Virus record (IMG/VR): IMGVR_UViG_3300025430_000001
Location: 1-59,503 of that record
Strand: one strand, 5' to 3'
DNA: 59,503 nucleotides
Source of the DNA: a virus
Lineage: Duplodnaviria; Caudoviricetes
The notes under the pieces were generated by a model, which made no database searches, was not told the origin of the DNA, and was given only the letters and a program-made list of their open reading frames with translations. Both the position numbers and the translations under genes were made by a program. This document shows, piece by piece, positions 1 through 59,503 of the stretch. Position 1 is the first letter of the stretch. Each line of letters opens with the position of its first letter.

Positions 1-127
1 CATCTTGTCGATAGAGCCGGGGTCTTCGAGCTGGACGCCGAAATCCCTCCCTGCATACATCCTTCTTAGCTCTCTGGCAACTGGCATACCCACAGACTTG
101 TTTTCGATGAGAAGCTTGGACACCTTC
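1..127. repeat. Terminal direct repeat (127 bp), identical to 59377-59503; assembly overlap of a circular or circularly permuted genome
   Basis: CATCTTGTCGATAGAGCC...GGACACCTTC occurs at both ends. The length matches a common assembler k-mer and the repeat lies inside an open reading frame. Confidence 0.95.
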
Positions 128-1371
128 CACTTCTGGCAGCTTTCGCTGACCTTGGCTATCAGGTCGGGCATTTCGAGGTGTTCCTGCCAAGCATGGATCA
201 GCATGATCCGAGGCGGGACTTCCTTCTCGTCGTATGTACGTACAATGTGGTAGCCGTTCTTGCCCAGCATGCGGGTGGCATGGGTCTTGGGGTCATCCGT
301 CCAGATGCCCCAGACGGTCATGGCCGATGGATCGTTCTCGGTCTTCTGGGTGTAGGCGGTGTCCAGCGATCCGATGATGTAATCGAACGGCGGGAATTTG
401 GGGTCGTCCCACAACTGCCAGTGCTTGCGCTTGATGATACCGCCATCCTCCGGTGTCGGCTGCTGCTGGAACTGGCCGGACGCGGCGTAGGTGCCCATGA
501 TCTTCTTGTCGCGTTCCACCACGAACTTGGGGAACCGGTTCGGAAACATCAGCTCCCCTTTGACGGTGCGGGGGTCTTGCCATCCCAACATCGTGGGTGC
601 CGCACGGTCGGGGTCGTACTCCATCGGGATCATGATGTGGTCATAGCCCATCTGCTTCTCGATGATGATGCCGGACACGTCTTCTTCGTGCAGGCGCTGC
701 ATGATCACCACGATGGCCGACTTGTCGGGGTTGTTAAGTCGGGTGGGGATGGCGCGTTCGAAGGTCTCGGTGACCGTCTGGCGCTCGGCCTCGGAGTTGG
801 CGCTGTTGACTGAATGCGGGTCATCGATGATGACGCGGTCGCCGCGCGATCCGGTGATCGAGGTCATGGCGATGGCCTGCCGGAACCCGCTGGCCGTGGT
901 TTCGAACTTGGTCTTGGCGTTCTGGTCGCCGGTCAGCGTGACGCGGTCGCCCCAGCGTTCCTGATACCATTCGGACTGGATCAGGCGGCGCATCTTGGTG
1001 CTGTCACGGATGGCGAGGTCCACATTATGGGAGGCGCAGACATAGCGCAGGTAGGGCATGTCACGCGGCCCCCATTCCCACGAGGGCCACAGCACGTTGC
1101 AAAGCAGGGACTTCATCGCGCCCGGCGGGACGTTGATCAGTAAACGGGCGTAATATCGCTCATCGTCGATCATCATCTCGTTGGTGATGGCGGTCAGGTG
1201 ATCTGCAATGGCGTCGATGTGCCAGTTGTGCTTGTACTCTTGGCCGGGCTCGATGACGTGCCAAGCCTGCTTGATGTACTCGACGAACGAGAGTTCGCAC
1301 ATGCGCTTCTCGACCGCGAACCGCGAGGCGTCAAGGTTAATCTTCTGGCCGTCGAGCATCATGAAGGTCAC
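1..1371 (-). CDS. terL: Terminase large subunit, N-terminal part (continues across the junction into 59376..59119; about 542 aa total)
   Basis: Manually translated because it is absent from the ORF track. GTG start overlaps the upstream TGA. Sequence includes WHVIEPGQEYKHNWHIDAI and RLLINVPPGAMKS (Walker A), followed by RGDRVIIDDPH (Walker B). The frame is continuous with ORF 59119..59499. Confidence 0.93.
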   Translation of the reverse strand, partial: MTFMMLDGQKINLDASRFAVEKRMCELSFVEYIKQAWHVIEPGQEYKHNWHIDAIADHLTAITNEMMIDDERYYARLLINVPPGAMKSLLCNVLWPSWEWGPRDMPYLRYVCASHNVDLAIRDSTKMRRLIQSEWYQERWGDRVTLTGDQNAKTKFETTASGFRQAIAMTSITGSRGDRVIIDDPHSVNSANSEAERQTVTETFERAIPTRLNNPDKSAIVVIMQRLHEEDVSGIIIEKQMGYDHIMIPMEYDPDRAAPTMLGWQDPRTVKGELMFPNRFPKFVVERDKKIMGTYAASGQFQQQPTPEDGGIIKRKHWQLWDDPKFPPFDYIIGSLDTAYTQKTENDPSAMTVWGIWTDDPKTHATRMLGKNGYHIVRTYDEKEVPPRIMLIHAWQEHLEMPDLIAKVSESCQKWKVSKLLIENKSVGMPVARELRRMYAGRDFGVQLEDPGSIDKM

Positions 1372-1628
1372 CCGATCAATACCTCCGCACGGTTCATGAA
1401 CTCGACAAGCAGTTCGCGAAGTTCCTCTTCCTTTCGCGAAACGTCTTGAGCCCAGATCGCGTTTTCGCCCTCGACATGCTCCCATGCAGCATCGGCCACG
1501 GCAGACCAAATTCGTTTGTAAATAAGATCTCGCTCATCCCATTCAAGCAATGTAAAATCTCTCTCTCGTAATACCTGCGCCCGATAGGCCTCGTACAGTT
1601 TCTGGCTCAGTTCCTCGTGCGTAATCAT
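1368..1628 (-). CDS. Hypothetical protein (W-x2-VA paralog 1)
   Basis: 86-aa ORF, translationally coupled to its neighbours. Confidence 0.75.
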   Translation of the reverse strand: MITHEELSQKLYEAYRAQVLRERDFTLLEWDERDLIYKRIWSAVADAAWEHVEGENAIWAQDVSRKEEELRELLVEFMNRAEVLIG

Positions 1629-1897
1629 CAGTAGCGATCCACTTCGATGTCAACGCCGAGCTGGTCGGCGCATTGCTGCATGATGGCCCACAGCCGGTCA
1701 CGGAGCGTGGTGTTGATGTCTTCCATCATTCCGATCTCGGTACGGTCAATGGCCATGAAATCGGCGACGGCTTCCCAGCCCCGCCTTTGCGCTCGTGTGA
1801 GAAGATGGTACGGGATCGCTGGGCTTTGGTGCTGGTTGAACACCGAATACAGCGTGATCGCACGGTCGATGGTTTGAGCGGTCAAGAGGCTGATCAT
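1628..1897 (-). CDS. Hypothetical protein (W-x2-VA paralog 2)
   Basis: 89-aa ORF with stop/start overlaps at both ends. Confidence 0.75.
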   Translation of the reverse strand: MISLLTAQTIDRAITLYSVFNQHQSPAIPYHLLTRAQRRGWEAVADFMAIDRTEIGMMEDINTTLRDRLWAIMQQCADQLGVDIEVDRY

Positions 1898-2193
1898 GAT
1901 TTTCCATCCTCTAAGTGCTTTAGGATCCGCTTTAGCATCTCGTGATCCTGCTTCGAGCGCCGGTCGTTGTCTTTGCCTTCAAGCCGCTGGCCCACCATGA
2001 TCAAGGGTAATGCCACGAGCTGAATAACTCCCCCGCTGACATAGAAGACGATCTGCTCCCAGCCCTTGTCGAGCGTCGGCAACAGCGACCAGACGGTGAA
2101 CGCATAGACGCAAGCCATCGACGACATGGCTGTGACAGTATGTCGCGCCAGCCACTCGTTAAATGCGTTGATATACGAGATCGTCTTCCTCAT
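1894..2193 (-). CDS. Small membrane protein (DUF1003-like)
   Basis: ATG at 2193. Two hydrophobic segments ending in IQLVALPLIMVGQ, then a charged tail. Confidence 0.7.
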   Translation of the reverse strand: MRKTISYINAFNEWLARHTVTAMSSMACVYAFTVWSLLPTLDKGWEQIVFYVSGGVIQLVALPLIMVGQRLEGKDNDRRSKQDHEMLKRILKHLEDGKS

Positions 2194-2795
2194 GGCTTGT
2201 AGTCCTTGCCGACAGCGCCGCCGACATTGTCCTTGGTCCACTTGTACCGTTCGCTGAATGATTGGGCTACTTTGTCTGCCATTTCCCAGCCGTCGCTATA
2301 GCTTGGCTCATCCTTCCACATTGCTGCCTGCACAACGGCGCGGCGCTTCTCCTCGGCAACACGATACTCGGCGTCACGCCTGTCCTGCTTGACCTTCTGA
2401 TCAGCCTTCCAGTCCTCAGTCTGCATGTCGGGGTTAAGCACGATCATGACTTCGATCAGGTCCATGACGATGGCCGCATCGTGTGCAATCGCGCTGTCAG
2501 GATCGTGCTTGCGAAGCTCCACAACCAGCGTCTCGATCTGCTGCTGGCAGGTTGCGAGGCTCTTGATCGCGTCGTTGTAATGCTTGCGCTTGACCATCGT
2601 GGCCATCTCGGTCTTCAGACGGTCAATTTCAACCTTCCAAACATCGGCCAAATGATCGGCCAACTTGGCTTCAGCTAAGGCGACTTCCCACCAAGCGCGT
2701 TTTGTCGCATCGGCTAGGTTGTCCCAGCCAATTTGCACATCTGGATGGGCTTTCTTCAAATAAATCTCAAATAGTTCTTCTGCGCGTTTATACAT
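2190..2795 (-). CDS. Hypothetical coiled-coil protein (W-x2-VA paralog 3 at N-terminus)
   Basis: 201-aa ORF with AAGGAG RBS upstream. Confidence 0.8.
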   Translation of the reverse strand: MYKRAEELFEIYLKKAHPDVQIGWDNLADATKRAWWEVALAEAKLADHLADVWKVEIDRLKTEMATMVKRKHYNDAIKSLATCQQQIETLVVELRKHDPDSAIAHDAAIVMDLIEVMIVLNPDMQTEDWKADQKVKQDRRDAEYRVAEEKRRAVVQAAMWKDEPSYSDGWEMADKVAQSFSERYKWTKDNVGGAVGKDYKP

Positions 2796-2943
2796 CGTTA
2801 TTCTCCTTTTCTATCCACTTTTCAATCCTGATTGGCCCGAAGCGCCAATATTGAATATCCTGCCAACAATCAGAGTATGCGTTCTTCCGCCACCATGTGC
2901 GCCAGCCGAAGCCGACCCACTTAATCTTCCATTTCGTCTTCAT
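2788..2943 (-). CDS. Small Trp-rich hypothetical protein (51 aa)
   Basis: Manual translation MKTKWKIKWVGFGWRTWWRKNAYSDCWQDIQYWRFGPIRIEKWIEKENNDV. It fills the gap between terS and the next gene and overlaps both. Confidence 0.5.
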   Translation of the reverse strand: MKTKWKIKWVGFGWRTWWRKNAYSDCWQDIQYWRFGPIRIEKWIEKENNDV

Positions 2944-3400
2944 CTGGCCCCTCGATTGCTGCTACCAGAGCTTCCCGCACCGCCAGAAGCTGATCCATGT
3001 CCAAAGCCTCCGCCTCGATCACGCGGCCTTCGACCACCTTGATGTTGGCGTTGACGTCGATCTTCTCGCCATACCGGAACCGGGCCAAGCGAATCGCCTG
3101 CCACCGGCGCTCGTTCACCAGTTCCTTGCGGATATCCCATGCAACGTCTTTCCACTCGCCAATGCCGCGCAGGATTGCCTCGTTTTCCTCAACGCGCGGC
3201 TCGATGCTTAATTCACGCGCACGGGCGTATTCTGACATAAAATAGGGGTCGCGATGCAATTCTCGGTTCATTGTGCGGTAATCAAGCCCCACTTCCGCAT
3301 CCGCGCAGATATCAGTCGCCGAACGCCCAATCGCGATCTGCTCACAGACATAAGCCTTCATGCCGTCGTTCATCAGCCGTGGTGGTCCGCGTTTCGCCAT
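2921..3400 (-). CDS. terS: Terminase small subunit (Sf6/P22-type HTH)
   Basis: VCEQIAIGRSATDIC...FMSEYARARE...RRWQAIRLARFRYGEK pattern, located upstream of terL, with AGGAG RBS. Confidence 0.85.
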   Translation of the reverse strand: MAKRGPPRLMNDGMKAYVCEQIAIGRSATDICADAEVGLDYRTMNRELHRDPYFMSEYARARELSIEPRVEENEAILRGIGEWKDVAWDIRKELVNERRWQAIRLARFRYGEKIDVNANIKVVEGRVIEAEALDMDQLLAVREALVAAIEGPDEDEMED

Positions 3401-3457
3401 TTATATCTCCTGTTCTGACAGGTTATACACACATCGCACCTACGTGACAAGTATGAG

Positions 3458-3500
3458 TTGACTTGTATATTATTATTAATTAATGCATTTATTGTATTGC
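3458..3500. promoter_or_regulatory. AT-rich divergent promoter region between terS and the small + strand gene
   Basis: TTGACT followed by AT-rich -10-like sequence on +. TTGCAA followed by TAATAAT on -. Confidence 0.5.
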
Positions 3501-3517
3501 AATAAAGGAGACATGCA

Positions 3518-3697
3518 ATGGAAATCAACTTTGAACGTGCGTATCGACCATTCAAGGACATGAAGGTCGGTCAGATCATTTCGATTGGCCTCGACTACAA
3601 GCTCAGGGCATACGCTCATGTCTATGGCCACCAATCTGGTAGGAAGTTTCAAACCAAAACCGTGGGAGACAAGATTTACATCAAACGAACCCATTGA
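3518..3697 (+). CDS. Small putative DNA-binding protein (59 aa)
   Basis: Manual translation MEINFERAYRPFKDMKVGQIISIGLDYKLRAYAHVYGHQSGRKFQTKTVGDKIYIKRTH. AAAGGAG RBS upstream and a terminator directly downstream. Confidence 0.7.
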   Translation: MEINFERAYRPFKDMKVGQIISIGLDYKLRAYAHVYGHQSGRKFQTKTVGDKIYIKRTH

Positions 3698-3707
3698 AAA
3701 CAAACAA

Positions 3708-3738
3708 TAAAAACCCGCTAGTAATGGCGGGTTTTTTT
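3708..3738 (+). terminator. Rho-independent terminator
   Basis: AAAACCCGCTA-GTAA-TGGCGGG followed by a T-run. Confidence 0.8.
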
Positions 3739-3795
3739 ATGCCTAGTTTAGATATGCAATGACTATCCTTAAACCATTTTATCAACCGATTGTCG

Positions 3796-4030
3796 TAAGT
3801 CCTTGATTTTGCTCTTCTTCTTATTAATTAATTATTACTTATTATTATTATTTATAATTATTATTATAACTCTCTCTTATATCTCAGAGGGTGCTATAGT
3901 GTATCTTTATATCTCTAATTTATTTTGAGAGTGTCTATAGGGTGTATCCAATAACAGTATATCAGGAAGTGGCCATAAGTGACATTTCCAACAAGTAACT
4001 TGCATTTTTATAAGCAAATTCAATAACTTA
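3796..4030. other. AT-rich non-coding region flanked by 18-bp imperfect inverted repeats; candidate origin or packaging-initiation region
   Basis: TAAGTCCTTGATTTTGCT (3796-3813) and AGCAAATTCAATAACTTA (4013-4030) match at 15/18 as an inverted pair. The internal tract at about 3821-3870 is (TTA)n-rich. Confidence 0.5.
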
Positions 4031-4188
4031 GTTTTCATAGGTTTAAATAAATCCGTATAAGTTAAGACGTATCTATAAATCGTCACACGCCTATGGCATA
4101 TTTGGTCAGCTAACGGAGAAACCCCATGCTTACCTTCAGATTCAACTACCTTCTTACCCCAGCAGCCCCCATTAAGGAGACTAAACCC

Positions 4189-4467
4189 ATGACTTGGAAC
4201 TACCGCGTTATCATGATCCCAGCCGGAGAAGATGTCCTGTTCTCGTCCGACGTTTTCGTCATCCGTGAAGTCTTCTACGACAGCGAAGGCGACATCGAGT
4301 TCTGGTCAGAGGAAGACGCCAGCGCCATTGGCGACAGCTTCGAAGAGCTCTGCGAGGACTACGACAACATGACCGAGGCCTTCAACAAGCCTATTCTGGT
4401 GCTTGTAAAGGGCGAGGACGGCGAAGACGAGCTTGTCGAGCTTGACGATAGCGAAGACGAGGAATAA
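4189..4467 (+). CDS. Acidic hypothetical protein (MTWNYRV type)
   Basis: TAAGGAG RBS before ATG 4189; very Asp/Glu-rich. Confidence 0.75.
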   Translation: MTWNYRVIMIPAGEDVLFSSDVFVIREVFYDSEGDIEFWSEEDASAIGDSFEELCEDYDNMTEAFNKPILVLVKGEDGEDELVELDDSEDEE

Positions 4468-4520
4468 GAACTCCCCGGCATGTTCCTGCAGACGCACACT
4501 GCTGGTGGGCATGAGTTTTT

Positions 4521-4597
<77 letters not shown>

Positions 4598-4604
4598 TCT
4601 ATTC

Positions 4605-4692
4605 GAAGAGGCTGCTCAGACGGCGGATGGGCACCGGACTGTAAATCCGGCACATAGAAACGGAGTTGGTTCGAATCCAACCCTCTTCACCA
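4605..4692 (+). tRNA. tRNA-Tyr(GTA)
   Basis: Acceptor stem GAAGAGG/CCTCTTC, anticodon arm CCGGA-CT-GTA-AA-TCCGG, long variable region, TTCGAAT T-loop, encoded CCA. Confidence 0.9.
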
Positions 4693-4698
4693 TCTATT

Positions 4699-4766
4699 CG
4701 GGGCATCGTCTAAGCAAGTTCCTGCACCTACTGGCAGGCGATGTGGGTTCAACCCCACTGCTCCGA
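4699..4766 (+). ncRNA. Atypical or degenerate tRNA-like element (8-nt loop containing CTA)
   Basis: Acceptor stem CGGGGCA/TGCTCCG, arm CCTGC-ACCTACTG-GCAGG, T-arm GTGGG-TTCAAC-CCCAC. The D-arm is weak and there is no CCA. It follows the same TCTATT(C) spacer as tRNA-Tyr. Confidence 0.5.
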
Positions 4767-5132
4767 TACAAAGATGAGGGCCGCAACTTGTAAGGATTGT
4801 TTACAAGTTTGCCCTCGGACTAGTTGGCCCTGCTGCCTTGTGTTCGCGGCTTGGTCGAGCGGCTGATACGTCCGTTTGTTAGGACACAATGCTGCCATGC
4901 TGCACGGGGGGCATGGCTTAAGACAATGGATGCGCATGAGTGTGTGCTAGCCATAGCCCCTGCCCCATAAAGCTAAGGGGGCCGTCGTTAAACGGCCCCC
5001 TAGACAGTTTGGTCGGTTTCACCAGTTACATAACAACACCCATTCCCAGTTCTGGAACCGACCCTTGTAGCGCCTTCAACGCTTGCCCGTTACTGTCGCG
5101 GCTGCAGGGAACACCACCGGGGTGGGTATCTC

Positions 5133-5393
5133 TTAAAGAACGTGCCCCGCATTCATTGCCCCACCAAGGGCATAAAGCGCATCCATCCTGACGCGGTTGC
5201 CTTCCTTGAGCCTGCCGTCGTAGCAGAAGGCGAACTGGCGTCCGCGCTCGTACTGCCACACCGTTTTGTAATCAAAGCCGTCAGCGGCCAGTGGTAAGCC
5301 TTTCTTGGCCTCCTCATAGCCTTTGCGGAACGCGGCATTAGTAATGATGCTGCGGAGGGTGACAGTACGTGTTTTTGCGTTTGCCATGATCAA
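5133..5393 (-). CDS. Hypothetical protein
   Basis: 86-aa ORF coupled to the upstream gene. Confidence 0.7.
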   Translation of the reverse strand: MIMANAKTRTVTLRSIITNAAFRKGYEEAKKGLPLAADGFDYKTVWQYERGRQFAFCYDGRLKEGNRVRMDALYALGGAMNAGHVL

Positions 5394-5671
5394 TACCCCA
5401 TCTCAATTGCGAATGCGTCATATTCGGCTTCTACCTGTTCCAACTTGGCCTGCAATTCGCGGCGCTCATTGACCATGTTGTCAAGAACGCGCCGGGTCAC
5501 CTTCAGCTCGGTATAGACCCGCTGTGCGCCGTCGATCCAGCCTGCGGCCCAGCAATCATGCAGCCAGTCGCCCCAGCGGTAAGGGTTGCTTTCATACAGT
5601 TCGCCGGTACGGGCGGCATAGGATCCTTCGGCGTAGCAAGTCTTTTTATCTTCGGTCATGATCAACCCCAA
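5390..5671 (-). CDS. Hypothetical protein (NPY...W-x2-GW motif, Rmf/CrpP-like, plus coiled coil)
   Basis: YAEGSYAA...SNPYRWGDWLHDCWAAGWIDG. Confidence 0.65.
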   Translation of the reverse strand: MGLIMTEDKKTCYAEGSYAARTGELYESNPYRWGDWLHDCWAAGWIDGAQRVYTELKVTRRVLDNMVNERRELQAKLEQVEAEYDAFAIEMGY

Positions 5672-5847
5672 TCCTTGAAATCTTCTTGTTGCAGATAGCC
5701 TTCACGATATGCGGCGTATTCTGGTGTGCCTGCCTCGATAGGGATCCGTTTGGAACCCTCAAAATAATGCGGATTAAAATCCCGACGATAATAGGCGTCT
5801 GCCGATCCGCGATCATATGGTCCGCCGTGGCGCTCATCGTATTTCAT
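5662..5847 (-). CDS. Hypothetical phage protein (HGGPYDRGSADAYY)
   Basis: GGAG RBS, ATG at 5847, downstream of a promoter. Confidence 0.75.
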   Translation of the reverse strand: MKYDERHGGPYDRGSADAYYRRDFNPHYFEGSKRIPIEAGTPEYAAYREGYLQQEDFKDWG

Positions 5848-5889
5848 ATCTAAATCTCCATCTTGGGGGACACCGTGTCCCGCCTGATC

Positions 5890-5918
5890 TTTATGGCATG
5901 CCGCCAAACTCATGTCAA
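5890..5918 (-). promoter_or_regulatory. Sigma70-like promoter
   Basis: TTGACA-17 nt-CATAAA on the minus strand, followed by the palindrome GGACACGGTGTCC. Confidence 0.6.
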
Positions 5919-5941
5919 ACAAAAAAATACACGACCATGAT

Positions 5942-5974
5942 AAAAAAATAGGGCCACCCTTTCGAGCGGCCCCA
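5942..5974 (-). terminator. Rho-independent terminator ending the mini-gene operon
   Basis: GGGGCCGCTC-GAAA-GGGTGGCCCT followed by ATTTTTTT on the minus strand. Confidence 0.75.
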
Positions 5975-5977
5975 AGT

Positions 5978-6103
5978 CTAGGAGGAAGCTGACGCTACCA
6001 TGCGCTTGATGATTTTATCAAGCTTCTTGACACGCGCCAGATATCCGCGCTGCTGGGCCAGAGCCTGCGCCCGTACCAGCTCCAGTAATGTTGGCTGTCT
6101 CAT
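5978..6103 (-). CDS. Small hypothetical protein (41 aa)
   Basis: Manual translation MRQPTLLELVRAQALAQQRGYLARVKKLDKIIKRMVASASS; ATGA overlap with the upstream gene. Confidence 0.5.
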   Translation of the reverse strand: MRQPTLLELVRAQALAQQRGYLARVKKLDKIIKRMVASASS

Positions 6104-6321
6104 TTATGGGTCTCCCGTACGCGAATCATTTCATGCTTTGTCTGCAGGGCTGAATTGAGCAACATAATTTTCTCCCTCTGGCGGTCGTTCTCTTCCTGCA
6201 GGCGGTTGATCCGATCCCGTAAAAGACCCGCATCGTAACCGCTAATCTCAAAATACAAATCCTTCTTGGCGTGGTCATCAAGCTCTTTTAGCCACTTGGC
6301 TAACGTCCAGTTTTTCATCAT
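6100..6321 (-). CDS. Hypothetical coiled-coil protein
   Basis: 73-aa ORF, stop/start coupled. Confidence 0.7.
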   Translation of the reverse strand: MMKNWTLAKWLKELDDHAKKDLYFEISGYDAGLLRDRINRLQEENDRQREKIMLLNSALQTKHEMIRVRETHK

Positions 6322-6572
6322 TTATCCTCCGATAAAACAAGGTTAGCCATAGCTGCCCATGCAGCATCCGGTGCTATGCAGGCCAGCCCAAGCGCGTTAC
6401 TTGCCACCATCCTGTTCGCCGCCCTGCCTGCCTCTAGCATAGCCGGTGTTGGCTTCTCAAGGCGATTGCGCAGCCGTTCAATTTCATCGGCGGCTTCAGC
6501 AACATCTGTCGGGATGCTCATGTCAACAAATTCTAGTGAGGTAATCTTTCGTAACCGTTCAACAATATCCAT
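6318..6572 (-). CDS. MDIVERLR-family mini-protein
   Basis: MDIVERLR...EAADEIERLR...PTPAMLEAG; TGATG coupling. Confidence 0.85.
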   Translation of the reverse strand: MDIVERLRKITSLEFVDMSIPTDVAEAADEIERLRNRLEKPTPAMLEAGRAANRMVASNALGLACIAPDAAWAAMANLVLSEDK

Positions 6573-6826
6573 CACTTATCTCCCTGCACTTCAGGCTCAT
6601 AAGTCATTTCAAAAATATCGGGCTTGCATGGGTAAAACTCACCCTTGACACCTTTGATGATCCAATCACCCTCAGAAGCATACATGTCACCTTCCAGCGT
6701 TGGGATCACAAAAGAACCATTGAACTCCATAGTAGATGAGTGGCCCATGAAATCACCGATCTCATCGTAGTTACTCCCGTTCCATTGAACGGCTTCAATC
6801 ACAACGGGCTTTTTACGATACTTCAT
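6572..6826 (-). CDS. PGDYG-like phage protein
   Basis: KYRKKPVVIEAVQW...TLEGDM..SEGDWIIKGVKGEFYPCKPDIFEMTY. Confidence 0.85.
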   Translation of the reverse strand: MKYRKKPVVIEAVQWNGSNYDEIGDFMGHSSTMEFNGSFVIPTLEGDMYASEGDWIIKGVKGEFYPCKPDIFEMTYEPEVQGDK

Positions 6827-7068
6827 CACTCACCCTCCTTCAGTGCCTTTTCAGCAAGACCAACCGCCATCGCCAGAACGGTCCATGTAACGCCTTCGTT
6901 AGAAGTTTGAGGCACTGGGATGTCTTCATGTTCAATGTCTGCGATCTGCTGCAATACACCGCGTAACCGTTCAATCGTATTGGCGGCTTCATCAAAGATG
7001 TCATTGTTGCCCCAACCAACAGATAACCAAGTGGCAGCACGTTTCCGTAACCGTTCTACAATATCCAT
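6826..7068 (-). CDS. MDIVERLR-family mini-protein
   Basis: MDIVERLR...EAANTIERLR...KALKEGE. Confidence 0.85.
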   Translation of the reverse strand: MDIVERLRKRAATWLSVGWGNNDIFDEAANTIERLRGVLQQIADIEHEDIPVPQTSNEGVTWTVLAMAVGLAEKALKEGE

Positions 7069-7244
7069 CACAACACCGATTTAACCATTTTGTGCATTGC
7101 CTTTGCTAATCGCTCAACGTGATCATTTTTCCATTTTAATTCTTCCCGCAACCGCTCAATTTCATCCGCAGCTTTTTCGCACAGGTTTTCCGCCTCATGC
7201 GGGTTATAAATAGATGCACTTCGCAACCGTTCAACAATATCCAT
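7068..7244 (-). CDS. MDIVERLR-family mini-protein (58 aa, not in ORF track)
   Basis: Manual translation MDIVERLRSASIYNPHEAENLCEKAADEIERLREELKWKNDHVERLAKAMHKMVKSVL. Confidence 0.85.
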   Translation of the reverse strand: MDIVERLRSASIYNPHEAENLCEKAADEIERLREELKWKNDHVERLAKAMHKMVKSVL

Positions 7245-7555
7245 CACTCACTCCCTTTCGCTCTTTTCCATTTAGGAAGCCCAATTTCTTCTGGCGATAA
7301 CCCATAAATGTAACCTATGACATACCACTGCTTTCCGCCATCCAGCTCAGCCATTAATGTTACAAAATCATCGTAACCATGTTCCGCATACCAAGGATCA
7401 TAACTGGTGCTGAAACGATGAAATGCGTTTCCCCAGCGTTTGTCAGTCCATTGTTTAATGAACCCCACATTCATTAGGTCTTCAAGCGTTTCGAACTCCG
7501 CTTCTTTGGGGTCAATAGAGACGTAATTCGGAAGATGTTGTTTAATGATAGCCAT
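7244..7555 (-). CDS. Hypothetical protein (passenger in the mini-gene array)
   Basis: About 103 aa, TGATG-coupled on both sides, lacks the ERLR motif. Confidence 0.8.
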   Translation of the reverse strand: MAIIKQHLPNYVSIDPKEAEFETLEDLMNVGFIKQWTDKRWGNAFHRFSTSYDPWYAEHGYDDFVTLMAELDGGKQWYVIGYIYGLSPEEIGLPKWKRAKGSE

Positions 7556-7887
7556 CACTCACCTTCCTTCAGTGCGGCACGGGCCTTGTCCACTAAAACG
7601 ATATAACGCTTGATCAGTCCATATCGCACGTTTTCCACATCGCCAAAAATGCCAGAAATTTGGGCATCAGCAATTTCCTTCAACGCTTCCCGCATATTGT
7701 CATTTTCTTTGCAAACCTGTTTCCAATTTGCCTTTCCTATAATATCTTTCATAAATCGGTCAGCATCCATTTCGGTTATCTTTTTCCGCAACCGCTCAAT
7801 CTCATTGGCGGCCTCTTTAGCAATTTCCCAATCGCCCCAATAATCTTTTACAGATTCAAATTCCCGCAACCGTTCAACAATGTCCAT
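7555..7887 (-). CDS. MDIVERLR-family mini-protein
   Basis: MDIVERLR...EAANEIERLR...ARAALKEGE. Confidence 0.85.
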   Translation of the reverse strand: MDIVERLREFESVKDYWGDWEIAKEAANEIERLRKKITEMDADRFMKDIIGKANWKQVCKENDNMREALKEIADAQISGIFGDVENVRYGLIKRYIVLVDKARAALKEGE

Positions 7888-8066
7888 CACTTCACCTTTA
7901 CACAAACATGCCTCGTTATTTTAGTTGTATTGATCGTAAGCACTTCTGCTTCCTTACCTGCAATTTCGCAGACCTCCTGATTTTGCATTGGTATAGTTGC
8001 CAATGTCACTGAATCGCCTTTTGCAAAAGGGCCAGCATAAATATAAAGAACCAAAATCCATTCCAT
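7887..8066 (-). CDS. Small exported or membrane-anchored protein (passenger)
   Basis: Hydrophobic N-terminus MEWILVLYIYAG and two Cys (VCE...HVCV). Confidence 0.7.
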   Translation of the reverse strand: MEWILVLYIYAGPFAKGDSVTLATIPMQNQEVCEIAGKEAEVLTINTTKITRHVCVKVK

Positions 8067-8296
8067 CACTTTTTCTCCACTAGTGCTTTACGGGCTAATT
8101 TAATTGTGTGTGTTGTTTCTGGATTACCAAGATGGTTAATGTGCATGTATTCACATTTTTCATTTACCATTTCCCGTAACGCCTCCCGCAGCCGTTCAAT
8201 CTCTTTCACCATGTTGGCGCAATCAGTCATCATTACATAATTGATGCCGCCAATATGATGCATGTTAGGTGGATTAAAACGATCTATATATGCCAT
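8066..8296 (-). CDS. EIERLR-family mini-protein
   Basis: KEIERLREALREM...LARKAL. Confidence 0.8.
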   Translation of the reverse strand: MAYIDRFNPPNMHHIGGINYVMMTDCANMVKEIERLREALREMVNEKCEYMHINHLGNPETTHTIKLARKALVEKK

Positions 8297-8580
8297 CACT
8301 CATCCTCCTTCAGTGCGGCACGGGCGTCGTCAAGCCAATAAGGCTCTTTGTCGTGCCTTTCGCACCATGCAACAGCATCTTCCACAACAACCCGCAACCG
8401 TTCAATCTCATCGGCGGCATCGGTAATTGTTTTTGGCATGAGCCGTAACGCTCCCCGCAACCGTTCAATTTCGTCTAACAGCCCCCCGACAAGCACATCT
8501 GGATGCAAAGCAAAAATTGTTTTGTTCTCCATAGGTGGTCGCAGGGACAGGTATTTTTTTGCGTCATCTACAGCACTCAT
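8296..8580 (-). CDS. EIERLR-family mini-protein with two ERLR motifs
   Basis: DEIERLRGAL...DAADEIERLR...ARAALKEDE. Confidence 0.8.
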   Translation of the reverse strand: MSAVDDAKKYLSLRPPMENKTIFALHPDVLVGGLLDEIERLRGALRLMPKTITDAADEIERLRVVVEDAVAWCERHDKEPYWLDDARAALKEDE

Positions 8581-8798
8581 CACTCACCCTCCTTCAGTGC
8601 GTCAGCAATTATCTTCAACAACGACTTTTTAATCACGGATTCAGTGGGTAACCATTGATTGATGCCCCTATCTAAATCGGTTAATGCTTTACGCAGCCGT
8701 TCAATCTCAACGTCTTTTCGTTCAATTTCATGCACCGCCCAAGCGTAGCATTCTTCTTGATCGGCGCGATCTTTCAAAACGTCCATATAACTTTCCAT
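8580..8798 (-). CDS. EIERLR-family mini-protein
   Basis: VEIERLRKAL...ADALKEGE. Confidence 0.8.
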   Translation of the reverse strand: MESYMDVLKDRADQEECYAWAVHEIERKDVEIERLRKALTDLDRGINQWLPTESVIKKSLLKIIADALKEGE

Positions 8799-8911
8799 CA
8801 CCAAATCACCTCCCCATTAACGACAATATGCTCGTACCACCGGTGCCCCGTATCGTCCTCCCATAAGGCCCACACGTTGTCCGGTTCATATTCATATCTG
8901 ATCAGTGTCAT
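8798..8911 (-). CDS. Small hypothetical protein (37 aa)
   Basis: Manual translation MTLIRYEYEPDNVWALWEDDTGHRWYEHIVVNGEVIW; TGATG coupling and GGAGG RBS for the next gene. Confidence 0.55.
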   Translation of the reverse strand: MTLIRYEYEPDNVWALWEDDTGHRWYEHIVVNGEVIW

Positions 8912-9095
8912 CTTTTTTATCCCAACTAAATTTTGGCAGGGTCACCTTCGGCTTAACGGAAGCCAGATCCCCTCGGATGCTGGCCTCTCGCTTGGCTTGG
9001 TTCGATGAAACCAAGCGCACCTTGCCGTTGGGGTCAATACCGCCGACGCTTGCGCCGCCATGGTTGCGCGGACCGCGCTTGCCAATGGCCATCAC
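8892..9095 (-). CDS. Hypothetical basic protein
   Basis: 67-aa ORF ending KVTLPKFSWD. Confidence 0.6.
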   Translation of the reverse strand: MMAIGKRGPRNHGGASVGGIDPNGKVRLVSSNQAKREASIRGDLASVKPKVTLPKFSWDKKDDTDQI

Positions 9096-9325
9096 ATATA
9101 CAGGCTATGGTCGATAGCCTTCTCCGCTGGTCCGTCGTGAAGGGCCGTGTGGTCGTTGACGTTGTCGAATGGATAACGCCGCATCTCGACGATGTCGTGA
9201 TCCTCGTCGCGGGTCTTTTTCAAGAAATTGACGTGGAACCGAGCCGCCATAAACGATTCGGTCGTAGCCACGATGTGGTCGATGCTCTTGCCTGCTGGCA
9301 CGATGTAAAACATTGGTATCTCCAT
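9092..9325 (-). CDS. Hypothetical protein
   Basis: 77-aa ORF in the operon. Confidence 0.6.
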   Translation of the reverse strand: MEIPMFYIVPAGKSIDHIVATTESFMAARFHVNFLKKTRDEDHDIVEMRRYPFDNVNDHTALHDGPAEKAIDHSLYM

Positions 9326-9346
9326 TTACTGAACAATGATGTTGTC

Positions 9347-9604
9347 TCACGAATCAAAAGACGTGTCAAACATATTTTTATACATCTCTTCGACGGTCCA
9401 CTCGTCCTCGAATTCGCCGATCCCGTCGGGGTCCACCAGAACGCCATCAGGGAACGTAAGCGCCAAGCGTTTATGCCTTTCCTTCCTATGCTGGCGGCGG
9501 AAGGCCTGATAGGCCTCCTGCTCTGTCAGACCGTATTCCTCACCAATCGAGCGGTACGTTCGGCCATCATAGACCCGCTCAATGTAAATTTGATGGTCGT
9601 TCAT
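9347..9604 (-). CDS. Putative HTH protein
   Basis: DGRTYRSIGEEYGLTEQEAYQ resembles a helix-turn-helix. Confidence 0.6.
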   Translation of the reverse strand: MNDHQIYIERVYDGRTYRSIGEEYGLTEQEAYQAFRRQHRKERHKRLALTFPDGVLVDPDGIGEFEDEWTVEEMYKNMFDTSFDS

Positions 9605-9837
9605 TGCTCTGGCCCCGCCTCGCTCTTGTCCTCGGCGATCTGGCCATAGAACGTCATTGCGGCCTGCATACGTGCCGGAGCATCGAGCTGTGACATGACA
9701 TTGGCGACAAAGGTAGACGTCAGGTGCAGCACGGTGCCCACCGTCAGGCCATCCATGGCCTTGGCCATCGCGTCATAGGCCTTGATATGCTTCTCTTGGG
9801 TCTTCTTCTTCATGTGCTCGTTTAGGTCGATTGTCAT
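9601..9837 (-). CDS. Hypothetical protein
   Basis: 78-aa ORF, coupled. Confidence 0.7.
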   Translation of the reverse strand: MTIDLNEHMKKKTQEKHIKAYDAMAKAMDGLTVGTVLHLTSTFVANVMSQLDAPARMQAAMTFYGQIAEDKSEAGPEQ

Positions 9838-10193
9838 AATCCGTCTCCTTCTTCACAATCAATTTCAACTTTCACGCAGGCGATGCGGTGTTGAGAAGCA
9901 TATTCATCAGCACCTTCTTTTGTGTCAAAAAAATCATCTGTCTGTTTATCAATATTAACCCAAATTGTTTTTTTGATGCGTTGTTTGACTTCAACAAGGT
10001 CAGACGCAGATGAAGGTGAACCATCATAAACTCCACCGCATATAAATTTACCATCTTTTGCCCAACACATTGCCCACCAACCATCTTCCGTAAGTATGGC
10101 TCCATGAACTGCCCAAATACTATTCCCATCCGTTGCATAAATCCGAACCTCACGACCGTTGCGGGTGCGGTACTTCTTATTCTTGTCGATCAT
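9834..10193 (-). CDS. Hypothetical phage protein
   Basis: YRTRNGREVRIYATDG...VHGAI...DLVEV motif pattern. Confidence 0.75.
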   Translation of the reverse strand: MIDKNKKYRTRNGREVRIYATDGNSIWAVHGAILTEDGWWAMCWAKDGKFICGGVYDGSPSSASDLVEVKQRIKKTIWVNIDKQTDDFFDTKEGADEYASQHRIACVKVEIDCEEGDGL

Positions 10194-10444
10194 TTTAATA
10201 CCTCATAAAGTTTTGATGATTTTTTGCCAGACTGCGTGGGCATAAACTCGCCTGTCCACTTCAGCATCTCGTTATCGACGAAGAATTTAAACAACTTCGC
10301 CCACATATTAGCCTTTGGTGGTGGGCCCACAAATAACTGCAACATAATGCGGATTGATTCGCCTGTTGCAGCAACGCCCACCATTTCCCGTGCCCATTCG
10401 TCGTATTGTCTCTGGGCCTTCAAATACCAGCTATCATCGCTCAT
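10190..10444 (-). CDS. Hypothetical protein
   Basis: 84-aa ORF coupled to the primase gene. Confidence 0.65.
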   Translation of the reverse strand: MSDDSWYLKAQRQYDEWAREMVGVAATGESIRIMLQLFVGPPPKANMWAKLFKFFVDNEMLKWTGEFMPTQSGKKSSKLYEVLK

Positions 10445-12720
10445 TAAATTTTCCTATAGCGTTTGATTTTGATCTTTTTGCGTGGGTGTATGCTTTCTTC
10501 GACGACTAGATATCCTTTATCTGCAAGCTTCTTCAGCCCCTTTTCAATATCCTCCTTCTTGTATGTCCTAAGTTTATTAACCAAAACCCCGAAAGTTTCG
10601 CCCTCGTGGTCAATCAGGTTAACCAGCCGGGATAGCAACGCGTCCTCCGGCGCTTCTTTCTGGCGGTCGTTTCCGATCACCATACGGGCCTTGGTCTCGA
10701 TGTCATTCTTGATCATCGCATAGGCCCAACGAACGTGCTCAACCGTGCGCAGACCTTCCGGTGCCGCTAGGATGAACGATACCTTTGCCACAAGCTCCTT
10801 GCCGCGCAGATACAGCGCCTCCAGCCCATTACGCTCCGAGGCGTCCTCGGCCAGATTATGCAGCGCCTCGCTGGAGCGCTCCAGAAGGGCCACGGCGTCG
10901 TCTGTCGAGGGCACCGACACCTTGGAGCCATAGTTCTCGATGCGCCCCTCTGGCATCATGCTAAAGGATCCTGCAGATGCGATCTGCTGCAGGGTTGCCT
11001 TCATCTCATCTGGCATCGGGCGCTTCTTGAACCGCTTCTTCTCGTAGGGCACCGACTTGGTCTCGATGAACAGCAACGACCGACCGATGAAACCGTTTGT
11101 GGCATTTTCAAAGTTGACAGTCGAATCAAAGTTTGTGTTGGTCGTAAACCCGATCATCGACAGGAAGGGATTGCGAATGCCGTCCTCGATGAACTTCAAA
11201 GCCTGCTCCAACTGAACACGCCGGGCTTCCTTGAGTTTGTCGGGGCCGTCATCAAGCTGCCGGTCGATCTGGGTAATCTCGGCCAGCAACTGCTTGCGGA
11301 TTTCCTTGCGCACATCGCCGCTGACCATCAGCGAACTATTGCCCTTGGAATAGACAGACATCAGGATGCCGATAATGCCTTCGAGGTAGTTTGCGCCGCC
11401 CTTGGTCTGAGCCGACTTGATCTTGGTAAACAGGTAGCCGATCTCGTCGATCAGGTAATAGGTAGGCTGGTGCTCGACGAGGTTGCGGACCATTTCCTGC
11501 TCTGACTTGATCGCGCCGTAGCAGGCCTTCTTAAGGCCCACAGCCGTCATGATCTCGCCCACGCCATCGAGGACGCTGTCCTTGCCGGTGCCCGATCCCG
11601 CGACGCAGAACCCGATTAGGTTTGACGTCACGCTGCCGATTGGATCGTTATACTTTAGGCCAATAAGGTTGCCCATTGCGATCAAAGCACCGCCGACCGA
11701 TAGGTTCTCGCGCTTATAGCGAACCTGATCTTCGATCCATTCAGCTACCTCGCCGACGAAGCCTGGTGGGCGACGCAGGTCAATGCCGCTGATATCGATC
11801 TCGTCCTGCTCTACCTCTTCAATGACCTCATTCGTCGAGAACGTGACCGGCCACTTCCAGCCACCCTCTTCAGCGTAGTAGACGAGGGTTCCGAGGGTGA
11901 CGGGGTTGGCTGACTTTCCAAAGCTGTGCCACTTCTTGGCCATGTCTGAGGCATCGTGCTTGCTGGATGTGCTGGACCAAGCCTCCCAGAGGTCGTAGGC
12001 CGAACCAGCGGATGCGTGGTGTAGGGCCATGCCGATCTTGATCCAGACATCGTAGTCGAGATCGGCGTTGTTGATATACGAGAGCATATCCCCGAGTTGA
12101 TTATATGATACATCGACGGTCTTGCTTTCAAAGGTTGCGCGATAGCGCTCTGGCTTCTTTAGCAGTTCAAGCAGCGATGCTGGGGCGGTGTCAATATCAT
12201 TTGGCGATCCCACAGCGATTGTGTAGCGGTTGCCACTGGCATGCAGCGACCCCGGCCCGACGACGTAGCCGGATGACTTGAAATCAACACCTTTGTAGGC
12301 ATCAAGCTGCTGCACCAAGGCGACATTTTCGGGAGCTTTGAAGTACAGGTGCTTCGATCCGCCACCCGATCCCGTTTCCACGATCAGGCCTGCGCCGGTG
12401 ATTTCTGGAAAGTCCTTGATCAACTGCGCATATGATTCGACGCCGCCGTTACGGGCGTCAACATCGACGACGATCAACCCCTTCACCAGCACACCGTAGC
12501 CGGTGGCGAAGTGGTCCATTTTCTCGAAGCTTTCCAATTGCTCTTCGGACCATTCCGGCACCGAGGTCCAATTAGACATGATCGGGTGCTTCAAAACCGC
12601 TTTACAATTTTTATTGTGACAAGCGCAGCGACCATCCTTTGCAATGCCATGCAAGCCAAAGATGCGGTAACCCGCCTCCCAAAAGTCGCGATGATTTGAC
12701 ATTTTATTCTTGGTTCCCAA
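10444..12720 (-). CDS. Bifunctional primase/polymerase (Prim-Pol) with PriCT-2 and a C-terminal P-loop helicase-like domain
   Basis: CAC..NC..KHP, IVVDVDARNGG, VETGSGGGSKHLYF, YVVGPGSLHASG, YDVWIKIGMALH (PriCT-2), AGSGTGKD (Walker A), LIDEIG (Walker B). Confidence 0.9.
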   Translation of the reverse strand: MGTKNKMSNHRDFWEAGYRIFGLHGIAKDGRCACHNKNCKAVLKHPIMSNWTSVPEWSEEQLESFEKMDHFATGYGVLVKGLIVVDVDARNGGVESYAQLIKDFPEITGAGLIVETGSGGGSKHLYFKAPENVALVQQLDAYKGVDFKSSGYVVGPGSLHASGNRYTIAVGSPNDIDTAPASLLELLKKPERYRATFESKTVDVSYNQLGDMLSYINNADLDYDVWIKIGMALHHASAGSAYDLWEAWSSTSSKHDASDMAKKWHSFGKSANPVTLGTLVYYAEEGGWKWPVTFSTNEVIEEVEQDEIDISGIDLRRPPGFVGEVAEWIEDQVRYKRENLSVGGALIAMGNLIGLKYNDPIGSVTSNLIGFCVAGSGTGKDSVLDGVGEIMTAVGLKKACYGAIKSEQEMVRNLVEHQPTYYLIDEIGYLFTKIKSAQTKGGANYLEGIIGILMSVYSKGNSSLMVSGDVRKEIRKQLLAEITQIDRQLDDGPDKLKEARRVQLEQALKFIEDGIRNPFLSMIGFTTNTNFDSTVNFENATNGFIGRSLLFIETKSVPYEKKRFKKRPMPDEMKATLQQIASAGSFSMMPEGRIENYGSKVSVPSTDDAVALLERSSEALHNLAEDASERNGLEALYLRGKELVAKVSFILAAPEGLRTVEHVRWAYAMIKNDIETKARMVIGNDRQKEAPEDALLSRLVNLIDHEGETFGVLVNKLRTYKKEDIEKGLKKLADKGYLVVEESIHPRKKIKIKRYRKI

Positions 12721-12892
12721 ACAAATATTTCACGAGCTTTTCATATGTCGTCATGTGCGGATTATTGTTTTTACCCGCAGCGATAGAGCGAATGGTATTC
12801 TCGTGTAGACCAGTAGAGACAGCAACCTTTGCGAGGTTGCGGTCATTGAGCGCCACCCTTATGCGCTCCATCGTGACATTGTTCAAATCCAT
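12704..12892 (-). CDS. Cro/XRE-like HTH transcriptional regulator
   Basis: NLAKVAVSTGLHENTIRSIAAGKNNNP..TYEKL. Confidence 0.8.
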   Translation of the reverse strand: MDLNNVTMERIRVALNDRNLAKVAVSTGLHENTIRSIAAGKNNNPHMTTYEKLVKYLFGNQE

Positions 12893-12917
12893 TTTTTATG
12901 CCTCTTTCAATATTGTG

Positions 12918-12956
12918 GTGTTGACAATCACACAACCTGATGTCATTTGTCAACAC
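12918..12956. promoter_or_regulatory. Overlapping divergent promoters forming an inverted repeat
   Basis: GTGTTGACAA-N19-TTGTCAACAC, giving TTGACA on each strand. Confidence 0.7.
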
Positions 12957-12973
12957 GTTGAAACAGAGGAGAT

Positions 12974-13765
12974 ATGCCAATGGGCATTTTAGATACGATA
13001 AAAAAGCCGGGTGACAGGCCTGTAGTTGTCACGCTTTGCGGGGATAGTGGTATGGGTAAAACCACACTTGCTGCCTCGTTTCCCAAGCCGATCTTTATTC
13101 GTGCTGAAGATGGTGTTCAATCAATCCCCGAAAATCTAAAGCCAGATGTTTTCCCCGTCATTAATGACGTCGAAGACCTTTGGAACCAGCTTAAGGGTCT
13201 GATGGGCGAAGAGCATGGCTACAAGACTTTGGTCGTTGATAGCATCACGGCTCTGGAGCGCATGTTTATCGCGGACGTCATCGCGAAGGACAACAAGAAG
13301 GCCACAAACATCCAGCAGGCTGCTGGTGGCTATGGCGCTGGCCGCGAGGCTGTCGCGATCATGCATCAGCGTTTGCGAAAGGCTGCTGCAATCCTCGCTG
13401 AAAAGCGCGGCATGCATACTGTGTTCATTGCCCACGTTGAAATCGGCACTGAAAATCCACCGGATGATGATTCGTTTAGCAAGTACGGCCTGCGCCTGCA
13501 TGCCAAGTCGATGGCACCCTATGTCGATGACGTAGATGTCGTGGGCTTCTTGAAACTGGAAACTTTTACGAAAGGTGATGGCGACCGCAAGAAAGCCATC
13601 TCCGACGGAACTCGTGTGCTGATCACACACGCAGCGGCAGCCAATGTGTCTAAAAACCGCTACGGCATTACCGAGCCACTGATTGTCGAGCTGGGTAAGA
13701 ACCCCCTCGAAGCCTATATCCCATCACTTAGCGTTGTATTGAAGAAGGAAAAAGTAAATGGTTGA
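12974..13765 (+). CDS. AAA-family ATPase (AAA_24/Sak4-like recombination protein)
   Basis: GDSGMGKTT, FIRAEDG, LVVDSIT, FIAH, SKNRYG. Confidence 0.85.
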   Translation: MPMGILDTIKKPGDRPVVVTLCGDSGMGKTTLAASFPKPIFIRAEDGVQSIPENLKPDVFPVINDVEDLWNQLKGLMGEEHGYKTLVVDSITALERMFIADVIAKDNKKATNIQQAAGGYGAGREAVAIMHQRLRKAAAILAEKRGMHTVFIAHVEIGTENPPDDDSFSKYGLRLHAKSMAPYVDDVDVVGFLKLETFTKGDGDRKKAISDGTRVLITHAAAANVSKNRYGITEPLIVELGKNPLEAYIPSLSVVLKKEKVNG

Positions 13766-14297
13766 TTATTGGAACCTCTCGGATGGCGATGACATCCACA
13801 AGACCGGCGGCGAATTTGAAACCGGCGGCGGTAACTTTGCTCCGATCCCCGATGGCACCGGCCTGCTGGCTGCCATTGACGAGGCAAAAATCGATGAAGA
13901 CCGTGATGGCAACGAGTTCGTCTCGATCCGCTGGTCAGTCCTGACGCCTGCGGAATACAAGAACCGCAAGGTCTTCCAGAAGATTTGGTGCATTGACGAC
14001 AAGCCGCGCCAGAAAGACCCAGAGAAGGCCAAGGACAAGGCCAAGCGCATGCTTTTTGCTATCGACAAGAACGCCGGTGGCGCACTGGTGGCCAGCGGCA
14101 AGGCACCAAATGACAACAATCTGCAGAAGGCGCTTTCGGGCAAGCAGATGCAGATCACGGTCAACATCTGGGATATGGTCGGCGACGACGGCAAGAAGAT
14201 GACCGGCAATTGGATTGCGTCGGTATCGCCGAAGGCTAACGCGTCCAAGGCTGCACGGCCACGCCCTGCAGACGACGATGATGGAATTCCGTTCTAA
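13758..14297 (+). CDS. Putative single-stranded DNA-binding protein (DUF669-like)
   Basis: FAPIPDG...YKNRKVFQ and an acidic C-terminus DDDDGIPF; follows the AAA ATPase. Confidence 0.75.
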   Translation: MVDYWNLSDGDDIHKTGGEFETGGGNFAPIPDGTGLLAAIDEAKIDEDRDGNEFVSIRWSVLTPAEYKNRKVFQKIWCIDDKPRQKDPEKAKDKAKRMLFAIDKNAGGALVASGKAPNDNNLQKALSGKQMQITVNIWDMVGDDGKKMTGNWIASVSPKANASKAARPRPADDDDGIPF

Positions 14298-14313
14298 GGG
14301 GACTAGAACGGGA

Positions 14314-14345
14314 CGGGGGCGGCTTCGGGGCCGTCCCCACTTTAA
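14314..14345 (+). terminator. Possible terminator hairpin
   Basis: GC-rich stem around CTTCGG with only a short T-tract. Confidence 0.4.
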
Positions 14346-14351
14346 CAACAT

Positions 14352-14753
14352 ATGGAGATTAAAATGGTTGAGATTAAGAAAAAACGCGGACGTCCTGCAA
14401 AGGTGACAGTAGAAAAGAAGACAGACACCCGAGATTGGGTTGAGTTGCTTCGTACCAGAGAGCCAAGCTTTGACGAAAAGCTTGGAAAGCTTACGGTTCG
14501 TATTACCAAGCTTGAACGCATCCTTGAAGATGCTGTAAACGCTGGTCGCGAACTGCATAAGAAGATGGAAAGCCTGTCTAAAATCCGAACTTTGGGATGG
14601 CAGGCGCACACTGCCGGTGAATGTCCGGTTCACGACGATACGTCTGTGGAAGTGCTTCTTCGCAGTGGCGAAAAAAACGGACCACATTTGGCTTGTCATT
14701 TCTTATGGCGTGAATGTGGTACAGGCACCATCGTAGCCTACAAGGTGCTTTGA
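14352..14753 (+). CDS. Hypothetical protein with AT-hook-like KRGRP motif and C-terminal GECPV domain
   Basis: KKKRGRPAK; GWQAHTAGECPV...VEVLLRSG...IVAYKV. Confidence 0.7.
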   Translation: MEIKMVEIKKKRGRPAKVTVEKKTDTRDWVELLRTREPSFDEKLGKLTVRITKLERILEDAVNAGRELHKKMESLSKIRTLGWQAHTAGECPVHDDTSVEVLLRSGEKNGPHLACHFLWRECGTGTIVAYKVL

Positions 14754-15013
14754 TGGCCGATAGATTTTCTCGTGGTTGGGACGGAGATCGTCATAAAGGC
14801 AAGCGAATTGCTACATTATGGACGGATGGTTATATCGATGGTGATGTGACATTTTCATCTTATTTTGATGAACTTAGCACAACCGCTCAAATTGATCTGA
14901 TTGGCGATGTCATTGGTCTTTTGGAGCGAGAACGCAAAATTATAATGGACGAAGTAAACCCATCCGATGACCTTTGTAAGATATTGGGCTGGCCTTTAAA
15001 GGACGAAAGATAA
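14753..15013 (+). CDS. Hypothetical protein
   Basis: TGATG-coupled start at 14753. Confidence 0.65.
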   Translation: MADRFSRGWDGDRHKGKRIATLWTDGYIDGDVTFSSYFDELSTTAQIDLIGDVIGLLERERKIIMDEVNPSDDLCKILGWPLKDER

Positions 15014-15612
15014 TGGAACAGCGATCCGAGGAATGGTTTAACATTCGAAAGGGCCGAGTGACCGGTTCAGCCGTTGGAGCAATCCTCGGTATCGCACCCT
15101 TTGCGAATCAAGCGGACATCTTGCGCCGCATGGTTCGTGATTGGCACAAGGCTCCCAGTGAGTTTACGGGAAACATAGCCACTAACTGGGGCGTACAGAA
15201 CGAGGCCGGTGCCCTTCTTGAATACGAGATGGTCACCGGCAACACGGTTGAACCGTGCGCCTTCTACCAATACGAGCACTGGCTCGGGGCCAGCCCCGAT
15301 GGACTGGTGGGCGATCGCGGACTGGTCGAGATCAAGTGCCCGTTTGGCATTCGGTATAAGAGACCGCCGGTATTCAAGACGGCAGCAATGCAGACCCACT
15401 ATTATGCGCAGATGCAGATACAGCTATTTGCCACGGACCGCGATTGGTGCGACTTCTACCAGTGGACGCCATACGGGGATGCGGTCGAGAGGATTGAGTT
15501 GGACAGGGCGTTTCTCAATACGATCCTGCCCGTTCTACGTAATTTTTATGAGAAATATTTGATCGAAAGAGAGCTTCCAAATGCAGAAAAATACCTTTCT
15601 GATCAAACGTGA
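15013..15612 (+). CDS. YqaJ/lambda-exonuclease family protein
   Basis: EQRSEEWFNIRKGRVTGS, GASPDGL, VEIKCP, YYAQMQIQL. Confidence 0.92.
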   Translation: MEQRSEEWFNIRKGRVTGSAVGAILGIAPFANQADILRRMVRDWHKAPSEFTGNIATNWGVQNEAGALLEYEMVTGNTVEPCAFYQYEHWLGASPDGLVGDRGLVEIKCPFGIRYKRPPVFKTAAMQTHYYAQMQIQLFATDRDWCDFYQWTPYGDAVERIELDRAFLNTILPVLRNFYEKYLIERELPNAEKYLSDQT

Positions 15613-15814
15613 ATTAAATGGTCTGACAAAATCACTAAATCCATGCCGTTTTTGTGGATCGGTAATGGGTCAATTGCATAATTCAACGCCACCGCATGGG
15701 CTTGCTGTTCGATGCGATGGGTGCGGTAAATTTTTAGGATGGCTTCAGAAAAACTATTCTGAACGGTTGAAGGCAGGGATGGGCATAGAAAATGGGCAAG
15801 CGAAGCAATTTTAA
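15581..15814 (+). CDS. Small Zn-ribbon protein
   Basis: PCRFCGS...RCDGCGKFLGWL. Confidence 0.6.
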   Translation: MQKNTFLIKRELNGLTKSLNPCRFCGSVMGQLHNSTPPHGLAVRCDGCGKFLGWLQKNYSERLKAGMGIENGQAKQF

Positions 15815-16310
15815 ACCGCACAAGCTTGATGCCTATGCGACACCGGAGGAAGCGGTTCTGCCGCTTCTTTCGCACCTACCAAAGGGTTCATATTATGCGG
15901 AGCCTTGCGCCGGTGATGGGGCTCTGATCCGCATCCTGCAAAAGCATGGCCACAAGTGCGTTGCCGCCTATGACGTTGAGCCTCGCCACAAGATCGTGAA
16001 ACAGGCAGATGCGTCATTTTTGACACGCGAAGACATGAACCGCGCCAACCTAGTGATTACAAACCCGCCTTGGGGCCGCGATGTGATGCACCAGATCATC
16101 GAGAGATCCTTGTTTTGGGGGCCGACATGGTTGCTGTTTGATGCGGATTGGATGCACACCAAGCAGGCCACGCCTTACCTGCCGCACTGCAAGAAGATTG
16201 TGTCGGTGGGGCGGGTGAAGTGGTTTGGGAATACGGCTGGCAAGGATAATTGCTGCTGGTACTTGTTTGATTTTAACGACCCGCAACCCACAATCTTCGT
16301 AGGACAGTGA
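15792..16310 (+). CDS. DNA N6-adenine (or N4-cytosine) methyltransferase
   Basis: DAYATP, EPCAGDG (SAM-binding), VITNPPW (catalytic motif IV). Confidence 0.85.
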   Translation: MGKRSNFKPHKLDAYATPEEAVLPLLSHLPKGSYYAEPCAGDGALIRILQKHGHKCVAAYDVEPRHKIVKQADASFLTREDMNRANLVITNPPWGRDVMHQIIERSLFWGPTWLLFDADWMHTKQATPYLPHCKKIVSVGRVKWFGNTAGKDNCCWYLFDFNDPQPTIFVGQ

Positions 16311-16915
16311 TGAGAGTTTTAATAGCATGTGAATACAGCGGCACCGTGCGCGATGCGTTTGTTGCCAAGGGGCATGATGCCATGTCGTGTGATCTGCTTC
16401 CGACCGACAAGGCTGGGCCGCATTATCAGGGTGATGTATTTGACATCATCGGCGACGGCTGGGATTTGATGATCGCGCACCCGCCATGCACGTATCTAAC
16501 CAATAGCGGCGTGACGTGGCTACACAAAGACCCTTCGAGATGGGCCAAGCTTGATGATGGCGCGGCATTCTTCAAAGCTTTGCTGAATGCTGACATCCCA
16601 ATGATCGCTGTCGAAAACCCCATTATGCACAAGTATGCCAAGGAACGCATTGGAGGGACCAGGCAGACGCAAGTTGTGCAGCCATGGATGTTTGGGCACT
16701 TAGAGCAGAAGGCGACCTGCCTGTAGCTTAAGGGGCTGCAGCCATTGGTAGCGACAAACAACGTCAGGGATGAAATGATGGCGCTGCCTAAGAATCAGAG
16801 GGAGCGCTTACACTACCTGCCGCCATCAGCGGACCGGTGGAAGCTTCGCAGCACGACCTATCAAGGCATCGCTGATGCTATGGCAAAACAATGGGGCAAT
16901 AATGAATACCATTAA
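16307..16915 (+). pseudogene. DNA cytosine-C5 methyltransferase-like gene interrupted by an in-frame TAG at 16724-16726 (pseudogene or read-through)
   Basis: RVLIACEYSG, IAHPPCTYL, IAVENP, QPWMFGH..KATCL*LKGL. The frame stays open for 62 further codons to RSTTYQGIADAMAKQWG and TAA 16915. Confidence 0.8.
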
Positions 16916-17423
16916 ACTAACCAAGCCCGAACTCATGGTTGCCGGGCTTGTCGGCAACATGCGAAGCATATCGTCGCTTGGAAATCTCGTTCAAAACAAG
17001 CACTCGCCAACTGATTCGCAGTGGCAGATTGATGTCGATGGGGCAGCCGCCGAAATGGCCTTTGCGAAGTGGCTGGATGTCTACTACGAGCCATCGGTGA
17101 ATACATTCAAGGCACCGGATGTCGGGGTCATGCAGGTGCGATCCACCAAGCACGAGCATGGCAAGCTGATCATCCGGGCAAACGACAAGAAGGACGAGAT
17201 TGTCGTCCTTGTGATTAATCGCATGCCTACCTACACAATGGCCGGTTGGATACGAACCAACGAAGCCAAGCAGGACAAATACCTCTACGACCCCAATGGC
17301 AAGGGTGCACCGGCATGGATGGTGCCACAGATCAATCTAAATAAAATGGAAGATTTAAATGTTAAGACCCTATCAACAGACAGCGCACGACCAAATCATC
17401 CAGTGGGTGAAGAAAACGGCTGA
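16902..17423 (+). CDS. Hypothetical protein, possibly PD-(D/E)xK-like fold
   Basis: GAAAEMAFAKWL...PDV..QVRST...AGWI. Confidence 0.7.
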   Translation: MNTIKLTKPELMVAGLVGNMRSISSLGNLVQNKHSPTDSQWQIDVDGAAAEMAFAKWLDVYYEPSVNTFKAPDVGVMQVRSTKHEHGKLIIRANDKKDEIVVLVINRMPTYTMAGWIRTNEAKQDKYLYDPNGKGAPAWMVPQINLNKMEDLNVKTLSTDSARPNHPVGEENG

Positions 17424-19140
17424 ACCCTGCTGCATCGAGGCAGCGACGGGGGCAGGCAAGAGCCACATCATTGCGGCGATTGCTAACACCATCCACCGCA
17501 TATCTGGCGGCAAACACGTCCTATGCCTTGCGCCTAGCGCGGAGCTTGTCGTGCAGAATAGCGAAAAATACCGCGCGACCGGCAACCCCTGCTCAATCTT
17601 CTCGGCAAGCGCTGGGGCCAAGTCGCTAAAGCACCCAGTGGTATTTGGCACCCCTCTGACGGTAAAGAACCGCATCAGGCGCTTTGGCAGCCAATTCGGG
17701 ATGATCGTCATCGACGAGGCCCACGGGATCACGCCGACGATCCGCAACATCGTCAATGCCATTCGCGAACAGAATGCCAACATCCGCGTCGTGGGGATGA
17801 CTGCCACGCCCTATCGGATGGGGACTGGGTACATCTTCGGCCAGTGGCCAGATGGTAAGCCAGTCGGAGAACACGAAACCATCAATCCGTACTTCTCGGT
17901 CTGTGTGGACCGGATCACGGCTCAGGAGCTGATTGATCAGGGCTACCTGACAAAGCCGGTGATCGGGCAGATACACGCCGAATCATACCACACCCTCGAC
18001 ATGGAGCTGAATAGCCGCAATCAGTTCGACAGCGAGGACATCGACCGCGCCTTTATCGGCCAAGGCCGCAAGACGTCTGCAATCATCGCGGACGTGGTGG
18101 CGCAGGCCAGAGAACGCCAAGGGGTGATGGTCTTTGCCGCCACGGTGCAACATGCCCAAGAGTGCATGGAAAGCCTGCCACGGGGCTTGTCTGCCCTTGT
18201 GACGGGGAATACGCCCAGTCAGGAACGCGCCGCCATCATAGCGCGGTTCAAGGCCCAAGAGATCAAGTACCTTGTCAACGTGCAGGTGCTCACCACCGGC
18301 TTCGATGCCCCCCACGTCGATCTGATTGCAATCCTACGAGCGACAGAATCAGTTGGCCTGCTGCAGCAGATCATCGGTCGAGGCCTGCGCCTGTTCGAGG
18401 GTAAGGATGACTGCCTGATCCTAGATTATGCCGAGAACCTCGAGCGCCACTGCCCCGACGGTGACGTGTTTAACCCCTTGATCAAGACGGTAAAGGCAAA
18501 GGAAAACGCGCTTTACCTGAAGGTGCGCTGCCCATTATGCGAGGTGGAAAATGAATTTAAAGCCAGACCAAACCCATCGGGGTTCGAGATCAGCCCCTCT
18601 GGCTACTTTTGCGATCTCGATGGTATTACGATTGAAACCGAGCATGGCATGATTCCCGCCCATTACGGTCGGCGGTGCCAATCAAAGCAACTCGCAGCAG
18701 GACAATTGGTACAGTGCGGATCTCGTTGGACCACAAAGTCCTGCCCCCACTGTGAGGCGGACAACGACATCGCGGCAAGGTACTGCGCGGAGTGCAAGGG
18801 AGAGATTGTTGACCCTAACGAGAAGCTGATTGCTGAGTTTAACGCCATGAAGGCCGACCCCAACCGGCGGCAGACCGACGTCGTCGAGGAGTGGTCCGTA
18901 AACCACACGTTAAGCAAGGCCGGGCGCGAGATGTGGCGGGTCGATGTGCGGACATCCTATCGTAAATTCTCGTTCTGGGTGCCAAAAACACCAAACTGGT
19001 CGCAAGGCTTCAAAGATCGTGCTATGTTTACCGCATTGGGTGGCAAGCAACCCGACACCATTACCTATGAGAAGGATGGGCAGTGGTACAAGGTAACGGC
19101 CTACAATAGGAAGCCAGATGAAATTCCCGACCGGCATTGA
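17359..19140 (+). CDS. Superfamily 2 DEAH helicase (RadD/YejH-like) with C-terminal Zn fingers
   Basis: LRPYQ, ATGAGKS, IDEAH, MTATP, LTTGFDAP, QIIGRGLR, CPHC...CAEC. Confidence 0.92.
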   Translation: MLRPYQQTAHDQIIQWVKKTAEPCCIEAATGAGKSHIIAAIANTIHRISGGKHVLCLAPSAELVVQNSEKYRATGNPCSIFSASAGAKSLKHPVVFGTPLTVKNRIRRFGSQFGMIVIDEAHGITPTIRNIVNAIREQNANIRVVGMTATPYRMGTGYIFGQWPDGKPVGEHETINPYFSVCVDRITAQELIDQGYLTKPVIGQIHAESYHTLDMELNSRNQFDSEDIDRAFIGQGRKTSAIIADVVAQARERQGVMVFAATVQHAQECMESLPRGLSALVTGNTPSQERAAIIARFKAQEIKYLVNVQVLTTGFDAPHVDLIAILRATESVGLLQQIIGRGLRLFEGKDDCLILDYAENLERHCPDGDVFNPLIKTVKAKENALYLKVRCPLCEVENEFKARPNPSGFEISPSGYFCDLDGITIETEHGMIPAHYGRRCQSKQLAAGQLVQCGSRWTTKSCPHCEADNDIAARYCAECKGEIVDPNEKLIAEFNAMKADPNRRQTDVVEEWSVNHTLSKAGREMWRVDVRTSYRKFSFWVPKTPNWSQGFKDRAMFTALGGKQPDTITYEKDGQWYKVTAYNRKPDEIPDRH

Positions 19141-19531
19141 CGTATATGGTGACAAATCATTTAGGGGAAAATGCGCCACCGAATCGCTAGAGCAGGTTAC
19201 ATTTTTTGCTAGGATGCGCCGTGATTATCCAAACTCATGGGGCAAAATTGCCTTCCATCCCCGCAACGAGGGTTTTAGGACGGCAATGAAGGTGAAGATT
19301 GAAAAGGCCGAAGGCATGGTGACCGGAACACCCGACATTATCATCCCCGGAAGCCCGACATTTGTATGCGAATTGAAGCGGCGGGACCACACCAAGTCCT
19401 CGCTACAAGATGGACAGAAGGATTACCTATATGCCGCCCAAGAAGCAGGGGGATTTGTTTGCATTGCCCTCGGCCACAAAGCGGCGCGGGAAGCATTCGG
19501 ACGATATCTGGAAATTCATTACGCGGCCTAG
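19118..19531 (+). CDS. VRR-NUC domain nuclease
   Basis: HPRNEG...EGMVTGTPDIII...CELKR...Q. Confidence 0.85.
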   Translation: MKFPTGIDVYGDKSFRGKCATESLEQVTFFARMRRDYPNSWGKIAFHPRNEGFRTAMKVKIEKAEGMVTGTPDIIIPGSPTFVCELKRRDHTKSSLQDGQKDYLYAAQEAGGFVCIALGHKAAREAFGRYLEIHYAA

Positions 19532-19536
19532 CAAAA

Positions 19537-19757
19537 TGATCGAAGATGTAATGATTGGTAAGGTCGCGTTGCAGGACCAGCCTGAAGGGATACAGTCCGC
19601 CTGCCGCTTGGCGATCTATGAACGTGCCTGCCGGATACTTAATCTGGAGACAAAGTTGGAACGCAGGGCCGAAATTGGTCGGACCCCTGATAAATTGCGG
19701 CCTCACATCGAGGCAGAGGTCATGAAGATATGGAGGACGAGAAGTGACGAATCATGA
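19537..19757 (+). CDS. Hypothetical protein
   Basis: 3' part of ORF 19410..19757; start position approximate. Confidence 0.5.
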
Positions 19758-19837
19758 AATTGCAGAATGGATAGGATTGCTTTGGGCGCTTGGCATGCTA
19801 GGCTACATAATCCGTATCATCATGTGTGAGATAAAAA

Positions 19838-20059
19838 ATGATCCGAATTGACCCCCCATTGCCACTGGACACGCCAAAAGGCCCAGCGATGGCACATTTC
19901 CTAATCGATTACGGGTTCGAGCATCACCTCTCATGGGTTTGTTTCCAAGATGAAACAGGCGAGTGCTGGACTTGGACAAATCGGGATGTGCGGATGCAAG
20001 ATAATATTTCTGCAGGTCGTGCAAAAAAGTATTTGACACCTGAAAAGGACAGTGTATAA
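19838..20059 (+). CDS. Hypothetical phage protein
   Basis: PPLPLDTPKG..AHFLIDYG.EH...WVCF...GECWTW.N. Confidence 0.75.
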   Translation: MIRIDPPLPLDTPKGPAMAHFLIDYGFEHHLSWVCFQDETGECWTWTNRDVRMQDNISAGRAKKYLTPEKDSV

Positions 20060-20060
20060 C
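20033..20060 (+). promoter_or_regulatory. Sigma70-like promoter
   Basis: TTGACA-16 nt-TATAAC. Confidence 0.6.
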
Positions 20061-20093
20061 AGGTTCATCAGCAACGAGCTGACGCAAATTTAA

Positions 20094-20393
20094 ATGGAGA
20101 TGACCATGACGAACCGCACCCTCGCCGACCGCTACTACGACATCGACGCACAGATCAAGGCTTTGGAAGTTGCCAAAGACGCCATCAAGGCTGAGATTAT
20201 CGCCCTTGGCACCGATCTTGTCGAAGGCGCAGAATACGACGTCAAGGTTTCACTTTCGCAGCGTTCCGTTCTCGATGAGGCTTTGCTTCTTGCAACCTAC
20301 GGTGTGACGCCAGAGCAGATGAAGCTCTATAATGCCTGCAAAAAAGATGGCAAGTGCTTCGAAGTTCTTAAAGTGGTTTCAAAGGGGGCATAA
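20094..20393 (+). CDS. Hypothetical protein
   Basis: 99-aa ORF with GGAG RBS. Confidence 0.75.
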   Translation: MEMTMTNRTLADRYYDIDAQIKALEVAKDAIKAEIIALGTDLVEGAEYDVKVSLSQRSVLDEALLLATYGVTPEQMKLYNACKKDGKCFEVLKVVSKGA

Positions 20394-20419
20394 GCCCCCA
20401 CCCTTGGGAGGATGAGTAA

Positions 20420-20764
20420 ATGGATAAGCAAGATATTATAGCCCTAGATGCCACCATGCTGATTGGAGAACTAGTCCAAGAGTATATCAACAATTTTAAA
20501 TTTGGGGATGAGCGAAAGAACGAAAAACTCATCAACGCTTCATATATTGAAGATCTTACAATGGATTGCATTAAAGATGCGATTTGGAAGATTATAAGTG
20601 TGATGAAAGATATTGAGTATGAAGCAACAAACTCAGTTGATGAATATGTTACCAGACGCAAAAGGATGGAACAGGTTAAATCTATTTTGTTAATTGGCCG
20701 ATCGCACCCAGATAGCGCAATCAAGCGTTTGAAGGGTTTAAAGCCAAAGTACGAGAAAGTATAA
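20420..20764 (+). CDS. Hypothetical protein (AT-rich)
   Basis: GGAGG RBS; 114 aa. Confidence 0.65.
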   Translation: MDKQDIIALDATMLIGELVQEYINNFKFGDERKNEKLINASYIEDLTMDCIKDAIWKIISVMKDIEYEATNSVDEYVTRRKRMEQVKSILLIGRSHPDSAIKRLKGLKPKYEKV

Positions 20765-20765
20765 A

Positions 20766-21038
20766 ATGCTAAAGACAATTATGGATGTCGTGTACCACTT
20801 GGGGCTTGGCTCATCAGCCAAGCTTCTTTGGATTCGGTTGTTTGATAGATATGGTTACGAGACATTCGCAGGCACCTATGAGGAAATGGCCGACGAAGTC
20901 CACAGCAAGCGTTATACCGTCCGCGCCCAGATCGCCGCGTTACGCGAGGTGGGTGCGATCGAGACCAGCAACCACTACGAGACTAGCAACGCAGGCAATG
21001 AGTTTCGCTTGCGCCCACCAAATGAATGGAAAAACTAA
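20766..21038 (+). CDS. Winged-helix HTH protein
   Basis: TYEEMADEVHSKRYTVRAQIAALREVGAI. Confidence 0.7.
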   Translation: MLKTIMDVVYHLGLGSSAKLLWIRLFDRYGYETFAGTYEEMADEVHSKRYTVRAQIAALREVGAIETSNHYETSNAGNEFRLRPPNEWKN

Positions 21039-21424
21039 TGCCAAATATGTTGGATTATGAACGCCTTGTACGGCAAGTTGCCGACCTAAGCGTTGAGAAT
21101 GCTAGGCTTAAGGGCCACCATCGCAACGGGGAGGATGATCGTTGGAACACTATCGAGGAGCAAGCACTAGTTGGTACATTGGCGGAAGAACGCCGCCTTC
21201 GTCGAATTATTCGCGACTGGGAAGAGCGTTACGATATCTTGTGCGAATTGTTTATGCGCCGCGATCGGGACAGGGCCAACTTGAATTGGCACGACGCCAA
21301 GACGGACTTGGAGATACGTCGCCGGAAGCAAGCGGAAGCGCAAGCGAAGACCGAGAAGCGGCTTATGTGGCTGCGGATCGTTTATACGAAGATCATGAAT
21401 TTAATCACAAAGAGGGTAAAATGA
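21026..21424 (+). CDS. Hypothetical coiled-coil protein
   Basis: 132-aa ORF. Confidence 0.65.
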   Translation: MEKLMPNMLDYERLVRQVADLSVENARLKGHHRNGEDDRWNTIEEQALVGTLAEERRLRRIIRDWEERYDILCELFMRRDRDRANLNWHDAKTDLEIRRRKQAEAQAKTEKRLMWLRIVYTKIMNLITKRVK

Positions 21425-21717
21425 GTAATTTACTAAACACACGCGAGAAGACCCACGGGAACTACCGCGACAACGCCAACCTTAGCCAAGCCATTAAAGA
21501 CGTGCTGCGGAGCGGCAAGAACTGGGAACGCCTGAGCGATGGCCAGAAGGAGGCTTTGGAAATGATTTCAGTCAAGCTTTCCCGTCTTCTTAACGGCGAC
21601 AAGGACTTCCGCGATCATTGGGACGACATTGAGGGATATGCCAAACTGGGCGGCCAAGCCAGTCCCACCAATCTGCCAACCGTAACTTTAGATTTAACAA
21701 AGGCGATGGAAGGATGA
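21421..21717 (+). CDS. DUF6378-like phage protein
   Basis: REKTHGNY...EALEMI..KLSRLLNGD....DHWDDIEGYA. Confidence 0.75.
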   Translation: MSNLLNTREKTHGNYRDNANLSQAIKDVLRSGKNWERLSDGQKEALEMISVKLSRLLNGDKDFRDHWDDIEGYAKLGGQASPTNLPTVTLDLTKAMEG

Positions 21718-21911
21718 GCAAGTTTCGGATGTACGTGGCAACAACAATCTTTTTAGTATTAACCAGCTACTGGTGTGCTAATGCCCTAAATGATTCGGTT
21801 GCATCTAATGCCACAACCATATGGCTTGCAATGTGGTGTTTTTTCAGTGGTATCTTGGGTTTGTTTGCAGGCTTCAGTGCCATCATGGAGCTAGAAGACC
21901 ATGTGCGTTAG
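21714..21911 (+). CDS. Two-TM membrane protein
   Basis: Two hydrophobic segments. Confidence 0.65.
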   Translation: MSKFRMYVATTIFLVLTSYWCANALNDSVASNATTIWLAMWCFFSGILGLFAGFSAIMELEDHVR

Positions 21912-22332
21912 GGGAGCGCCTGAGATGACGGGATATCGCAGCAAGAAGATGATGTCAGATGTTCGTTGGTTGGGGCCGTACGCCCCAGCCGACCGCCATG
22001 CCGATGATATTACCATTGCCCATGTTGTGGAGCTTCGTAAGAAATTGGCAGATGCAGAACGCCACCGAGACAATGCTTTAGAAGGATTAATGGCCCTTAA
22101 AAAAGAAAGGGACCAATTTAGGGATGCTTTAATTAATATCCAATTTGAATATAATCGTTGGAAAACTAAGGCATCATCTCACTTTATTGGTTCTATTGCA
22201 AAAGAAGCATTAAAAGACATTCCAGATGGGAAACGCGCCCCAACTATTAAGGAGCATCGCCCAACGATAGAGGAAAGTTTTAGAATGCGCCAAATAGAAT
22301 TAGCAGAAAGAGCCGCCAATGCCCCGCGCTGA
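21901..22332 (+). CDS. Hypothetical protein
   Basis: ORF in the operon; start uncertain. Confidence 0.6.
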   Translation: MCVRGAPEMTGYRSKKMMSDVRWLGPYAPADRHADDITIAHVVELRKKLADAERHRDNALEGLMALKKERDQFRDALINIQFEYNRWKTKASSHFIGSIAKEALKDIPDGKRAPTIKEHRPTIEESFRMRQIELAERAANAPR

Positions 22333-22603
22333 TCGTTTCCCGAAGCACTTCGACCATGCCTTGCGCTGCCGTGAGCAGAACCTTCCCGACACTGCGGACT
22401 TCATCCACAAGATTGGGAAGGCTTCCGACGAATATAAACGGGCATTGGTGTTTTGCATTAATGTTATGGAAGAGTATAAATCAGACCTAACACGTCCGAA
22501 AAGTGCGCGGCCAAAGGGTGATCTTACGCCATTCATGCTGGGTGCCTTGGACAAAGCCCGTGAGACTTTGAGGGATTATGATCATGACGTGGTTCCAGAT
22601 TAG
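22319..22603 (+). CDS. Hypothetical protein
   Basis: 94-aa ORF. Confidence 0.6.
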   Translation: MPRADRFPKHFDHALRCREQNLPDTADFIHKIGKASDEYKRALVFCINVMEEYKSDLTRPKSARPKGDLTPFMLGALDKARETLRDYDHDVVPD

Positions 22604-22778
22604 AGGCGAACGCCGCGACTTTATGCGCCAGCCATCTATCATTATCGACAACGATATGACAAAAGAAGAAGCAGATCGTATGTTGATCGAGTTGAAATCC
22701 GAGATGCCCCTTTGGGACTTCTTTATGGAAGAGCAGGAATTCGTAGATGGAAAAATACAAGAGGGTCTTCGTACCTAA
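22578..22778 (+). CDS. Hypothetical protein
   Basis: 66-aa ORF. Confidence 0.55.
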   Translation: MIMTWFQIRGERRDFMRQPSIIIDNDMTKEEADRMLIELKSEMPLWDFFMEEQEFVDGKIQEGLRT

Positions 22779-23088
22779 CCCAAGCTTTCGGTTTGACCCA
22801 ACCGAGCTAAATACCCTCGCCGAATCGGTCGTCTATGTCAGCGACCTTCCCATGTTTGACAACCTGATTGGCGATGAAAACATTCATCGCTTCGAACACA
22901 AGGTTGCAGAACGGATGACCGACTTCGACCCGGCAGCCGATATCATCGCCTACTACGGCGACAGCATGATCTTTGCCATTATGGTGATGTACCTATGCGA
23001 CAACCACGATGGGTTCGACGTGGCGCGGTATTCGTCGAAGCTCGGCGGGTACGTCATCCGCGAACTGGCCTACGATAAATTCGTGTAA
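22747..23088 (+). CDS. Hypothetical protein
   Basis: 113-aa ORF ending at the convergent terminator. Confidence 0.7.
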   Translation: MEKYKRVFVPNPSFRFDPTELNTLAESVVYVSDLPMFDNLIGDENIHRFEHKVAERMTDFDPAADIIAYYGDSMIFAIMVMYLCDNHDGFDVARYSSKLGGYVIRELAYDKFV

Positions 23089-23123
23089 TAAAAAAGCCCG
23101 GCTTGCACCGGGCTTCTTTTTTA
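23088..23123. terminator. Bidirectional Rho-independent terminator between convergent operons
   Basis: AAAAAAGCCCGG-CTTGCA-CCGGGCTTCTTTTTT. Confidence 0.85.
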
Positions 23124-23291
23124 TTCTGCGACCTGTGCCGCTGTCGTTGCCGCCTCGACTTGCGGCTTGGCCTGCGAATGAAGCATCGCGATCACTTCTG
23201 AAACCTCTTCATAGGCACCCTTCGCAAGGTGCTTTAGGATGGCATTGACGTGCGCCACGGTGAGCTTCAGTTCTACTTCTAAATTGTCCAT
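23121..23291 (-). CDS. Small protein (56 aa), paralog of 34400..34591
   Basis: Manual translation MDNLEVELKLTVAHVNAILKHLAKGAYEEVSEVIAMLHSQAKPQVEAATTAAQVAE; TAATG overlap. Confidence 0.8.
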   Translation of the reverse strand: MDNLEVELKLTVAHVNAILKHLAKGAYEEVSEVIAMLHSQAKPQVEAATTAAQVAE

Positions 23292-25636
23292 TAGATACCC
23301 CTGTTTGCGATTTCCAGCGCCTTGGCGATGGTTGTATCATCCACGTTAAGCAGTGGCTTCGTGCCCTTGCCCTCGTCCTTCTTAATACGATCCACCATGG
23401 CAATCAACTGGTCAGCCTTGGCTTTTGCAGCGCCAGTTGTTCGACCGCCACTCTTGCGCCCAATGCGACCGCCAGAGGCCTGACCACTGGAAAATAAATA
23501 TGGTGGAACCTGCTGTAAGCCCTTCATAATGGCATATTGACCACCAGCCTTTACAGCTCCTGCTCCCAATGGATTAATGGCTTGCGCCCCAATGAGGGGT
23601 GCGCTTTTTTGAAGGGCTTGACCCACAATCTTTTGACCAGTCGTTGGTGTGTATTTTGACAATGGCTTGGCAATGTTACGGGCACTTAAATTGCCCAAAA
23701 CACTGGCCGCACCGGCTGTCCCAAGCGTCTTTATTGGAAGGCCGCCAAGGATCAATGATTCGGCAGCACCGGCACCCAATTCGCCTAAAAGGCCTTTTTT
23801 ATTACCAAGGCCTCCGCTTGATTTTTTTGCCAATTCGTCGATGTGATTGCCGACAACATTATTGCCGCTAGGCAAATTGCCAAAGGTTTCTACCTTGTTT
23901 AAAGTTTGGCGAAGATCATTCGATGCTCCACCACCAAACAGCAAACTTTTCCCTTGAGGATGAAGGTCTGTGCCGTATTTTCTGCTTAAATTGTTGAATG
24001 AAAAATTGCCATTTGGGGCAATATTTTTTGCAACATATGTCTGTCCGACCTTATCCCATGTGGACGGATCGTACTTGCTCAGTACGTTTTGCAGGTTTGC
24101 AGCATCGGTAAAGTTTGGCCCAGATGTGTTTTTTAAGGCTGCAGATTCGATGCCTTTATAAATTTGGTCACCGGTTTTTGCTCTAGCACCATTGACGTCT
24201 GGATTGCCAGTTATGCGAAGTACGCTTGACCGCAGCTTGTAGAGGTCGGCTGCATCGGCGTTTGCAGCGTTAAAAGCCGCAGTCCCCTCTTCGCCACCGA
24301 GAGAGCCTGCCGCGCCGCGCATGTCTTCTGTTACAGAACCATATAGCCTCTTAAGGATGCTTTCATCCAAATTTTGGCCGCTTGGTCCTCGATTAAAGTC
24401 AATGCCCTTTGCAATGAACCTGCGAAGATTATGCATGTCTTCAAATGACAGGCCGTTTGGAACCGATTCGGCCTTAGCAATAATTGCCAATGTAGGCTCT
24501 ACATCGGAAATTGCAGCCATCGATGAATTGCGGACTGCATCAGCAGCAGCCTGCATATTCGTCATATTAAACCTAGCTGGATTTGATCTAAATTCTTCAA
24601 CTGGCTTAAAAGCATTGTTTAAAGCAGATTCAAAGCCATGTGGGCTTTGGTCGTCCTTTGCCCAGTTTCCAATGGTATTTCGGATTGCTTCGCCTGTGTC
24701 ATTGGTGTTTGCATCGCCAGCGATATCCGCAAGCTTCCCGCCAATTTCGTTTACAGTCTTGTTTGAAGCGTTTGCCATAGAGCTACGCAAGTCAAGATTT
24801 GAAGCAAATGCAGATGGGTTGCTATCAGACGCAACGAATGCCGGAACACTAAAGCCCACATCATCGCCGATTGCACCTGCGATATGACCCTTTGAAATGC
24901 CATTATTAAGCGCCTGTGAGACCTGATCGGAAAATTCAGGTGCGATCTTAGCCCCGAGTGCGCCAATGCCCTTGCCTGCCGCTCCTAGAAGCATAGGGGC
25001 CACTTTTGCCCCTGCTGCCCCTGCGATGGCACCGCTAACCTTATCACCCAGCGTATCGCCTTCTGAAGAACCGTAAACAGCACCTTGGGCAAGTGGATTT
25101 TCCAATACGCTTGCGGCCTCGCCAGCCAGACCAGCCCCACCAGTTAGGGAGCGTAGGCCTGCACCAGCTAAACTTCCAATGTTGCCAGACTCTGCCAATA
25201 AGCCAGCACCGCCTGCTGCGGCGGCCTCCTCTGGGCCAGCAAGGACAGCGTTAGCAGCAGCCGGGATTGCCGCAGCAGCCATGCCTGTTCCATAAAGCCA
25301 TGGGTGTTGATTCCAAGCTTCCTCATTGGATGATTTTTGTTTGGCAAGCTCGTTCAGGTATTCTGGGTCATTGCTACCGGGCATGTGCCCCGACTCTATG
25401 GCTGCAATTAGTTGCGGAGAATACCCAAGCGCGAAAGCATTCGCCGCGCCGCGCCCGAATGATTCCAAGCTCCCAACATCAGGCTTTGCCTTTTGGGTTG
25501 GCTTAAAGTCAGCTCCAACTTCGCCGACAGGTTTAAAGCCTGTGGCCTCCTCATCAGCAGGGCCAATGGGGTTAAAATCATGCAGAACCTCAGGATCAGC
25601 CATTATTGCACCTTTATGTACTTGGAGCCATCCCAA
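23291..25636 (-). CDS. Putative internal virion / DNA ejection protein
   Basis: 781 aa, Ala/Gly-rich, last large gene of the structural operon; C-terminal ASGGRIGRKSGGR. Confidence 0.7.
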   Translation of the reverse strand: MGWLQVHKGAIMADPEVLHDFNPIGPADEEATGFKPVGEVGADFKPTQKAKPDVGSLESFGRGAANAFALGYSPQLIAAIESGHMPGSNDPEYLNELAKQKSSNEEAWNQHPWLYGTGMAAAAIPAAANAVLAGPEEAAAAGGAGLLAESGNIGSLAGAGLRSLTGGAGLAGEAASVLENPLAQGAVYGSSEGDTLGDKVSGAIAGAAGAKVAPMLLGAAGKGIGALGAKIAPEFSDQVSQALNNGISKGHIAGAIGDDVGFSVPAFVASDSNPSAFASNLDLRSSMANASNKTVNEIGGKLADIAGDANTNDTGEAIRNTIGNWAKDDQSPHGFESALNNAFKPVEEFRSNPARFNMTNMQAAADAVRNSSMAAISDVEPTLAIIAKAESVPNGLSFEDMHNLRRFIAKGIDFNRGPSGQNLDESILKRLYGSVTEDMRGAAGSLGGEEGTAAFNAANADAADLYKLRSSVLRITGNPDVNGARAKTGDQIYKGIESAALKNTSGPNFTDAANLQNVLSKYDPSTWDKVGQTYVAKNIAPNGNFSFNNLSRKYGTDLHPQGKSLLFGGGASNDLRQTLNKVETFGNLPSGNNVVGNHIDELAKKSSGGLGNKKGLLGELGAGAAESLILGGLPIKTLGTAGAASVLGNLSARNIAKPLSKYTPTTGQKIVGQALQKSAPLIGAQAINPLGAGAVKAGGQYAIMKGLQQVPPYLFSSGQASGGRIGRKSGGRTTGAAKAKADQLIAMVDRIKKDEGKGTKPLLNVDDTTIAKALEIANRGI

Positions 25637-28600
25637 CGGGCTTTATTGCCATTGGCGTCTTGGTAGACTTTACCCGCCTCTGGCGTGATATTTCCTGTCA
25701 TGCCAGCACCGGGCTTCATTGCAGCCTCAGTTTGGTTGACAAACTTTTCATAGTCGTTTTCAGGAGCCGACAAGAATTTATTTTGATATCCTTGGACATC
25801 ATAATTCTGCTCTTCGGGCTTGTAACCCATATTCATTTTGTCTTGATAATTGACCGATGCCTTTGCACGAGAAATAATATGATGGACAGCGCCGGGCTCC
25901 ATGTTTGGATTGGCAATTTGCCGCTGCAATGCTTCGAGTTCAGCCTTCGGCGCACCGGCAGGCAAGCCAGCCAATTGGGCCGTCATAAGAGATGCTGCAC
26001 CCTTCAGTGCGCTTTGATAGTTTGAAGCATCAGCATCATGAAGCGATGGGTAATTTCCTTGAGGATCAAGGGCCGTCATAAGCTGCTGGAATGATGCTCG
26101 TGCGGTGTCAGCACCAGACCTAAATTGGGAATAGACATTCTCCAAATCGGTCAGGTTTTGCTTAATGTTAGGTGCAGCCCGATTGAACGAGATCGCTTGA
26201 TTAACGAAGTCGCCAGATTGCGCCATACGTTGCCCAGCCAGTGTGGATTGTTGCCCAGCACTAATCGCACCGGGGGCGTTTACAGTTTCGCCAGCGACAT
26301 TCTGTGTCCTTTGATTGGCAACAATTTGATCAAGGTTATGCTGCGCTGATTCAACAGCACCCTTCATATAGAGTGACTGAATGCCTGCGTTTTTGGCAAT
26401 AAAGGCTCTAAGGTACCCTTGATCGTTCATGGCCGGAATATTTACGCCATTGCGGTTGATGCTAAGACTATTCATTTCTGGAATTGAATAGCTAAAGCCT
26501 TGCCCAGAAGGCTGCGCAGAACTCGTGTCTTGAATGCCTTCAGGCAATGCTCCCTTATACCCTGAAACCCGTGCGTATTCTTGCAGGGATACCGGAGGAA
26601 GGCCCGATGCAGAACGTGTGGCATTGTATTCGACAAGACCGCTTTGAAGCTGGTTGGCGACAGCAATGTTGCGGCTCTGTGCAATTGGCTGATCCAATTG
26701 GCGCTGCATCAAATTGTTTTGCACGTCTTCATAAGCCTTAGCGCCGCCACCAATGCCTTGAAGAATGGCAGCACCAAGATACCGGCTATTTGAGCCAGCC
26801 ATCGTACCAAGACCTGCCAAAAGCGGAATAAGGTACTGCTCACTGGTAAGCGCATCGCCGATACCCTTAAGCGGGGATGGCTTCTGCGCTGCACTATCTG
26901 GTGCTTGGAAGCCCGGCTGATCGCTAACTACTGCGGCTGGTGCGGCATTCGGCGCTGGACGATCCGCAAGGCCTGCCCATGTCGGGGAAAGCGCCGCCTT
27001 CATTTCTGGCGTAACACCGTTGCTTTGAAGGTCAGCATCCAGATCGCGTCCGGTACGCTTATTGTAATCTTGCGACGCAAGCTTAATTGCTGCTGCATCT
27101 TGATTTTTAGGGGTCATTGGCGCGTTGCCAGTTGTCCGATCCCATGTGTCCTTGACAAATTGGTAAGCGCCCGTAGCGGTGCTCGTGCCATCTGGCCCAA
27201 CAACTCCGGGATGTGGCGCATTAAGGTCAACTCGACCCTTGCCGCCATTTTGAATGTCGTATTGACCGCCGCTTTCTGGCTGCTTAATCGCAGAAAGTAA
27301 TGGCTTCCAATGCTGAGGAACCGCACTCGTGAAACCATCATTCGATGTGTCAAAACTATCATCTGCAGAAGCGACAACGCCACCTGCTGGAGCAGACCCA
27401 GCATCGCCACCATCAGCATGATGCTCACGACCGGCGACGCCGCCATCCTTCAGCGCAAGAGTAAAAGGCCCAAGTGATGAAAGGAAGCTGCCGATGCCAC
27501 TTGCTGCGGCTCCGACGCCAGAACCAATGGTAGAAGCCATCGTTCCGAGGCCAGAAATCTCGCCGGGGATAGCCGCAATCTTGCTAAGGTCACCCAACGT
27601 GCTTGATGGCTGCCCAGTAGGATTTTGAGCCGTCATAAGGCCATGCTGGCCTTTGTCTTTTTCGGTGTCCGAAACCACTTGCGACATTGGATCGTCGGTC
27701 TGGTAAGGCTCGACGCCGCCACCGTCTGCATAACCGACAACGCCGCCGTGGGCCTGCCCTTGTGGCAAATACTGCTTTAAAAGATCGCCAAAACCATACA
27801 TTCCGGTTGAAGGCTGCGCGGCAACTGCGGCCTGCGCTGGCGTATCCCCACTGGCCGGAACAGCGGCCTTGGCGGCTTGCGCAGGCTGACCAACGATGTC
27901 CTTGCGATATTCGTTTGCCTTTTTAATGGTATCGCCAATATTCATGGCACCCTGCACGTCACCCATAAGCGTGTCGCCCTGCTGCGCACGAGCAGGATTG
28001 GCAATGCCTAAATGAGCGACTGGGAGATTTGCCGCTGGAACAACGCCCTTGCCACCCGGCGTACCGGCTGGGGAGCCGCCATAAATTCCACTCTTTGTGA
28101 AGGGGGCATAGGACTGCTGCTGCGACGCCAGAATAGCCGATAGATCATATGGCGATACGACATCGCCGCCGTTAAAATAACCTTCTGCGGCATGCTGCGG
28201 GGATACGACACCACCCTCAGAGTTTGCGGCACCCCCAAACGCCCGATGCACCGGCTCCGAAGCTTGTTCATAATTAACGGTCTTAAAGCCATTCGATTCA
28301 CCAACTGCCTCTGGATGAACCTTTTCAACGTCCTGAGCCATATAACCGGTATGGGTCTGCTCAGTGTCATCTCCCTTGTACTTAAAGGTATAGATCGGCA
28401 GGCCGTTCTTGGCCGTGCCAACGCGCTTGATGTCTTCTTTAAGCCGTGCATCTGATGAGAACCATGACTGCGGTGCCGTCGTAGTCGTGGTCGAGCCAGA
28501 CAGAGCGCCGGTGCCTTCCGCGATGTTCGCGAGGAACTGCGATACTTGGAATGGATAGGCCTGCTGCTGCTGGAACTGATTGTACAGTGCCGACTGTCCA

Positions 28601-29259
28601 GCCTGCGTCGTTTGCTGACCAAGCGTACCCGCGCCAACCTGTGCCTGAGCTCCTTGAAGACCGGCAGTTTGAGCGGCACCAGCGAGATTTCCATACTGTT
28701 GAGCCAACGCACCCTGCTGACCAAGACCCGTCATATAATTTTGTGCCGCAGATTGATAGCCAGTATTAGCCATCTGACCAAGCGTTTGACCCATAGCAAG
28801 GTTCTGTTGGCCCATAAGAGCCGCCTGAGCCACATTGCCACGATCACCACCGAATGCGCCCTGCTGAATAGCACTTCCCTGTAGCTGCTGCTGCTGTTGT
28901 TGGTTCTGCTGGTTCATCATAGCAGCCGTCGAACCCATAGCATTCTGCAAGTAGGGGTTCATATAACCTTGGACATCCTGCTGATAATTTTGAGCATTAT
29001 AACCTTGGGAAGCTCCGGCTGTGCCAGCCATTGCAGCCTGATAACCGGGTTGAGCAGCATTAGCCTGTTGGTTGATATTGTTAATACCAGCCTGCTGCTG
29101 CTCGTTAAGAGGGGCAACAAACGCATTAGGATCAGTGCTATATTGCTGAAACGGCGTACTGGCTGTAGCTTGAGCTTGAGTATTGACAGCGTTGTACCGA
29201 GCCAATACCTCTGGTGGAATGGCTACGCTTGAAGTCGTTGTTCCAGTTTTACCACCCAT
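25603..29259 (-). CDS. Large ejection protein with an internal S74-type chaperone/autoprocessing domain and a lambda-R-like lytic transglycosylase domain
   Basis: Q-rich N-terminus; SDARLKEDI...GYMAQDVE...VNY; AIKQPESGGQY...STATGAYQFVKDTW...QDAAA...LSPTWAGL. Confidence 0.8.
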   Translation of the reverse strand: MGGKTGTTTSSVAIPPEVLARYNAVNTQAQATASTPFQQYSTDPNAFVAPLNEQQQAGINNINQQANAAQPGYQAAMAGTAGASQGYNAQNYQQDVQGYMNPYLQNAMGSTAAMMNQQNQQQQQQLQGSAIQQGAFGGDRGNVAQAALMGQQNLAMGQTLGQMANTGYQSAAQNYMTGLGQQGALAQQYGNLAGAAQTAGLQGAQAQVGAGTLGQQTTQAGQSALYNQFQQQQAYPFQVSQFLANIAEGTGALSGSTTTTTAPQSWFSSDARLKEDIKRVGTAKNGLPIYTFKYKGDDTEQTHTGYMAQDVEKVHPEAVGESNGFKTVNYEQASEPVHRAFGGAANSEGGVVSPQHAAEGYFNGGDVVSPYDLSAILASQQQSYAPFTKSGIYGGSPAGTPGGKGVVPAANLPVAHLGIANPARAQQGDTLMGDVQGAMNIGDTIKKANEYRKDIVGQPAQAAKAAVPASGDTPAQAAVAAQPSTGMYGFGDLLKQYLPQGQAHGGVVGYADGGGVEPYQTDDPMSQVVSDTEKDKGQHGLMTAQNPTGQPSSTLGDLSKIAAIPGEISGLGTMASTIGSGVGAAASGIGSFLSSLGPFTLALKDGGVAGREHHADGGDAGSAPAGGVVASADDSFDTSNDGFTSAVPQHWKPLLSAIKQPESGGQYDIQNGGKGRVDLNAPHPGVVGPDGTSTATGAYQFVKDTWDRTTGNAPMTPKNQDAAAIKLASQDYNKRTGRDLDADLQSNGVTPEMKAALSPTWAGLADRPAPNAAPAAVVSDQPGFQAPDSAAQKPSPLKGIGDALTSEQYLIPLLAGLGTMAGSNSRYLGAAILQGIGGGAKAYEDVQNNLMQRQLDQPIAQSRNIAVANQLQSGLVEYNATRSASGLPPVSLQEYARVSGYKGALPEGIQDTSSAQPSGQGFSYSIPEMNSLSINRNGVNIPAMNDQGYLRAFIAKNAGIQSLYMKGAVESAQHNLDQIVANQRTQNVAGETVNAPGAISAGQQSTLAGQRMAQSGDFVNQAISFNRAAPNIKQNLTDLENVYSQFRSGADTARASFQQLMTALDPQGNYPSLHDADASNYQSALKGAASLMTAQLAGLPAGAPKAELEALQRQIANPNMEPGAVHHIISRAKASVNYQDKMNMGYKPEEQNYDVQGYQNKFLSAPENDYEKFVNQTEAAMKPGAGMTGNITPEAGKVYQDANGNKARWDGSKYIKVQ

Positions 29260-29260
29260 A

Positions 29261-29737
29261 TCAGTGCTCCGTATGTCCGGTCTGGACGTTGTATAAGAAG
29301 AAAGCGCCAGCTGGTGGGCCGAATGAACGCTCGTATAGTTTTACTTTGGCTTCTGTGCGATGATTTGACAGAACGCCAATAATTAGTGGAAGGTTAAGGT
29401 CGTCAGCAACCTTCTTTGAAAAATCACAAAGGCGACGCGCCCTACCGCCCTTTGCGCTTCGGAACTCAGGATCGACAAAAATTGCCTTCTCTTCGAGCAT
29501 CCAAGCATCAGAATACCACATCTGCGTCATCCGTAAAAGGACTGCGCCTTCAATCTTTTCGCCCGGTTCGCCGATGATGCCGACCAGCCCCTGCCACAAA
29601 TAAAGAGCAGGCTTGATCATGCCTAGCATTTTCTGCGGGTTAACGTCCTTAATGCCATTTTCTTCCCACGCATCTAGCGCCAGCTTTAGCATGGCGGTTT
29701 CGTCGGCGGGTGTTCCTAATCTAATCGTTGGTTCCAT
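29261..29737 (-). CDS. GNAT-fold acetyltransferase-like virion assembly protein
   Basis: IRLGTPAD...IFVDPEFRSAKGG.ARRL...KLYER; located just before the ejection genes. Confidence 0.7.
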   Translation of the reverse strand: MEPTIRLGTPADETAMLKLALDAWEENGIKDVNPQKMLGMIKPALYLWQGLVGIIGEPGEKIEGAVLLRMTQMWYSDAWMLEEKAIFVDPEFRSAKGGRARRLCDFSKKVADDLNLPLIIGVLSNHRTEAKVKLYERSFGPPAGAFFLYNVQTGHTEH

Positions 29738-29738
29738 T

Positions 29739-30404
29739 TTAATCTCTCTTTGGGCCGGGAAGTTTCTTCAATGTATCAATCGTTTTCTTGCGGTATCCGG
29801 TCACGAAGTGGTCGAGGATTTCGTGGCCATGGTCAATGTCCCCACCACCAATGCGGGTGACGTCGTCTGGTTCAATAACATATTCGCCACCGGCTGCAAC
29901 GATCTCGACCGGCGCTGTGCCACCCGACGCCAAATGAGAACCGTATGGGCCAGCGCTGCCTTTATACGGTGCGCCGGAAGCATTATACGGAGCTTTGGAG
30001 CCATTGTAGGGCGCATTGCCAGCCCCGTAGGGAGTGGCACCATGTTCCATGTATGGCTTTGACGAAAACATGCGCTTGGCGATCTTGAAGCCTGCCATCG
30101 TGTTGCCTTCGCCCATTGCGCCGATGATGTCGGCTGGGATCACGTAAGACCCCGACGGCACGTTCATTGGAAGGTGATCGGTGCGGCCAGCCACGGGGCT
30201 GTGGATCGGTCCCACATGCAACTGGTGCTTAGGTGCTCCCAGACCCAAGGCAATCTGCTCACCCATGCCACCACCAGCGAGACGCGAATGCCGAGCCGTA
30301 TTCAGCGCAGCGGCAACGGCCTGATCCTGCGGGTGCCCAGCGCTGATCATTTCGCCGATGTTGTGGCTGATTGTTTTCTGGGACTTGCCCTTCGATAGCG
30401 GCAT
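29739..30404 (-). CDS. Hypothetical structural-module protein (GRTDHLP/GEYVI domain with 7-aa PY repeats)
   Basis: MPLSKGKSQKTIS N-terminus; GPIHSPVAGRTDHLPMNVPSGSYVIPAD; VAAGGEYVIEPD. Confidence 0.75.
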   Translation of the reverse strand: MPLSKGKSQKTISHNIGEMISAGHPQDQAVAAALNTARHSRLAGGGMGEQIALGLGAPKHQLHVGPIHSPVAGRTDHLPMNVPSGSYVIPADIIGAMGEGNTMAGFKIAKRMFSSKPYMEHGATPYGAGNAPYNGSKAPYNASGAPYKGSAGPYGSHLASGGTAPVEIVAAGGEYVIEPDDVTRIGGGDIDHGHEILDHFVTGYRKKTIDTLKKLPGPKRD

Positions 30405-30411
30405 AGCAACC

Positions 30412-30759
30412 TCAACTATAGGAGACGGCGACGATCATGCCGGAACCGGGGGTGATGACGATGCCTTTATTGACAGGCATATTGATGGTGTAGATGCCGA
30501 CGGTATTGGGAATGACGGCCAATCGAACACCGGTTACCGCCGTGGCAACCGAGTTGGCGTCATAGATGGTGCCGGTGGTTGTCCCGGCCACGATAACGCT
30601 GACCTTAGCAACCCAGCCAATCGGCGTGGCAAAGTACGTCGCGGCGCTTATCTCGTAGGTGTTGATAGTACCGGCGAGATTTTGCGTCGTGTGATTCAGA
30701 GCGTTGATGCCTTGAACGCCGTTCTTTTGAGCAGTCAGAAAGTCGTCTGGTGACGCCAT
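30412..30759 (-). CDS. Small putative virion protein
   Basis: 115 aa, beta-rich, coupled to the upstream gene. Confidence 0.7.
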   Translation of the reverse strand: MASPDDFLTAQKNGVQGINALNHTTQNLAGTINTYEISAATYFATPIGWVAKVSVIVAGTTTGTIYDANSVATAVTGVRLAVIPNTVGIYTINMPVNKGIVITPGSGMIVAVSYS

Positions 30760-32801
30760 TAGAATTTCCCATCCGGTTGGAACCGATACCTGATAGCACC
30801 CAGACGCCAGAAGGTGCCCACGTCGCTAGAAGACACAGCGATGGACATCAGACGGGCGCGAATGCGGACGGAGATGTACTCCGTTGCCTGTGTCATGTTG
30901 TAGGGGCCATAGGCCGTCACCGCGTCGCCGGGGTAGTTGGTCACGTAGAATGTAATCTGCACCGTGGCATTCTGCGAACCGCTGTATGTACCCCACTTCA
31001 TGTCCGGCCAAATTTGGTCGATGAAGATCAGATCATCGGCTTCGTTGAGCTGGAAGAAGCCGGTCTGGAACGAAGACAGCATGGCCGTGGTCGATGTACC
31101 GCTGGCCGCGTCGTTTCCTATTTCGTGCTGATATAGGTAATTATCGGAACCAGCACCAATAGGAGGCCCAAGCACAGATTGATCAATCCAAGCAGTACGA
31201 CCAAGAGAGCCATAGTCCCACTGCTGGAGAACCGTATTGTACTTAACATAGGAATCATTCTCCGTCGAACTCGCCGATGGATAGTACCAAGTCACTTCGT
31301 TAAACTGCGAGTTAACGCCGCAGGCAACCTTGTAAAGGTACGAGGTGTTGATGTTTTGGAAGACGACGTCCCAAATAGGGCAGGGAATGCTTTGCGGCCC
31401 CGAACCCATCGACATAAAAAACTGCTTCTGGCTCATCCAGAAAATTGCGCCGTTGAGCTGGCCGGTGCAGTGGCGGGAAATCGCGCCGCAGTTTGAGCCA
31501 ATTTTGTTGAACCCATAGACGAATGGCGCACCAATATACTGCATTGCCCACAAATCAAGATCGGTCCAGATCAAGCCCTGCTGCGGACCCTGAACGGCGG
31601 CGACAATCTTGGAACCGGTAGGGATGCGGTACGAACCAGCCTGATTGGTAGGCGTGGCATTCCACTGGGTGAAGTCGTCGATGTCTGACCAGCGGATAAG
31701 GAGGGGGTCAGGCGCAAGTGTAAACGACGAGCCAAATGCAATGATCTGGCGCTCCGGCATGGCGACGAAGATGCCGCTGTTTACCAGTGGGCCATTGCCG
31801 CCGACGATTTGCGCATTTTGCAACTGGCCGCCGGGCTGCCAGTAATAGACAGCGCCACCTGCAGGACACGCGATTAGGTCTTGGCCGAAGTTGTCAAGCG
31901 TCCAATCGGTAGCTGTGATAGGCGTTCCGGGCACCGAAGGCTGGGTCGTTCCGACACCGAAGCCACCCGTGCCGAAGCCGCCGACGCCGAAACCGCTGCC
32001 GGTAGGCTGTGGGCCAAGGGCCACATAAAATGTGGACTGGATGTTGCCGGAATTGATTGAAACGGGGCCAGCCGTCGATGTGGCTGTATTCGCAGCAGAG
32101 AAGGTAAACGTATTTACCGTTGGAACGGTAAGAACGGTATACAGGCCGGACAAAGTAAGGCCACCAAGTGTTGTCGCAACGCCAACATAAAATTGATCAC
32201 CAACATTATAACCGTGATTATTTAATGTTGCCGATATGATTGATGAACCGCTAGTCGTTGAAAACGCATAGGATGCACCACCGTTTGATACCGTAGATGT
32301 TGCCAGCCCTGATGCAATGATTGTGTAAGTTGTCCCGGACGCCGTGAAGAGGGCATATGGACCCGACAGGATTAACCCACCGACTGAAACGGGGGTCACA
32401 AATTCCACGAAGTCCAATGTAGACGCAGTGATGCCAGCATCGACAATGGTTACCGTGTTGGAACCGGATGTCGTCGAAAAATTAGGCGCTGGGTTTGTAG
32501 TCGTTATTTGGGGCGTGATATCGACGAGGTTATTTCTCGTCAGCACCGTTAAAGACGCCTCGGCACCAATGCCAAGATGGTTTGTGGCGTTGAGGTCAGC
32601 CCAGCCTTTTAGAGCGCGAATTTTAGATGACAGGGCAGAATTGTAATATGATACCCAGCCGCCGAGCTTTTGAGCCAGACCGTAGCCGTTGCGCTCTGGA
32701 AGAAACCGGATCAGGGCCGATGACGAGTAAGCAGCCTCGTTGAGCGCCAACGTGGTGTTGGTCTCGACGCCGGGATTAAGCTTAATCGTGTTATGCGGCA
32801 T
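30759..32801 (-). CDS. Tail nozzle / packaged-DNA stabilization protein (P22 gp10 / T7 gp12-like)
   Basis: 680 aa beta-propeller-like (IRWSD, NCGAIS, FNEVTWYYPS) at the canonical position. Confidence 0.75.
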   Translation of the reverse strand: MPHNTIKLNPGVETNTTLALNEAAYSSSALIRFLPERNGYGLAQKLGGWVSYYNSALSSKIRALKGWADLNATNHLGIGAEASLTVLTRNNLVDITPQITTTNPAPNFSTTSGSNTVTIVDAGITASTLDFVEFVTPVSVGGLILSGPYALFTASGTTYTIIASGLATSTVSNGGASYAFSTTSGSSIISATLNNHGYNVGDQFYVGVATTLGGLTLSGLYTVLTVPTVNTFTFSAANTATSTAGPVSINSGNIQSTFYVALGPQPTGSGFGVGGFGTGGFGVGTTQPSVPGTPITATDWTLDNFGQDLIACPAGGAVYYWQPGGQLQNAQIVGGNGPLVNSGIFVAMPERQIIAFGSSFTLAPDPLLIRWSDIDDFTQWNATPTNQAGSYRIPTGSKIVAAVQGPQQGLIWTDLDLWAMQYIGAPFVYGFNKIGSNCGAISRHCTGQLNGAIFWMSQKQFFMSMGSGPQSIPCPIWDVVFQNINTSYLYKVACGVNSQFNEVTWYYPSASSTENDSYVKYNTVLQQWDYGSLGRTAWIDQSVLGPPIGAGSDNYLYQHEIGNDAASGTSTTAMLSSFQTGFFQLNEADDLIFIDQIWPDMKWGTYSGSQNATVQITFYVTNYPGDAVTAYGPYNMTQATEYISVRIRARLMSIAVSSSDVGTFWRLGAIRYRFQPDGKF

Positions 32802-32804
32802 GTA

Positions 32805-33515
32805 TTATACCCTGATCGGGGTTGCGGCAGGGGCAGGGGAGTAGGACGACCAAGCGGAGGCTTCGTACTTCTTGCGGTTTTCTTCGACCATGGCCGAGCG
32901 CAGAAGGGCTTGATACTGGTTCTCGTAGCTTTGGGCCATCTGCGGATCATCCGACTGACGGCCAAAATTGCGCTGGTATGCCGAGATGTAGATCATGGAT
33001 GCCATGATCATCATGTCCGGTAGATTGGTCGAGATGTATGTCATCGTATTCGTGGCCGAAAGCGGCGCAGAGCGCACGGTGCCCGTCAGGCGCACCTGAT
33101 ACGCCGAATCAGGAATAGGGCCGACAATCATGATCTGGGAAGTGTAGCCAGTGGTAGCTGAATCGCCGCCATATTCGGCGTAATAGGTGGGAAGGCCAGC
33201 GGTCGATCCGCTGCCATATACGTTCTGCAAAAATTCCTTCGTGACCGGCAGGAGCGGTGATGAATTTCCGCTATTATCGATTACTTCCAGTGTTTCGGTC
33301 GTCACGAACTGCGACTGCGGGATCGTCAGCGTGTTGTTGTTTGCCGTGAACGAGTACGCGGTCGTGCTAATCTGGGTTGACAGAAAGTCGATGTCGCGCT
33401 GCATTCGCAACTCGGCATACGAGATCATCTGTGGCAAAATGATCTGATAGTTGGTGTCCGTCACCGGAACCACCGCCATCGTAGCGATTTGTTGCACAAA
33501 AGTGTTGTAATCCAT
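32805..33515 (-). CDS. Head-tail adaptor / tail tubular-like protein
   Basis: AELRMQRD...G.P.YY...VGPIPD..Y...PDMMIMAS pattern. Confidence 0.7.
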   Translation of the reverse strand: MDYNTFVQQIATMAVVPVTDTNYQIILPQMISYAELRMQRDIDFLSTQISTTAYSFTANNNTLTIPQSQFVTTETLEVIDNSGNSSPLLPVTKEFLQNVYGSGSTAGLPTYYAEYGGDSATTGYTSQIMIVGPIPDSAYQVRLTGTVRSAPLSATNTMTYISTNLPDMMIMASMIYISAYQRNFGRQSDDPQMAQSYENQYQALLRSAMVEENRKKYEASAWSSYSPAPAATPIRV

Positions 33516-33517
33516 GA

Positions 33518-34030
33518 CTACCTAGCCAAGTTAAAAGCAATTCGCTCGACTTCCGAAACGCGTTTAGACCAGCCTTTGCCAAAGGTATCATAGGTGGCAA
33601 GACTTTGCAAAAAAGCTAATCGAGCTTCGCAGACGGACGTAACAACATCACGAGGGTTTGCCGCTTCAAGAGCACTAATTGTAGCTGACCCGATTTTTCC
33701 GTCCGCATTAACACCGATAACCGTTTGAAGGGTTTTCGCTGCGCGGGACGGCCCCGAATTGATGGCAAAATCGAAGACGGCATAATCCACCCCTACAGGA
33801 AGATTGTCACCGTTTATAGCATCCCAATACCTTGTGCGATAGAGCGGTTCGACATCTTCCGGCGTTAACGCCTTGATATCGTCTTTGGTTACCGAATGTC
33901 CAACATACTGTTCCCAAACTGCTTTAGTGCATCCTAAGTTGGTTGCACCACCGGGGTCTTTGGGGTTGTCAACATATCCGCCCTCGTTTTGAAGGACGAG
34001 CACGAAGCAGGGCTGCCAGTTACTTTGCAT
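33518..34030 (-). CDS. Endolysin, glycoside hydrolase family 108 with peptidoglycan-binding domain
   Basis: EGGYVDNPKDPGGATNLG, FDFAINSG, DGKIG, FGKGW.KRV. Confidence 0.92.
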   Translation of the reverse strand: MQSNWQPCFVLVLQNEGGYVDNPKDPGGATNLGCTKAVWEQYVGHSVTKDDIKALTPEDVEPLYRTRYWDAINGDNLPVGVDYAVFDFAINSGPSRAAKTLQTVIGVNADGKIGSATISALEAANPRDVVTSVCEARLAFLQSLATYDTFGKGWSKRVSEVERIAFNLAR

Positions 34031-34394
34031 GGACACCCAACGTCTTTTCATAGGTACGCAAACCAGCCATACCAAGCATGGCGGTTACTAATTCCATAAG
34101 GGACTGATCCAGAGTAGGCAAATCATGCCACCCCGCCCCAACGGCGATTGGACGCAGAAGGTATTGGTATGCGAGGCCAAGTGCGCCAACCCACCCAATA
34201 GCAGGCCGCCAGCCACTAACAAAAATAGAAGACGATTGTGCTTCATTTGCATTCACCTGATTTTGTTGTTCGTCCCAGCCCTGCAGGGAGGTCCGTAGGG
34301 CTGCCTCGGCTTCCGCCCGTTGATTTGGGTCGGGAATGAATTTGTTGACGATCTGCAGGCCTGCGCTGATTGCGTCGTCTATACCAAATGCCAT
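34020..34394 (-). CDS. Holin (3-TM, GTA-holin-like)
   Basis: KFIPDP...SIFVSGWRPAIGWV...MLGMAGLRTYEK. Confidence 0.85.
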   Translation of the reverse strand: MAFGIDDAISAGLQIVNKFIPDPNQRAEAEAALRTSLQGWDEQQNQVNANEAQSSSIFVSGWRPAIGWVGALGLAYQYLLRPIAVGAGWHDLPTLDQSLMELVTAMLGMAGLRTYEKTLGVHAK

Positions 34395-34399
34395 AATAT

Positions 34400-34591
34400 T
34401 TACTCTGCTGGAGTTTCGGCTGGAGCTTCTGTTGCGGCAGTAGACGCTGCTAATTCTACTTGTGGCTTAGCTTGCCCATGAAGTGCTGCAATAACATCCG
34501 CAACTTCAGCGTAAATGCCGTTAGCCAGATGCTTAAGAATTGCATTAACGTGAGCAACAGTGAGTTTTAGATCAAGTTCTAGATTATCCAT
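34400..34591 (-). CDS. Small protein, paralog of 23121..23291
   Basis: MDNLELDLKLTVAHVNAILKHLA; GAGG RBS. Confidence 0.8.
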   Translation of the reverse strand: MDNLELDLKLTVAHVNAILKHLANGIYAEVADVIAALHGQAKPQVELAASTAATEAPAETPAE

Positions 34592-34600
34592 TGTGTCCTC

Positions 34601-34909
34601 TTAAAATGGTGGCGATTGCGGTTGTGATACAGGGTGAGATAACTGCGCTATTTGCGCCGATATCCCCATTTCTACGGCTGGCATACTAATGCAATCCGCC
34701 ACCCACTTATAAGCCATTTCTTGGGTGATGTCAGCATATGGAACAAATTCTGCTGGGCTAGGCGTACTTAACTTTGCAGTACCAGATGCTGATGACGAGA
34801 TAGTTCCATCAGTTCCAGTGCATACCCAATTAATAGCCGTAACCACATTGGCTAAACCATCATATACTGGCGTCACTATAAACTGAGGGAATGTCCAAGT
34901 AAATTGCAT
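34601..34909 (-). CDS. Tail-fibre-associated hypothetical protein
   Basis: FTW...NVV..INW...FVPYADIT. Confidence 0.7.
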   Translation of the reverse strand: MQFTWTFPQFIVTPVYDGLANVVTAINWVCTGTDGTISSSASGTAKLSTPSPAEFVPYADITQEMAYKWVADCISMPAVEMGISAQIAQLSHPVSQPQSPPF

Positions 34910-36165
34910 TACGTGTATTCCCAAATGCGAATCATGCCTTGGTAACCATTGCCGCCGGGTTCAGTTGGCGCACCACTATAAGCGTTGTTATAAGCGCCTG
35001 ACCCGCCAGCACCCCAACCAAAACCATTATATCCACCACGGATTTGTTGATAAATAGGGTTTGAGTATCCTCCCCCCATAGTAATTCCATAAGGAGTATC
35101 TACGCAGCCACCGTACCCAGAACCACCAGCAGGAATTATTGGGGTAATTGAATAATCCATATTCGTAGCGGTTCCGGTTGACCCGTTAGTTCCAGCCCCG
35201 CTTCCACTGTAAAGACCGCCGCCACCGCCAGAAACAGAATATGTTGTCCCAGAAATTGTTATGGACGACGTTCCACCTGCACCACCATTGTAAGAGCCGC
35301 CATTTCCACCTGATCCCGCAGCACCAACGGCGTAAGTATATCCTGTAGATGGGGCGACTGTAGCGTATTTAACAGCAAAGAGTGAACCGCCACCTCCACC
35401 GCCATAACTTGTTCCGCCAGTCGACCCCGCAACACCGCCACCGCCACCGCCACCGCCAATCATTTCAATAAGAATGTGATTACAGCCAGCCGGAGTTGTG
35501 TAAGTTCCGCCGCCTGTGCTTGTTAAAACTTGCGGGGCGCGAATTAATGTTCCACCGGATGCCAAGGATGAGGACGTCCATGTAGTCCCGTTAGATGTAA
35601 GTACGTTACCGCTTGTGCCGGGGGCCACAAATTGAACTGCACTGGTTCCGTTACCAAGAATGACATTATTGGCTGTAAGCGTTGAAGCGCCCGTACCACC
35701 GCTTGAAACCGCTAAAGCTGACGAAATTAATCCATCATCTGCCTTTTTTACGTTTGTCCCGTCGCAATAGACAAGAATGCTATAACCCTGTGGGCAAGAT
35801 ACAGTAGTTCCAGCGGCTGCATTACTGCCGTTATTTGATCCCAATAGGACGGTATACGCGCCAGACGTACTATTGGTAACAACCCACATACCTGCCACGC
35901 TTTGAGGCAATAGAACGGTCTGGTTAGCGGCCAATGTTCCGGTCAGATTGAAACGCATGGCTTGCGACGTAGAACCCGCCGCGACAGCACTTGGGGCTGC
36001 AATATTGGTATATGTTGGCGTTGAACTAGTGCTTACTGAAACACCGGTCGTATTGCCAAAAATCTGATCAAGAATGGTGGAGTTATAATTGAGCGGCTGA
36101 TCCCAAGTCGGGGATGTGCTGTTATATGCTGGCTCGTTAAGCGCAAGATTAGTCGTTGTTGACAT
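34909..36165 (-). CDS. Tail fibre / glycine-rich virion protein
   Basis: GGTGASTLTANNVILGNGTSAV repeat unit and a C-terminal Gly-rich domain. Confidence 0.75.
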   Translation of the reverse strand: MSTTTNLALNEPAYNSTSPTWDQPLNYNSTILDQIFGNTTGVSVSTSSTPTYTNIAAPSAVAAGSTSQAMRFNLTGTLAANQTVLLPQSVAGMWVVTNSTSGAYTVLLGSNNGSNAAAGTTVSCPQGYSILVYCDGTNVKKADDGLISSALAVSSGGTGASTLTANNVILGNGTSAVQFVAPGTSGNVLTSNGTTWTSSSLASGGTLIRAPQVLTSTGGGTYTTPAGCNHILIEMIGGGGGGGGVAGSTGGTSYGGGGGGSLFAVKYATVAPSTGYTYAVGAAGSGGNGGSYNGGAGGTSSITISGTTYSVSGGGGGLYSGSGAGTNGSTGTATNMDYSITPIIPAGGSGYGGCVDTPYGITMGGGYSNPIYQQIRGGYNGFGWGAGGSGAYNNAYSGAPTEPGGNGYQGMIRIWEYT

Positions 36166-36355
36166 CTGATTTGCCTTTCTTGCCTAACAAACTTTGAACT
36201 GTATCGGTCTCGTAAATTTTAATTCCGTACCAAATAATAGGGAAAAACGCGCCAACTTCCGGTATCCAACCCATAAGAGTACCCAATGCAGCGGACAGCG
36301 AAAGCCAATCCATGAAATGTTTAACGCCTGTATCAATGTGATCAGTCAGGGTCAT
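36149..36355 (-). CDS. Small membrane protein (holin-like)
   Basis: MDWLSLSAALGTLMGWIP..GAFF.IIW..IKIYETDTVQ. Confidence 0.65.
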   Translation of the reverse strand: MTLTDHIDTGVKHFMDWLSLSAALGTLMGWIPEVGAFFPIIWYGIKIYETDTVQSLLGKKGKSDVNND

Positions 36356-36463
36356 GGTTGAAAATCCCGAATAATGGCCGCAAAAATGTTCCGGTTGATT
36401 GATAGTACACCAAAGCAACGGATATTCCAATCCCCGCAGTTTTTTGAGTTTCTAATTGCATTT

Positions 36464-36826
36464 TTATAATTCCACCCAATTTTTACTGTTTTCGTCCCAA
36501 ATGTATGATTTACCATCATTTGGGCGTTGAACCGGAGATTCCCATAACCAAGTTGTTTGGTTTAAAGTCCAAGAAGAAAACGGTTGAGGCGCATAAAATA
36601 CATCATGCGTTGCATCATAAATATATCCAATACCTGCATGATTACCGCGCAATGCCACACCACCATCAGGCTGTCCATCTTGGCCGTAATGAATACCGCC
36701 ACGGGTGTTATAAGATGTTTGAACCCATTCAGAAGGCGACCCAAAAAGGCCAGAGTCAATAACATCTTGTTCCGCAACAATGATTTGCGTGACAAACCCA
36801 TTTTCTATTTTTGCAAAATGGCTCAT
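36464..36826 (-). CDS. Tail-associated protein
   Basis: MSHFAKI...WVQTSYNT.GG...AGIGY.YD...PQPF.SW.L...W..P...P.DG..Y.WDE. Confidence 0.8.
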   Translation of the reverse strand: MSHFAKIENGFVTQIIVAEQDVIDSGLFGSPSEWVQTSYNTRGGIHYGQDGQPDGGVALRGNHAGIGYIYDATHDVFYAPQPFSSWTLNQTTWLWESPVQRPNDGKSYIWDENSKNWVEL

Positions 36827-37794
36827 GCTTTGTAAGACCCAGAAGATGTAAACTTAATAATTGTATTACTACCAGATGTAGTAATAGTAGGAGAACCTGT
36901 TGTTACGCCACTATAATTTGCCGTTGGAACGGAAATAATAACCACACCAGAACCACCAGCCGCACCCGTTCCAGCGCCGCCGCCGCCGCCGCCTGTATTT
37001 ACTGTACCAGCAGTTGCGCTTGTGGTTCCACCCGCTCCACCACCACCTGAACCACCCGTTGTAGAACCAGCTGTAAATCCGCCGCCGCCGCCGCCTGCGT
37101 AATAAATTGCTGTTCCAGTAATAGAAGATTGCAATCCATTACCGCCATTGCCACCATTATTTCCACTACCAGCACCACCAACAGCACCAGCGCCACCGCC
37201 GCCACCAGCGCCATAAAAACCGATTACGCCATAACCAGAACCACCAGAATTACCCTGACCAGATGTTCCAGAACCACCTGTTCCACCGGCATAGTACGCA
37301 ATTCCACCACCACCTGAACCGCCCAAACCACCCGCTGGAACAACCCCACTTGGACCGCCGCCGCCATACCCGCCACCAACTGCTGTGGTTAATCCTGTTA
37401 TAGATGAATTGGTTCCAGAGTTACCAACCGTGGAACTGGCGGGGGTAGCGCCACCGCCGCCTACAGTAACGGTGTAAACAGTGCCACCCGTTAGAGTTGT
37501 TGACCCAGTAACAAAACCACCAGCACCGCCGCCGCCGCCACGGCCACCATCACCACCACCAGAGCCGCCACCCGCAACAATTAAATATGATGCTGCATAA
37601 GATGGACTTGTTCCTGTCGTGCTATAAAAAGCAGACATACTTAAATTAGTAGATGGAAATGTTCCAGAAGAGCCATTGGAATAATAATATGTTACCCCTC
37701 TATACGAACTAAGGCTATACGATGCGACATTTGGGAATGCCGCATATATATTTGCCATAGAAATCGCACCTGATGAGGGACAGTATGTTGGCAT
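36823..37794 (-). CDS. Glycine-rich virion protein
   Basis: YLIVAGGGSGG...YYAGGGGGG...NTGGGGGG...GGSGVVII. Confidence 0.8.
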   Translation of the reverse strand: MPTYCPSSGAISMANIYAAFPNVASYSLSSYRGVTYYYSNGSSGTFPSTNLSMSAFYSTTGTSPSYAASYLIVAGGGSGGGDGGRGGGGGAGGFVTGSTTLTGGTVYTVTVGGGGATPASSTVGNSGTNSSITGLTTAVGGGYGGGGPSGVVPAGGLGGSGGGGIAYYAGGTGGSGTSGQGNSGGSGYGVIGFYGAGGGGGAGAVGGAGSGNNGGNGGNGLQSSITGTAIYYAGGGGGGFTAGSTTGGSGGGGAGGTTSATAGTVNTGGGGGGAGTGAAGGSGVVIISVPTANYSGVTTGSPTITTSGSNTIIKFTSSGSYKA

Positions 37795-40700
37795 TACATC
37801 TTGCTCCGTAAATCAACAACTTCTGCGCGTAGCTCTTTGATAGCTTCGATCAAAACGCCCACAATGTTACCATATGCAACAGAAAGATTTTCACCTTCCA
37901 TAACAACTTCTGGCAATACTTCTCGCATCTCCTGAGCGATAACACCCACACCCTTAGCCTCACTATCAATACGGGTATAACGAACACCTCGCATTTTATC
38001 GACCAGATCAAGGGCATTATCTATGGTAGACACGTCTTTCTTTAAACGGGCATCAGAATATGCCGTAACGTTGCCAGTGGCGACTAAATTTCCAGCATCA
38101 TCCAATGAAAGAATTACAGCAGAATAGGCGCTATTAACCCATTGCATAATTCCGCTATTAACACGAATCCATTTATATGGAGTTGTCGCTCCATTACCAT
38201 TAAATCTTATACTCGCGCCATTTGCTCCCGTATCAGCAACGATTAACGTATTTGAAGAACCGCTTGTTGTAAAAGAACCCGCTGCTCCAGAAGTTAAAAT
38301 TGAAGCAGTGATTAATGCAGCAGAACTCGTCGTCCCCACTAGCAGATTGCCGGAGGAGTCGATACGCATACGTTCGGTAGCCGATGAACCGTTGCCAAAT
38401 GCCAAATAACTTGGATCACCAATAATACGCGCTACTTCTACACCGTTAATTGTATAAAAATCGTACGTTTGAGAACCAGTAGGAGCAAGCCGTTGAAACC
38501 CTGCATAACCACCAGTGCTTCGTGACGCGATAATATTAGCGGCAGAAGATGATACGTCTAACTTAGTTCCCGGCGAACTTGTTCCAATACCTACGTTGCC
38601 AGACGTATCAATACGCATACGTTCTGTATAAGTTCCAGCGCCAGTGCCAAAACCTAATGCAGTCGTTGTCCACATTGTTGACAAACCAGATGCCGTGGAA
38701 AGAATACCAGTTGAATTGGTATTATCTGTCCAACGCACAGCGTCTGTTAACGCGGCAGTTTGAACGGTAAATTTAGTGCTAGGCGAACTCGTCCCAATAC
38801 CTACGTTGCCAGCATTGGTAATACGCATCGCAGATGCAAGCGTATTGGCTGTAGTGCCTGTTGATCCAACTGGCGCAACTTGGAAGTCAATATAACCAGA
38901 GCCGCCCGTGCCTGTGCCGTTACCTGCATAAAGCGATAAATTGCCGCCAGTGATGTTGGTTCCCGTGCCGTTTGGCGAACGGATAATAGAAGCACTTGGC
39001 GTAGCACCCGCATCGCCACGGCCCAAGATGAGGACAGGATTGGTTGAAATATCAAGTTGGGCGGCTTGCGTACCGTTTGTGTAGAACGATAGCGGCAAAT
39101 ACGTACCCGTGCCGTTAATGCCCGACACCAACTGAACGTCCGTGGAGCCGTTCGTCGCAATCAAAATCTTGGATGCGTTGGTAGGATCAGCGGCATTGGT
39201 TGCTTGCCAAGAAGCAGCCGTAGATGTGCCGTTAGGCAGAGCATAAATGCCCGTTGTGCCGTTGGCCGTACTTGTTTGAAAAGCCAAACGGTTGGTAACA
39301 GTAGCGTTAGTAAAGTCGCCAAGAACACGAGCGCCAGTGCCTGTAAAAGTTTCGTTACCGCTATTGCTGATGCTGCCCGTTGTTAAAGCCGTAACCGTAG
39401 GCGAATTAGACCATGCAGGAGCAACACCAACACCACCCGACACAAGAACTGATCCGGTAGCAACGTCAGACAGTTTTGACAGAGTTGTAGAGGCAGAAGC
39501 GTACAAAAGATCGCCCACTGTGTAAGACGTAATGTTTGTGCCGCCAGAGGCCACAGGAACCACGCCGCCAAGCGTTGCAAGCGTAACCGTTGTCCACGAT
39601 GGAGCGGCAGACGCGCCACCAGATGTTAAGAACTGGCCAGACGTACCGTATGTAGCGCCGCCAATACCCAACTGACCCGCAGGGCCAAAACGGAAGACTT
39701 CAGTCGCAGAGTTGCCGCCTGTAGCAGTCGTGAAGATAGACGCGTATGTTCCTTGCGCCGTATCCGTGAAGTTTTCAGCAGCAGTAATCGCAAGATAACC
39801 TGTAGATGCTGTAGCAAATCCAGTCGCGCCATAACCACGGGCAGTAAACTGCGCTAAGAAGTCGCCTGATTGCGATGCCGTTGGAGAAGCCGCCGTACCA
39901 CGGGCTTGGCGGCCTGTATAAACAGGATAGTTGCCCGTGCCGTAAGCATCTTGCGTAATACGGGTATTGGCGGCATTTGCGCCAACAATATACAAATCAG
40001 TACCGGCAGGAAGCGAACCTGTTGGCGTGGTCGTTTGCGTATTGGAAACAACAGTCAACTGCGTCTGCGGCGTAGCGGTATTAATGCCCAAACGGTTATT
40101 GGTGTTATCCCAAAAGAACTTGGCGTTGTTCTGGCTGTAAACGCCTGATGCACCCGCGAATACAACCGATCCGGTGGTAAACGCCGTTGCAGTACCTGTA
40201 CCGCCATTTGTAACACCCAGTGTGCCAGTGACACCTGCGCCGCCAAGAGCCAACTGACCAAACGAAGGGGCCGTTGAAGCGCCCGTGGATAATAAAGGAT
40301 AACCCGTAGTAGATGGCGATATTTGGCCAACAGAAGACGTGCTTGCGGCGTATAATACCCCATACGCAGTCAGCGCAGTCAGCCCCGTGCCTCCGTTTGC
40401 AACGCCGACCGTGCCAAGGCCGATGGTATTACCCGTCTTGGTAATTGGAGCGGATACGGTGATATTACCGGAAGATGATGTCTGAACCCACACAAGGGCC
40501 GTTGAACCAACCGTAATTGTGCCAGTTGTGTTCATGACCCATGAGGTTGAACCCCATGTCGTGCCGCCGCTGACAAATGTAGATGCGCCCGTTTCAATGT
40601 AATTAGGGCCGCTGCCAGTCGTATTAAAGTCAGTTGCGCGGGTAAGCACCCAATTGGTTGAGCCAGAACCAAGCGTTGTGACGGTGTAAATACCGTTTTG

Positions 40701-42182
40701 TGCGCCCGTGCTTTGGTCTTTAACAAGGATGCGGTCACTTAATGATGCAGTATAACCATCAACAACAAAAGCGGCCTGTGCGCCACTATTGGTAAGCGTA
40801 GCACCAACACCCGCCGTTCCGTTGTTATATGTGGCGGTCAAATTGGCAGTAGTAGCCGCCGCAGAAGCCGTATGGAAGGTTGTATTACTAACCGTAGCAA
40901 CTTGGTTATCAACATACTGTTTGGTGGACAATTGCAACGATGCGGTTGGGTCTTGCGTAACCGTTACTGTTGTCAAACCTGACAACGTGGACGTTGAAGC
41001 GCCCAAAGCAATAGACGTTGAGCCAATTGTAATGGATGAATTGGTTAACCCGGCATTAGGAATTGTAGCGACAGCCGTGAATGCGCTTGTGCCATTGCCG
41101 ACAAGATATCCCGTCAGTGTGGTTGCGCCTGTACCGCCGTTTGCAACAGGCAATGTGCCGCTTACGTGCGTAGAAAGACCAATTTTACCCCAAGACGGAG
41201 CAACACCGACCCCTCCAGAAATAAGAGCATTGCCAGTAGCCACGTCATTAAGACGGGCCAAGGTGGAAGATGACGAAGCATAAAGAATGTCGCCTGTCGT
41301 ATACGATCCATAACCCGTTCCGCCTTGCGTTTCCGATAATGGCGTGGTCAGACCAGAAAGTGACGTAATATCGCTGTTTGCCCCTGAAGCTGCTGCACCA
41401 AGGTTAGTACGAGCGCCAGATGCCGTTGTAGCTCCGGTGCCACCATAGGCGACAGCCACAGGAGACCCCTGCCACGTTCCAGATGAAATGGTATTAAAGC
41501 CAACCGTTCCAGTCGCCGAAAGATTCGTAAATGCGCCGGTTGACGGAGTTGTCCCACCAATTGCTGTTTGGTTAATCGTTCCGCCAGTTATTGCAACGGC
41601 ATTGGCATTTTGCGTTGCCATCGTTCCAAGGCCAGTAACTTGACCTGATGGAATTGAAATTGTTGTGTTTAAAGCAGAAGTAATCTGACCTTGAGCATTA
41701 ATAGCAATAGAAGGAACAGAAGATGCTGTTCCATAATTTCCGGCTGCAACACTCGTGTTAGCCAATGAAATCGTGCCAGATGTAGTAATTGGATTGGTGC
41801 CAGATGTAGTAAGCCCAGTTCCAGCCGTAATTGAAGAAACAGTACCGCCACCAATCATAGCTAAGACTTGAGCAGCAGTTAAATCTTTAACAGCAGCCAC
41901 ACCCGCCGCATTATTACCCTTAATGGTATTGGCTGGCATAGTTGAAAGATATTGGTTTGTAATGCTCGAATCAGTAACGCCAATAGTTCCGGTCGTCGTA
42001 ATCGTTCCGCCCGAAAGTGGAGATTGAGCAGTAACTGATGTTACCGTACCTCCATTGGCATTGAGATTGGCAATTTGTTGCGCGGTGGCGCTATAAGATA
42101 CGCCATTCTGCACAACCATGACTTCAGATGATCCGCTAAGGGTCGTAAGAACCGGAAGATTCGTGACAGTCGTATTGCTCAT
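37794..42182 (-). CDS. Long tail fibre with C-terminal peptidase S74 intramolecular chaperone
   Basis: V.xGGTG repeats, RILVKDQ...NGIY, ERMRIDxSGNVGIGT repeats, SDARLKKD...GVIAQE...LIEAIKEL. Confidence 0.9.
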   Translation of the reverse strand: MSNTTVTNLPVLTTLSGSSEVMVVQNGVSYSATAQQIANLNANGGTVTSVTAQSPLSGGTITTTGTIGVTDSSITNQYLSTMPANTIKGNNAAGVAAVKDLTAAQVLAMIGGGTVSSITAGTGLTTSGTNPITTSGTISLANTSVAAGNYGTASSVPSIAINAQGQITSALNTTISIPSGQVTGLGTMATQNANAVAITGGTINQTAIGGTTPSTGAFTNLSATGTVGFNTISSGTWQGSPVAVAYGGTGATTASGARTNLGAAASGANSDITSLSGLTTPLSETQGGTGYGSYTTGDILYASSSSTLARLNDVATGNALISGGVGVAPSWGKIGLSTHVSGTLPVANGGTGATTLTGYLVGNGTSAFTAVATIPNAGLTNSSITIGSTSIALGASTSTLSGLTTVTVTQDPTASLQLSTKQYVDNQVATVSNTTFHTASAAATTANLTATYNNGTAGVGATLTNSGAQAAFVVDGYTASLSDRILVKDQSTGAQNGIYTVTTLGSGSTNWVLTRATDFNTTGSGPNYIETGASTFVSGGTTWGSTSWVMNTTGTITVGSTALVWVQTSSSGNITVSAPITKTGNTIGLGTVGVANGGTGLTALTAYGVLYAASTSSVGQISPSTTGYPLLSTGASTAPSFGQLALGGAGVTGTLGVTNGGTGTATAFTTGSVVFAGASGVYSQNNAKFFWDNTNNRLGINTATPQTQLTVVSNTQTTTPTGSLPAGTDLYIVGANAANTRITQDAYGTGNYPVYTGRQARGTAASPTASQSGDFLAQFTARGYGATGFATASTGYLAITAAENFTDTAQGTYASIFTTATGGNSATEVFRFGPAGQLGIGGATYGTSGQFLTSGGASAAPSWTTVTLATLGGVVPVASGGTNITSYTVGDLLYASASTTLSKLSDVATGSVLVSGGVGVAPAWSNSPTVTALTTGSISNSGNETFTGTGARVLGDFTNATVTNRLAFQTSTANGTTGIYALPNGTSTAASWQATNAADPTNASKILIATNGSTDVQLVSGINGTGTYLPLSFYTNGTQAAQLDISTNPVLILGRGDAGATPSASIIRSPNGTGTNITGGNLSLYAGNGTGTGGSGYIDFQVAPVGSTGTTANTLASAMRITNAGNVGIGTSSPSTKFTVQTAALTDAVRWTDNTNSTGILSTASGLSTMWTTTALGFGTGAGTYTERMRIDTSGNVGIGTSSPGTKLDVSSSAANIIASRSTGGYAGFQRLAPTGSQTYDFYTINGVEVARIIGDPSYLAFGNGSSATERMRIDSSGNLLVGTTSSAALITASILTSGAAGSFTTSGSSNTLIVADTGANGASIRFNGNGATTPYKWIRVNSGIMQWVNSAYSAVILSLDDAGNLVATGNVTAYSDARLKKDVSTIDNALDLVDKMRGVRYTRIDSEAKGVGVIAQEMREVLPEVVMEGENLSVAYGNIVGVLIEAIKELRAEVVDLRSKM

Positions 42183-42913
42183 GTCGTGGGTCCAGTCAGC
42201 GGTATCTGGTTGTAGTTGTATGGCAAGCCAACCAAGGCCGTAACCATCAAGGTGGTGCCTTGGATAAGGTTCCCCGCTGGTATAGCATTGTTTGTCTGAT
42301 AAGTGAATGCTGTCGCAGTAGTAACCGTCACGCTATAAATGCCATCTGCATTGTTGTTTGTCAGACCTTCAACCGCAATTTGGTCGTTGGTGCTAAGGCC
42401 ATGCGCCGACGAAAACGTCACTGTGATTGTGCTTGTGCCGGTCTGCGACGTCACAGACAGCGGGGAAAGCACCACACGGTAGTTTTTCTGGTTGAGCAAT
42501 GGCATCACGGCGTTCTGGTCGAGGCCGGTTGGCTTACCCAAAACTTGGGTCGTCACATTGACCCCGTCCTGCGTGACGATGTCTGTCGTCGATGGGATAG
42601 GAATGCCAGTCCAGAAGTCTTTAACAGTCGGCGCATTAATCGCGATGCTGTCTGTTTCCGCCGCCGCGTAATCTTGAACGCGTGGGTTCTCGATTGGCAC
42701 TGGGTCAGCAGGAAGAATAATCGACCTTAATTGAGCCTGAGGAGTGTCCAAGCACGGGCTGCACACCAGAATGCGCTTGTTGATAAGGCCAGCACCTGCA
42801 TAGTCAAACTGCCATTGGAGCTTGTCGTGATTGTATAAAAACCCGCAACGGTCACATATGCCGAAAGCGCGAGGATTTCTACTTGATACGGATGCACGGC
42901 CTGTTGCCCTCAC
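42179..42913 (-). CDS. Virion protein with N-terminal Zn finger and C-terminal beta domain
   Basis: GICDRCGF...VCSPCLD.PQ; AHGLSTND.I...DGIYSV. Confidence 0.75.
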   Translation of the reverse strand: MRATGRASVSSRNPRAFGICDRCGFLYNHDKLQWQFDYAGAGLINKRILVCSPCLDTPQAQLRSIILPADPVPIENPRVQDYAAAETDSIAINAPTVKDFWTGIPIPSTTDIVTQDGVNVTTQVLGKPTGLDQNAVMPLLNQKNYRVVLSPLSVTSQTGTSTITVTFSSAHGLSTNDQIAVEGLTNNNADGIYSVTVTTATAFTYQTNNAIPAGNLIQGTTLMVTALVGLPYNYNQIPLTGPTT

Positions 42914-43821
42914 CTGAAGTATCCTTGGATTTGCGGCGAAATGTATTGCTGCGCCGTTTCCACGTTCTGCTCGGCGGCAACGGAATAGGCTTCATCAGCC
43001 AGCGGCTTCAGCAATTGCACCTTTGCGGCATTCCAGATGATGGCGAGGCGCAGAGCCAGATTGTAGGCAAACGCTTCCAGCCAGAGGTACGGGATTTCGA
43101 CCGTCTGCCCACCGGTGTAGGCCGCGTCTTGGATTTGGCGGACGCGGTAATACTTCAGGGTCTGCGATGACGTGCCATCCGGCACCGGCCACAGTGTCAC
43201 CTGCGGTGCAATGAGGCGGTCCATCCAGAACACAGTGGGAAAGCCTACCTGCTGCTTATTGGGATAGGACGCGTACTCGGTGCGCGAGACCGGCAGGATG
43301 ATGCGGTCGATGGGCTGCGACCCATTCGTGGTGTTTTCCACGTATGCGTCGAGCATCACGACGGTGTTTGGGTCAATCGAGTACGTGGCCGCTGGCGTCG
43401 AGGTCGAGATCGTGCCGCTGGTGGAAGTTCCAACAACGGAGGATGAAAAGGACACCGAACCGTTGGAACTCGCCGTAACCGTCTGCAAACCGTCTACAAT
43501 GCCGGTGCCTGCCACGGTGATCTGTGTACCTATTGTGTATACAGGGGTGTTGGGCGTGGCATAGGTCAGCGTGGCCGTTGAACCGTTGCCGGTAGCCTTG
43601 GTAATCGTTGGGGTCTGGTTGAAGTTTACCGTCACGAGATCGACGGCCCACAGGTTTACGCCCCGGTTGGCCCAATTGGCCAGCAGCAGGTTTGTGGACA
43701 TCCGTGCGGCTTCCATGTGCTCTTGGGCAATAGCCGTATTGCGCACTTCGCAGAGGTTGTACGCATAGAGTACAATCTCGCCGAGCGACGGATTAAACGT
43801 GTAGGTGCCGCTCGTGGCCAT
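42910..43821 (-). CDS. Head-tail connector-like protein with an inserted beta domain
   Basis: MATSGTYTF, NLLLANWANRGVNLW, SRTEY..PNK...G.P, LWPVPD. Confidence 0.75.
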   Translation of the reverse strand: MATSGTYTFNPSLGEIVLYAYNLCEVRNTAIAQEHMEAARMSTNLLLANWANRGVNLWAVDLVTVNFNQTPTITKATGNGSTATLTYATPNTPVYTIGTQITVAGTGIVDGLQTVTASSNGSVSFSSSVVGTSTSGTISTSTPAATYSIDPNTVVMLDAYVENTTNGSQPIDRIILPVSRTEYASYPNKQQVGFPTVFWMDRLIAPQVTLWPVPDGTSSQTLKYYRVRQIQDAAYTGGQTVEIPYLWLEAFAYNLALRLAIIWNAAKVQLLKPLADEAYSVAAEQNVETAQQYISPQIQGYFR

Positions 43822-44594
43822 TAGAGAGTTCCGTCATTCGCAACCAGAACGCCCTCACCAAATGCGCCAACAGCATATGTTCCTGCGTTTGTATTAACGC
43901 GAAACTGGATGTCTGTTTTTTCCGTATAAATCAGCGGATATTGCCGATGAATGTCCAAGATGCTGGTAAATGGCGACTGCGCTACGTTGAGCGCGACCTT
44001 GGAATTGGCATTTTGCTGCCAGTTAGTAAAAGTCAGGTTGTTAGAAGATGTGTATGGGTTAGATGCAAACACGTCGATGCGGTTCAAGAAGAACGAGTAA
44101 CCCGCTGGCACCGTATAAATTGCCATCTGTGTCTTACCGACACCAATAGCAATCTGTGCATAGGTCGTTCCGCCGTTCTTAGCCGTAATCGTGCCAACAT
44201 TTGAATTGCCAAGCGTTGCAACGCTGGTGACAATCATGCTGTTGATGCGGAAGAATGCCGTGCCGTTGGTGGCCGTACCGGAAGTGCCGCCGGAGAATGT
44301 CACCGTATCGGTCACGACAGCGTAGTTCGCATCCAAACCAGTAACCGTCATGGTCAAGGTTTCAGATGCCGAGCTGGCATATGTCATCGTTAAGGCAGAG
44401 GTTGGGTAGGTATAAGTAGATGCATTTTCCCAGACTGGGATGCTGGTAGTCGTTACAGAGGCCTGATAGCCAAAAATGTTGACCACGTTGTGAAGCGTAA
44501 TCTGGCTACGAGCTACCTGTAGTTCAAACGGTTCATTGCGACCCGTGCGAGTGATGGACTGGTTAACAGCGCCCGTTGATGTAAAGGTGGTCAT
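43821..44594 (-). CDS. Putative virion structural protein
   Basis: 257 aa; GLDANY, FFRIN, TQMAIYTVPAG, EKTDI. Confidence 0.7.
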   Translation of the reverse strand: MTTFTSTGAVNQSITRTGRNEPFELQVARSQITLHNVVNIFGYQASVTTTSIPVWENASTYTYPTSALTMTYASSASETLTMTVTGLDANYAVVTDTVTFSGGTSGTATNGTAFFRINSMIVTSVATLGNSNVGTITAKNGGTTYAQIAIGVGKTQMAIYTVPAGYSFFLNRIDVFASNPYTSSNNLTFTNWQQNANSKVALNVAQSPFTSILDIHRQYPLIYTEKTDIQFRVNTNAGTYAVGAFGEGVLVANDGTL

Positions 44595-44596
44595 GA

Positions 44597-44761
44597 TTAT
44601 TTGCCTTTTTTACGCGCAACTGCCACATTATCGACAGCGTTAGGATATGGCCGACCTGCGGCCCTTGCACTAGCCTTAGCACTTTGCTCTTGCTTGTGCG
44701 ACAAATGCTTTGTGTGATGGCCCTTGGGAAGCTGTTTGTCCCAGAATGGTTTGGTTGTCAT
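44597..44761 (-). CDS. Small basic protein (54 aa)
   Basis: Manual translation MTTKPFWDKQLPKGHHTKHLSHKQEQSAKASARAAGRPYPNAVDNVAVARKKGK. Confidence 0.7.
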   Translation of the reverse strand: MTTKPFWDKQLPKGHHTKHLSHKQEQSAKASARAAGRPYPNAVDNVAVARKKGK

Positions 44762-45198
44762 TGATAAGCCTCAAATAGGTTCAATCCGCTATGGATTTTA
44801 ACATAATCCGCAGCTTCCTGTTTGTTTTTTGCTGCCAAAAGGTAAATTCTGGCATATTCTAATAGGTCTGGGTCGTCTCTAAAATGGCCCAAACCTCTAT
44901 TGCACCTATCACATAACATGCCCCTAATCTCGCTTGTTACATGATCATGATCAACGACAAGTTTATCACGTTCTCCGCAAATAGTGCATTCAATTGTTGT
45001 CGCTATAAGTGATTTCAATTCGTGATCAGAGATCATGCCGCGATAGTTTCCACGGCGTATTTCAGACCTATACGAATTACGACAATCCCTGCACCAACTA
45101 TCCAACCCGTTGCGCTTCTTATTATGAAGAGGAAAAAACTCAGAAGTTTCTGGTTTTTCGCATTTGCAACGAGTGCAAATTAGCATGTCACGCCCCAT
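44758..45198 (-). CDS. Endonuclease VII-family (HNH-like) endonuclease
   Basis: CTRC..EK...CRDC; CTICG...VDHDH....RGMLCDRCNRGLG.F.D. Confidence 0.88.
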   Translation of the reverse strand: MGRDMLICTRCKCEKPETSEFFPLHNKKRNGLDSWCRDCRNSYRSEIRRGNYRGMISDHELKSLIATTIECTICGERDKLVVDHDHVTSEIRGMLCDRCNRGLGHFRDDPDLLEYARIYLLAAKNKQEAADYVKIHSGLNLFEAYQ

Positions 45199-45428
45199 TT
45201 TTTTAAAGCAAGATTGATTCTGCTGTTGGGGTCGTGGGCAGTTTTAGAGGATGTAAGTTTTTCCTTCATCCCACACATTCTTGCCCTAAAATTCTCGTGG
45301 CGCGGATTATCGGAATCTTTGGTTGGAGCCTTGAGGTGATGACCTTCCGCACGAGCAGATTGCCTACCGCGTTCGTTAAGCCCACCAGATGGCGATTTAC
45401 CTTCGGAACGCGTCCATGCAGCGGTCAT
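45180..45428 (-). CDS. DUF6321-like small basic protein
   Basis: AWTRSEGKSPSGGLN..GR...FRARM.GM...DPNSRIN.AL.KW. Confidence 0.75.
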   Translation of the reverse strand: MTAAWTRSEGKSPSGGLNERGRQSARAEGHHLKAPTKDSDNPRHENFRARMCGMKEKLTSSKTAHDPNSRINLALKKWGVTC

Positions 45429-45446
45429 ATGAGGCTCCCTATAGAG

Positions 45447-45470
45447 AAAAGGGGGGCCGAAGCCCCCCTC
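45447..45470 (-). terminator. Rho-independent terminator (cUUCGg loop)
   Basis: GGGGGGC-TTCG-GCCCCCC-TTTT. Confidence 0.75.
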
Positions 45471-45476
45471 GACTTT

Positions 45477-45866
45477 TTACTTGCCGTGCTCTTCTGACTC
45501 GTAAGAGTGGTGGCCCTTAGGCTCCATACCCTTGTGAGCAGACGACAGTGGGTTCATGTTTGAACCTGAAGCGCGGCCACCCGACTTGCGTGGGGCGCGG
45601 TCTGCACGATGCTCGGCCTTGTGGCCTTCGTGGTGACCGACGTGCTTCTTGGCCTTGTGGATTTTGCCGCCGTGCTTACGCTTGTCGGCTTCCTTGACGA
45701 CGTTAGAATTGCCGCCTTCATAGACGTCATGTGGAGCTTCGTCAGAAGCCCAGTGACCTTCCATAGGCGATTCTACCTTGCCACCCTTCTTGTGCTCTGC
45801 ACGAGGATGCTTGTGATGCACACCGGCTTCCATATGGCCGTGGTGATGTCCTTTGTGACCCTTCAT
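45477..45866 (-). CDS. His/Lys-rich small protein with three xxGG motifs
   Basis: About 22 His in 129 aa; HKKGGKV, RKHGGKI, RKSGGRA; AAGGAG RBS. Confidence 0.75.
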   Translation of the reverse strand: MKGHKGHHHGHMEAGVHHKHPRAEHKKGGKVESPMEGHWASDEAPHDVYEGGNSNVVKEADKRKHGGKIHKAKKHVGHHEGHKAEHRADRAPRKSGGRASGSNMNPLSSAHKGMEPKGHHSYESEEHGK

Positions 45867-45876
45867 GGCTCACTCC

Positions 45877-47076
45877 TTAGAAGTTGTAGTATTGGGTTGA
45901 GCCAAACAGACCCGTGGTATACGGAGCCATGTAGGCCTGCGGGGACTGACGAACGATCAGCTTGTTGGCACCGCTGCTTGAGGTAGCGGCGTAGGTTCCA
46001 CGAACGTCTGCCGTCGTTGCCGATGGCGTGGTACGGTCAGCGGGGAGATAGCCCGTTGCAGCAGTGACCAAGGTCGAGGCAACCAAAGAGGTTGCATAGT
46101 TGACAATGATGTCGCCGAACGTATCCGAACGAAGTGGAAGACCAAACACGTCAGCAGTACCGACCGAATAGGCGTGGGTCGTATCAGCCGTGCCGCCCGA
46201 AAGCACCACAGACTTGATGTACTTGAACGCTTTTCTGCCGTTAACCGTGCTACCTGCAGTGATCGTAATGGCTTCAGACATTGGATACCCGTAGATATCA
46301 TAGCCGTTAACCGTTGCGGTTGCGTAAGTAGCACTTGCTGCTGCCGTAATGCTCACTGCGCGACCAAGAAGAGCTTGTGGGCTCCAGTTGGCCATGCTTA
46401 ACGTCTGAGCATTGTTTGGAACGGCACACTGAGCAGGCGTCTGGTAAGCCAAAGTAACTGTACCAGAAGTTGCCGTCAGGTTGCCCGTAAGCTGGTATGT
46501 ACCGGTTGTACCTTGCGAAACCGAAGAATAGGTGCCGGTTGTCGTAAGCTGCGCGATAATCTGTGAACCAAGGGCAGTTCCTTGCGAAACCGTACCAGTG
46601 GTTGCCAAAATTACCATGCCGGGGCCAATTGGCATCTGGTTGGTCGAAGTCGTGACCGTCAAAATGCCGTTTGAAACCGTACCAGTTACCGATGCATAAG
46701 CATCAAGAGCAAGAACCGTGTCAGTTGCGCCCGTATCCGCACGAACAAAATTCGTGGAATAATAAACGCCAGTTGTGGAGGAGTTAGAAGTGACCAACGA
46801 GAGCGTTGCACTTGTAGGGTTAGCCGAAGCAACAATTGCTGCCGAAGCCGCCGTATAAGGCACCGCACTCAAGGTCGTGATGTTATCGAACCCAAGCCAG
46901 CCAAAATCAATGGCCGCCTGTGCTTCACCCGGAAGATAGGTGTAAGGCAAGCGTGGGTCGAGGAAGCCTGCACCTGCATAAAACAGGGACGAGCCGCCGA
47001 TATCGGGGTTGTAATCAGCACTTGTGGCAGCTTGGCCAAAAGCGATGAAAGGACCAGTGAATGCGTCTACAGCCAT
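45877..47076 (-). CDS. Putative virion structural protein
   Basis: 399 aa, Thr/Ala-rich, directly downstream of the capsid gene; GYDIYG..MSE...GRKAFK. Confidence 0.75.
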   Translation of the reverse strand: MAVDAFTGPFIAFGQAATSADYNPDIGGSSLFYAGAGFLDPRLPYTYLPGEAQAAIDFGWLGFDNITTLSAVPYTAASAAIVASANPTSATLSLVTSNSSTTGVYYSTNFVRADTGATDTVLALDAYASVTGTVSNGILTVTTSTNQMPIGPGMVILATTGTVSQGTALGSQIIAQLTTTGTYSSVSQGTTGTYQLTGNLTATSGTVTLAYQTPAQCAVPNNAQTLSMANWSPQALLGRAVSITAAASATYATATVNGYDIYGYPMSEAITITAGSTVNGRKAFKYIKSVVLSGGTADTTHAYSVGTADVFGLPLRSDTFGDIIVNYATSLVASTLVTAATGYLPADRTTPSATTADVRGTYAATSSSGANKLIVRQSPQAYMAPYTTGLFGSTQYYNF

Positions 47077-47088
47077 AGTAACTTCTCC

Positions 47089-48000
47089 TTACGAAGTTGG
47101 GAACGAACCGTAGATCGAACGCCAGTTGTAATAGCCAAACGAGTAACGCTCATAACCCTTTACAAGTAGATTATCAGTAACAAAATCCACTTGCATGTCA
47201 GTTTCGAACTTTACGCGCTCCATATAGGCTAAACCGTCGATGTTGGTAAGTAAGAACCAAGCATATGGCGAGGTCAAGAAGTCGTTGACCATGTAACCTT
47301 CTGGAAGACCACCGGCAGTCGTCATGAGCGCGTTGACATCGTTGTCAGCAGTACCCGGACGCAATTCAGTCTTCAGAAGACGGATTGCAACTGGCTCCAA
47401 CTGAGGAGGGATAATCAACTTGCGACCACGAGCAAACACCTTCAGACCGGCCTGATCCTTGAAGTTCGTGCGGATTGCGATCATCGCATTCAGCAAGGTG
47501 GCTTCGTTAAGATCAACCTGCGTGGTTGGGGTGTTGGCAACCGTACCGCCGTCGATAGGATGCGCCGTGGAGCAGAGTGCCACACCGTCGCCGCCGACCG
47601 CTGCATTGTAGGTCGTTGCCGTATTCAAGAGGTTCGCGCCGTAGATTTCCTTGGTCTGCTGGAAAGATTCCATCAAGCCGAGGTTCGAAGGGGTGAACTG
47701 GGTCTTGTAGAGGTTGTCGTCGATTGCCTTACGGGTAATCGCGTAGCCGAGAGCAATTTCAGTGTGCTCTTGGTTGTACACAAAACGCTCACCCGAGCCC
47801 GAATCGAAAGCCGTCTGGCCACCTTCGCTCTTAAGCTGAGCGAGGCCGAGGTAGCGCATTTCTGCGGTACGTTCGAGAGCCATCTTCGAATCGTGCTTAG
47901 TGAAAATCTTGTCGTACTGAGATGGGATCATCTCATACTTGCCTTCAATGCCACGGAGACCGGGGAGCAAAAGGTCTTTAATCTGTGATAGAATAACCAT
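47089..48000 (-). CDS. Major capsid protein (HK97 fold, Mu gpT-like)
   Basis: LLLPGL, K.EG....FD, ALGYAIT..AIDDNLY, DGVALCSTAHP, LIIPPQL, ERYSFG...WR..YGS. Confidence 0.9.
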   Translation of the reverse strand: MVILSQIKDLLLPGLRGIEGKYEMIPSQYDKIFTKHDSKMALERTAEMRYLGLAQLKSEGGQTAFDSGSGERFVYNQEHTEIALGYAITRKAIDDNLYKTQFTPSNLGLMESFQQTKEIYGANLLNTATTYNAAVGGDGVALCSTAHPIDGGTVANTPTTQVDLNEATLLNAMIAIRTNFKDQAGLKVFARGRKLIIPPQLEPVAIRLLKTELRPGTADNDVNALMTTAGGLPEGYMVNDFLTSPYAWFLLTNIDGLAYMERVKFETDMQVDFVTDNLLVKGYERYSFGYYNWRSIYGSFPTS

Positions 48001-48013
48001 GACAAATTACTCC

Positions 48014-48637
48014 TTACGAGATGCCAGTTGGGCCAGCGCCATTCGTGCGCCAGACTTCGTTGTTGAAGCCGACAATCAAATTGCAATACTGGGTTGTTGG
48101 ATCGCCGCCGTTACCAAACGAAGTGGCATAGTCTACGACGATGAATGGGAAGGTGACCGTGGTGCCGACCGAGGAGATGTAAGCGCCAGAACGACCGGTC
48201 GAGGTGTTACCCGTGCCGATGGTGAACTGGGCATACTGGCCTTGGACGCCAGAAGTCTGGGCGGTAGCCGTGCCCGTGATCGGGAAACCCGAACCGGAAG
48301 ACTGGACAACGAAACGAGCGTTTGGATCATCGATCACATATGCTTCGACGTCGTAAGAGCAATCCGAACCCGGCCAATAAGACGACCAAACGGTGCGCTT
48401 CTGGGAGGTCGAGAGATACTTACAACCAACAAAAATACCGGCGAGAACCGTGGTTCCGGCTGCGGCCTGCGTGATGTAACCGTTAGCTGTGCTAACGACG
48501 GGCATTACCGGATCGCCAGTGAAAACTGCCGTGGTATTACCTGAAGCGATTTTGCGGGGGGATTGTGCGAACGTCGGTGCGCCGCCTGCTCCGCCCTGAT
48601 ACTGCAAGAAACCGTAGGGCGCAAAGGTATTGGCCAT
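48014..48637 (-). CDS. Putative capsid decoration protein
   Basis: APYGF...IASG...FTGDPV...GIFVGC.Y...YVIDDP.A.F.VQ; directly upstream of the capsid gene. Confidence 0.7.
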   Translation of the reverse strand: MANTFAPYGFLQYQGGAGGAPTFAQSPRKIASGNTTAVFTGDPVMPVVSTANGYITQAAAGTTVLAGIFVGCKYLSTSQKRTVWSSYWPGSDCSYDVEAYVIDDPNARFVVQSSGSGFPITGTATAQTSGVQGQYAQFTIGTGNTSTGRSGAYISSVGTTVTFPFIVVDYATSFGNGGDPTTQYCNLIVGFNNEVWRTNGAGPTGIS

Positions 48638-48739
48638 GACGGGATTCTCCTTTCAGAGAGTTTCCATCATCGCGCACCGAGCCGACTATGAAACGGACAT
48701 TGTTTTAATCTCCCACACCGGGGGGAGAGCGAGGATGGC

Positions 48740-48769
48740 AATATAGACACACTTGCATCTATAAGTAAA
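48740..48769 (-). promoter_or_regulatory. Putative promoter for the capsid operon
   Basis: TTTACT-18 nt-TATATT immediately after a terminator hairpin. Confidence 0.45.
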
Positions 48770-48791
48770 GGGGGCCGAAGCCCCCTTTTTT
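48767..48791. terminator. Terminator hairpin (cUUCGg), same stem-loop as at 45447
   Basis: AAAGGGGGCCGAAGCCCCCTTTTTT. Confidence 0.7.
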
Positions 48792-48792
48792 A

Positions 48793-49314
48793 TTATTGCT
48801 CTGGAACGTACAGATTGTGGTCCTTGGTGATCTTTGGAGCCACCTGAGCGTCCTCGCGGCTGATCAAGCCACCCTTGCCCTTCGGGTCAAGCTGGCCTTC
48901 CTTCATGCGGACCTGAGCCCGTGCATTGCGAAGGTCACGAGCCTTGATGTCGTTCGTGATTTCTGCAGGGCGCTCACAGAGCACCATGCCGTCACGCTCG
49001 ATAGCGCCGACAGCGCCACGGGGCATCATGTCTGGGTGCCGCGAAGTATCGACCGGCTCCCAGCCCGAACGGGCCATCTTCTGCAGATATGCAGCGTCAA
49101 CATAGCCCATGACCGACTTGACTTTCCACTCATACGACCAGCCATCCGGTGGGATCGGCGTGGCAAACTTATCGGAACCTTCGTCAACCGTGGCGTTGTT
49201 GTGGTCGCGAAGTTCCGCGACACGACGTGCCGCGCGTTCAGCGGAAGTTTCTTCATGCAGCGCTGCCGGGCGCAATGACAAACGGCCTTCGTCTTTAATC
49301 GTCTTCATATCCAT
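48793..49314 (-). CDS. Head-module protein
   Basis: PPDGWSYEWK..SVMG...GWEPV...HP...IERDGMVLCERP. Confidence 0.75.
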   Translation of the reverse strand: MDMKTIKDEGRLSLRPAALHEETSAERAARRVAELRDHNNATVDEGSDKFATPIPPDGWSYEWKVKSVMGYVDAAYLQKMARSGWEPVDTSRHPDMMPRGAVGAIERDGMVLCERPAEITNDIKARDLRNARAQVRMKEGQLDPKGKGGLISREDAQVAPKITKDHNLYVPEQ

Positions 49315-49323
49315 ATTCCTTTC

Positions 49324-50175
49324 TTAACCAGCCATCCGACCGGATTTTACGAGTGCGACTTTATTTTGGGCGTATTCTTTCGGCGTCATGCCCATGTCTT
49401 TTGCAGCTTCCTGCTCGGCACGGGACAGAGTGACGACGTTTGGACGACCCCCGGTGCCCGTTCCAGAACGGGACACAGGTGCGGCAGGCGGTGCAGATGC
49501 CCGACGGCCCGAGGTTGATTCCGAGGCTTCTGACATGGCTGCTTCCTGACGCACGGGCGTTTTATTGATGTTGAGGCGATTTTCGAGGAAGTTGAAGTAG
49601 TCTGGACTATCCGGCTGGATGCCATCATCGAGCGCGTCGAAGTGCGCCCTCTGCAAACGAGCTGCACGGCGCTCGTCATTGACCACATCTGGGTTGTTGC
49701 GAACCCATTCAGCCGACTTTGGCGTCAATTGTGATGCCAATGCCTCTACTTTGTTGGCTACGGGGGCTTTAATCTGCGCCTCGTAGTGCTTTTTTCCTTC
49801 AGTAATCTGCCGAAGGTTGTTTTCCGTCTGGTTGATGGCCATCAGGATGTCGGCTTGGGCGTCAGTGTCGCCGTTTGCCACCGCTTCGCGAAGATTTTCC
49901 TTTAAAATCTCCTTATTGCGGCCTTCCGTCTCAATTGCGGTGTTTAACATCCGCAAATCGCTGTCTGCCTTGTCGTTTGTAGCTACACGAGCCTGCTGTT
50001 CGGCACGTTGACGGGCAGCTTTCTCGGCTTCAAGCTCACGGCGAAGGGCTTCAATGCCATCATCGACCGTAATTTCGGGTTTTGTCTTGATAACAGGCTC
50101 TTCTGGAGCCTCCACGATGACAATGTCGTCCTCTGGGGCTGTTTCCAGCTCCAATTCTACCTGATTGTCTTCCAT
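49324..50175 (-). CDS. Capsid scaffolding protein
   Basis: Acidic coiled coil; W...NP, G..PDS.DYF, C-terminal VTLSRAEQEAAKDMGMTPKEYA. Confidence 0.75.
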   Translation of the reverse strand: MEDNQVELELETAPEDDIVIVEAPEEPVIKTKPEITVDDGIEALRRELEAEKAARQRAEQQARVATNDKADSDLRMLNTAIETEGRNKEILKENLREAVANGDTDAQADILMAINQTENNLRQITEGKKHYEAQIKAPVANKVEALASQLTPKSAEWVRNNPDVVNDERRAARLQRAHFDALDDGIQPDSPDYFNFLENRLNINKTPVRQEAAMSEASESTSGRRASAPPAAPVSRSGTGTGGRPNVVTLSRAEQEAAKDMGMTPKEYAQNKVALVKSGRMAG

Positions 50176-50185
50176 TTTTATCTCC

Positions 50186-50578
50186 TTACCACACTGAATC
50201 TGGGTGCTTTACGCGTCCACGGATCACAACATCGTCCATGAGACGGCAAGGCTGGCCATTAATGGCAACAGACCAACCATCAGATGGGCGAAACACAACC
50301 CAATCGCCTACATTGACGTCCGCATCCTTAAACCAACGACCGGTTTCGTCTTCAAAGGCAGACGGCCCCTTCTTCACAACAAGGCCAACCTTGCCCTGAT
50401 ACTTGTCTTGCTCAGTCGTTTCGTCCGCCAAAATGATGCCGGACTTGGTTTTGTTGGGACGAATGTAGATTGCGACGAGGATGTTGTTGTTAAACACTTC
50501 GACTTCGTTGAGATCGCCGAGGCTGGCCAACAAATCTTCCTTAAAATTGTCAGCATGTGTCATCTTCATAGGAGGCAT
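50186..50578 (-). CDS. GroES/Cpn10-like co-chaperonin
   Basis: KTKSGIIL...VGLVVKKGP.AF....VGDWVVF...RLMDD. Confidence 0.8.
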   Translation of the reverse strand: MPPMKMTHADNFKEDLLASLGDLNEVEVFNNNILVAIYIRPNKTKSGIILADETTEQDKYQGKVGLVVKKGPSAFEDETGRWFKDADVNVGDWVVFRPSDGWSVAINGQPCRLMDDVVIRGRVKHPDSVW

Positions 50579-50775
50579 TAGAATTTCTCCGCACTGGTTT
50601 GAGCGATATCAAACATTTCCTGAACCGCGTGGAAGGCCTGAACCATGCCCACGTATTTTTGGTATGTTGCATAATCGGCCACGTACCCCGTGGAGATGTA
50701 GCTAACGATCTTCTTCTCTTCTTCGTCGATTAACTTTCGCAATTCGTTTGCGAATTTCGCTGCTGTAGTTTGCAT
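50578..50775 (-). CDS. Hypothetical protein
   Basis: ATG at 50775; DYATYQKYVG. Confidence 0.7.
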   Translation of the reverse strand: MQTTAAKFANELRKLIDEEEKKIVSYISTGYVADYATYQKYVGMVQAFHAVQEMFDIAQTSAEKF

Positions 50776-50881
50776 ATTGCCCTCTTTAACCCCTTGTAAT
50801 GATAGACCGGACGCCCCAAGGGGCTGGAAAGGCGTCCGGTCCTCTCTCATCCGGGCGGTTGCGAACCCCGCCCAGAGAAAC

Positions 50882-52549
50882 TTATTTGCCGCGTGGCTTT
50901 AGGCCGTAGGCTTCGATCTTTTCGAGCCGTGCATTCCCGCCGCCTGCGCCGCTATCAATCGGATAGCCGGTACGGCCACCAGACTTGCGAGGCATTGGGT
51001 AACCCATAGGCTGCTGCATAGGCTGGCCCATCATTGGCTGCTGCTGCATCATTGGCTGCATGCCACCGGCATTACCCAACGAACCACCGACCATCTTGCC
51101 GGTACGACCACCGGTAGCACGGGGCATCTGCGGAGGCATCTGCGGAGGCATCTGAGGAGCGCCGCCTGCCATCTGCGGAGGTGGAACAGGAACGCCCATA
51201 GGAGGCTTTGGTGGCATCACAGGAGCATTAGGCATGTTGGCTTGATCCTGACCGCCGCGAGGTGCCATCACGATGTTGATCGTGGTGGTGCCCTTGGTAC
51301 GGCCACCCTTGGCATGCTGAGCGCGGCCACCCTTTGCATAGATCATGTTAGGATCGGTGTTGCCGTAATAATCGCCGATATCGCTCAAAGCGGCACCCAA
51401 AGCTTTTTCACGGCGATCTGGGGAGAACACACTTTGCGTTGGAGCAGCGCCTGTATTAGGTGTCCCACCGACACGAACAGGGGCATTCATTGCCGCACGT
51501 TGCGCGGGGTCCATCATGCCTTGGCTCATCATCCCCGTATCTGGAGTGCTGCGCATGATAGATGGCGAGGCTGCCGAACGGAGAGGAACGGCGGCTGGCA
51601 TAACGCCACGGCTTGGACCCTGCGCTGCCAATGCAGCCTGACGATCCTGCGGTTTCATTGCAGCAATTTGATCAGGAGTTGCCTTATCAAGATCACTCCA
51701 ACCCGTCAGAAAGTTATAGTTTGCCATTGGCATTACGGTATCGCTGACATCGCGGCCACCACCGGCACGAGCCTTGCGACCGCCGACAGCTCCGGGGTTC
51801 TTCTGTTTGGAGTTGCCAGAGAAGATGCCACCGCCGGAATACTTGCCGGTACGGGCCTCAGGCTTGACCATGCGCTTGATCAGCGCCTTGTCTTCGGCGA
51901 CGTCTGGGTGCTTGATCTTGCCGCCCTTCTTTTTGCCCTGCGTGGTAAGGTTTGTGTCGGGCATAAAGTTGTGCTTGTCTTCAGCGCCGTGATAGATCGG
52001 TGCGCCTGTTGCTGGTAGGCCACGACCCGGCATGCCACGAGGCTGCTCTGGGTTTTTGTTTAGATAGTCAGCAATTGCATCACCGCCATCGGCCCTCTTG
52101 GTCCGGCCACCCTTCTTCATAGCGCCAGAAGCCTTGCCCATGGCCTTGTTTTGATCGGAAACAGGATTGTTGCCAATCATGCCGCCGCCAAACTTATTGG
52201 TGCGACCGCCCTTCTTGAACGCGCCCTCATGCTTGATGCCTTCACGGACATCATTAGCCATGCGCACGTCGCGGTTGATCAGGTTGTCGGGGGTCAGCGC
52301 ACGGCCACCGGCCTTGCGGGGCTTGCGGTCGGCGCGTTTCATGGCGTCTGCGCCGATGACTTTGCCACCCTTCTTGTACAGGCGCTTTGTAAGCGGACGT
52401 GCGCCGGTCTTCACACCTGCATTTTCAGGAGCCGATGGCGTCCACGTCGAGCTATCGACCTTTTGCTGTGGGTCGTTCTTGGTAAGGCGCTGGGCCTTCG
52501 ACCGGCCACGGTCGTCTTTCTTGTATTCTTCCATAGTAACGTACTCCAA
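50882..52549 (-). CDS. Basic low-complexity protein with about 14 xxGG motifs
   Basis: KKGGKV, KAGGRA, KKGGRT, RADGG, AKGGR, ATGGR, KSGGR; PQMP repeats. Confidence 0.8.
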   Translation of the reverse strand: MEYVTMEEYKKDDRGRSKAQRLTKNDPQQKVDSSTWTPSAPENAGVKTGARPLTKRLYKKGGKVIGADAMKRADRKPRKAGGRALTPDNLINRDVRMANDVREGIKHEGAFKKGGRTNKFGGGMIGNNPVSDQNKAMGKASGAMKKGGRTKRADGGDAIADYLNKNPEQPRGMPGRGLPATGAPIYHGAEDKHNFMPDTNLTTQGKKKGGKIKHPDVAEDKALIKRMVKPEARTGKYSGGGIFSGNSKQKNPGAVGGRKARAGGGRDVSDTVMPMANYNFLTGWSDLDKATPDQIAAMKPQDRQAALAAQGPSRGVMPAAVPLRSAASPSIMRSTPDTGMMSQGMMDPAQRAAMNAPVRVGGTPNTGAAPTQSVFSPDRREKALGAALSDIGDYYGNTDPNMIYAKGGRAQHAKGGRTKGTTTINIVMAPRGGQDQANMPNAPVMPPKPPMGVPVPPPQMAGGAPQMPPQMPPQMPRATGGRTGKMVGGSLGNAGGMQPMMQQQPMMGQPMQQPMGYPMPRKSGGRTGYPIDSGAGGGNARLEKIEAYGLKPRGK

Positions 52550-52554
52550 AGTTG

Positions 52555-55500
52555 TTAGCGGCGTCCCGCTTTGCTGCCAGTGGGTTGATAGTTTGACGCA
52601 GGCAACTTTGCGCCAAATTTCGAGATCACATGATCTGTCATCTGAGAGCCGACTGTGCGTCGGTAAACCTTGCCACCTTTCTTGAATGGCTGTTCAACCC
52701 ATTGAAATGTACCATCTGGCATCTGCTTCTGTACCATATGTGTCTTACCACCGCCGTTGCCATTGGTGGGCCTAGTTTGGTTCTGCATTCCCATTAAATC
52801 ATATTGAGCATGAGTAAACGCATCGGAAGGCGACATACCTTGATCGACATACTGCTTTTGTTGCCGATCAAGAATTTGCTGCTGGCTCTGGCCAAAGATG
52901 CCTGCAACATTATTCACAAGGCCCGATATAGGGTTGCTTGGCTCGTATGTCGATGGATTGATCGGCGGCAATGGCACGTTGGCAGGCGGTGCTGCTGCTA
53001 TCGGGGTAGTAGTTGGGGTAGGCGCAGGGGGGTTAACCGCTACCGGGGTAGCAGTTGCGGTCGCAGGCGTCGGCGTATACGGGGCGGCAGGCTGCACCAT
53101 TGGCACAGCTCCAGTTGCGGGTGTTCCGCCAAGATGTGTTGCGTCATCCGCAGTGGGCGTTGGCGTGTGCGGGAATGCTGGCTGGGTGATATCTTTTGGC
53201 TGTGCGGCAGCCAAAATCGATTCAAGGGGCGTTCCTGTTGCGGATGTAATAGGATTATTGTTGTCTGCCGTCGAAGGCGTTGGCGTATGCGGTGCCATTG
53301 GTTGCGTCGAAGAATCACCGCCGTAAAACGCGCCAGCTTGTGGCGGTTGCTGTCCAAAAGTTGTTGTCGCGCCAGTAGGACCAAACGCATTGATCAGAGC
53401 CGCCGTAGCGGCGCTTGCAGCACTTGGAGGCGCTTCGGCAGCAGTTGCCTGCGCGTTGGTCACGCCATTGTTGAGCACCGACATACGTTCGGCTTGAGCT
53501 TGCCGAGTTGCGGCGACATCGGCAGCGGACTTGTTAACCGCAGCCTCGTTTTCGCCTGAATGGAACCCAGCCCAGCTTGGGATCGGGCCTTGGCTGGCAA
53601 GCTTTTCAGCTTCGGACGGTGGAGCGCCCCGATCTTCAACGCTTGCTTCGGGAGCCGACTGCTCTGATTCGCCGCGACCGACAGCGTTTAGTGATTCGTG
53701 CTCGGTTGGGCCGCCATCATCAAACGCGTCACGGTGATGCCAAATACTGCCCTCTACCTTGCCACCCTTTTTATATGCACGGCGCACCGACCCGCCAGTG
53801 GATTCATGTTCTGGTTTTTTACCGTATCTTTGAATAGCAGGGGTATCAGCAGTAATATTTACTGGTCGAACATAAGACCCAGAGCGGACATCACCTAATC
53901 CAGATGCACCTTGCTGAGTTCCATGCCAAGAAGCGGCACGTTCATCGCCTTTTCCTGCCATTTTAAAAATTTCATCAACTGCTTGCGAATGATTTAATTC
54001 GCCTTGTGCATAGCGTTGCCAAATATCACGAGCCGCTTTTTGCATTTTTGGGCCTTTGTCACTAAACAAAGTACGGACACGCTCCCACGTTACAGATTGC
54101 ATTTCAGAAGGATGAACGCCTCGTGCCCAAGCTGCCTTGCGAACTGATTCTGCATGAATAGGATAATCGCCAATTGCTCCTGTAGAACCTGTTTTCTTTG
54201 GCGAATCTTCTTTAACCCAAGGCTCGTTTACACGTTCAAGATAAGCCTTGCCTTTTTTATCAGGGGACGTGCCAAAATTACGATGTACAGCTTTAGCCGC
54301 TGATCCATGAGGCAACAAATCACCTGCGGCAACAGCATGCGTATCAATAACGACGCCATTTGGATCATGTGGATTGGTAATCACATTGTAAAATTCACGA
54401 ACTTTGTGATTGTTACCAATTTGTTGATTAATGTTTTCAAGGCTTGGATTATGCCAAATGCTGATAGCTTTTTGAATTGGAAGATAAGAATTCCACGAGG
54501 ATGTATCGGGGGCCGACCCAGATTTGTTCATCATAGTCCCAATAAACTGACCGGTAGGGCTTACAGCATTATATTCAGTTGGGTTATGCGCCTCATCAAA
54601 CGCACGGGACCACATTGCAGCACGAGCCTCGCCATGCGGTCCTGCAAGAACTTCACGCAAAGTTTTTCCTTGGATGTCCGACCACTTGTGCGGCCCTGTT
54701 TCCTTTGTTCCCTTCATCTGTGGCAAACCTTTGCCGCCAGATCCGCCATTTTTAATCACATCTGACATGCCGTTTGTCCACGGCGTATCAAGATGGTGGT
54801 GCAAAATATCCATTAACCGTTCGGCCTGCGTAACATTTTTGTCCCAAGGGTTTTGGGGCGACAATACAGCCATAATTCCATGCGCTGCACGAGGCATAAT
54901 GTCGTGTTCATCTGCGTATGCATTACCAAGAGCGTGTGCCGCACGATACCAAAACCGACTTGTTTGCCGTTGTGCAGGTGGCGTTCGATCCCAAATTTCT
55001 AAAAGATTTTTGGTTTGGAAATCTGTTGCTCTTTTAATGGCTTCTTCGCCATCAACAACATTATATCCAGAAGCGGGATGATTGCGCCACATGCGAAGTG
55101 CGCTTGCTTCAAGGTTTTTCCTTGAATGCTGCTCTGGAGATATGTCTTGTCGTGCCTCACCCTCTTTAGGTGGGCCTTTATAGGCGGAGACGGTCTTCGG
55201 CATAAGAGCGGAAACCGTATTGGGGTTAGGTTGCCCCGGCGCTAACGTATCGCCAAAGTTTACTTCGCCTTTGTATCCGCCGCCTTGGCGGTGTGCTTCT
55301 TCGAGGAGTTCTCCAAGTCGAGCTTCCGCTTTGGTACGAAGAGAATCGTAGGCTTCCGATGTGGATGCTCGGGATGGTTCGCTGGTCGATGACCCAGATA
55401 TGCCATAATTTGTCCCATGTTCTGGAAATGAAATATTGGTAGGATAAGAGGACACATCATATTGCCCCTTAAGGTGTTTGTCTATGGCTTTTGCATGTTC

Positions 55501-56562
55501 AACGGTATCATCACCACCAGACCCGGCCATGATGTCCATGGTTCCACGGCCTAGATCGGTCGAATGGCCTTGGGCAAGACCTTGCGCATGCAAGCTCTTA
55601 TAAACCTCGTGGGCATGCTCCGGCGAAACATCAGCAGGCATGTGAACGCGCACCACACCAGCAGGGAAACTGCCTTCAAATGGATGCGCATGGGCACCCA
55701 TCATGGAATCCTGACGGAATAGGTGGCCCAAGCTATTTAAAGCTGGCCCAATGTGATCGGGATTATAGGGGTGAAAAGTGTAATTTGGGTTGCTGTCGCC
55801 TTCAAACCCGCCAAGGCCGGGGCGCACTTCGCCGGTATAGCCGGTTGCGCGTTGCCAAGGACTGATAAACTCGCCGATCATCTTGTTGGAAACAGCCTGT
55901 TTGGCCTGAGGATGCAACTGCTCCCATGACGCCTTTTGCTTGGGGTCATATGTCTTGCCGGGCGCAACCTCGAAGAAGCCGGACGGTGCCTGCTGCTGGG
56001 TTGCGGGTGCTGGCTTTACAGGGGCAACCATTGCGGGGTCTGTTACTGCCCCCTTTGTGGCGTATCCTTCTACGTCGCCGCCCTCGGCCTTGGTGATGTC
56101 TAAGTTTGATAACCCACGTTCAATTTTATCAGACATGGCTTTTAAAGCATTTAGCTTATGACCCATTGCATTACGGGCATGAAGCATAACTGGCAAATGT
56201 GGCTTACCCGTTTGCTTTGCAGCAGCCAAGCGATGATGACCATTTGAAAGCATAACACTAGGATCATGCTCATCATTATTTCTGTTATAGCGAAATGCTG
56301 TGGCTTCAACAGGTTCGGAAAAATCCATATTACGAGCAACATCGTCACTTACACGATGCGTTTCACCCGCCATACCAGAATGATCTATGGCATGAGTCGG
56401 AAGGTATTTTATCTGAGGAATTGACCCATTGTATTTTTGATTTGGTTCAAACTCATCCCGCCTTGGATCACCGACAGGGATCGCATCCCGCCCACCTGCC
56501 GCACGGTGTAACCCACGGATTACATGTACTGACTGTACCAGCTTGCGGAGCGCGTCATCCAT
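52555..56562 (-). CDS. Large multidomain (polyvalent-type) protein: ParB/Srx-like domain, DNA-glycosylase-like domain and Pro/Ala/Thr-rich region
   Basis: LSNGHHRLAAAK....LPV (ParB-like); WYRAAH...AVLSPQNPW..N...KVREFY...VVIDTHA...QSVTW. Confidence 0.75.
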   Translation of the reverse strand: MDDALRKLVQSVHVIRGLHRAAGGRDAIPVGDPRRDEFEPNQKYNGSIPQIKYLPTHAIDHSGMAGETHRVSDDVARNMDFSEPVEATAFRYNRNNDEHDPSVMLSNGHHRLAAAKQTGKPHLPVMLHARNAMGHKLNALKAMSDKIERGLSNLDITKAEGGDVEGYATKGAVTDPAMVAPVKPAPATQQQAPSGFFEVAPGKTYDPKQKASWEQLHPQAKQAVSNKMIGEFISPWQRATGYTGEVRPGLGGFEGDSNPNYTFHPYNPDHIGPALNSLGHLFRQDSMMGAHAHPFEGSFPAGVVRVHMPADVSPEHAHEVYKSLHAQGLAQGHSTDLGRGTMDIMAGSGGDDTVEHAKAIDKHLKGQYDVSSYPTNISFPEHGTNYGISGSSTSEPSRASTSEAYDSLRTKAEARLGELLEEAHRQGGGYKGEVNFGDTLAPGQPNPNTVSALMPKTVSAYKGPPKEGEARQDISPEQHSRKNLEASALRMWRNHPASGYNVVDGEEAIKRATDFQTKNLLEIWDRTPPAQRQTSRFWYRAAHALGNAYADEHDIMPRAAHGIMAVLSPQNPWDKNVTQAERLMDILHHHLDTPWTNGMSDVIKNGGSGGKGLPQMKGTKETGPHKWSDIQGKTLREVLAGPHGEARAAMWSRAFDEAHNPTEYNAVSPTGQFIGTMMNKSGSAPDTSSWNSYLPIQKAISIWHNPSLENINQQIGNNHKVREFYNVITNPHDPNGVVIDTHAVAAGDLLPHGSAAKAVHRNFGTSPDKKGKAYLERVNEPWVKEDSPKKTGSTGAIGDYPIHAESVRKAAWARGVHPSEMQSVTWERVRTLFSDKGPKMQKAARDIWQRYAQGELNHSQAVDEIFKMAGKGDERAASWHGTQQGASGLGDVRSGSYVRPVNITADTPAIQRYGKKPEHESTGGSVRRAYKKGGKVEGSIWHHRDAFDDGGPTEHESLNAVGRGESEQSAPEASVEDRGAPPSEAEKLASQGPIPSWAGFHSGENEAAVNKSAADVAATRQAQAERMSVLNNGVTNAQATAAEAPPSAASAATAALINAFGPTGATTTFGQQPPQAGAFYGGDSSTQPMAPHTPTPSTADNNNPITSATGTPLESILAAAQPKDITQPAFPHTPTPTADDATHLGGTPATGAVPMVQPAAPYTPTPATATATPVAVNPPAPTPTTTPIAAAPPANVPLPPINPSTYEPSNPISGLVNNVAGIFGQSQQQILDRQQKQYVDQGMSPSDAFTHAQYDLMGMQNQTRPTNGNGGGKTHMVQKQMPDGTFQWVEQPFKKGGKVYRRTVGSQMTDHVISKFGAKLPASNYQPTGSKAGRR

Positions 56563-58858
56563 TTTGCTTGCCCTGTGTAATTGATGGGATCACGTTGCCC
56601 AGTAGCTGGTGGACGGCGGGGTCGCTCTCGGGATGCACAGCGATATTCTGCGCCAGATCGATCATCTGGATGCGTTCTTTTGCCAGCATGTCTTCCTGCT
56701 TCAGCGCTGCAGTAATCTTGTCGTTCTGTGCCTTCTGGGCCAGCTCGGCAGCCTTGATCTTGACTTCCGCCATCTTAGCATCGGCCAACTTTTCCTTGAT
56801 GATCAGGTCGATGCCATCGACTTGTTTTTCGTGGTCAGACGGAGCCACAACGCCACCCTGCGTGAACGTCTTATGCGCCTCAAGGCCTGCCTTGTTGTTG
56901 TCCATGTGAAGCTGAGCGCCGTCAAGGGCAACTTTGCCCTTTGCAAGCATGAGGCGCGTATCAGCATCCTGCTTCTTGATTTGGATCTCAGCCATCTTGG
57001 CCTGCGCCTCTGGATTGCTTTGCTGGCCCATAGCCTCTGGGGGCACCATGAACTGCTCTGGATTAGACCAGCCGATGGCCTGCAGAGCCATGCGGTCTAC
57101 AGCAATCGGGTCGTATAGAGCCGGATTGGCACCCTGCAACTGCTTCAGGGCCATAACTTTCATCAGACGCTGGGTCTGGCTGGCCGTGTTGGGGTCGGCC
57201 TGCGGTACGAGGTCCACCTGATTGATGGCGCGGAGGAAAGTTTCCTCGTCCCACTGACGGGCCGGGCGCTTGTTTTGCTGCCAAAACGAATCAGGGTTCT
57301 CGCGGAAGCAGCGGACCAGCAGCTCGAACTCTTCCGACTGCGCGGTATGCATGCGCTTGTGAACGGCGTTCAAAACCTTGGTTGCCTGATCGATCAGCGC
57401 AATCGTGGTGCCCACCGGCGCATCTTGCTTGCCCTCGCCGACAGCCTGCTCGGCGGTGCCGCCGACACGCATACCAGTCTGGTTGATATTCTCGACGAGC
57501 GACATCAGGCCGGGGCCGACATCCTTGTAGGGAAGCGGCATAACGGCGTCCGAGATCGGAGCGCCGCCGGTCTTGATCAGGGCACCACCGCCGGGAGGGA
57601 TGCGGAAGATGTTGGTATTCTGCCGCGCACCTGCATCGGAATACAGGAAGCCGGGGAAGTTGGCGTACATGCCAGCATCGAGCATTTCGCGCCATGCTGC
57701 GGTCAAAGCATTGGTCGTGTTGCCTAGGATGTGCAGGAGACCCAGATCATAAAACCCCAGCCCCGGTATGAAGGTATACTTAACAAACGTCTGCCGAGGC
57801 TCCGGCAAATCCTTCGTATCTTCATCATAATTCCTGACAATGCTTAAAATTTCACGCGACGAGACGTCAATGGTCACGCGGTAAGGTATCTCCAGACCGG
57901 TTTGCTTGCCGTTGCGGCGATGCTCAAAGGCTGCGATTTCCAATTCGCAATAGCACTCGTAGATTTCGCGGTCACGATCCTCGGGATCGTTCTCGTTCTC
58001 GCTGATGCCCTGCTGCGCCTTCTTCTCGCGCTGCGCCGCGTCGAGCTTGGCCTGCTTTGCGTTCGACAGTTCCACATCGCTATAAACGCCAAGGATTTGC
58101 ATCCGCTTGACGGTCGATGGCTTCATGTAGATGCGGTGGGTTACGCGTGTCGAGTTGTAGAGGTCGGTGGCGCTGTTGTTGACGATGAGGTCGTCGGCGT
58201 CGATGCTTTCGCTAACTGGACGGTTGCGAAGGGGACAGAAATATACCTTCTTGAACGCCGTCCCGCCAAAGCCCAACATGAGGAGCATTCGGTCGGTATC
58301 AGGGTAATACTCTCGGGCAGTGGCCGTGAGGTAATGGTTGAGGTCGTTCTCAAGGTCATTGGCCAACTCGTCGGAAGAATCGTTCGCGTTGTTGTTGTCC
58401 TCACGGATTTTTACGGGGCCATCCGTAGGCAATAGCTCCGACCGGGCATTGGCTTGAAAGCGTAGCACCGCCTCGAGCAGGAGCGGGTGCCGAACGCGGG
58501 ACATACCCTCAACGGGCGCTCCGTCAGCGGCTCCGGCGAGGCCCGGAATTTCAACCTTAAGGCCCAGAAGCTTAATGCCCTGAGCGCGGTCCTCGATCCA
58601 TTCTTGACGCGACTTAAGATCACCCTCGATACCCTTCATCAGTTCTTCGGCGATGCGGGTCAGCTCGTCCTTCGAGATATCCTCGACGATGTTATCGAAC
58701 CAGCCTTCTCGCGTTGGCTTCTCAGCCTTCTCTAGCGGCGACCCGTCCATCGTAAACTCAATCGATCCGTCGGGAAGCTGGATGGACATGATGTTGCCAT
58801 GCTCGTCCATCTCCGTGGTCGGCGCGTCTTCCTGAATTTCAATCTCAAAGTCTTCCAT
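56555..58858 (-). CDS. Portal protein
   Basis: 767 aa; SRQEW, HPLLLEA..FQA...ELLP.DGPVK, GTAFKKVY, PGLGFY.LGL.H, APVGTT.AL. Confidence 0.9.
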   Translation of the reverse strand: MEDFEIEIQEDAPTTEMDEHGNIMSIQLPDGSIEFTMDGSPLEKAEKPTREGWFDNIVEDISKDELTRIAEELMKGIEGDLKSRQEWIEDRAQGIKLLGLKVEIPGLAGAADGAPVEGMSRVRHPLLLEAVLRFQANARSELLPTDGPVKIREDNNNANDSSDELANDLENDLNHYLTATAREYYPDTDRMLLMLGFGGTAFKKVYFCPLRNRPVSESIDADDLIVNNSATDLYNSTRVTHRIYMKPSTVKRMQILGVYSDVELSNAKQAKLDAAQREKKAQQGISENENDPEDRDREIYECYCELEIAAFEHRRNGKQTGLEIPYRVTIDVSSREILSIVRNYDEDTKDLPEPRQTFVKYTFIPGLGFYDLGLLHILGNTTNALTAAWREMLDAGMYANFPGFLYSDAGARQNTNIFRIPPGGGALIKTGGAPISDAVMPLPYKDVGPGLMSLVENINQTGMRVGGTAEQAVGEGKQDAPVGTTIALIDQATKVLNAVHKRMHTAQSEEFELLVRCFRENPDSFWQQNKRPARQWDEETFLRAINQVDLVPQADPNTASQTQRLMKVMALKQLQGANPALYDPIAVDRMALQAIGWSNPEQFMVPPEAMGQQSNPEAQAKMAEIQIKKQDADTRLMLAKGKVALDGAQLHMDNNKAGLEAHKTFTQGGVVAPSDHEKQVDGIDLIIKEKLADAKMAEVKIKAAELAQKAQNDKITAALKQEDMLAKERIQMIDLAQNIAVHPESDPAVHQLLGNVIPSITQGKQNG

Positions 58859-58865
58859 GTTCGTC

Positions 58866-59171
58866 CTATGCCGCGATGGCTACTGGAGTGCCGCCTTCGG
58901 GGGCGGTGGGCAGGTTTGATGGTGGAATGACGGCAGGATGGCAGCCCATCAGCTTATACATTTCCATGTATGAGGAGGCTGTGTCCGCGCTGTTGAACTT
59001 CTCGGCGTCAATAGTTTGACAGGTCCACCGGTGAGACTTCATGCCTTCGCCCTTGATCTCGCGGTTTCTGGCAATCCAGACATCCTTTTGCACCTTCAGC
59101 CCGTAACAAACGTCCATGTCACACCCCGTAAAGCGGTTCCGGTGGACGACCGTCGTGCTGACGGGCATCAT
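58866..59171 (-). CDS. Hypothetical protein
   Basis: ORF between terL and portal; the true start is probably near 59117. Confidence 0.55.
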   Translation of the reverse strand: MMPVSTTVVHRNRFTGCDMDVCYGLKVQKDVWIARNREIKGEGMKSHRWTCQTIDAEKFNSADTASSYMEMYKLMGCHPAVIPPSNLPTAPEGGTPVAIAA

Positions 59172-59503
59172 CGTATGCCTGTACCACCTCGTCTGTCCTG
59201 AGGATGAACCCAGAACGGCGCAAGTAGCGCATAGCCATCGAAACTGTATCTACTAAATCGTCGTGCTTGGCTTTCGGGAAGCGCATGCACTGGCTGATCA
59301 CCTCATCCGCCCATGCCTTGTCGGGGCAGTAGACCAACCCTTCCTCGAACAGATGCTGCACCGAATAGAGACGGGCCATCTTGTCGATAGAGCCGGGGTC
59401 TTCGAGCTGGACGCCGAAATCCCTCCCTGCATACATCCTTCTTAGCTCTCTGGCAACTGGCATACCCACAGACTTGTTTTCGATGAGAAGCTTGGACACC
59501 TTC
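59119..59503 (-). CDS. terL: Terminase large subunit, C-terminal nuclease part
   Basis: LIENKSVG...DKMARL...FP..KHDDLVDTVSMA. Confidence 0.93.
   Translation of the reverse strand, partial: KVSKLLIENKSVGMPVARELRRMYAGRDFGVQLEDPGSIDKMARLYSVQHLFEEGLVYCPDKAWADEVISQCMRFPKAKHDDLVDTVSMAMRYLRRSGFILRTDEVVQAYDDARQHDGRPPEPLYGV
59377..59503. repeat. Copy of the 127-bp terminal repeat
   Basis: Identical to 1-127. Confidence 0.95.

Follow-up and report, generated by a model that had tools for sequence, protein, structure and literature searches.

The capsid-targeting sequence of phage T4 and the cargo-loading peptides of encapsulins are short, lie in flexible regions and direct unrelated proteins into an HK97-fold shell. 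In T4 this signal stands at the N-terminus and the prohead protease cuts it off, and some encapsulin cargo carries repeated motifs in disordered domains. Polyvalent proteins are large, have several modules and are encoded by genes that lie among late or structural ones; they are presumed to be packaged with the DNA and delivered along with it. A zincin-like MPTase domain has been proposed for their processing (Iyer, Burroughs, Anand, de Souza and Aravind 2017, PMC5512222). The virion cargo protein C1 (gp45) of the Bacteroides phage crAss001 is described as folded pieces split by unresolved stretches, cryo-EM resolving segments 214-245 and 425-552 (Bayfield et al. 2023, PMC10172136).

The window analysed here, 59,503 nucleotides of viral DNA (positions 1 to 59,503 of IMG/VR record IMGVR_UViG_3300025430_000001), encodes a recurrent peptide tag of which no published description was found in the literature. 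All features below are on the minus strand. The tag core begins with an aromatic or basic residue followed by Ala or Lys; next come a variable residue, Gly-Gly and a second variable residue, and the core closes with Val, Thr, Ile or Ala. Its three flavours are [YFM]KKGG[KR][VTI], PRK[SA]GGR[TA] and [YH]A[DE]GGD[AV]. Counted as [FYHRKM][AKS]xGGx[VITA] in 55 ORFs (16,811 aa), it occurs 22 times where per-protein shuffles predict 2.29, and a stricter basic pattern occurs 17 times where 0.52 are expected. A pattern-free k-mer test leads to these peptides too: no hexamers other than RKSGGR and KKGGKV are common to three ORFs, and four of the six heptamers common to at least two ORFs are the motif (shuffle mean 0.8). 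The recurrence described in an earlier note on this DNA is therefore real and exceeds shuffled controls. Its figures of about 14, 6 and 8 copies in the 555-, 1335- and 1218-aa proteins require the motif to be read more loosely than its own pattern, which gives 10, 3 and 3. Expected numbers are 0.17 for the 555-aa protein (50882..52549) and 0.18 for the 1335-aa protein (52555..56562), and 0.04 for the 129-aa protein (45477..45866), where the claimed three copies are indeed present; these counts were reached in 0 of 2000 shuffles each. The three matches in the 1218-aa protein (25603..29259; 0.21 expected) were reached in 3 of 2000 shuffles. The single match in the 781-aa protein (23291..25636; 0.19 expected) is not significant alone, the tail fibre and the capsid protein have one match each, at chance level, and none occurs in the 26 ORFs outside 23291-59171. 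The tag has six carriers, all in the head and ejection modules, and resemblance between different carriers is limited to 13-19 residues around it. Tag copies use different synonymous codons (the Ser of RKSGGRT is AGT or TCT), and selection must therefore act at the peptide level; the motif is a genuine short linear motif under such selection. The tag appears here in an SU10-like freshwater lineage of uncultured short-tailed phage, in a strongly basic flavour.

The main carrier, the mostly disordered 555-aa protein, probably starts at the ATG at 52534 and bears 10 tags. Its conserved N-terminal leader ends in YKKGGKV (52358..52378), followed by RKAGGRA (52298..52318), in a context, RADRKPRKAGGRA, common to the 129-aa protein, and by FKKGGRT (52199..52219), MKKGGRT/RADGGDA (52076..52120), KKKGGKI (51914..51934), YAKGGRA/HAKGGRT (51296..51340) and RATGGRT (51101..51121). 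The last tag, RKSGGRT, together with a conserved C-terminal module, GYPIDSGAGG..ARLEK..AYGLKP, occupies 50885..50989, and this module occurs twice in L017 and L024. Tandem pairs, noticed earlier, are present and tend to stand exactly 8 residues apart, as in both pairs here; 58 of 997 and 44 of 278 consecutive tag pairs have this spacing, and none in shuffles. All tag sites fall in segments with pLDDT <50, between short helices or beside confident domains, whereas the sole confidently folded piece, aa 272-312 (51614..51736; pLDDT 85-95), is tag-free. Two AlphaFold runs agree on the location in linkers that the earlier note had proposed. Tags are present in 120 of 120 homologues, in 4-12 copies (median 8) at positions that align.

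With a net charge of +43 and a pI of 10.3, the 555-aa protein could be regarded, like the 129-aa protein (pI 9.6), as an internal DNA-condensing protein, its KKGGK and RKSGGR peptides acting as a histone-tail-like polycation that neutralises and organises packaged DNA. Lys-Gly-Gly-Lys stretches occur in the tails of histones and ribosomal proteins, and the tags resemble them; both carriers are predicted to be disordered or to contain nothing but tags, and Lys-rich tag arrays are encoded in other contigs. However, acidic proteins of this phage have the core in an acidic form (YADGGDV, HADGGDA, KAEGGDV), which cannot bind DNA, and conservation of the aromatic and beta-branched positions would be superfluous if charge were all that mattered. 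We regard DNA contact as the main role of the tag as improbable.

The 129-aa protein is basic and His-rich (22 His), with tags HKKGGKV (45774-45794), RKHGGKI (45660-45680) and RKSGGRA (45570-45590). In other contigs its slot, upstream of adaptor-like genes, holds small tag-bearing basic proteins, and there are proteins of 66-100 aa that are tag repeats almost throughout.

The slot between the portal and 555-aa genes is occupied in the window by the 1335-aa cargo protein, directly after the portal gene, which has a weak ParB-like match at aa 77-133, DUF7178 from aa 514 and a Pro/Thr-rich tail, with three pattern tags and two tag-like sites. KAEGGDV (56071..56091) follows the N-terminal module, and in relatives L006 and L022 KA[DE]GGDV stands about 9 residues past an ART-PolyVal match. 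YKKGGKV (53755-53775) lies with the tag-like AFDDGGPT (53704-53727) in 53704..53775, exactly where similarity to several relatives starts (query residues 922-929), and FKKGGKV (52666..52686) is 36 residues before the C-terminus. The relatives' slot contains ART-PolyVal, InPase, Peptidase_M15, GNAT, GP88 and DUF7178 modules, and 0 of 21 tags in cargo-slot proteins fall inside Pfam-matched stretches; in one protein of MW202675.1, tags at 48, 214, 409, 552 and 732 bracket GNAT, M15 and ART domains. The tag is shown to mark the borders of modules exchanged among relatives.

Could the tag then be a passive joint, a partnerless flexible hinge or turn that leaves adjacent modules free to fold and unfold on their own and persists as working joints are inherited during module shuffling? 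The disorder of the linkers is consistent with this, as is the contrast, among the nearest relatives, between a mosaic cargo slot and portal, capsid and scaffold genes that are 94-99% identical. Tag copies also flank insertions in relatives, for instance a module inserted exactly at the FKKGGRT site of the 555-aa protein. Nevertheless, in sets of 72-121 sequences with a mean column identity of 14-27%, the GG columns and their flanks are invariant or conserved to at least 90%, which is unlike ordinary linkers. Identical heptamers written in different codons in unrelated proteins, the fixed register of 8 residues and the existence of small tags-only proteins likewise argue against a passive joint, which we consider unlikely.

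The 1218-aa ejection protein consists of a Gln-rich N-terminus, a self-cleaving Peptidase_S74 domain (aa 269-319; 28303..28455), a disordered tag-rich stretch, a lytic-module region and a C-terminal domain. Homologues have an SLT or other lytic module in the lytic-module region, and some are named 'muramidase' by their sources; Pfam gives no lytic-domain match for the protein of the window itself. In the S74 domain, both the Ser and the Lys of SDARLK are invariant in 72 aligned sequences. RAFGGAA, SEGGVV and YFNGGDV (28159..28245; pLDDT <50) come directly after the S74 domain, the pair QAHGGVV/YADGGGV (27712..27756; spacing 8 residues) has both GG pairs in columns that are invariant or at least 90% conserved, and LKDGGVA, HADGGDA and PAGGVVA (27370..27453) stand just before the homologues' lytic-module region. 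The eight tags lie in aa 339-630, all in segments with pLDDT <50. Homologues contain 242 tag copies against 26.9 expected, with at least one copy in 114 of 120, and in proteins whose S74 serine could be located, 241 of 241 copies lie 50-650 residues past it.

Two further carriers belong to the ejection block. The 781-aa protein, probably starting at the ATG at 25603, was thought to have two copies at its end; the pair QASGGRI/RKSGGRT (23438-23482) is there, followed by a 48-residue C-terminal tail, but only one member matches the pattern. The MW202675.1 homologue retains GRKSGGRV and the tail. Two copies were also reported in the 221-aa protein (29739..30404), which has no match to the pattern; it carries degenerate tags, RLAGGGM (30264-30284) and LASGGTA (29913-29933), whose places are taken by MKRGGKI and KAAGGET in the MW202675.1 homologue. 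Between these genes, the 158-aa protein (29261..29737), which stands where the T7-type ejection operon has its acetyltransferase-like IVP-A, has a weak GNAT match; its strict-pattern match SAKGGRA lies inside that match and is probably an acetyl-CoA loop, not a tag.

The Gly-Gly could instead be a processing site, at or after which a host or unrecognised phage protease cuts to free cargo modules, the 555-aa protein being chopped into short basic peptides in the manner of adenovirus protease, whose consensus is (M/I/L)xGG-x. The tags stand exactly at module borders and after common leaders, proteolysis is already used by the carriers at one place, the S74 domain, and polyvalent proteins have been argued to need cutting into units (Iyer et al. 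2017, PMC5512222). However, among ORFs of at least 100 aa, Pfam and PHROGs recognise no protease family except the cis-acting, self-cleaving S74, and no MPTase domain; the earlier statement that no classical prohead protease is recognisable thus holds at this level. Residues on both sides of the GG are conserved in the 555-aa family, positions +1/+2 no less than the P-side; cutting at both members of an 8-residue pair would release octapeptides, and some proteins stop 2 to 4 residues past a tag (L034 and L100, other viral contigs) or are tags only. Because no trans-acting protease is recognised, both GG sides are conserved, and tags stand near C-termini or fill small repeat proteins in other contigs, the cleavage half of the earlier reading has little support here, and we consider cleavage doubtful.

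The context genes are those of a head module: an SU10-type portal (56555..58858; Pfam SU10_portal), a major capsid protein (47089..48000) with 92-99% identity in the best 120 of more than 7,600 matches, an acidic coiled-coil protein that is probably scaffold-like (49324..50175; no family match) and a phage GroES (50186..50578) that adjoins the 555-aa gene. The portal has a conserved GG[VL]V in its C-terminal region, at the matching place in six of seven relatives examined. From gene order, PHROG names, polyvalent domains and the T7/SU10-type ejection block, we infer that the carriers are virion proteins, and they are probably packed into the head and injected; ART-PolyVal and InPase 'polyvalent protein' domains occupy the same gene slot in relatives.

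The neighbouring GroES raises the idea that tags mimic its mobile loop and engage host GroEL alongside the phage protein. The GroES mobile loop is disordered and becomes a hairpin on GroEL. A loose form of the pattern matches this loop in the GroES proteins of phage RW (KTKGGII) and HTVC023P (KTKGGVI), both distant relatives, and the 7 loops that a GroES ring offers are near the median tag number of 8. In most tags, however, Lys/Arg-Val/Thr replaces the hydrophobic tripeptide that binds GroEL, and phage RW has GroES but no tags, which leaves a chaperonin handle highly improbable.

The part of the earlier note that proposed a reusable signal is borne out as a selected peptide confined to head-internal and ejection-module proteins, at module joints and near C-termini. 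We tentatively favour, at slightly less than an even chance, a reading in which the tag is an uncut docking or tether handle in head-internal cargo, and prefer it to Gly-Gly cleavage. The proposed carriers are the 'polyvalent' cargo by the portal gene, the basic disordered 555-aa protein, the small His-rich protein and the T7/SU10-type ejection proteins, in whose disordered joints, leaders and tails the tag sits. Floppy alone, this multivalent handle would fold to a tight turn on a common partner in the procapsid, which could be the scaffold, the portal or the inner face of the shell; the tags are unstructured in the AlphaFold models, which makes the turn-on-binding step pure inference. Any tag-bearing module would thereby be recruited and tethered and would still be threadable for ejection, and the Lys/Arg-rich flavour that dominates here may additionally lie against packaged DNA. 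One charged pocket would not easily accommodate the coexisting acidic and basic flavours. Among cultured phages, the structurally closest, SU10 (gp20-24) and Caulobacter phage RW, have no tags, and the tag is therefore dispensable for such a virion architecture.

The window shares its portal and adaptor families with Escherichia phage SU10 (Pfam SU10_portal, SU10_adaptor; Siborova et al. 2022, PMC9509320). The 1218-aa protein, with its homologues' muralytic domains, resembles the SU10/T7-type block (PMC9509320; Hardies et al. 2016, PMC4819975), and the acetyltransferase-like small gene in the IVP-A position resembles the T7-type internal virion protein operon (PMC4819975). The structural proteins of RIO-1 have no tags either, so that, with SU10 gp20-24, the tag is an addition in this lineage, outside the shared architecture. 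The likeness to polyvalent proteins lies in the modules of the relatives' portal-555-aa slot and in the DUF7178 and weak ParB-like match of the 1335-aa protein, and the difference in the MPTase domain, which was not found here. The main text of PMC5512222 never uses 'linker', 'glycine' or 'low-complexity', and thus does not describe the tag itself. In crAss001 gp45 our motif scan locates tag-like sites at five places, 263, 332, 373, 562 and, as a C-terminal KAKGGKV, 828, all beside and never inside the reported cryo-EM segments, and peptides between these sites are reported from virions; motif and cleavage go unmentioned in the available text of that paper, where 'cleav' and 'proteolytic' occur 0 times (PMC10172136). 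However, crAss001 belongs to an unrelated phage order, and no sequence similarity was detected between gp45 and the window's proteins. C39 peptidases cut double-glycine leaders, and adenovirus protease substrates include basic core proteins. The tag resembles both kinds of site in that its Gly-Gly is preceded, at a distance of three or four positions, by a hydrophobic residue, but no clan CE or C39 peptidase is recognised in the window, and the positions after the GG are conserved too. Encapsulin cargo-loading peptides have consensus sequences other than that of the tag, and unlike the T4 signal the tag is repeated and internal or near the C-terminus. As a short peptide in flexible regions of unrelated carriers, it is nevertheless like the T4 capsid-targeting sequence and the encapsulin peptides, whose role is the candidate role here.

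What might explain why a single short Gly-Gly peptide recurs across the morphogenesis genes of an uncultured phage? Some of the proteins inside a phage head do their work within the first seconds of an infection, among them anti-defence enzymes, enzymes that cut the cell wall, and channel formers; to our knowledge the selection of such head-protein cargo for packaging is understood in no more than a few model phages. The 59.5-kb window has the appearance of the whole, circularly permuted contig of a podophage. By family searches, its minus strand encodes a portal (56555-58858) and adaptors of the SU10 type, an HK97-type capsid protein (47089-48000), a phage GroES (50186-50578), an endolysin, a holin, and a tail fibre with a C-terminal Peptidase_S74 domain; PHROGs placed the gene at 42910-43821 in the adaptor-like phrog_12985 family, and replication genes occupy the left part of the window. 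A single open frame runs off both window ends (1-1509 and 59119-59502, minus strand) and is probably the large terminase gene lying across the junction of the circular permutation; a small terminase gene is found at 2921-3400. An endonuclease VII/HNH-type gene (44758-45198, minus strand), between the gene for a 129-aa protein and the adaptor-like genes, looks like a homing-endonuclease insertion into the structural operon. The sole relative among deposited phage records is MW202675.1, a spring-water metagenome assembly, and thousands of relatives are present in metagenomes.

The earlier note had described a recurrent xxGG peptide, approximately [FYHRKM][AKS]xGGx[VITA], in six proteins of the morphogenesis region. 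Across 55 window ORFs, with expectations taken from per-protein shuffles, this pattern was observed 22 times against 2.3 expected, and a stricter basic form 17 times against 0.5, so that the enrichment exceeds what composition provides. The excess lies, all on the minus strand, in a 555-aa protein (50882-52549, 10 copies), the 129-aa protein (45477-45866, 3), a 1335-aa protein (52555-56562, 3) and a 1218-aa protein (25603-29259, 3), with a further pair at the end of a 781-aa protein (23291-25636). As claimed, the replication proteins and capsid are not sites of clustering: the 26 ORFs outside the morphogenesis region contain no match, and the capsid protein and tail fibre have one chance-level match each. 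The motif also emerges when no pattern is imposed, RKSGGR and KKGGKV being the only hexamers common to three ORFs and four of the six shared heptamers belonging to the motif (shuffle mean 0.8). The proposed pair of copies in the 221-aa protein (29739-30404, minus strand) stood only in part: neither matches the pattern, but the two GG sites align with canonical tags of the MW202675.1 homologue. Two other candidates were set aside. SAKGGRA in the 158-aa protein (29261-29737, minus strand) is probably a GNAT cofactor loop, and the GG excess in two Gly_rich_2-domain proteins near the tail fibre (34909-36165 and 36823-37794, minus strand; 32 versus 17.9 and 50 versus 34.5 by composition) reflects unrelated poly-Gly runs.

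The tag comes in three recurrent flavours, all of them found in three or more proteins: [YFM]KKGG[KR][VTI], PRK[SA]GGR[TA] and [RHY]A[DE]GGD[AV]. The charges on either side of GG co-vary across 381 distinct heptamers (chi-square p ~2e-8), a figure that is confounded by the protein family of each copy. The basic flavour might be read as a polycation that contacts DNA, which we consider improbable; the same virion also contains the acidic flavour, and this speaks against DNA as the partner of the tag in general.

Resemblance between different carriers is limited to 13-19 residues around the tag, and synonymous codons vary from copy to copy, even between AGT and TCT, Ser codons that are not interconvertible. 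It is therefore the peptide that is constrained, and a DNA-level repeat or recombination sequence is ruled out. Among the best 120 homologues of the 555-aa protein, all 120 keep between 4 and 12 basic tags (median 8) at aligned positions, with a mean column identity of 14%. Across 120 homologues of the 1218-aa protein the original pattern occurs 242 times against 26.9 expected, at least once in 114 of them; the family consensus is [YF]A[DSR]GG[DGY][VA], and in a 72-sequence alignment the conservation of the GG columns is complete or no lower than 90%. The three tags of the 129-aa protein are kept in five relatives. Among relatives, the flanks diverge while the tag stays conserved. The tandem pairing described in the earlier note proved to have a preferred spacing of exactly eight residues. 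In one family 58 of 997 consecutive pairs have this spacing, in the second family 44 of 278, and in shuffles none.

How are the tags placed relative to folded structure? The 555-aa protein, modeled with AlphaFold from a 121-sequence alignment, is predicted to be mostly disordered (mean pLDDT 53), with five short helices and a single small stretch modeled with confidence (aa 272-312), which rules out a folded repeat domain; every tag lies in a segment with pLDDT below 50. For the 1218-aa protein, an AlphaFold model covering aa 255-780 is confident over the S74 domain and over part of the helical module downstream of it; the eight tags in this region all fall in low-confidence stretches, and the first tag directly abuts the S74 domain. 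In both models pLDDT is below 50 at every tag site examined. The cargo slot, flanked by the portal and 555-aa genes, encodes proteins in relatives whose 21 tags all lie outside Pfam-matched stretches. The proposed location in linkers between domains was borne out. One 739-aa protein from this slot has five tags bracketing three domains (GNAT, M15 and ART), and in two others KA[DE]GGDV lies about nine residues beyond the ART match. Considering 15 cargo-slot proteins together with the window's 555-aa and 781-aa carriers, 13 of the 17 have a tag 1-60 residues from the C-terminus; shared N-terminal leaders ending in a tag also occur. Relatives of the 555-aa protein contain insertions flanked by tag copies. 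Between two tags, the relatives from loci L009-L012, L015, L017, L018, L022 and L024 have a His/Cys-cluster insert (HHxDCTCxMCxGGR), absent from the window, that may be a metal knuckle. A tag that served only as a passive joint would fit such linkers, but conservation this strong, and identical heptamers recurring in unrelated proteins, are more than a hinge needs, and we regard this explanation as doubtful.

The Peptidase_S74 domain of the 1218-aa protein (PF13884; 28303-28455, minus strand; E 4e-13; pLDDT 72-92) has the S and K of SDARLK invariant in 72 aligned sequences, and by sequence and fold belongs with the Peptidase_S74 intramolecular chaperones. These self-cleaving chaperone domains are usually found at the end of tail fibres; here the domain is in the first quarter of an ejection protein, with about 900 residues downstream. 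It is present in all but one of 120 listed homologues, and all 241 placeable tag copies of this family lie 50-650 residues downstream of the S74 serine, none upstream. The lytic module beyond S74 is swapped among homologues (SLT, Phage_lysozyme2, GH108 or VanY), and some of those homologues are named muramidase in the source records, these having SLT or other lytic domains. Judged from sequence, S74 self-cleavage would split a Gln-rich N-terminal piece from the tag-bearing enzyme part. In the C-terminal region of the portal (aa 668), GG[VL]V is kept in six of seven relatives examined and resembles the GGVV sites of the 1218-aa protein. The 1218-aa gene is part of a four-gene block (23291-30404, minus strand) at the far end of the tail genes, which also contains an acetyltransferase-like small gene; its layout is like that of the T7/SU10 internal-virion-protein operon in the available portions of PMC9509320 and PMC4819975, and it is best filed as like the T7/SU10-type ejection proteins.

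In a comparison with loci L002-L026, the nearest relatives are 94-99% identical in the portal, capsid, scaffold-like, 173-aa and 207-aa proteins, and their cargo slot encodes quite different proteins. Their modules include ART-PolyVal, InPase, Peptidase_M15, GNAT, GP88 and DUF7178, encoded as one, two or three genes. The window's occupant, the 1335-aa protein, has a DUF7178 match (E 1e-24) and a weak ParB-like PHROG match (E 7.6e-4). Similarity of several cargo-slot proteins to it begins at its residues 922-929, just before YKKGGKV at 930, two loci share with it only a 24-residue piece around that tag, and L006, L020 and L021 encode otherwise unrelated proteins that match its first 35 residues at 84-91% identity. 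A portal-adjacent payload swapped at tags, with the capsid machinery nearly unchanged, is what one would expect from an arms race with host defences. Polyvalent proteins are defined, in the available portion of PMC5512222 (Iyer et al. 2017), as single polypeptides that combine at least two effector-type domains and whose genes lie among the late or structural genes of phages. The portal-adjacent protein is best likened to this group. The relatives' slot proteins are of this kind, as exemplified by the 739-aa protein, and the window's 1335-aa protein corresponds to the definition weakly.

The same portion of Iyer et al. proposes a zincin-like MPTase, frequent and not universal, for polyvalent-protein processing, and the tag could likewise be a Gly-Gly site cut by a protease. 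We think this unlikely. Neither the window nor 16 cargo-slot proteins from relatives gave a Pfam match to an MPTase domain, and in a search of 54 window ORFs with Pfam and 24 with PHROGs no maturation protease of the T4 gp21, phiKZ or adenain type was recognized, the only peptidase family being the cis-acting Peptidase_S74, in agreement with the earlier statement that no classical prohead protease is recognizable. PDB sequence searches of the 207-aa and 173-aa proteins gave no match, and an ESM Atlas look-up of the latter yielded no protease. Conservation also spans both sides of the GG, and the fixed eight-residue pairs, tags only a few residues from C-termini and proteins made of little but tags are hard to explain as cutting sites and natural for a multivalent binding element.

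Proteins of that last type became apparent in an IMG/VR scan for DNA encoding YKKGGKV, which returned at least 124 stretches. In 80 loci among the matches listed, 88 of 94 matches lie in open frames of at least 60 aa, and 78 of those 88 have no BLAST similarity to the window's carriers. Many of the listed proteins are small and basic, some are almost wholly tag repeats, and several have a common N-terminal leader ending in the tag, followed by differing C-terminal modules; Pfam could name almost none. Three viral contigs (L034, L100 and L103) encode 66-100-aa proteins consisting nearly entirely of 11-residue Lys-rich tag repeats such as KSKGYKKGGKV. Of 143 neighboring ORFs from these loci, 22, in 22 loci, are members of phrog_12985, the family of the window's 42910-43821 gene, and other neighbors are phrog_8198, a "virion structural protein" N-terminal family, GroES, terminase or portal; the small tag proteins are therefore found in the head-to-tail slot that the 129-aa protein has in the window.

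The tag is nevertheless dispensable for this architecture. No tag enrichment was seen in the structural proteins scanned from SU10, Caulobacter phage RW and Pseudoalteromonas RIO-1, and since SU10 and RW are without it, an SU10-type virion does not need the tag. As the scanned RIO-1 proteins are not enriched in the tag, the absence of proteolytic processing stated for RIO-1, in the available part of its description, is uninformative on the tag. A few weak copies occur in the structural proteins scanned from Pelagibacter phage HTVC023P. A sequence scan of the crAss001 cargo protein gp45 found tag-like sites beside two resolved segments (available part of PMC10172136) and a C-terminal KAKGGKV. 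In two distant relatives, the mobile loops of GroES match a loose form of the tag (KTKGGII in RW gp90 and KTKGGVI in HTVC023P gp36), the window GroES having KTKSGIIL; the match may be coincidence or a hint as to how such loops are read. That the tag itself mimics a GroES loop we consider very improbable.

We therefore return to binding. From the sequence patterns, we tentatively favor, at somewhat less than an even chance, an uncut docking handle: a peptide that would be disordered alone and be recognized by a shared component of the procapsid interior. Searches for structural precedent gave little: the 121-sequence profile of the 555-aa protein retrieved only low-complexity PDB matches (best E 0.017), and the 129-aa and 173-aa proteins led in the ESM Atlas to unnamed viral clusters, with DUF6496 (0.81) and DUF5872 (0.76) as leads only. 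A broader proposal, which we judge unlikely, is a portable address code common to unrelated podophage lineages, the crAss-like phages and the SU10-like freshwater group, in which a disordered peptide would adopt a turn upon a conserved pocket of the portal or HK97-shell interior, so that any bearer would be loaded for later injection. If that were true, virion cargo would be readable from sequence alone and programmable by seven added residues.

The tag is a real, conserved peptide on presumed virion cargo. No description of it was found in the literature searched or in the available parts of the polyvalent-protein, crAss001, SU10 and RIO-1 papers; it is apparently undescribed, and here it occurs in a new lineage with a strongly basic flavour. 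A conserved cargo tag in very abundant uncultured phages would allow the injected payload to be listed from sequence, and would offer a handle for studying cargo recruitment or processing; if it is a docking signal, chosen proteins could be loaded simply into phage particles. By analogy, the tag appears most like the known cargo-addressing peptides, the T4 capsid-targeting sequence and the encapsulin loading peptides. Encapsulin loading peptides bind a pocket facing the interior of an HK97-fold shell. The T4 sequence, a leader of about 10 residues at the N-terminus, is removed once the protein has been loaded, and the tags differ from it in position, being internal or close to the C-terminus.
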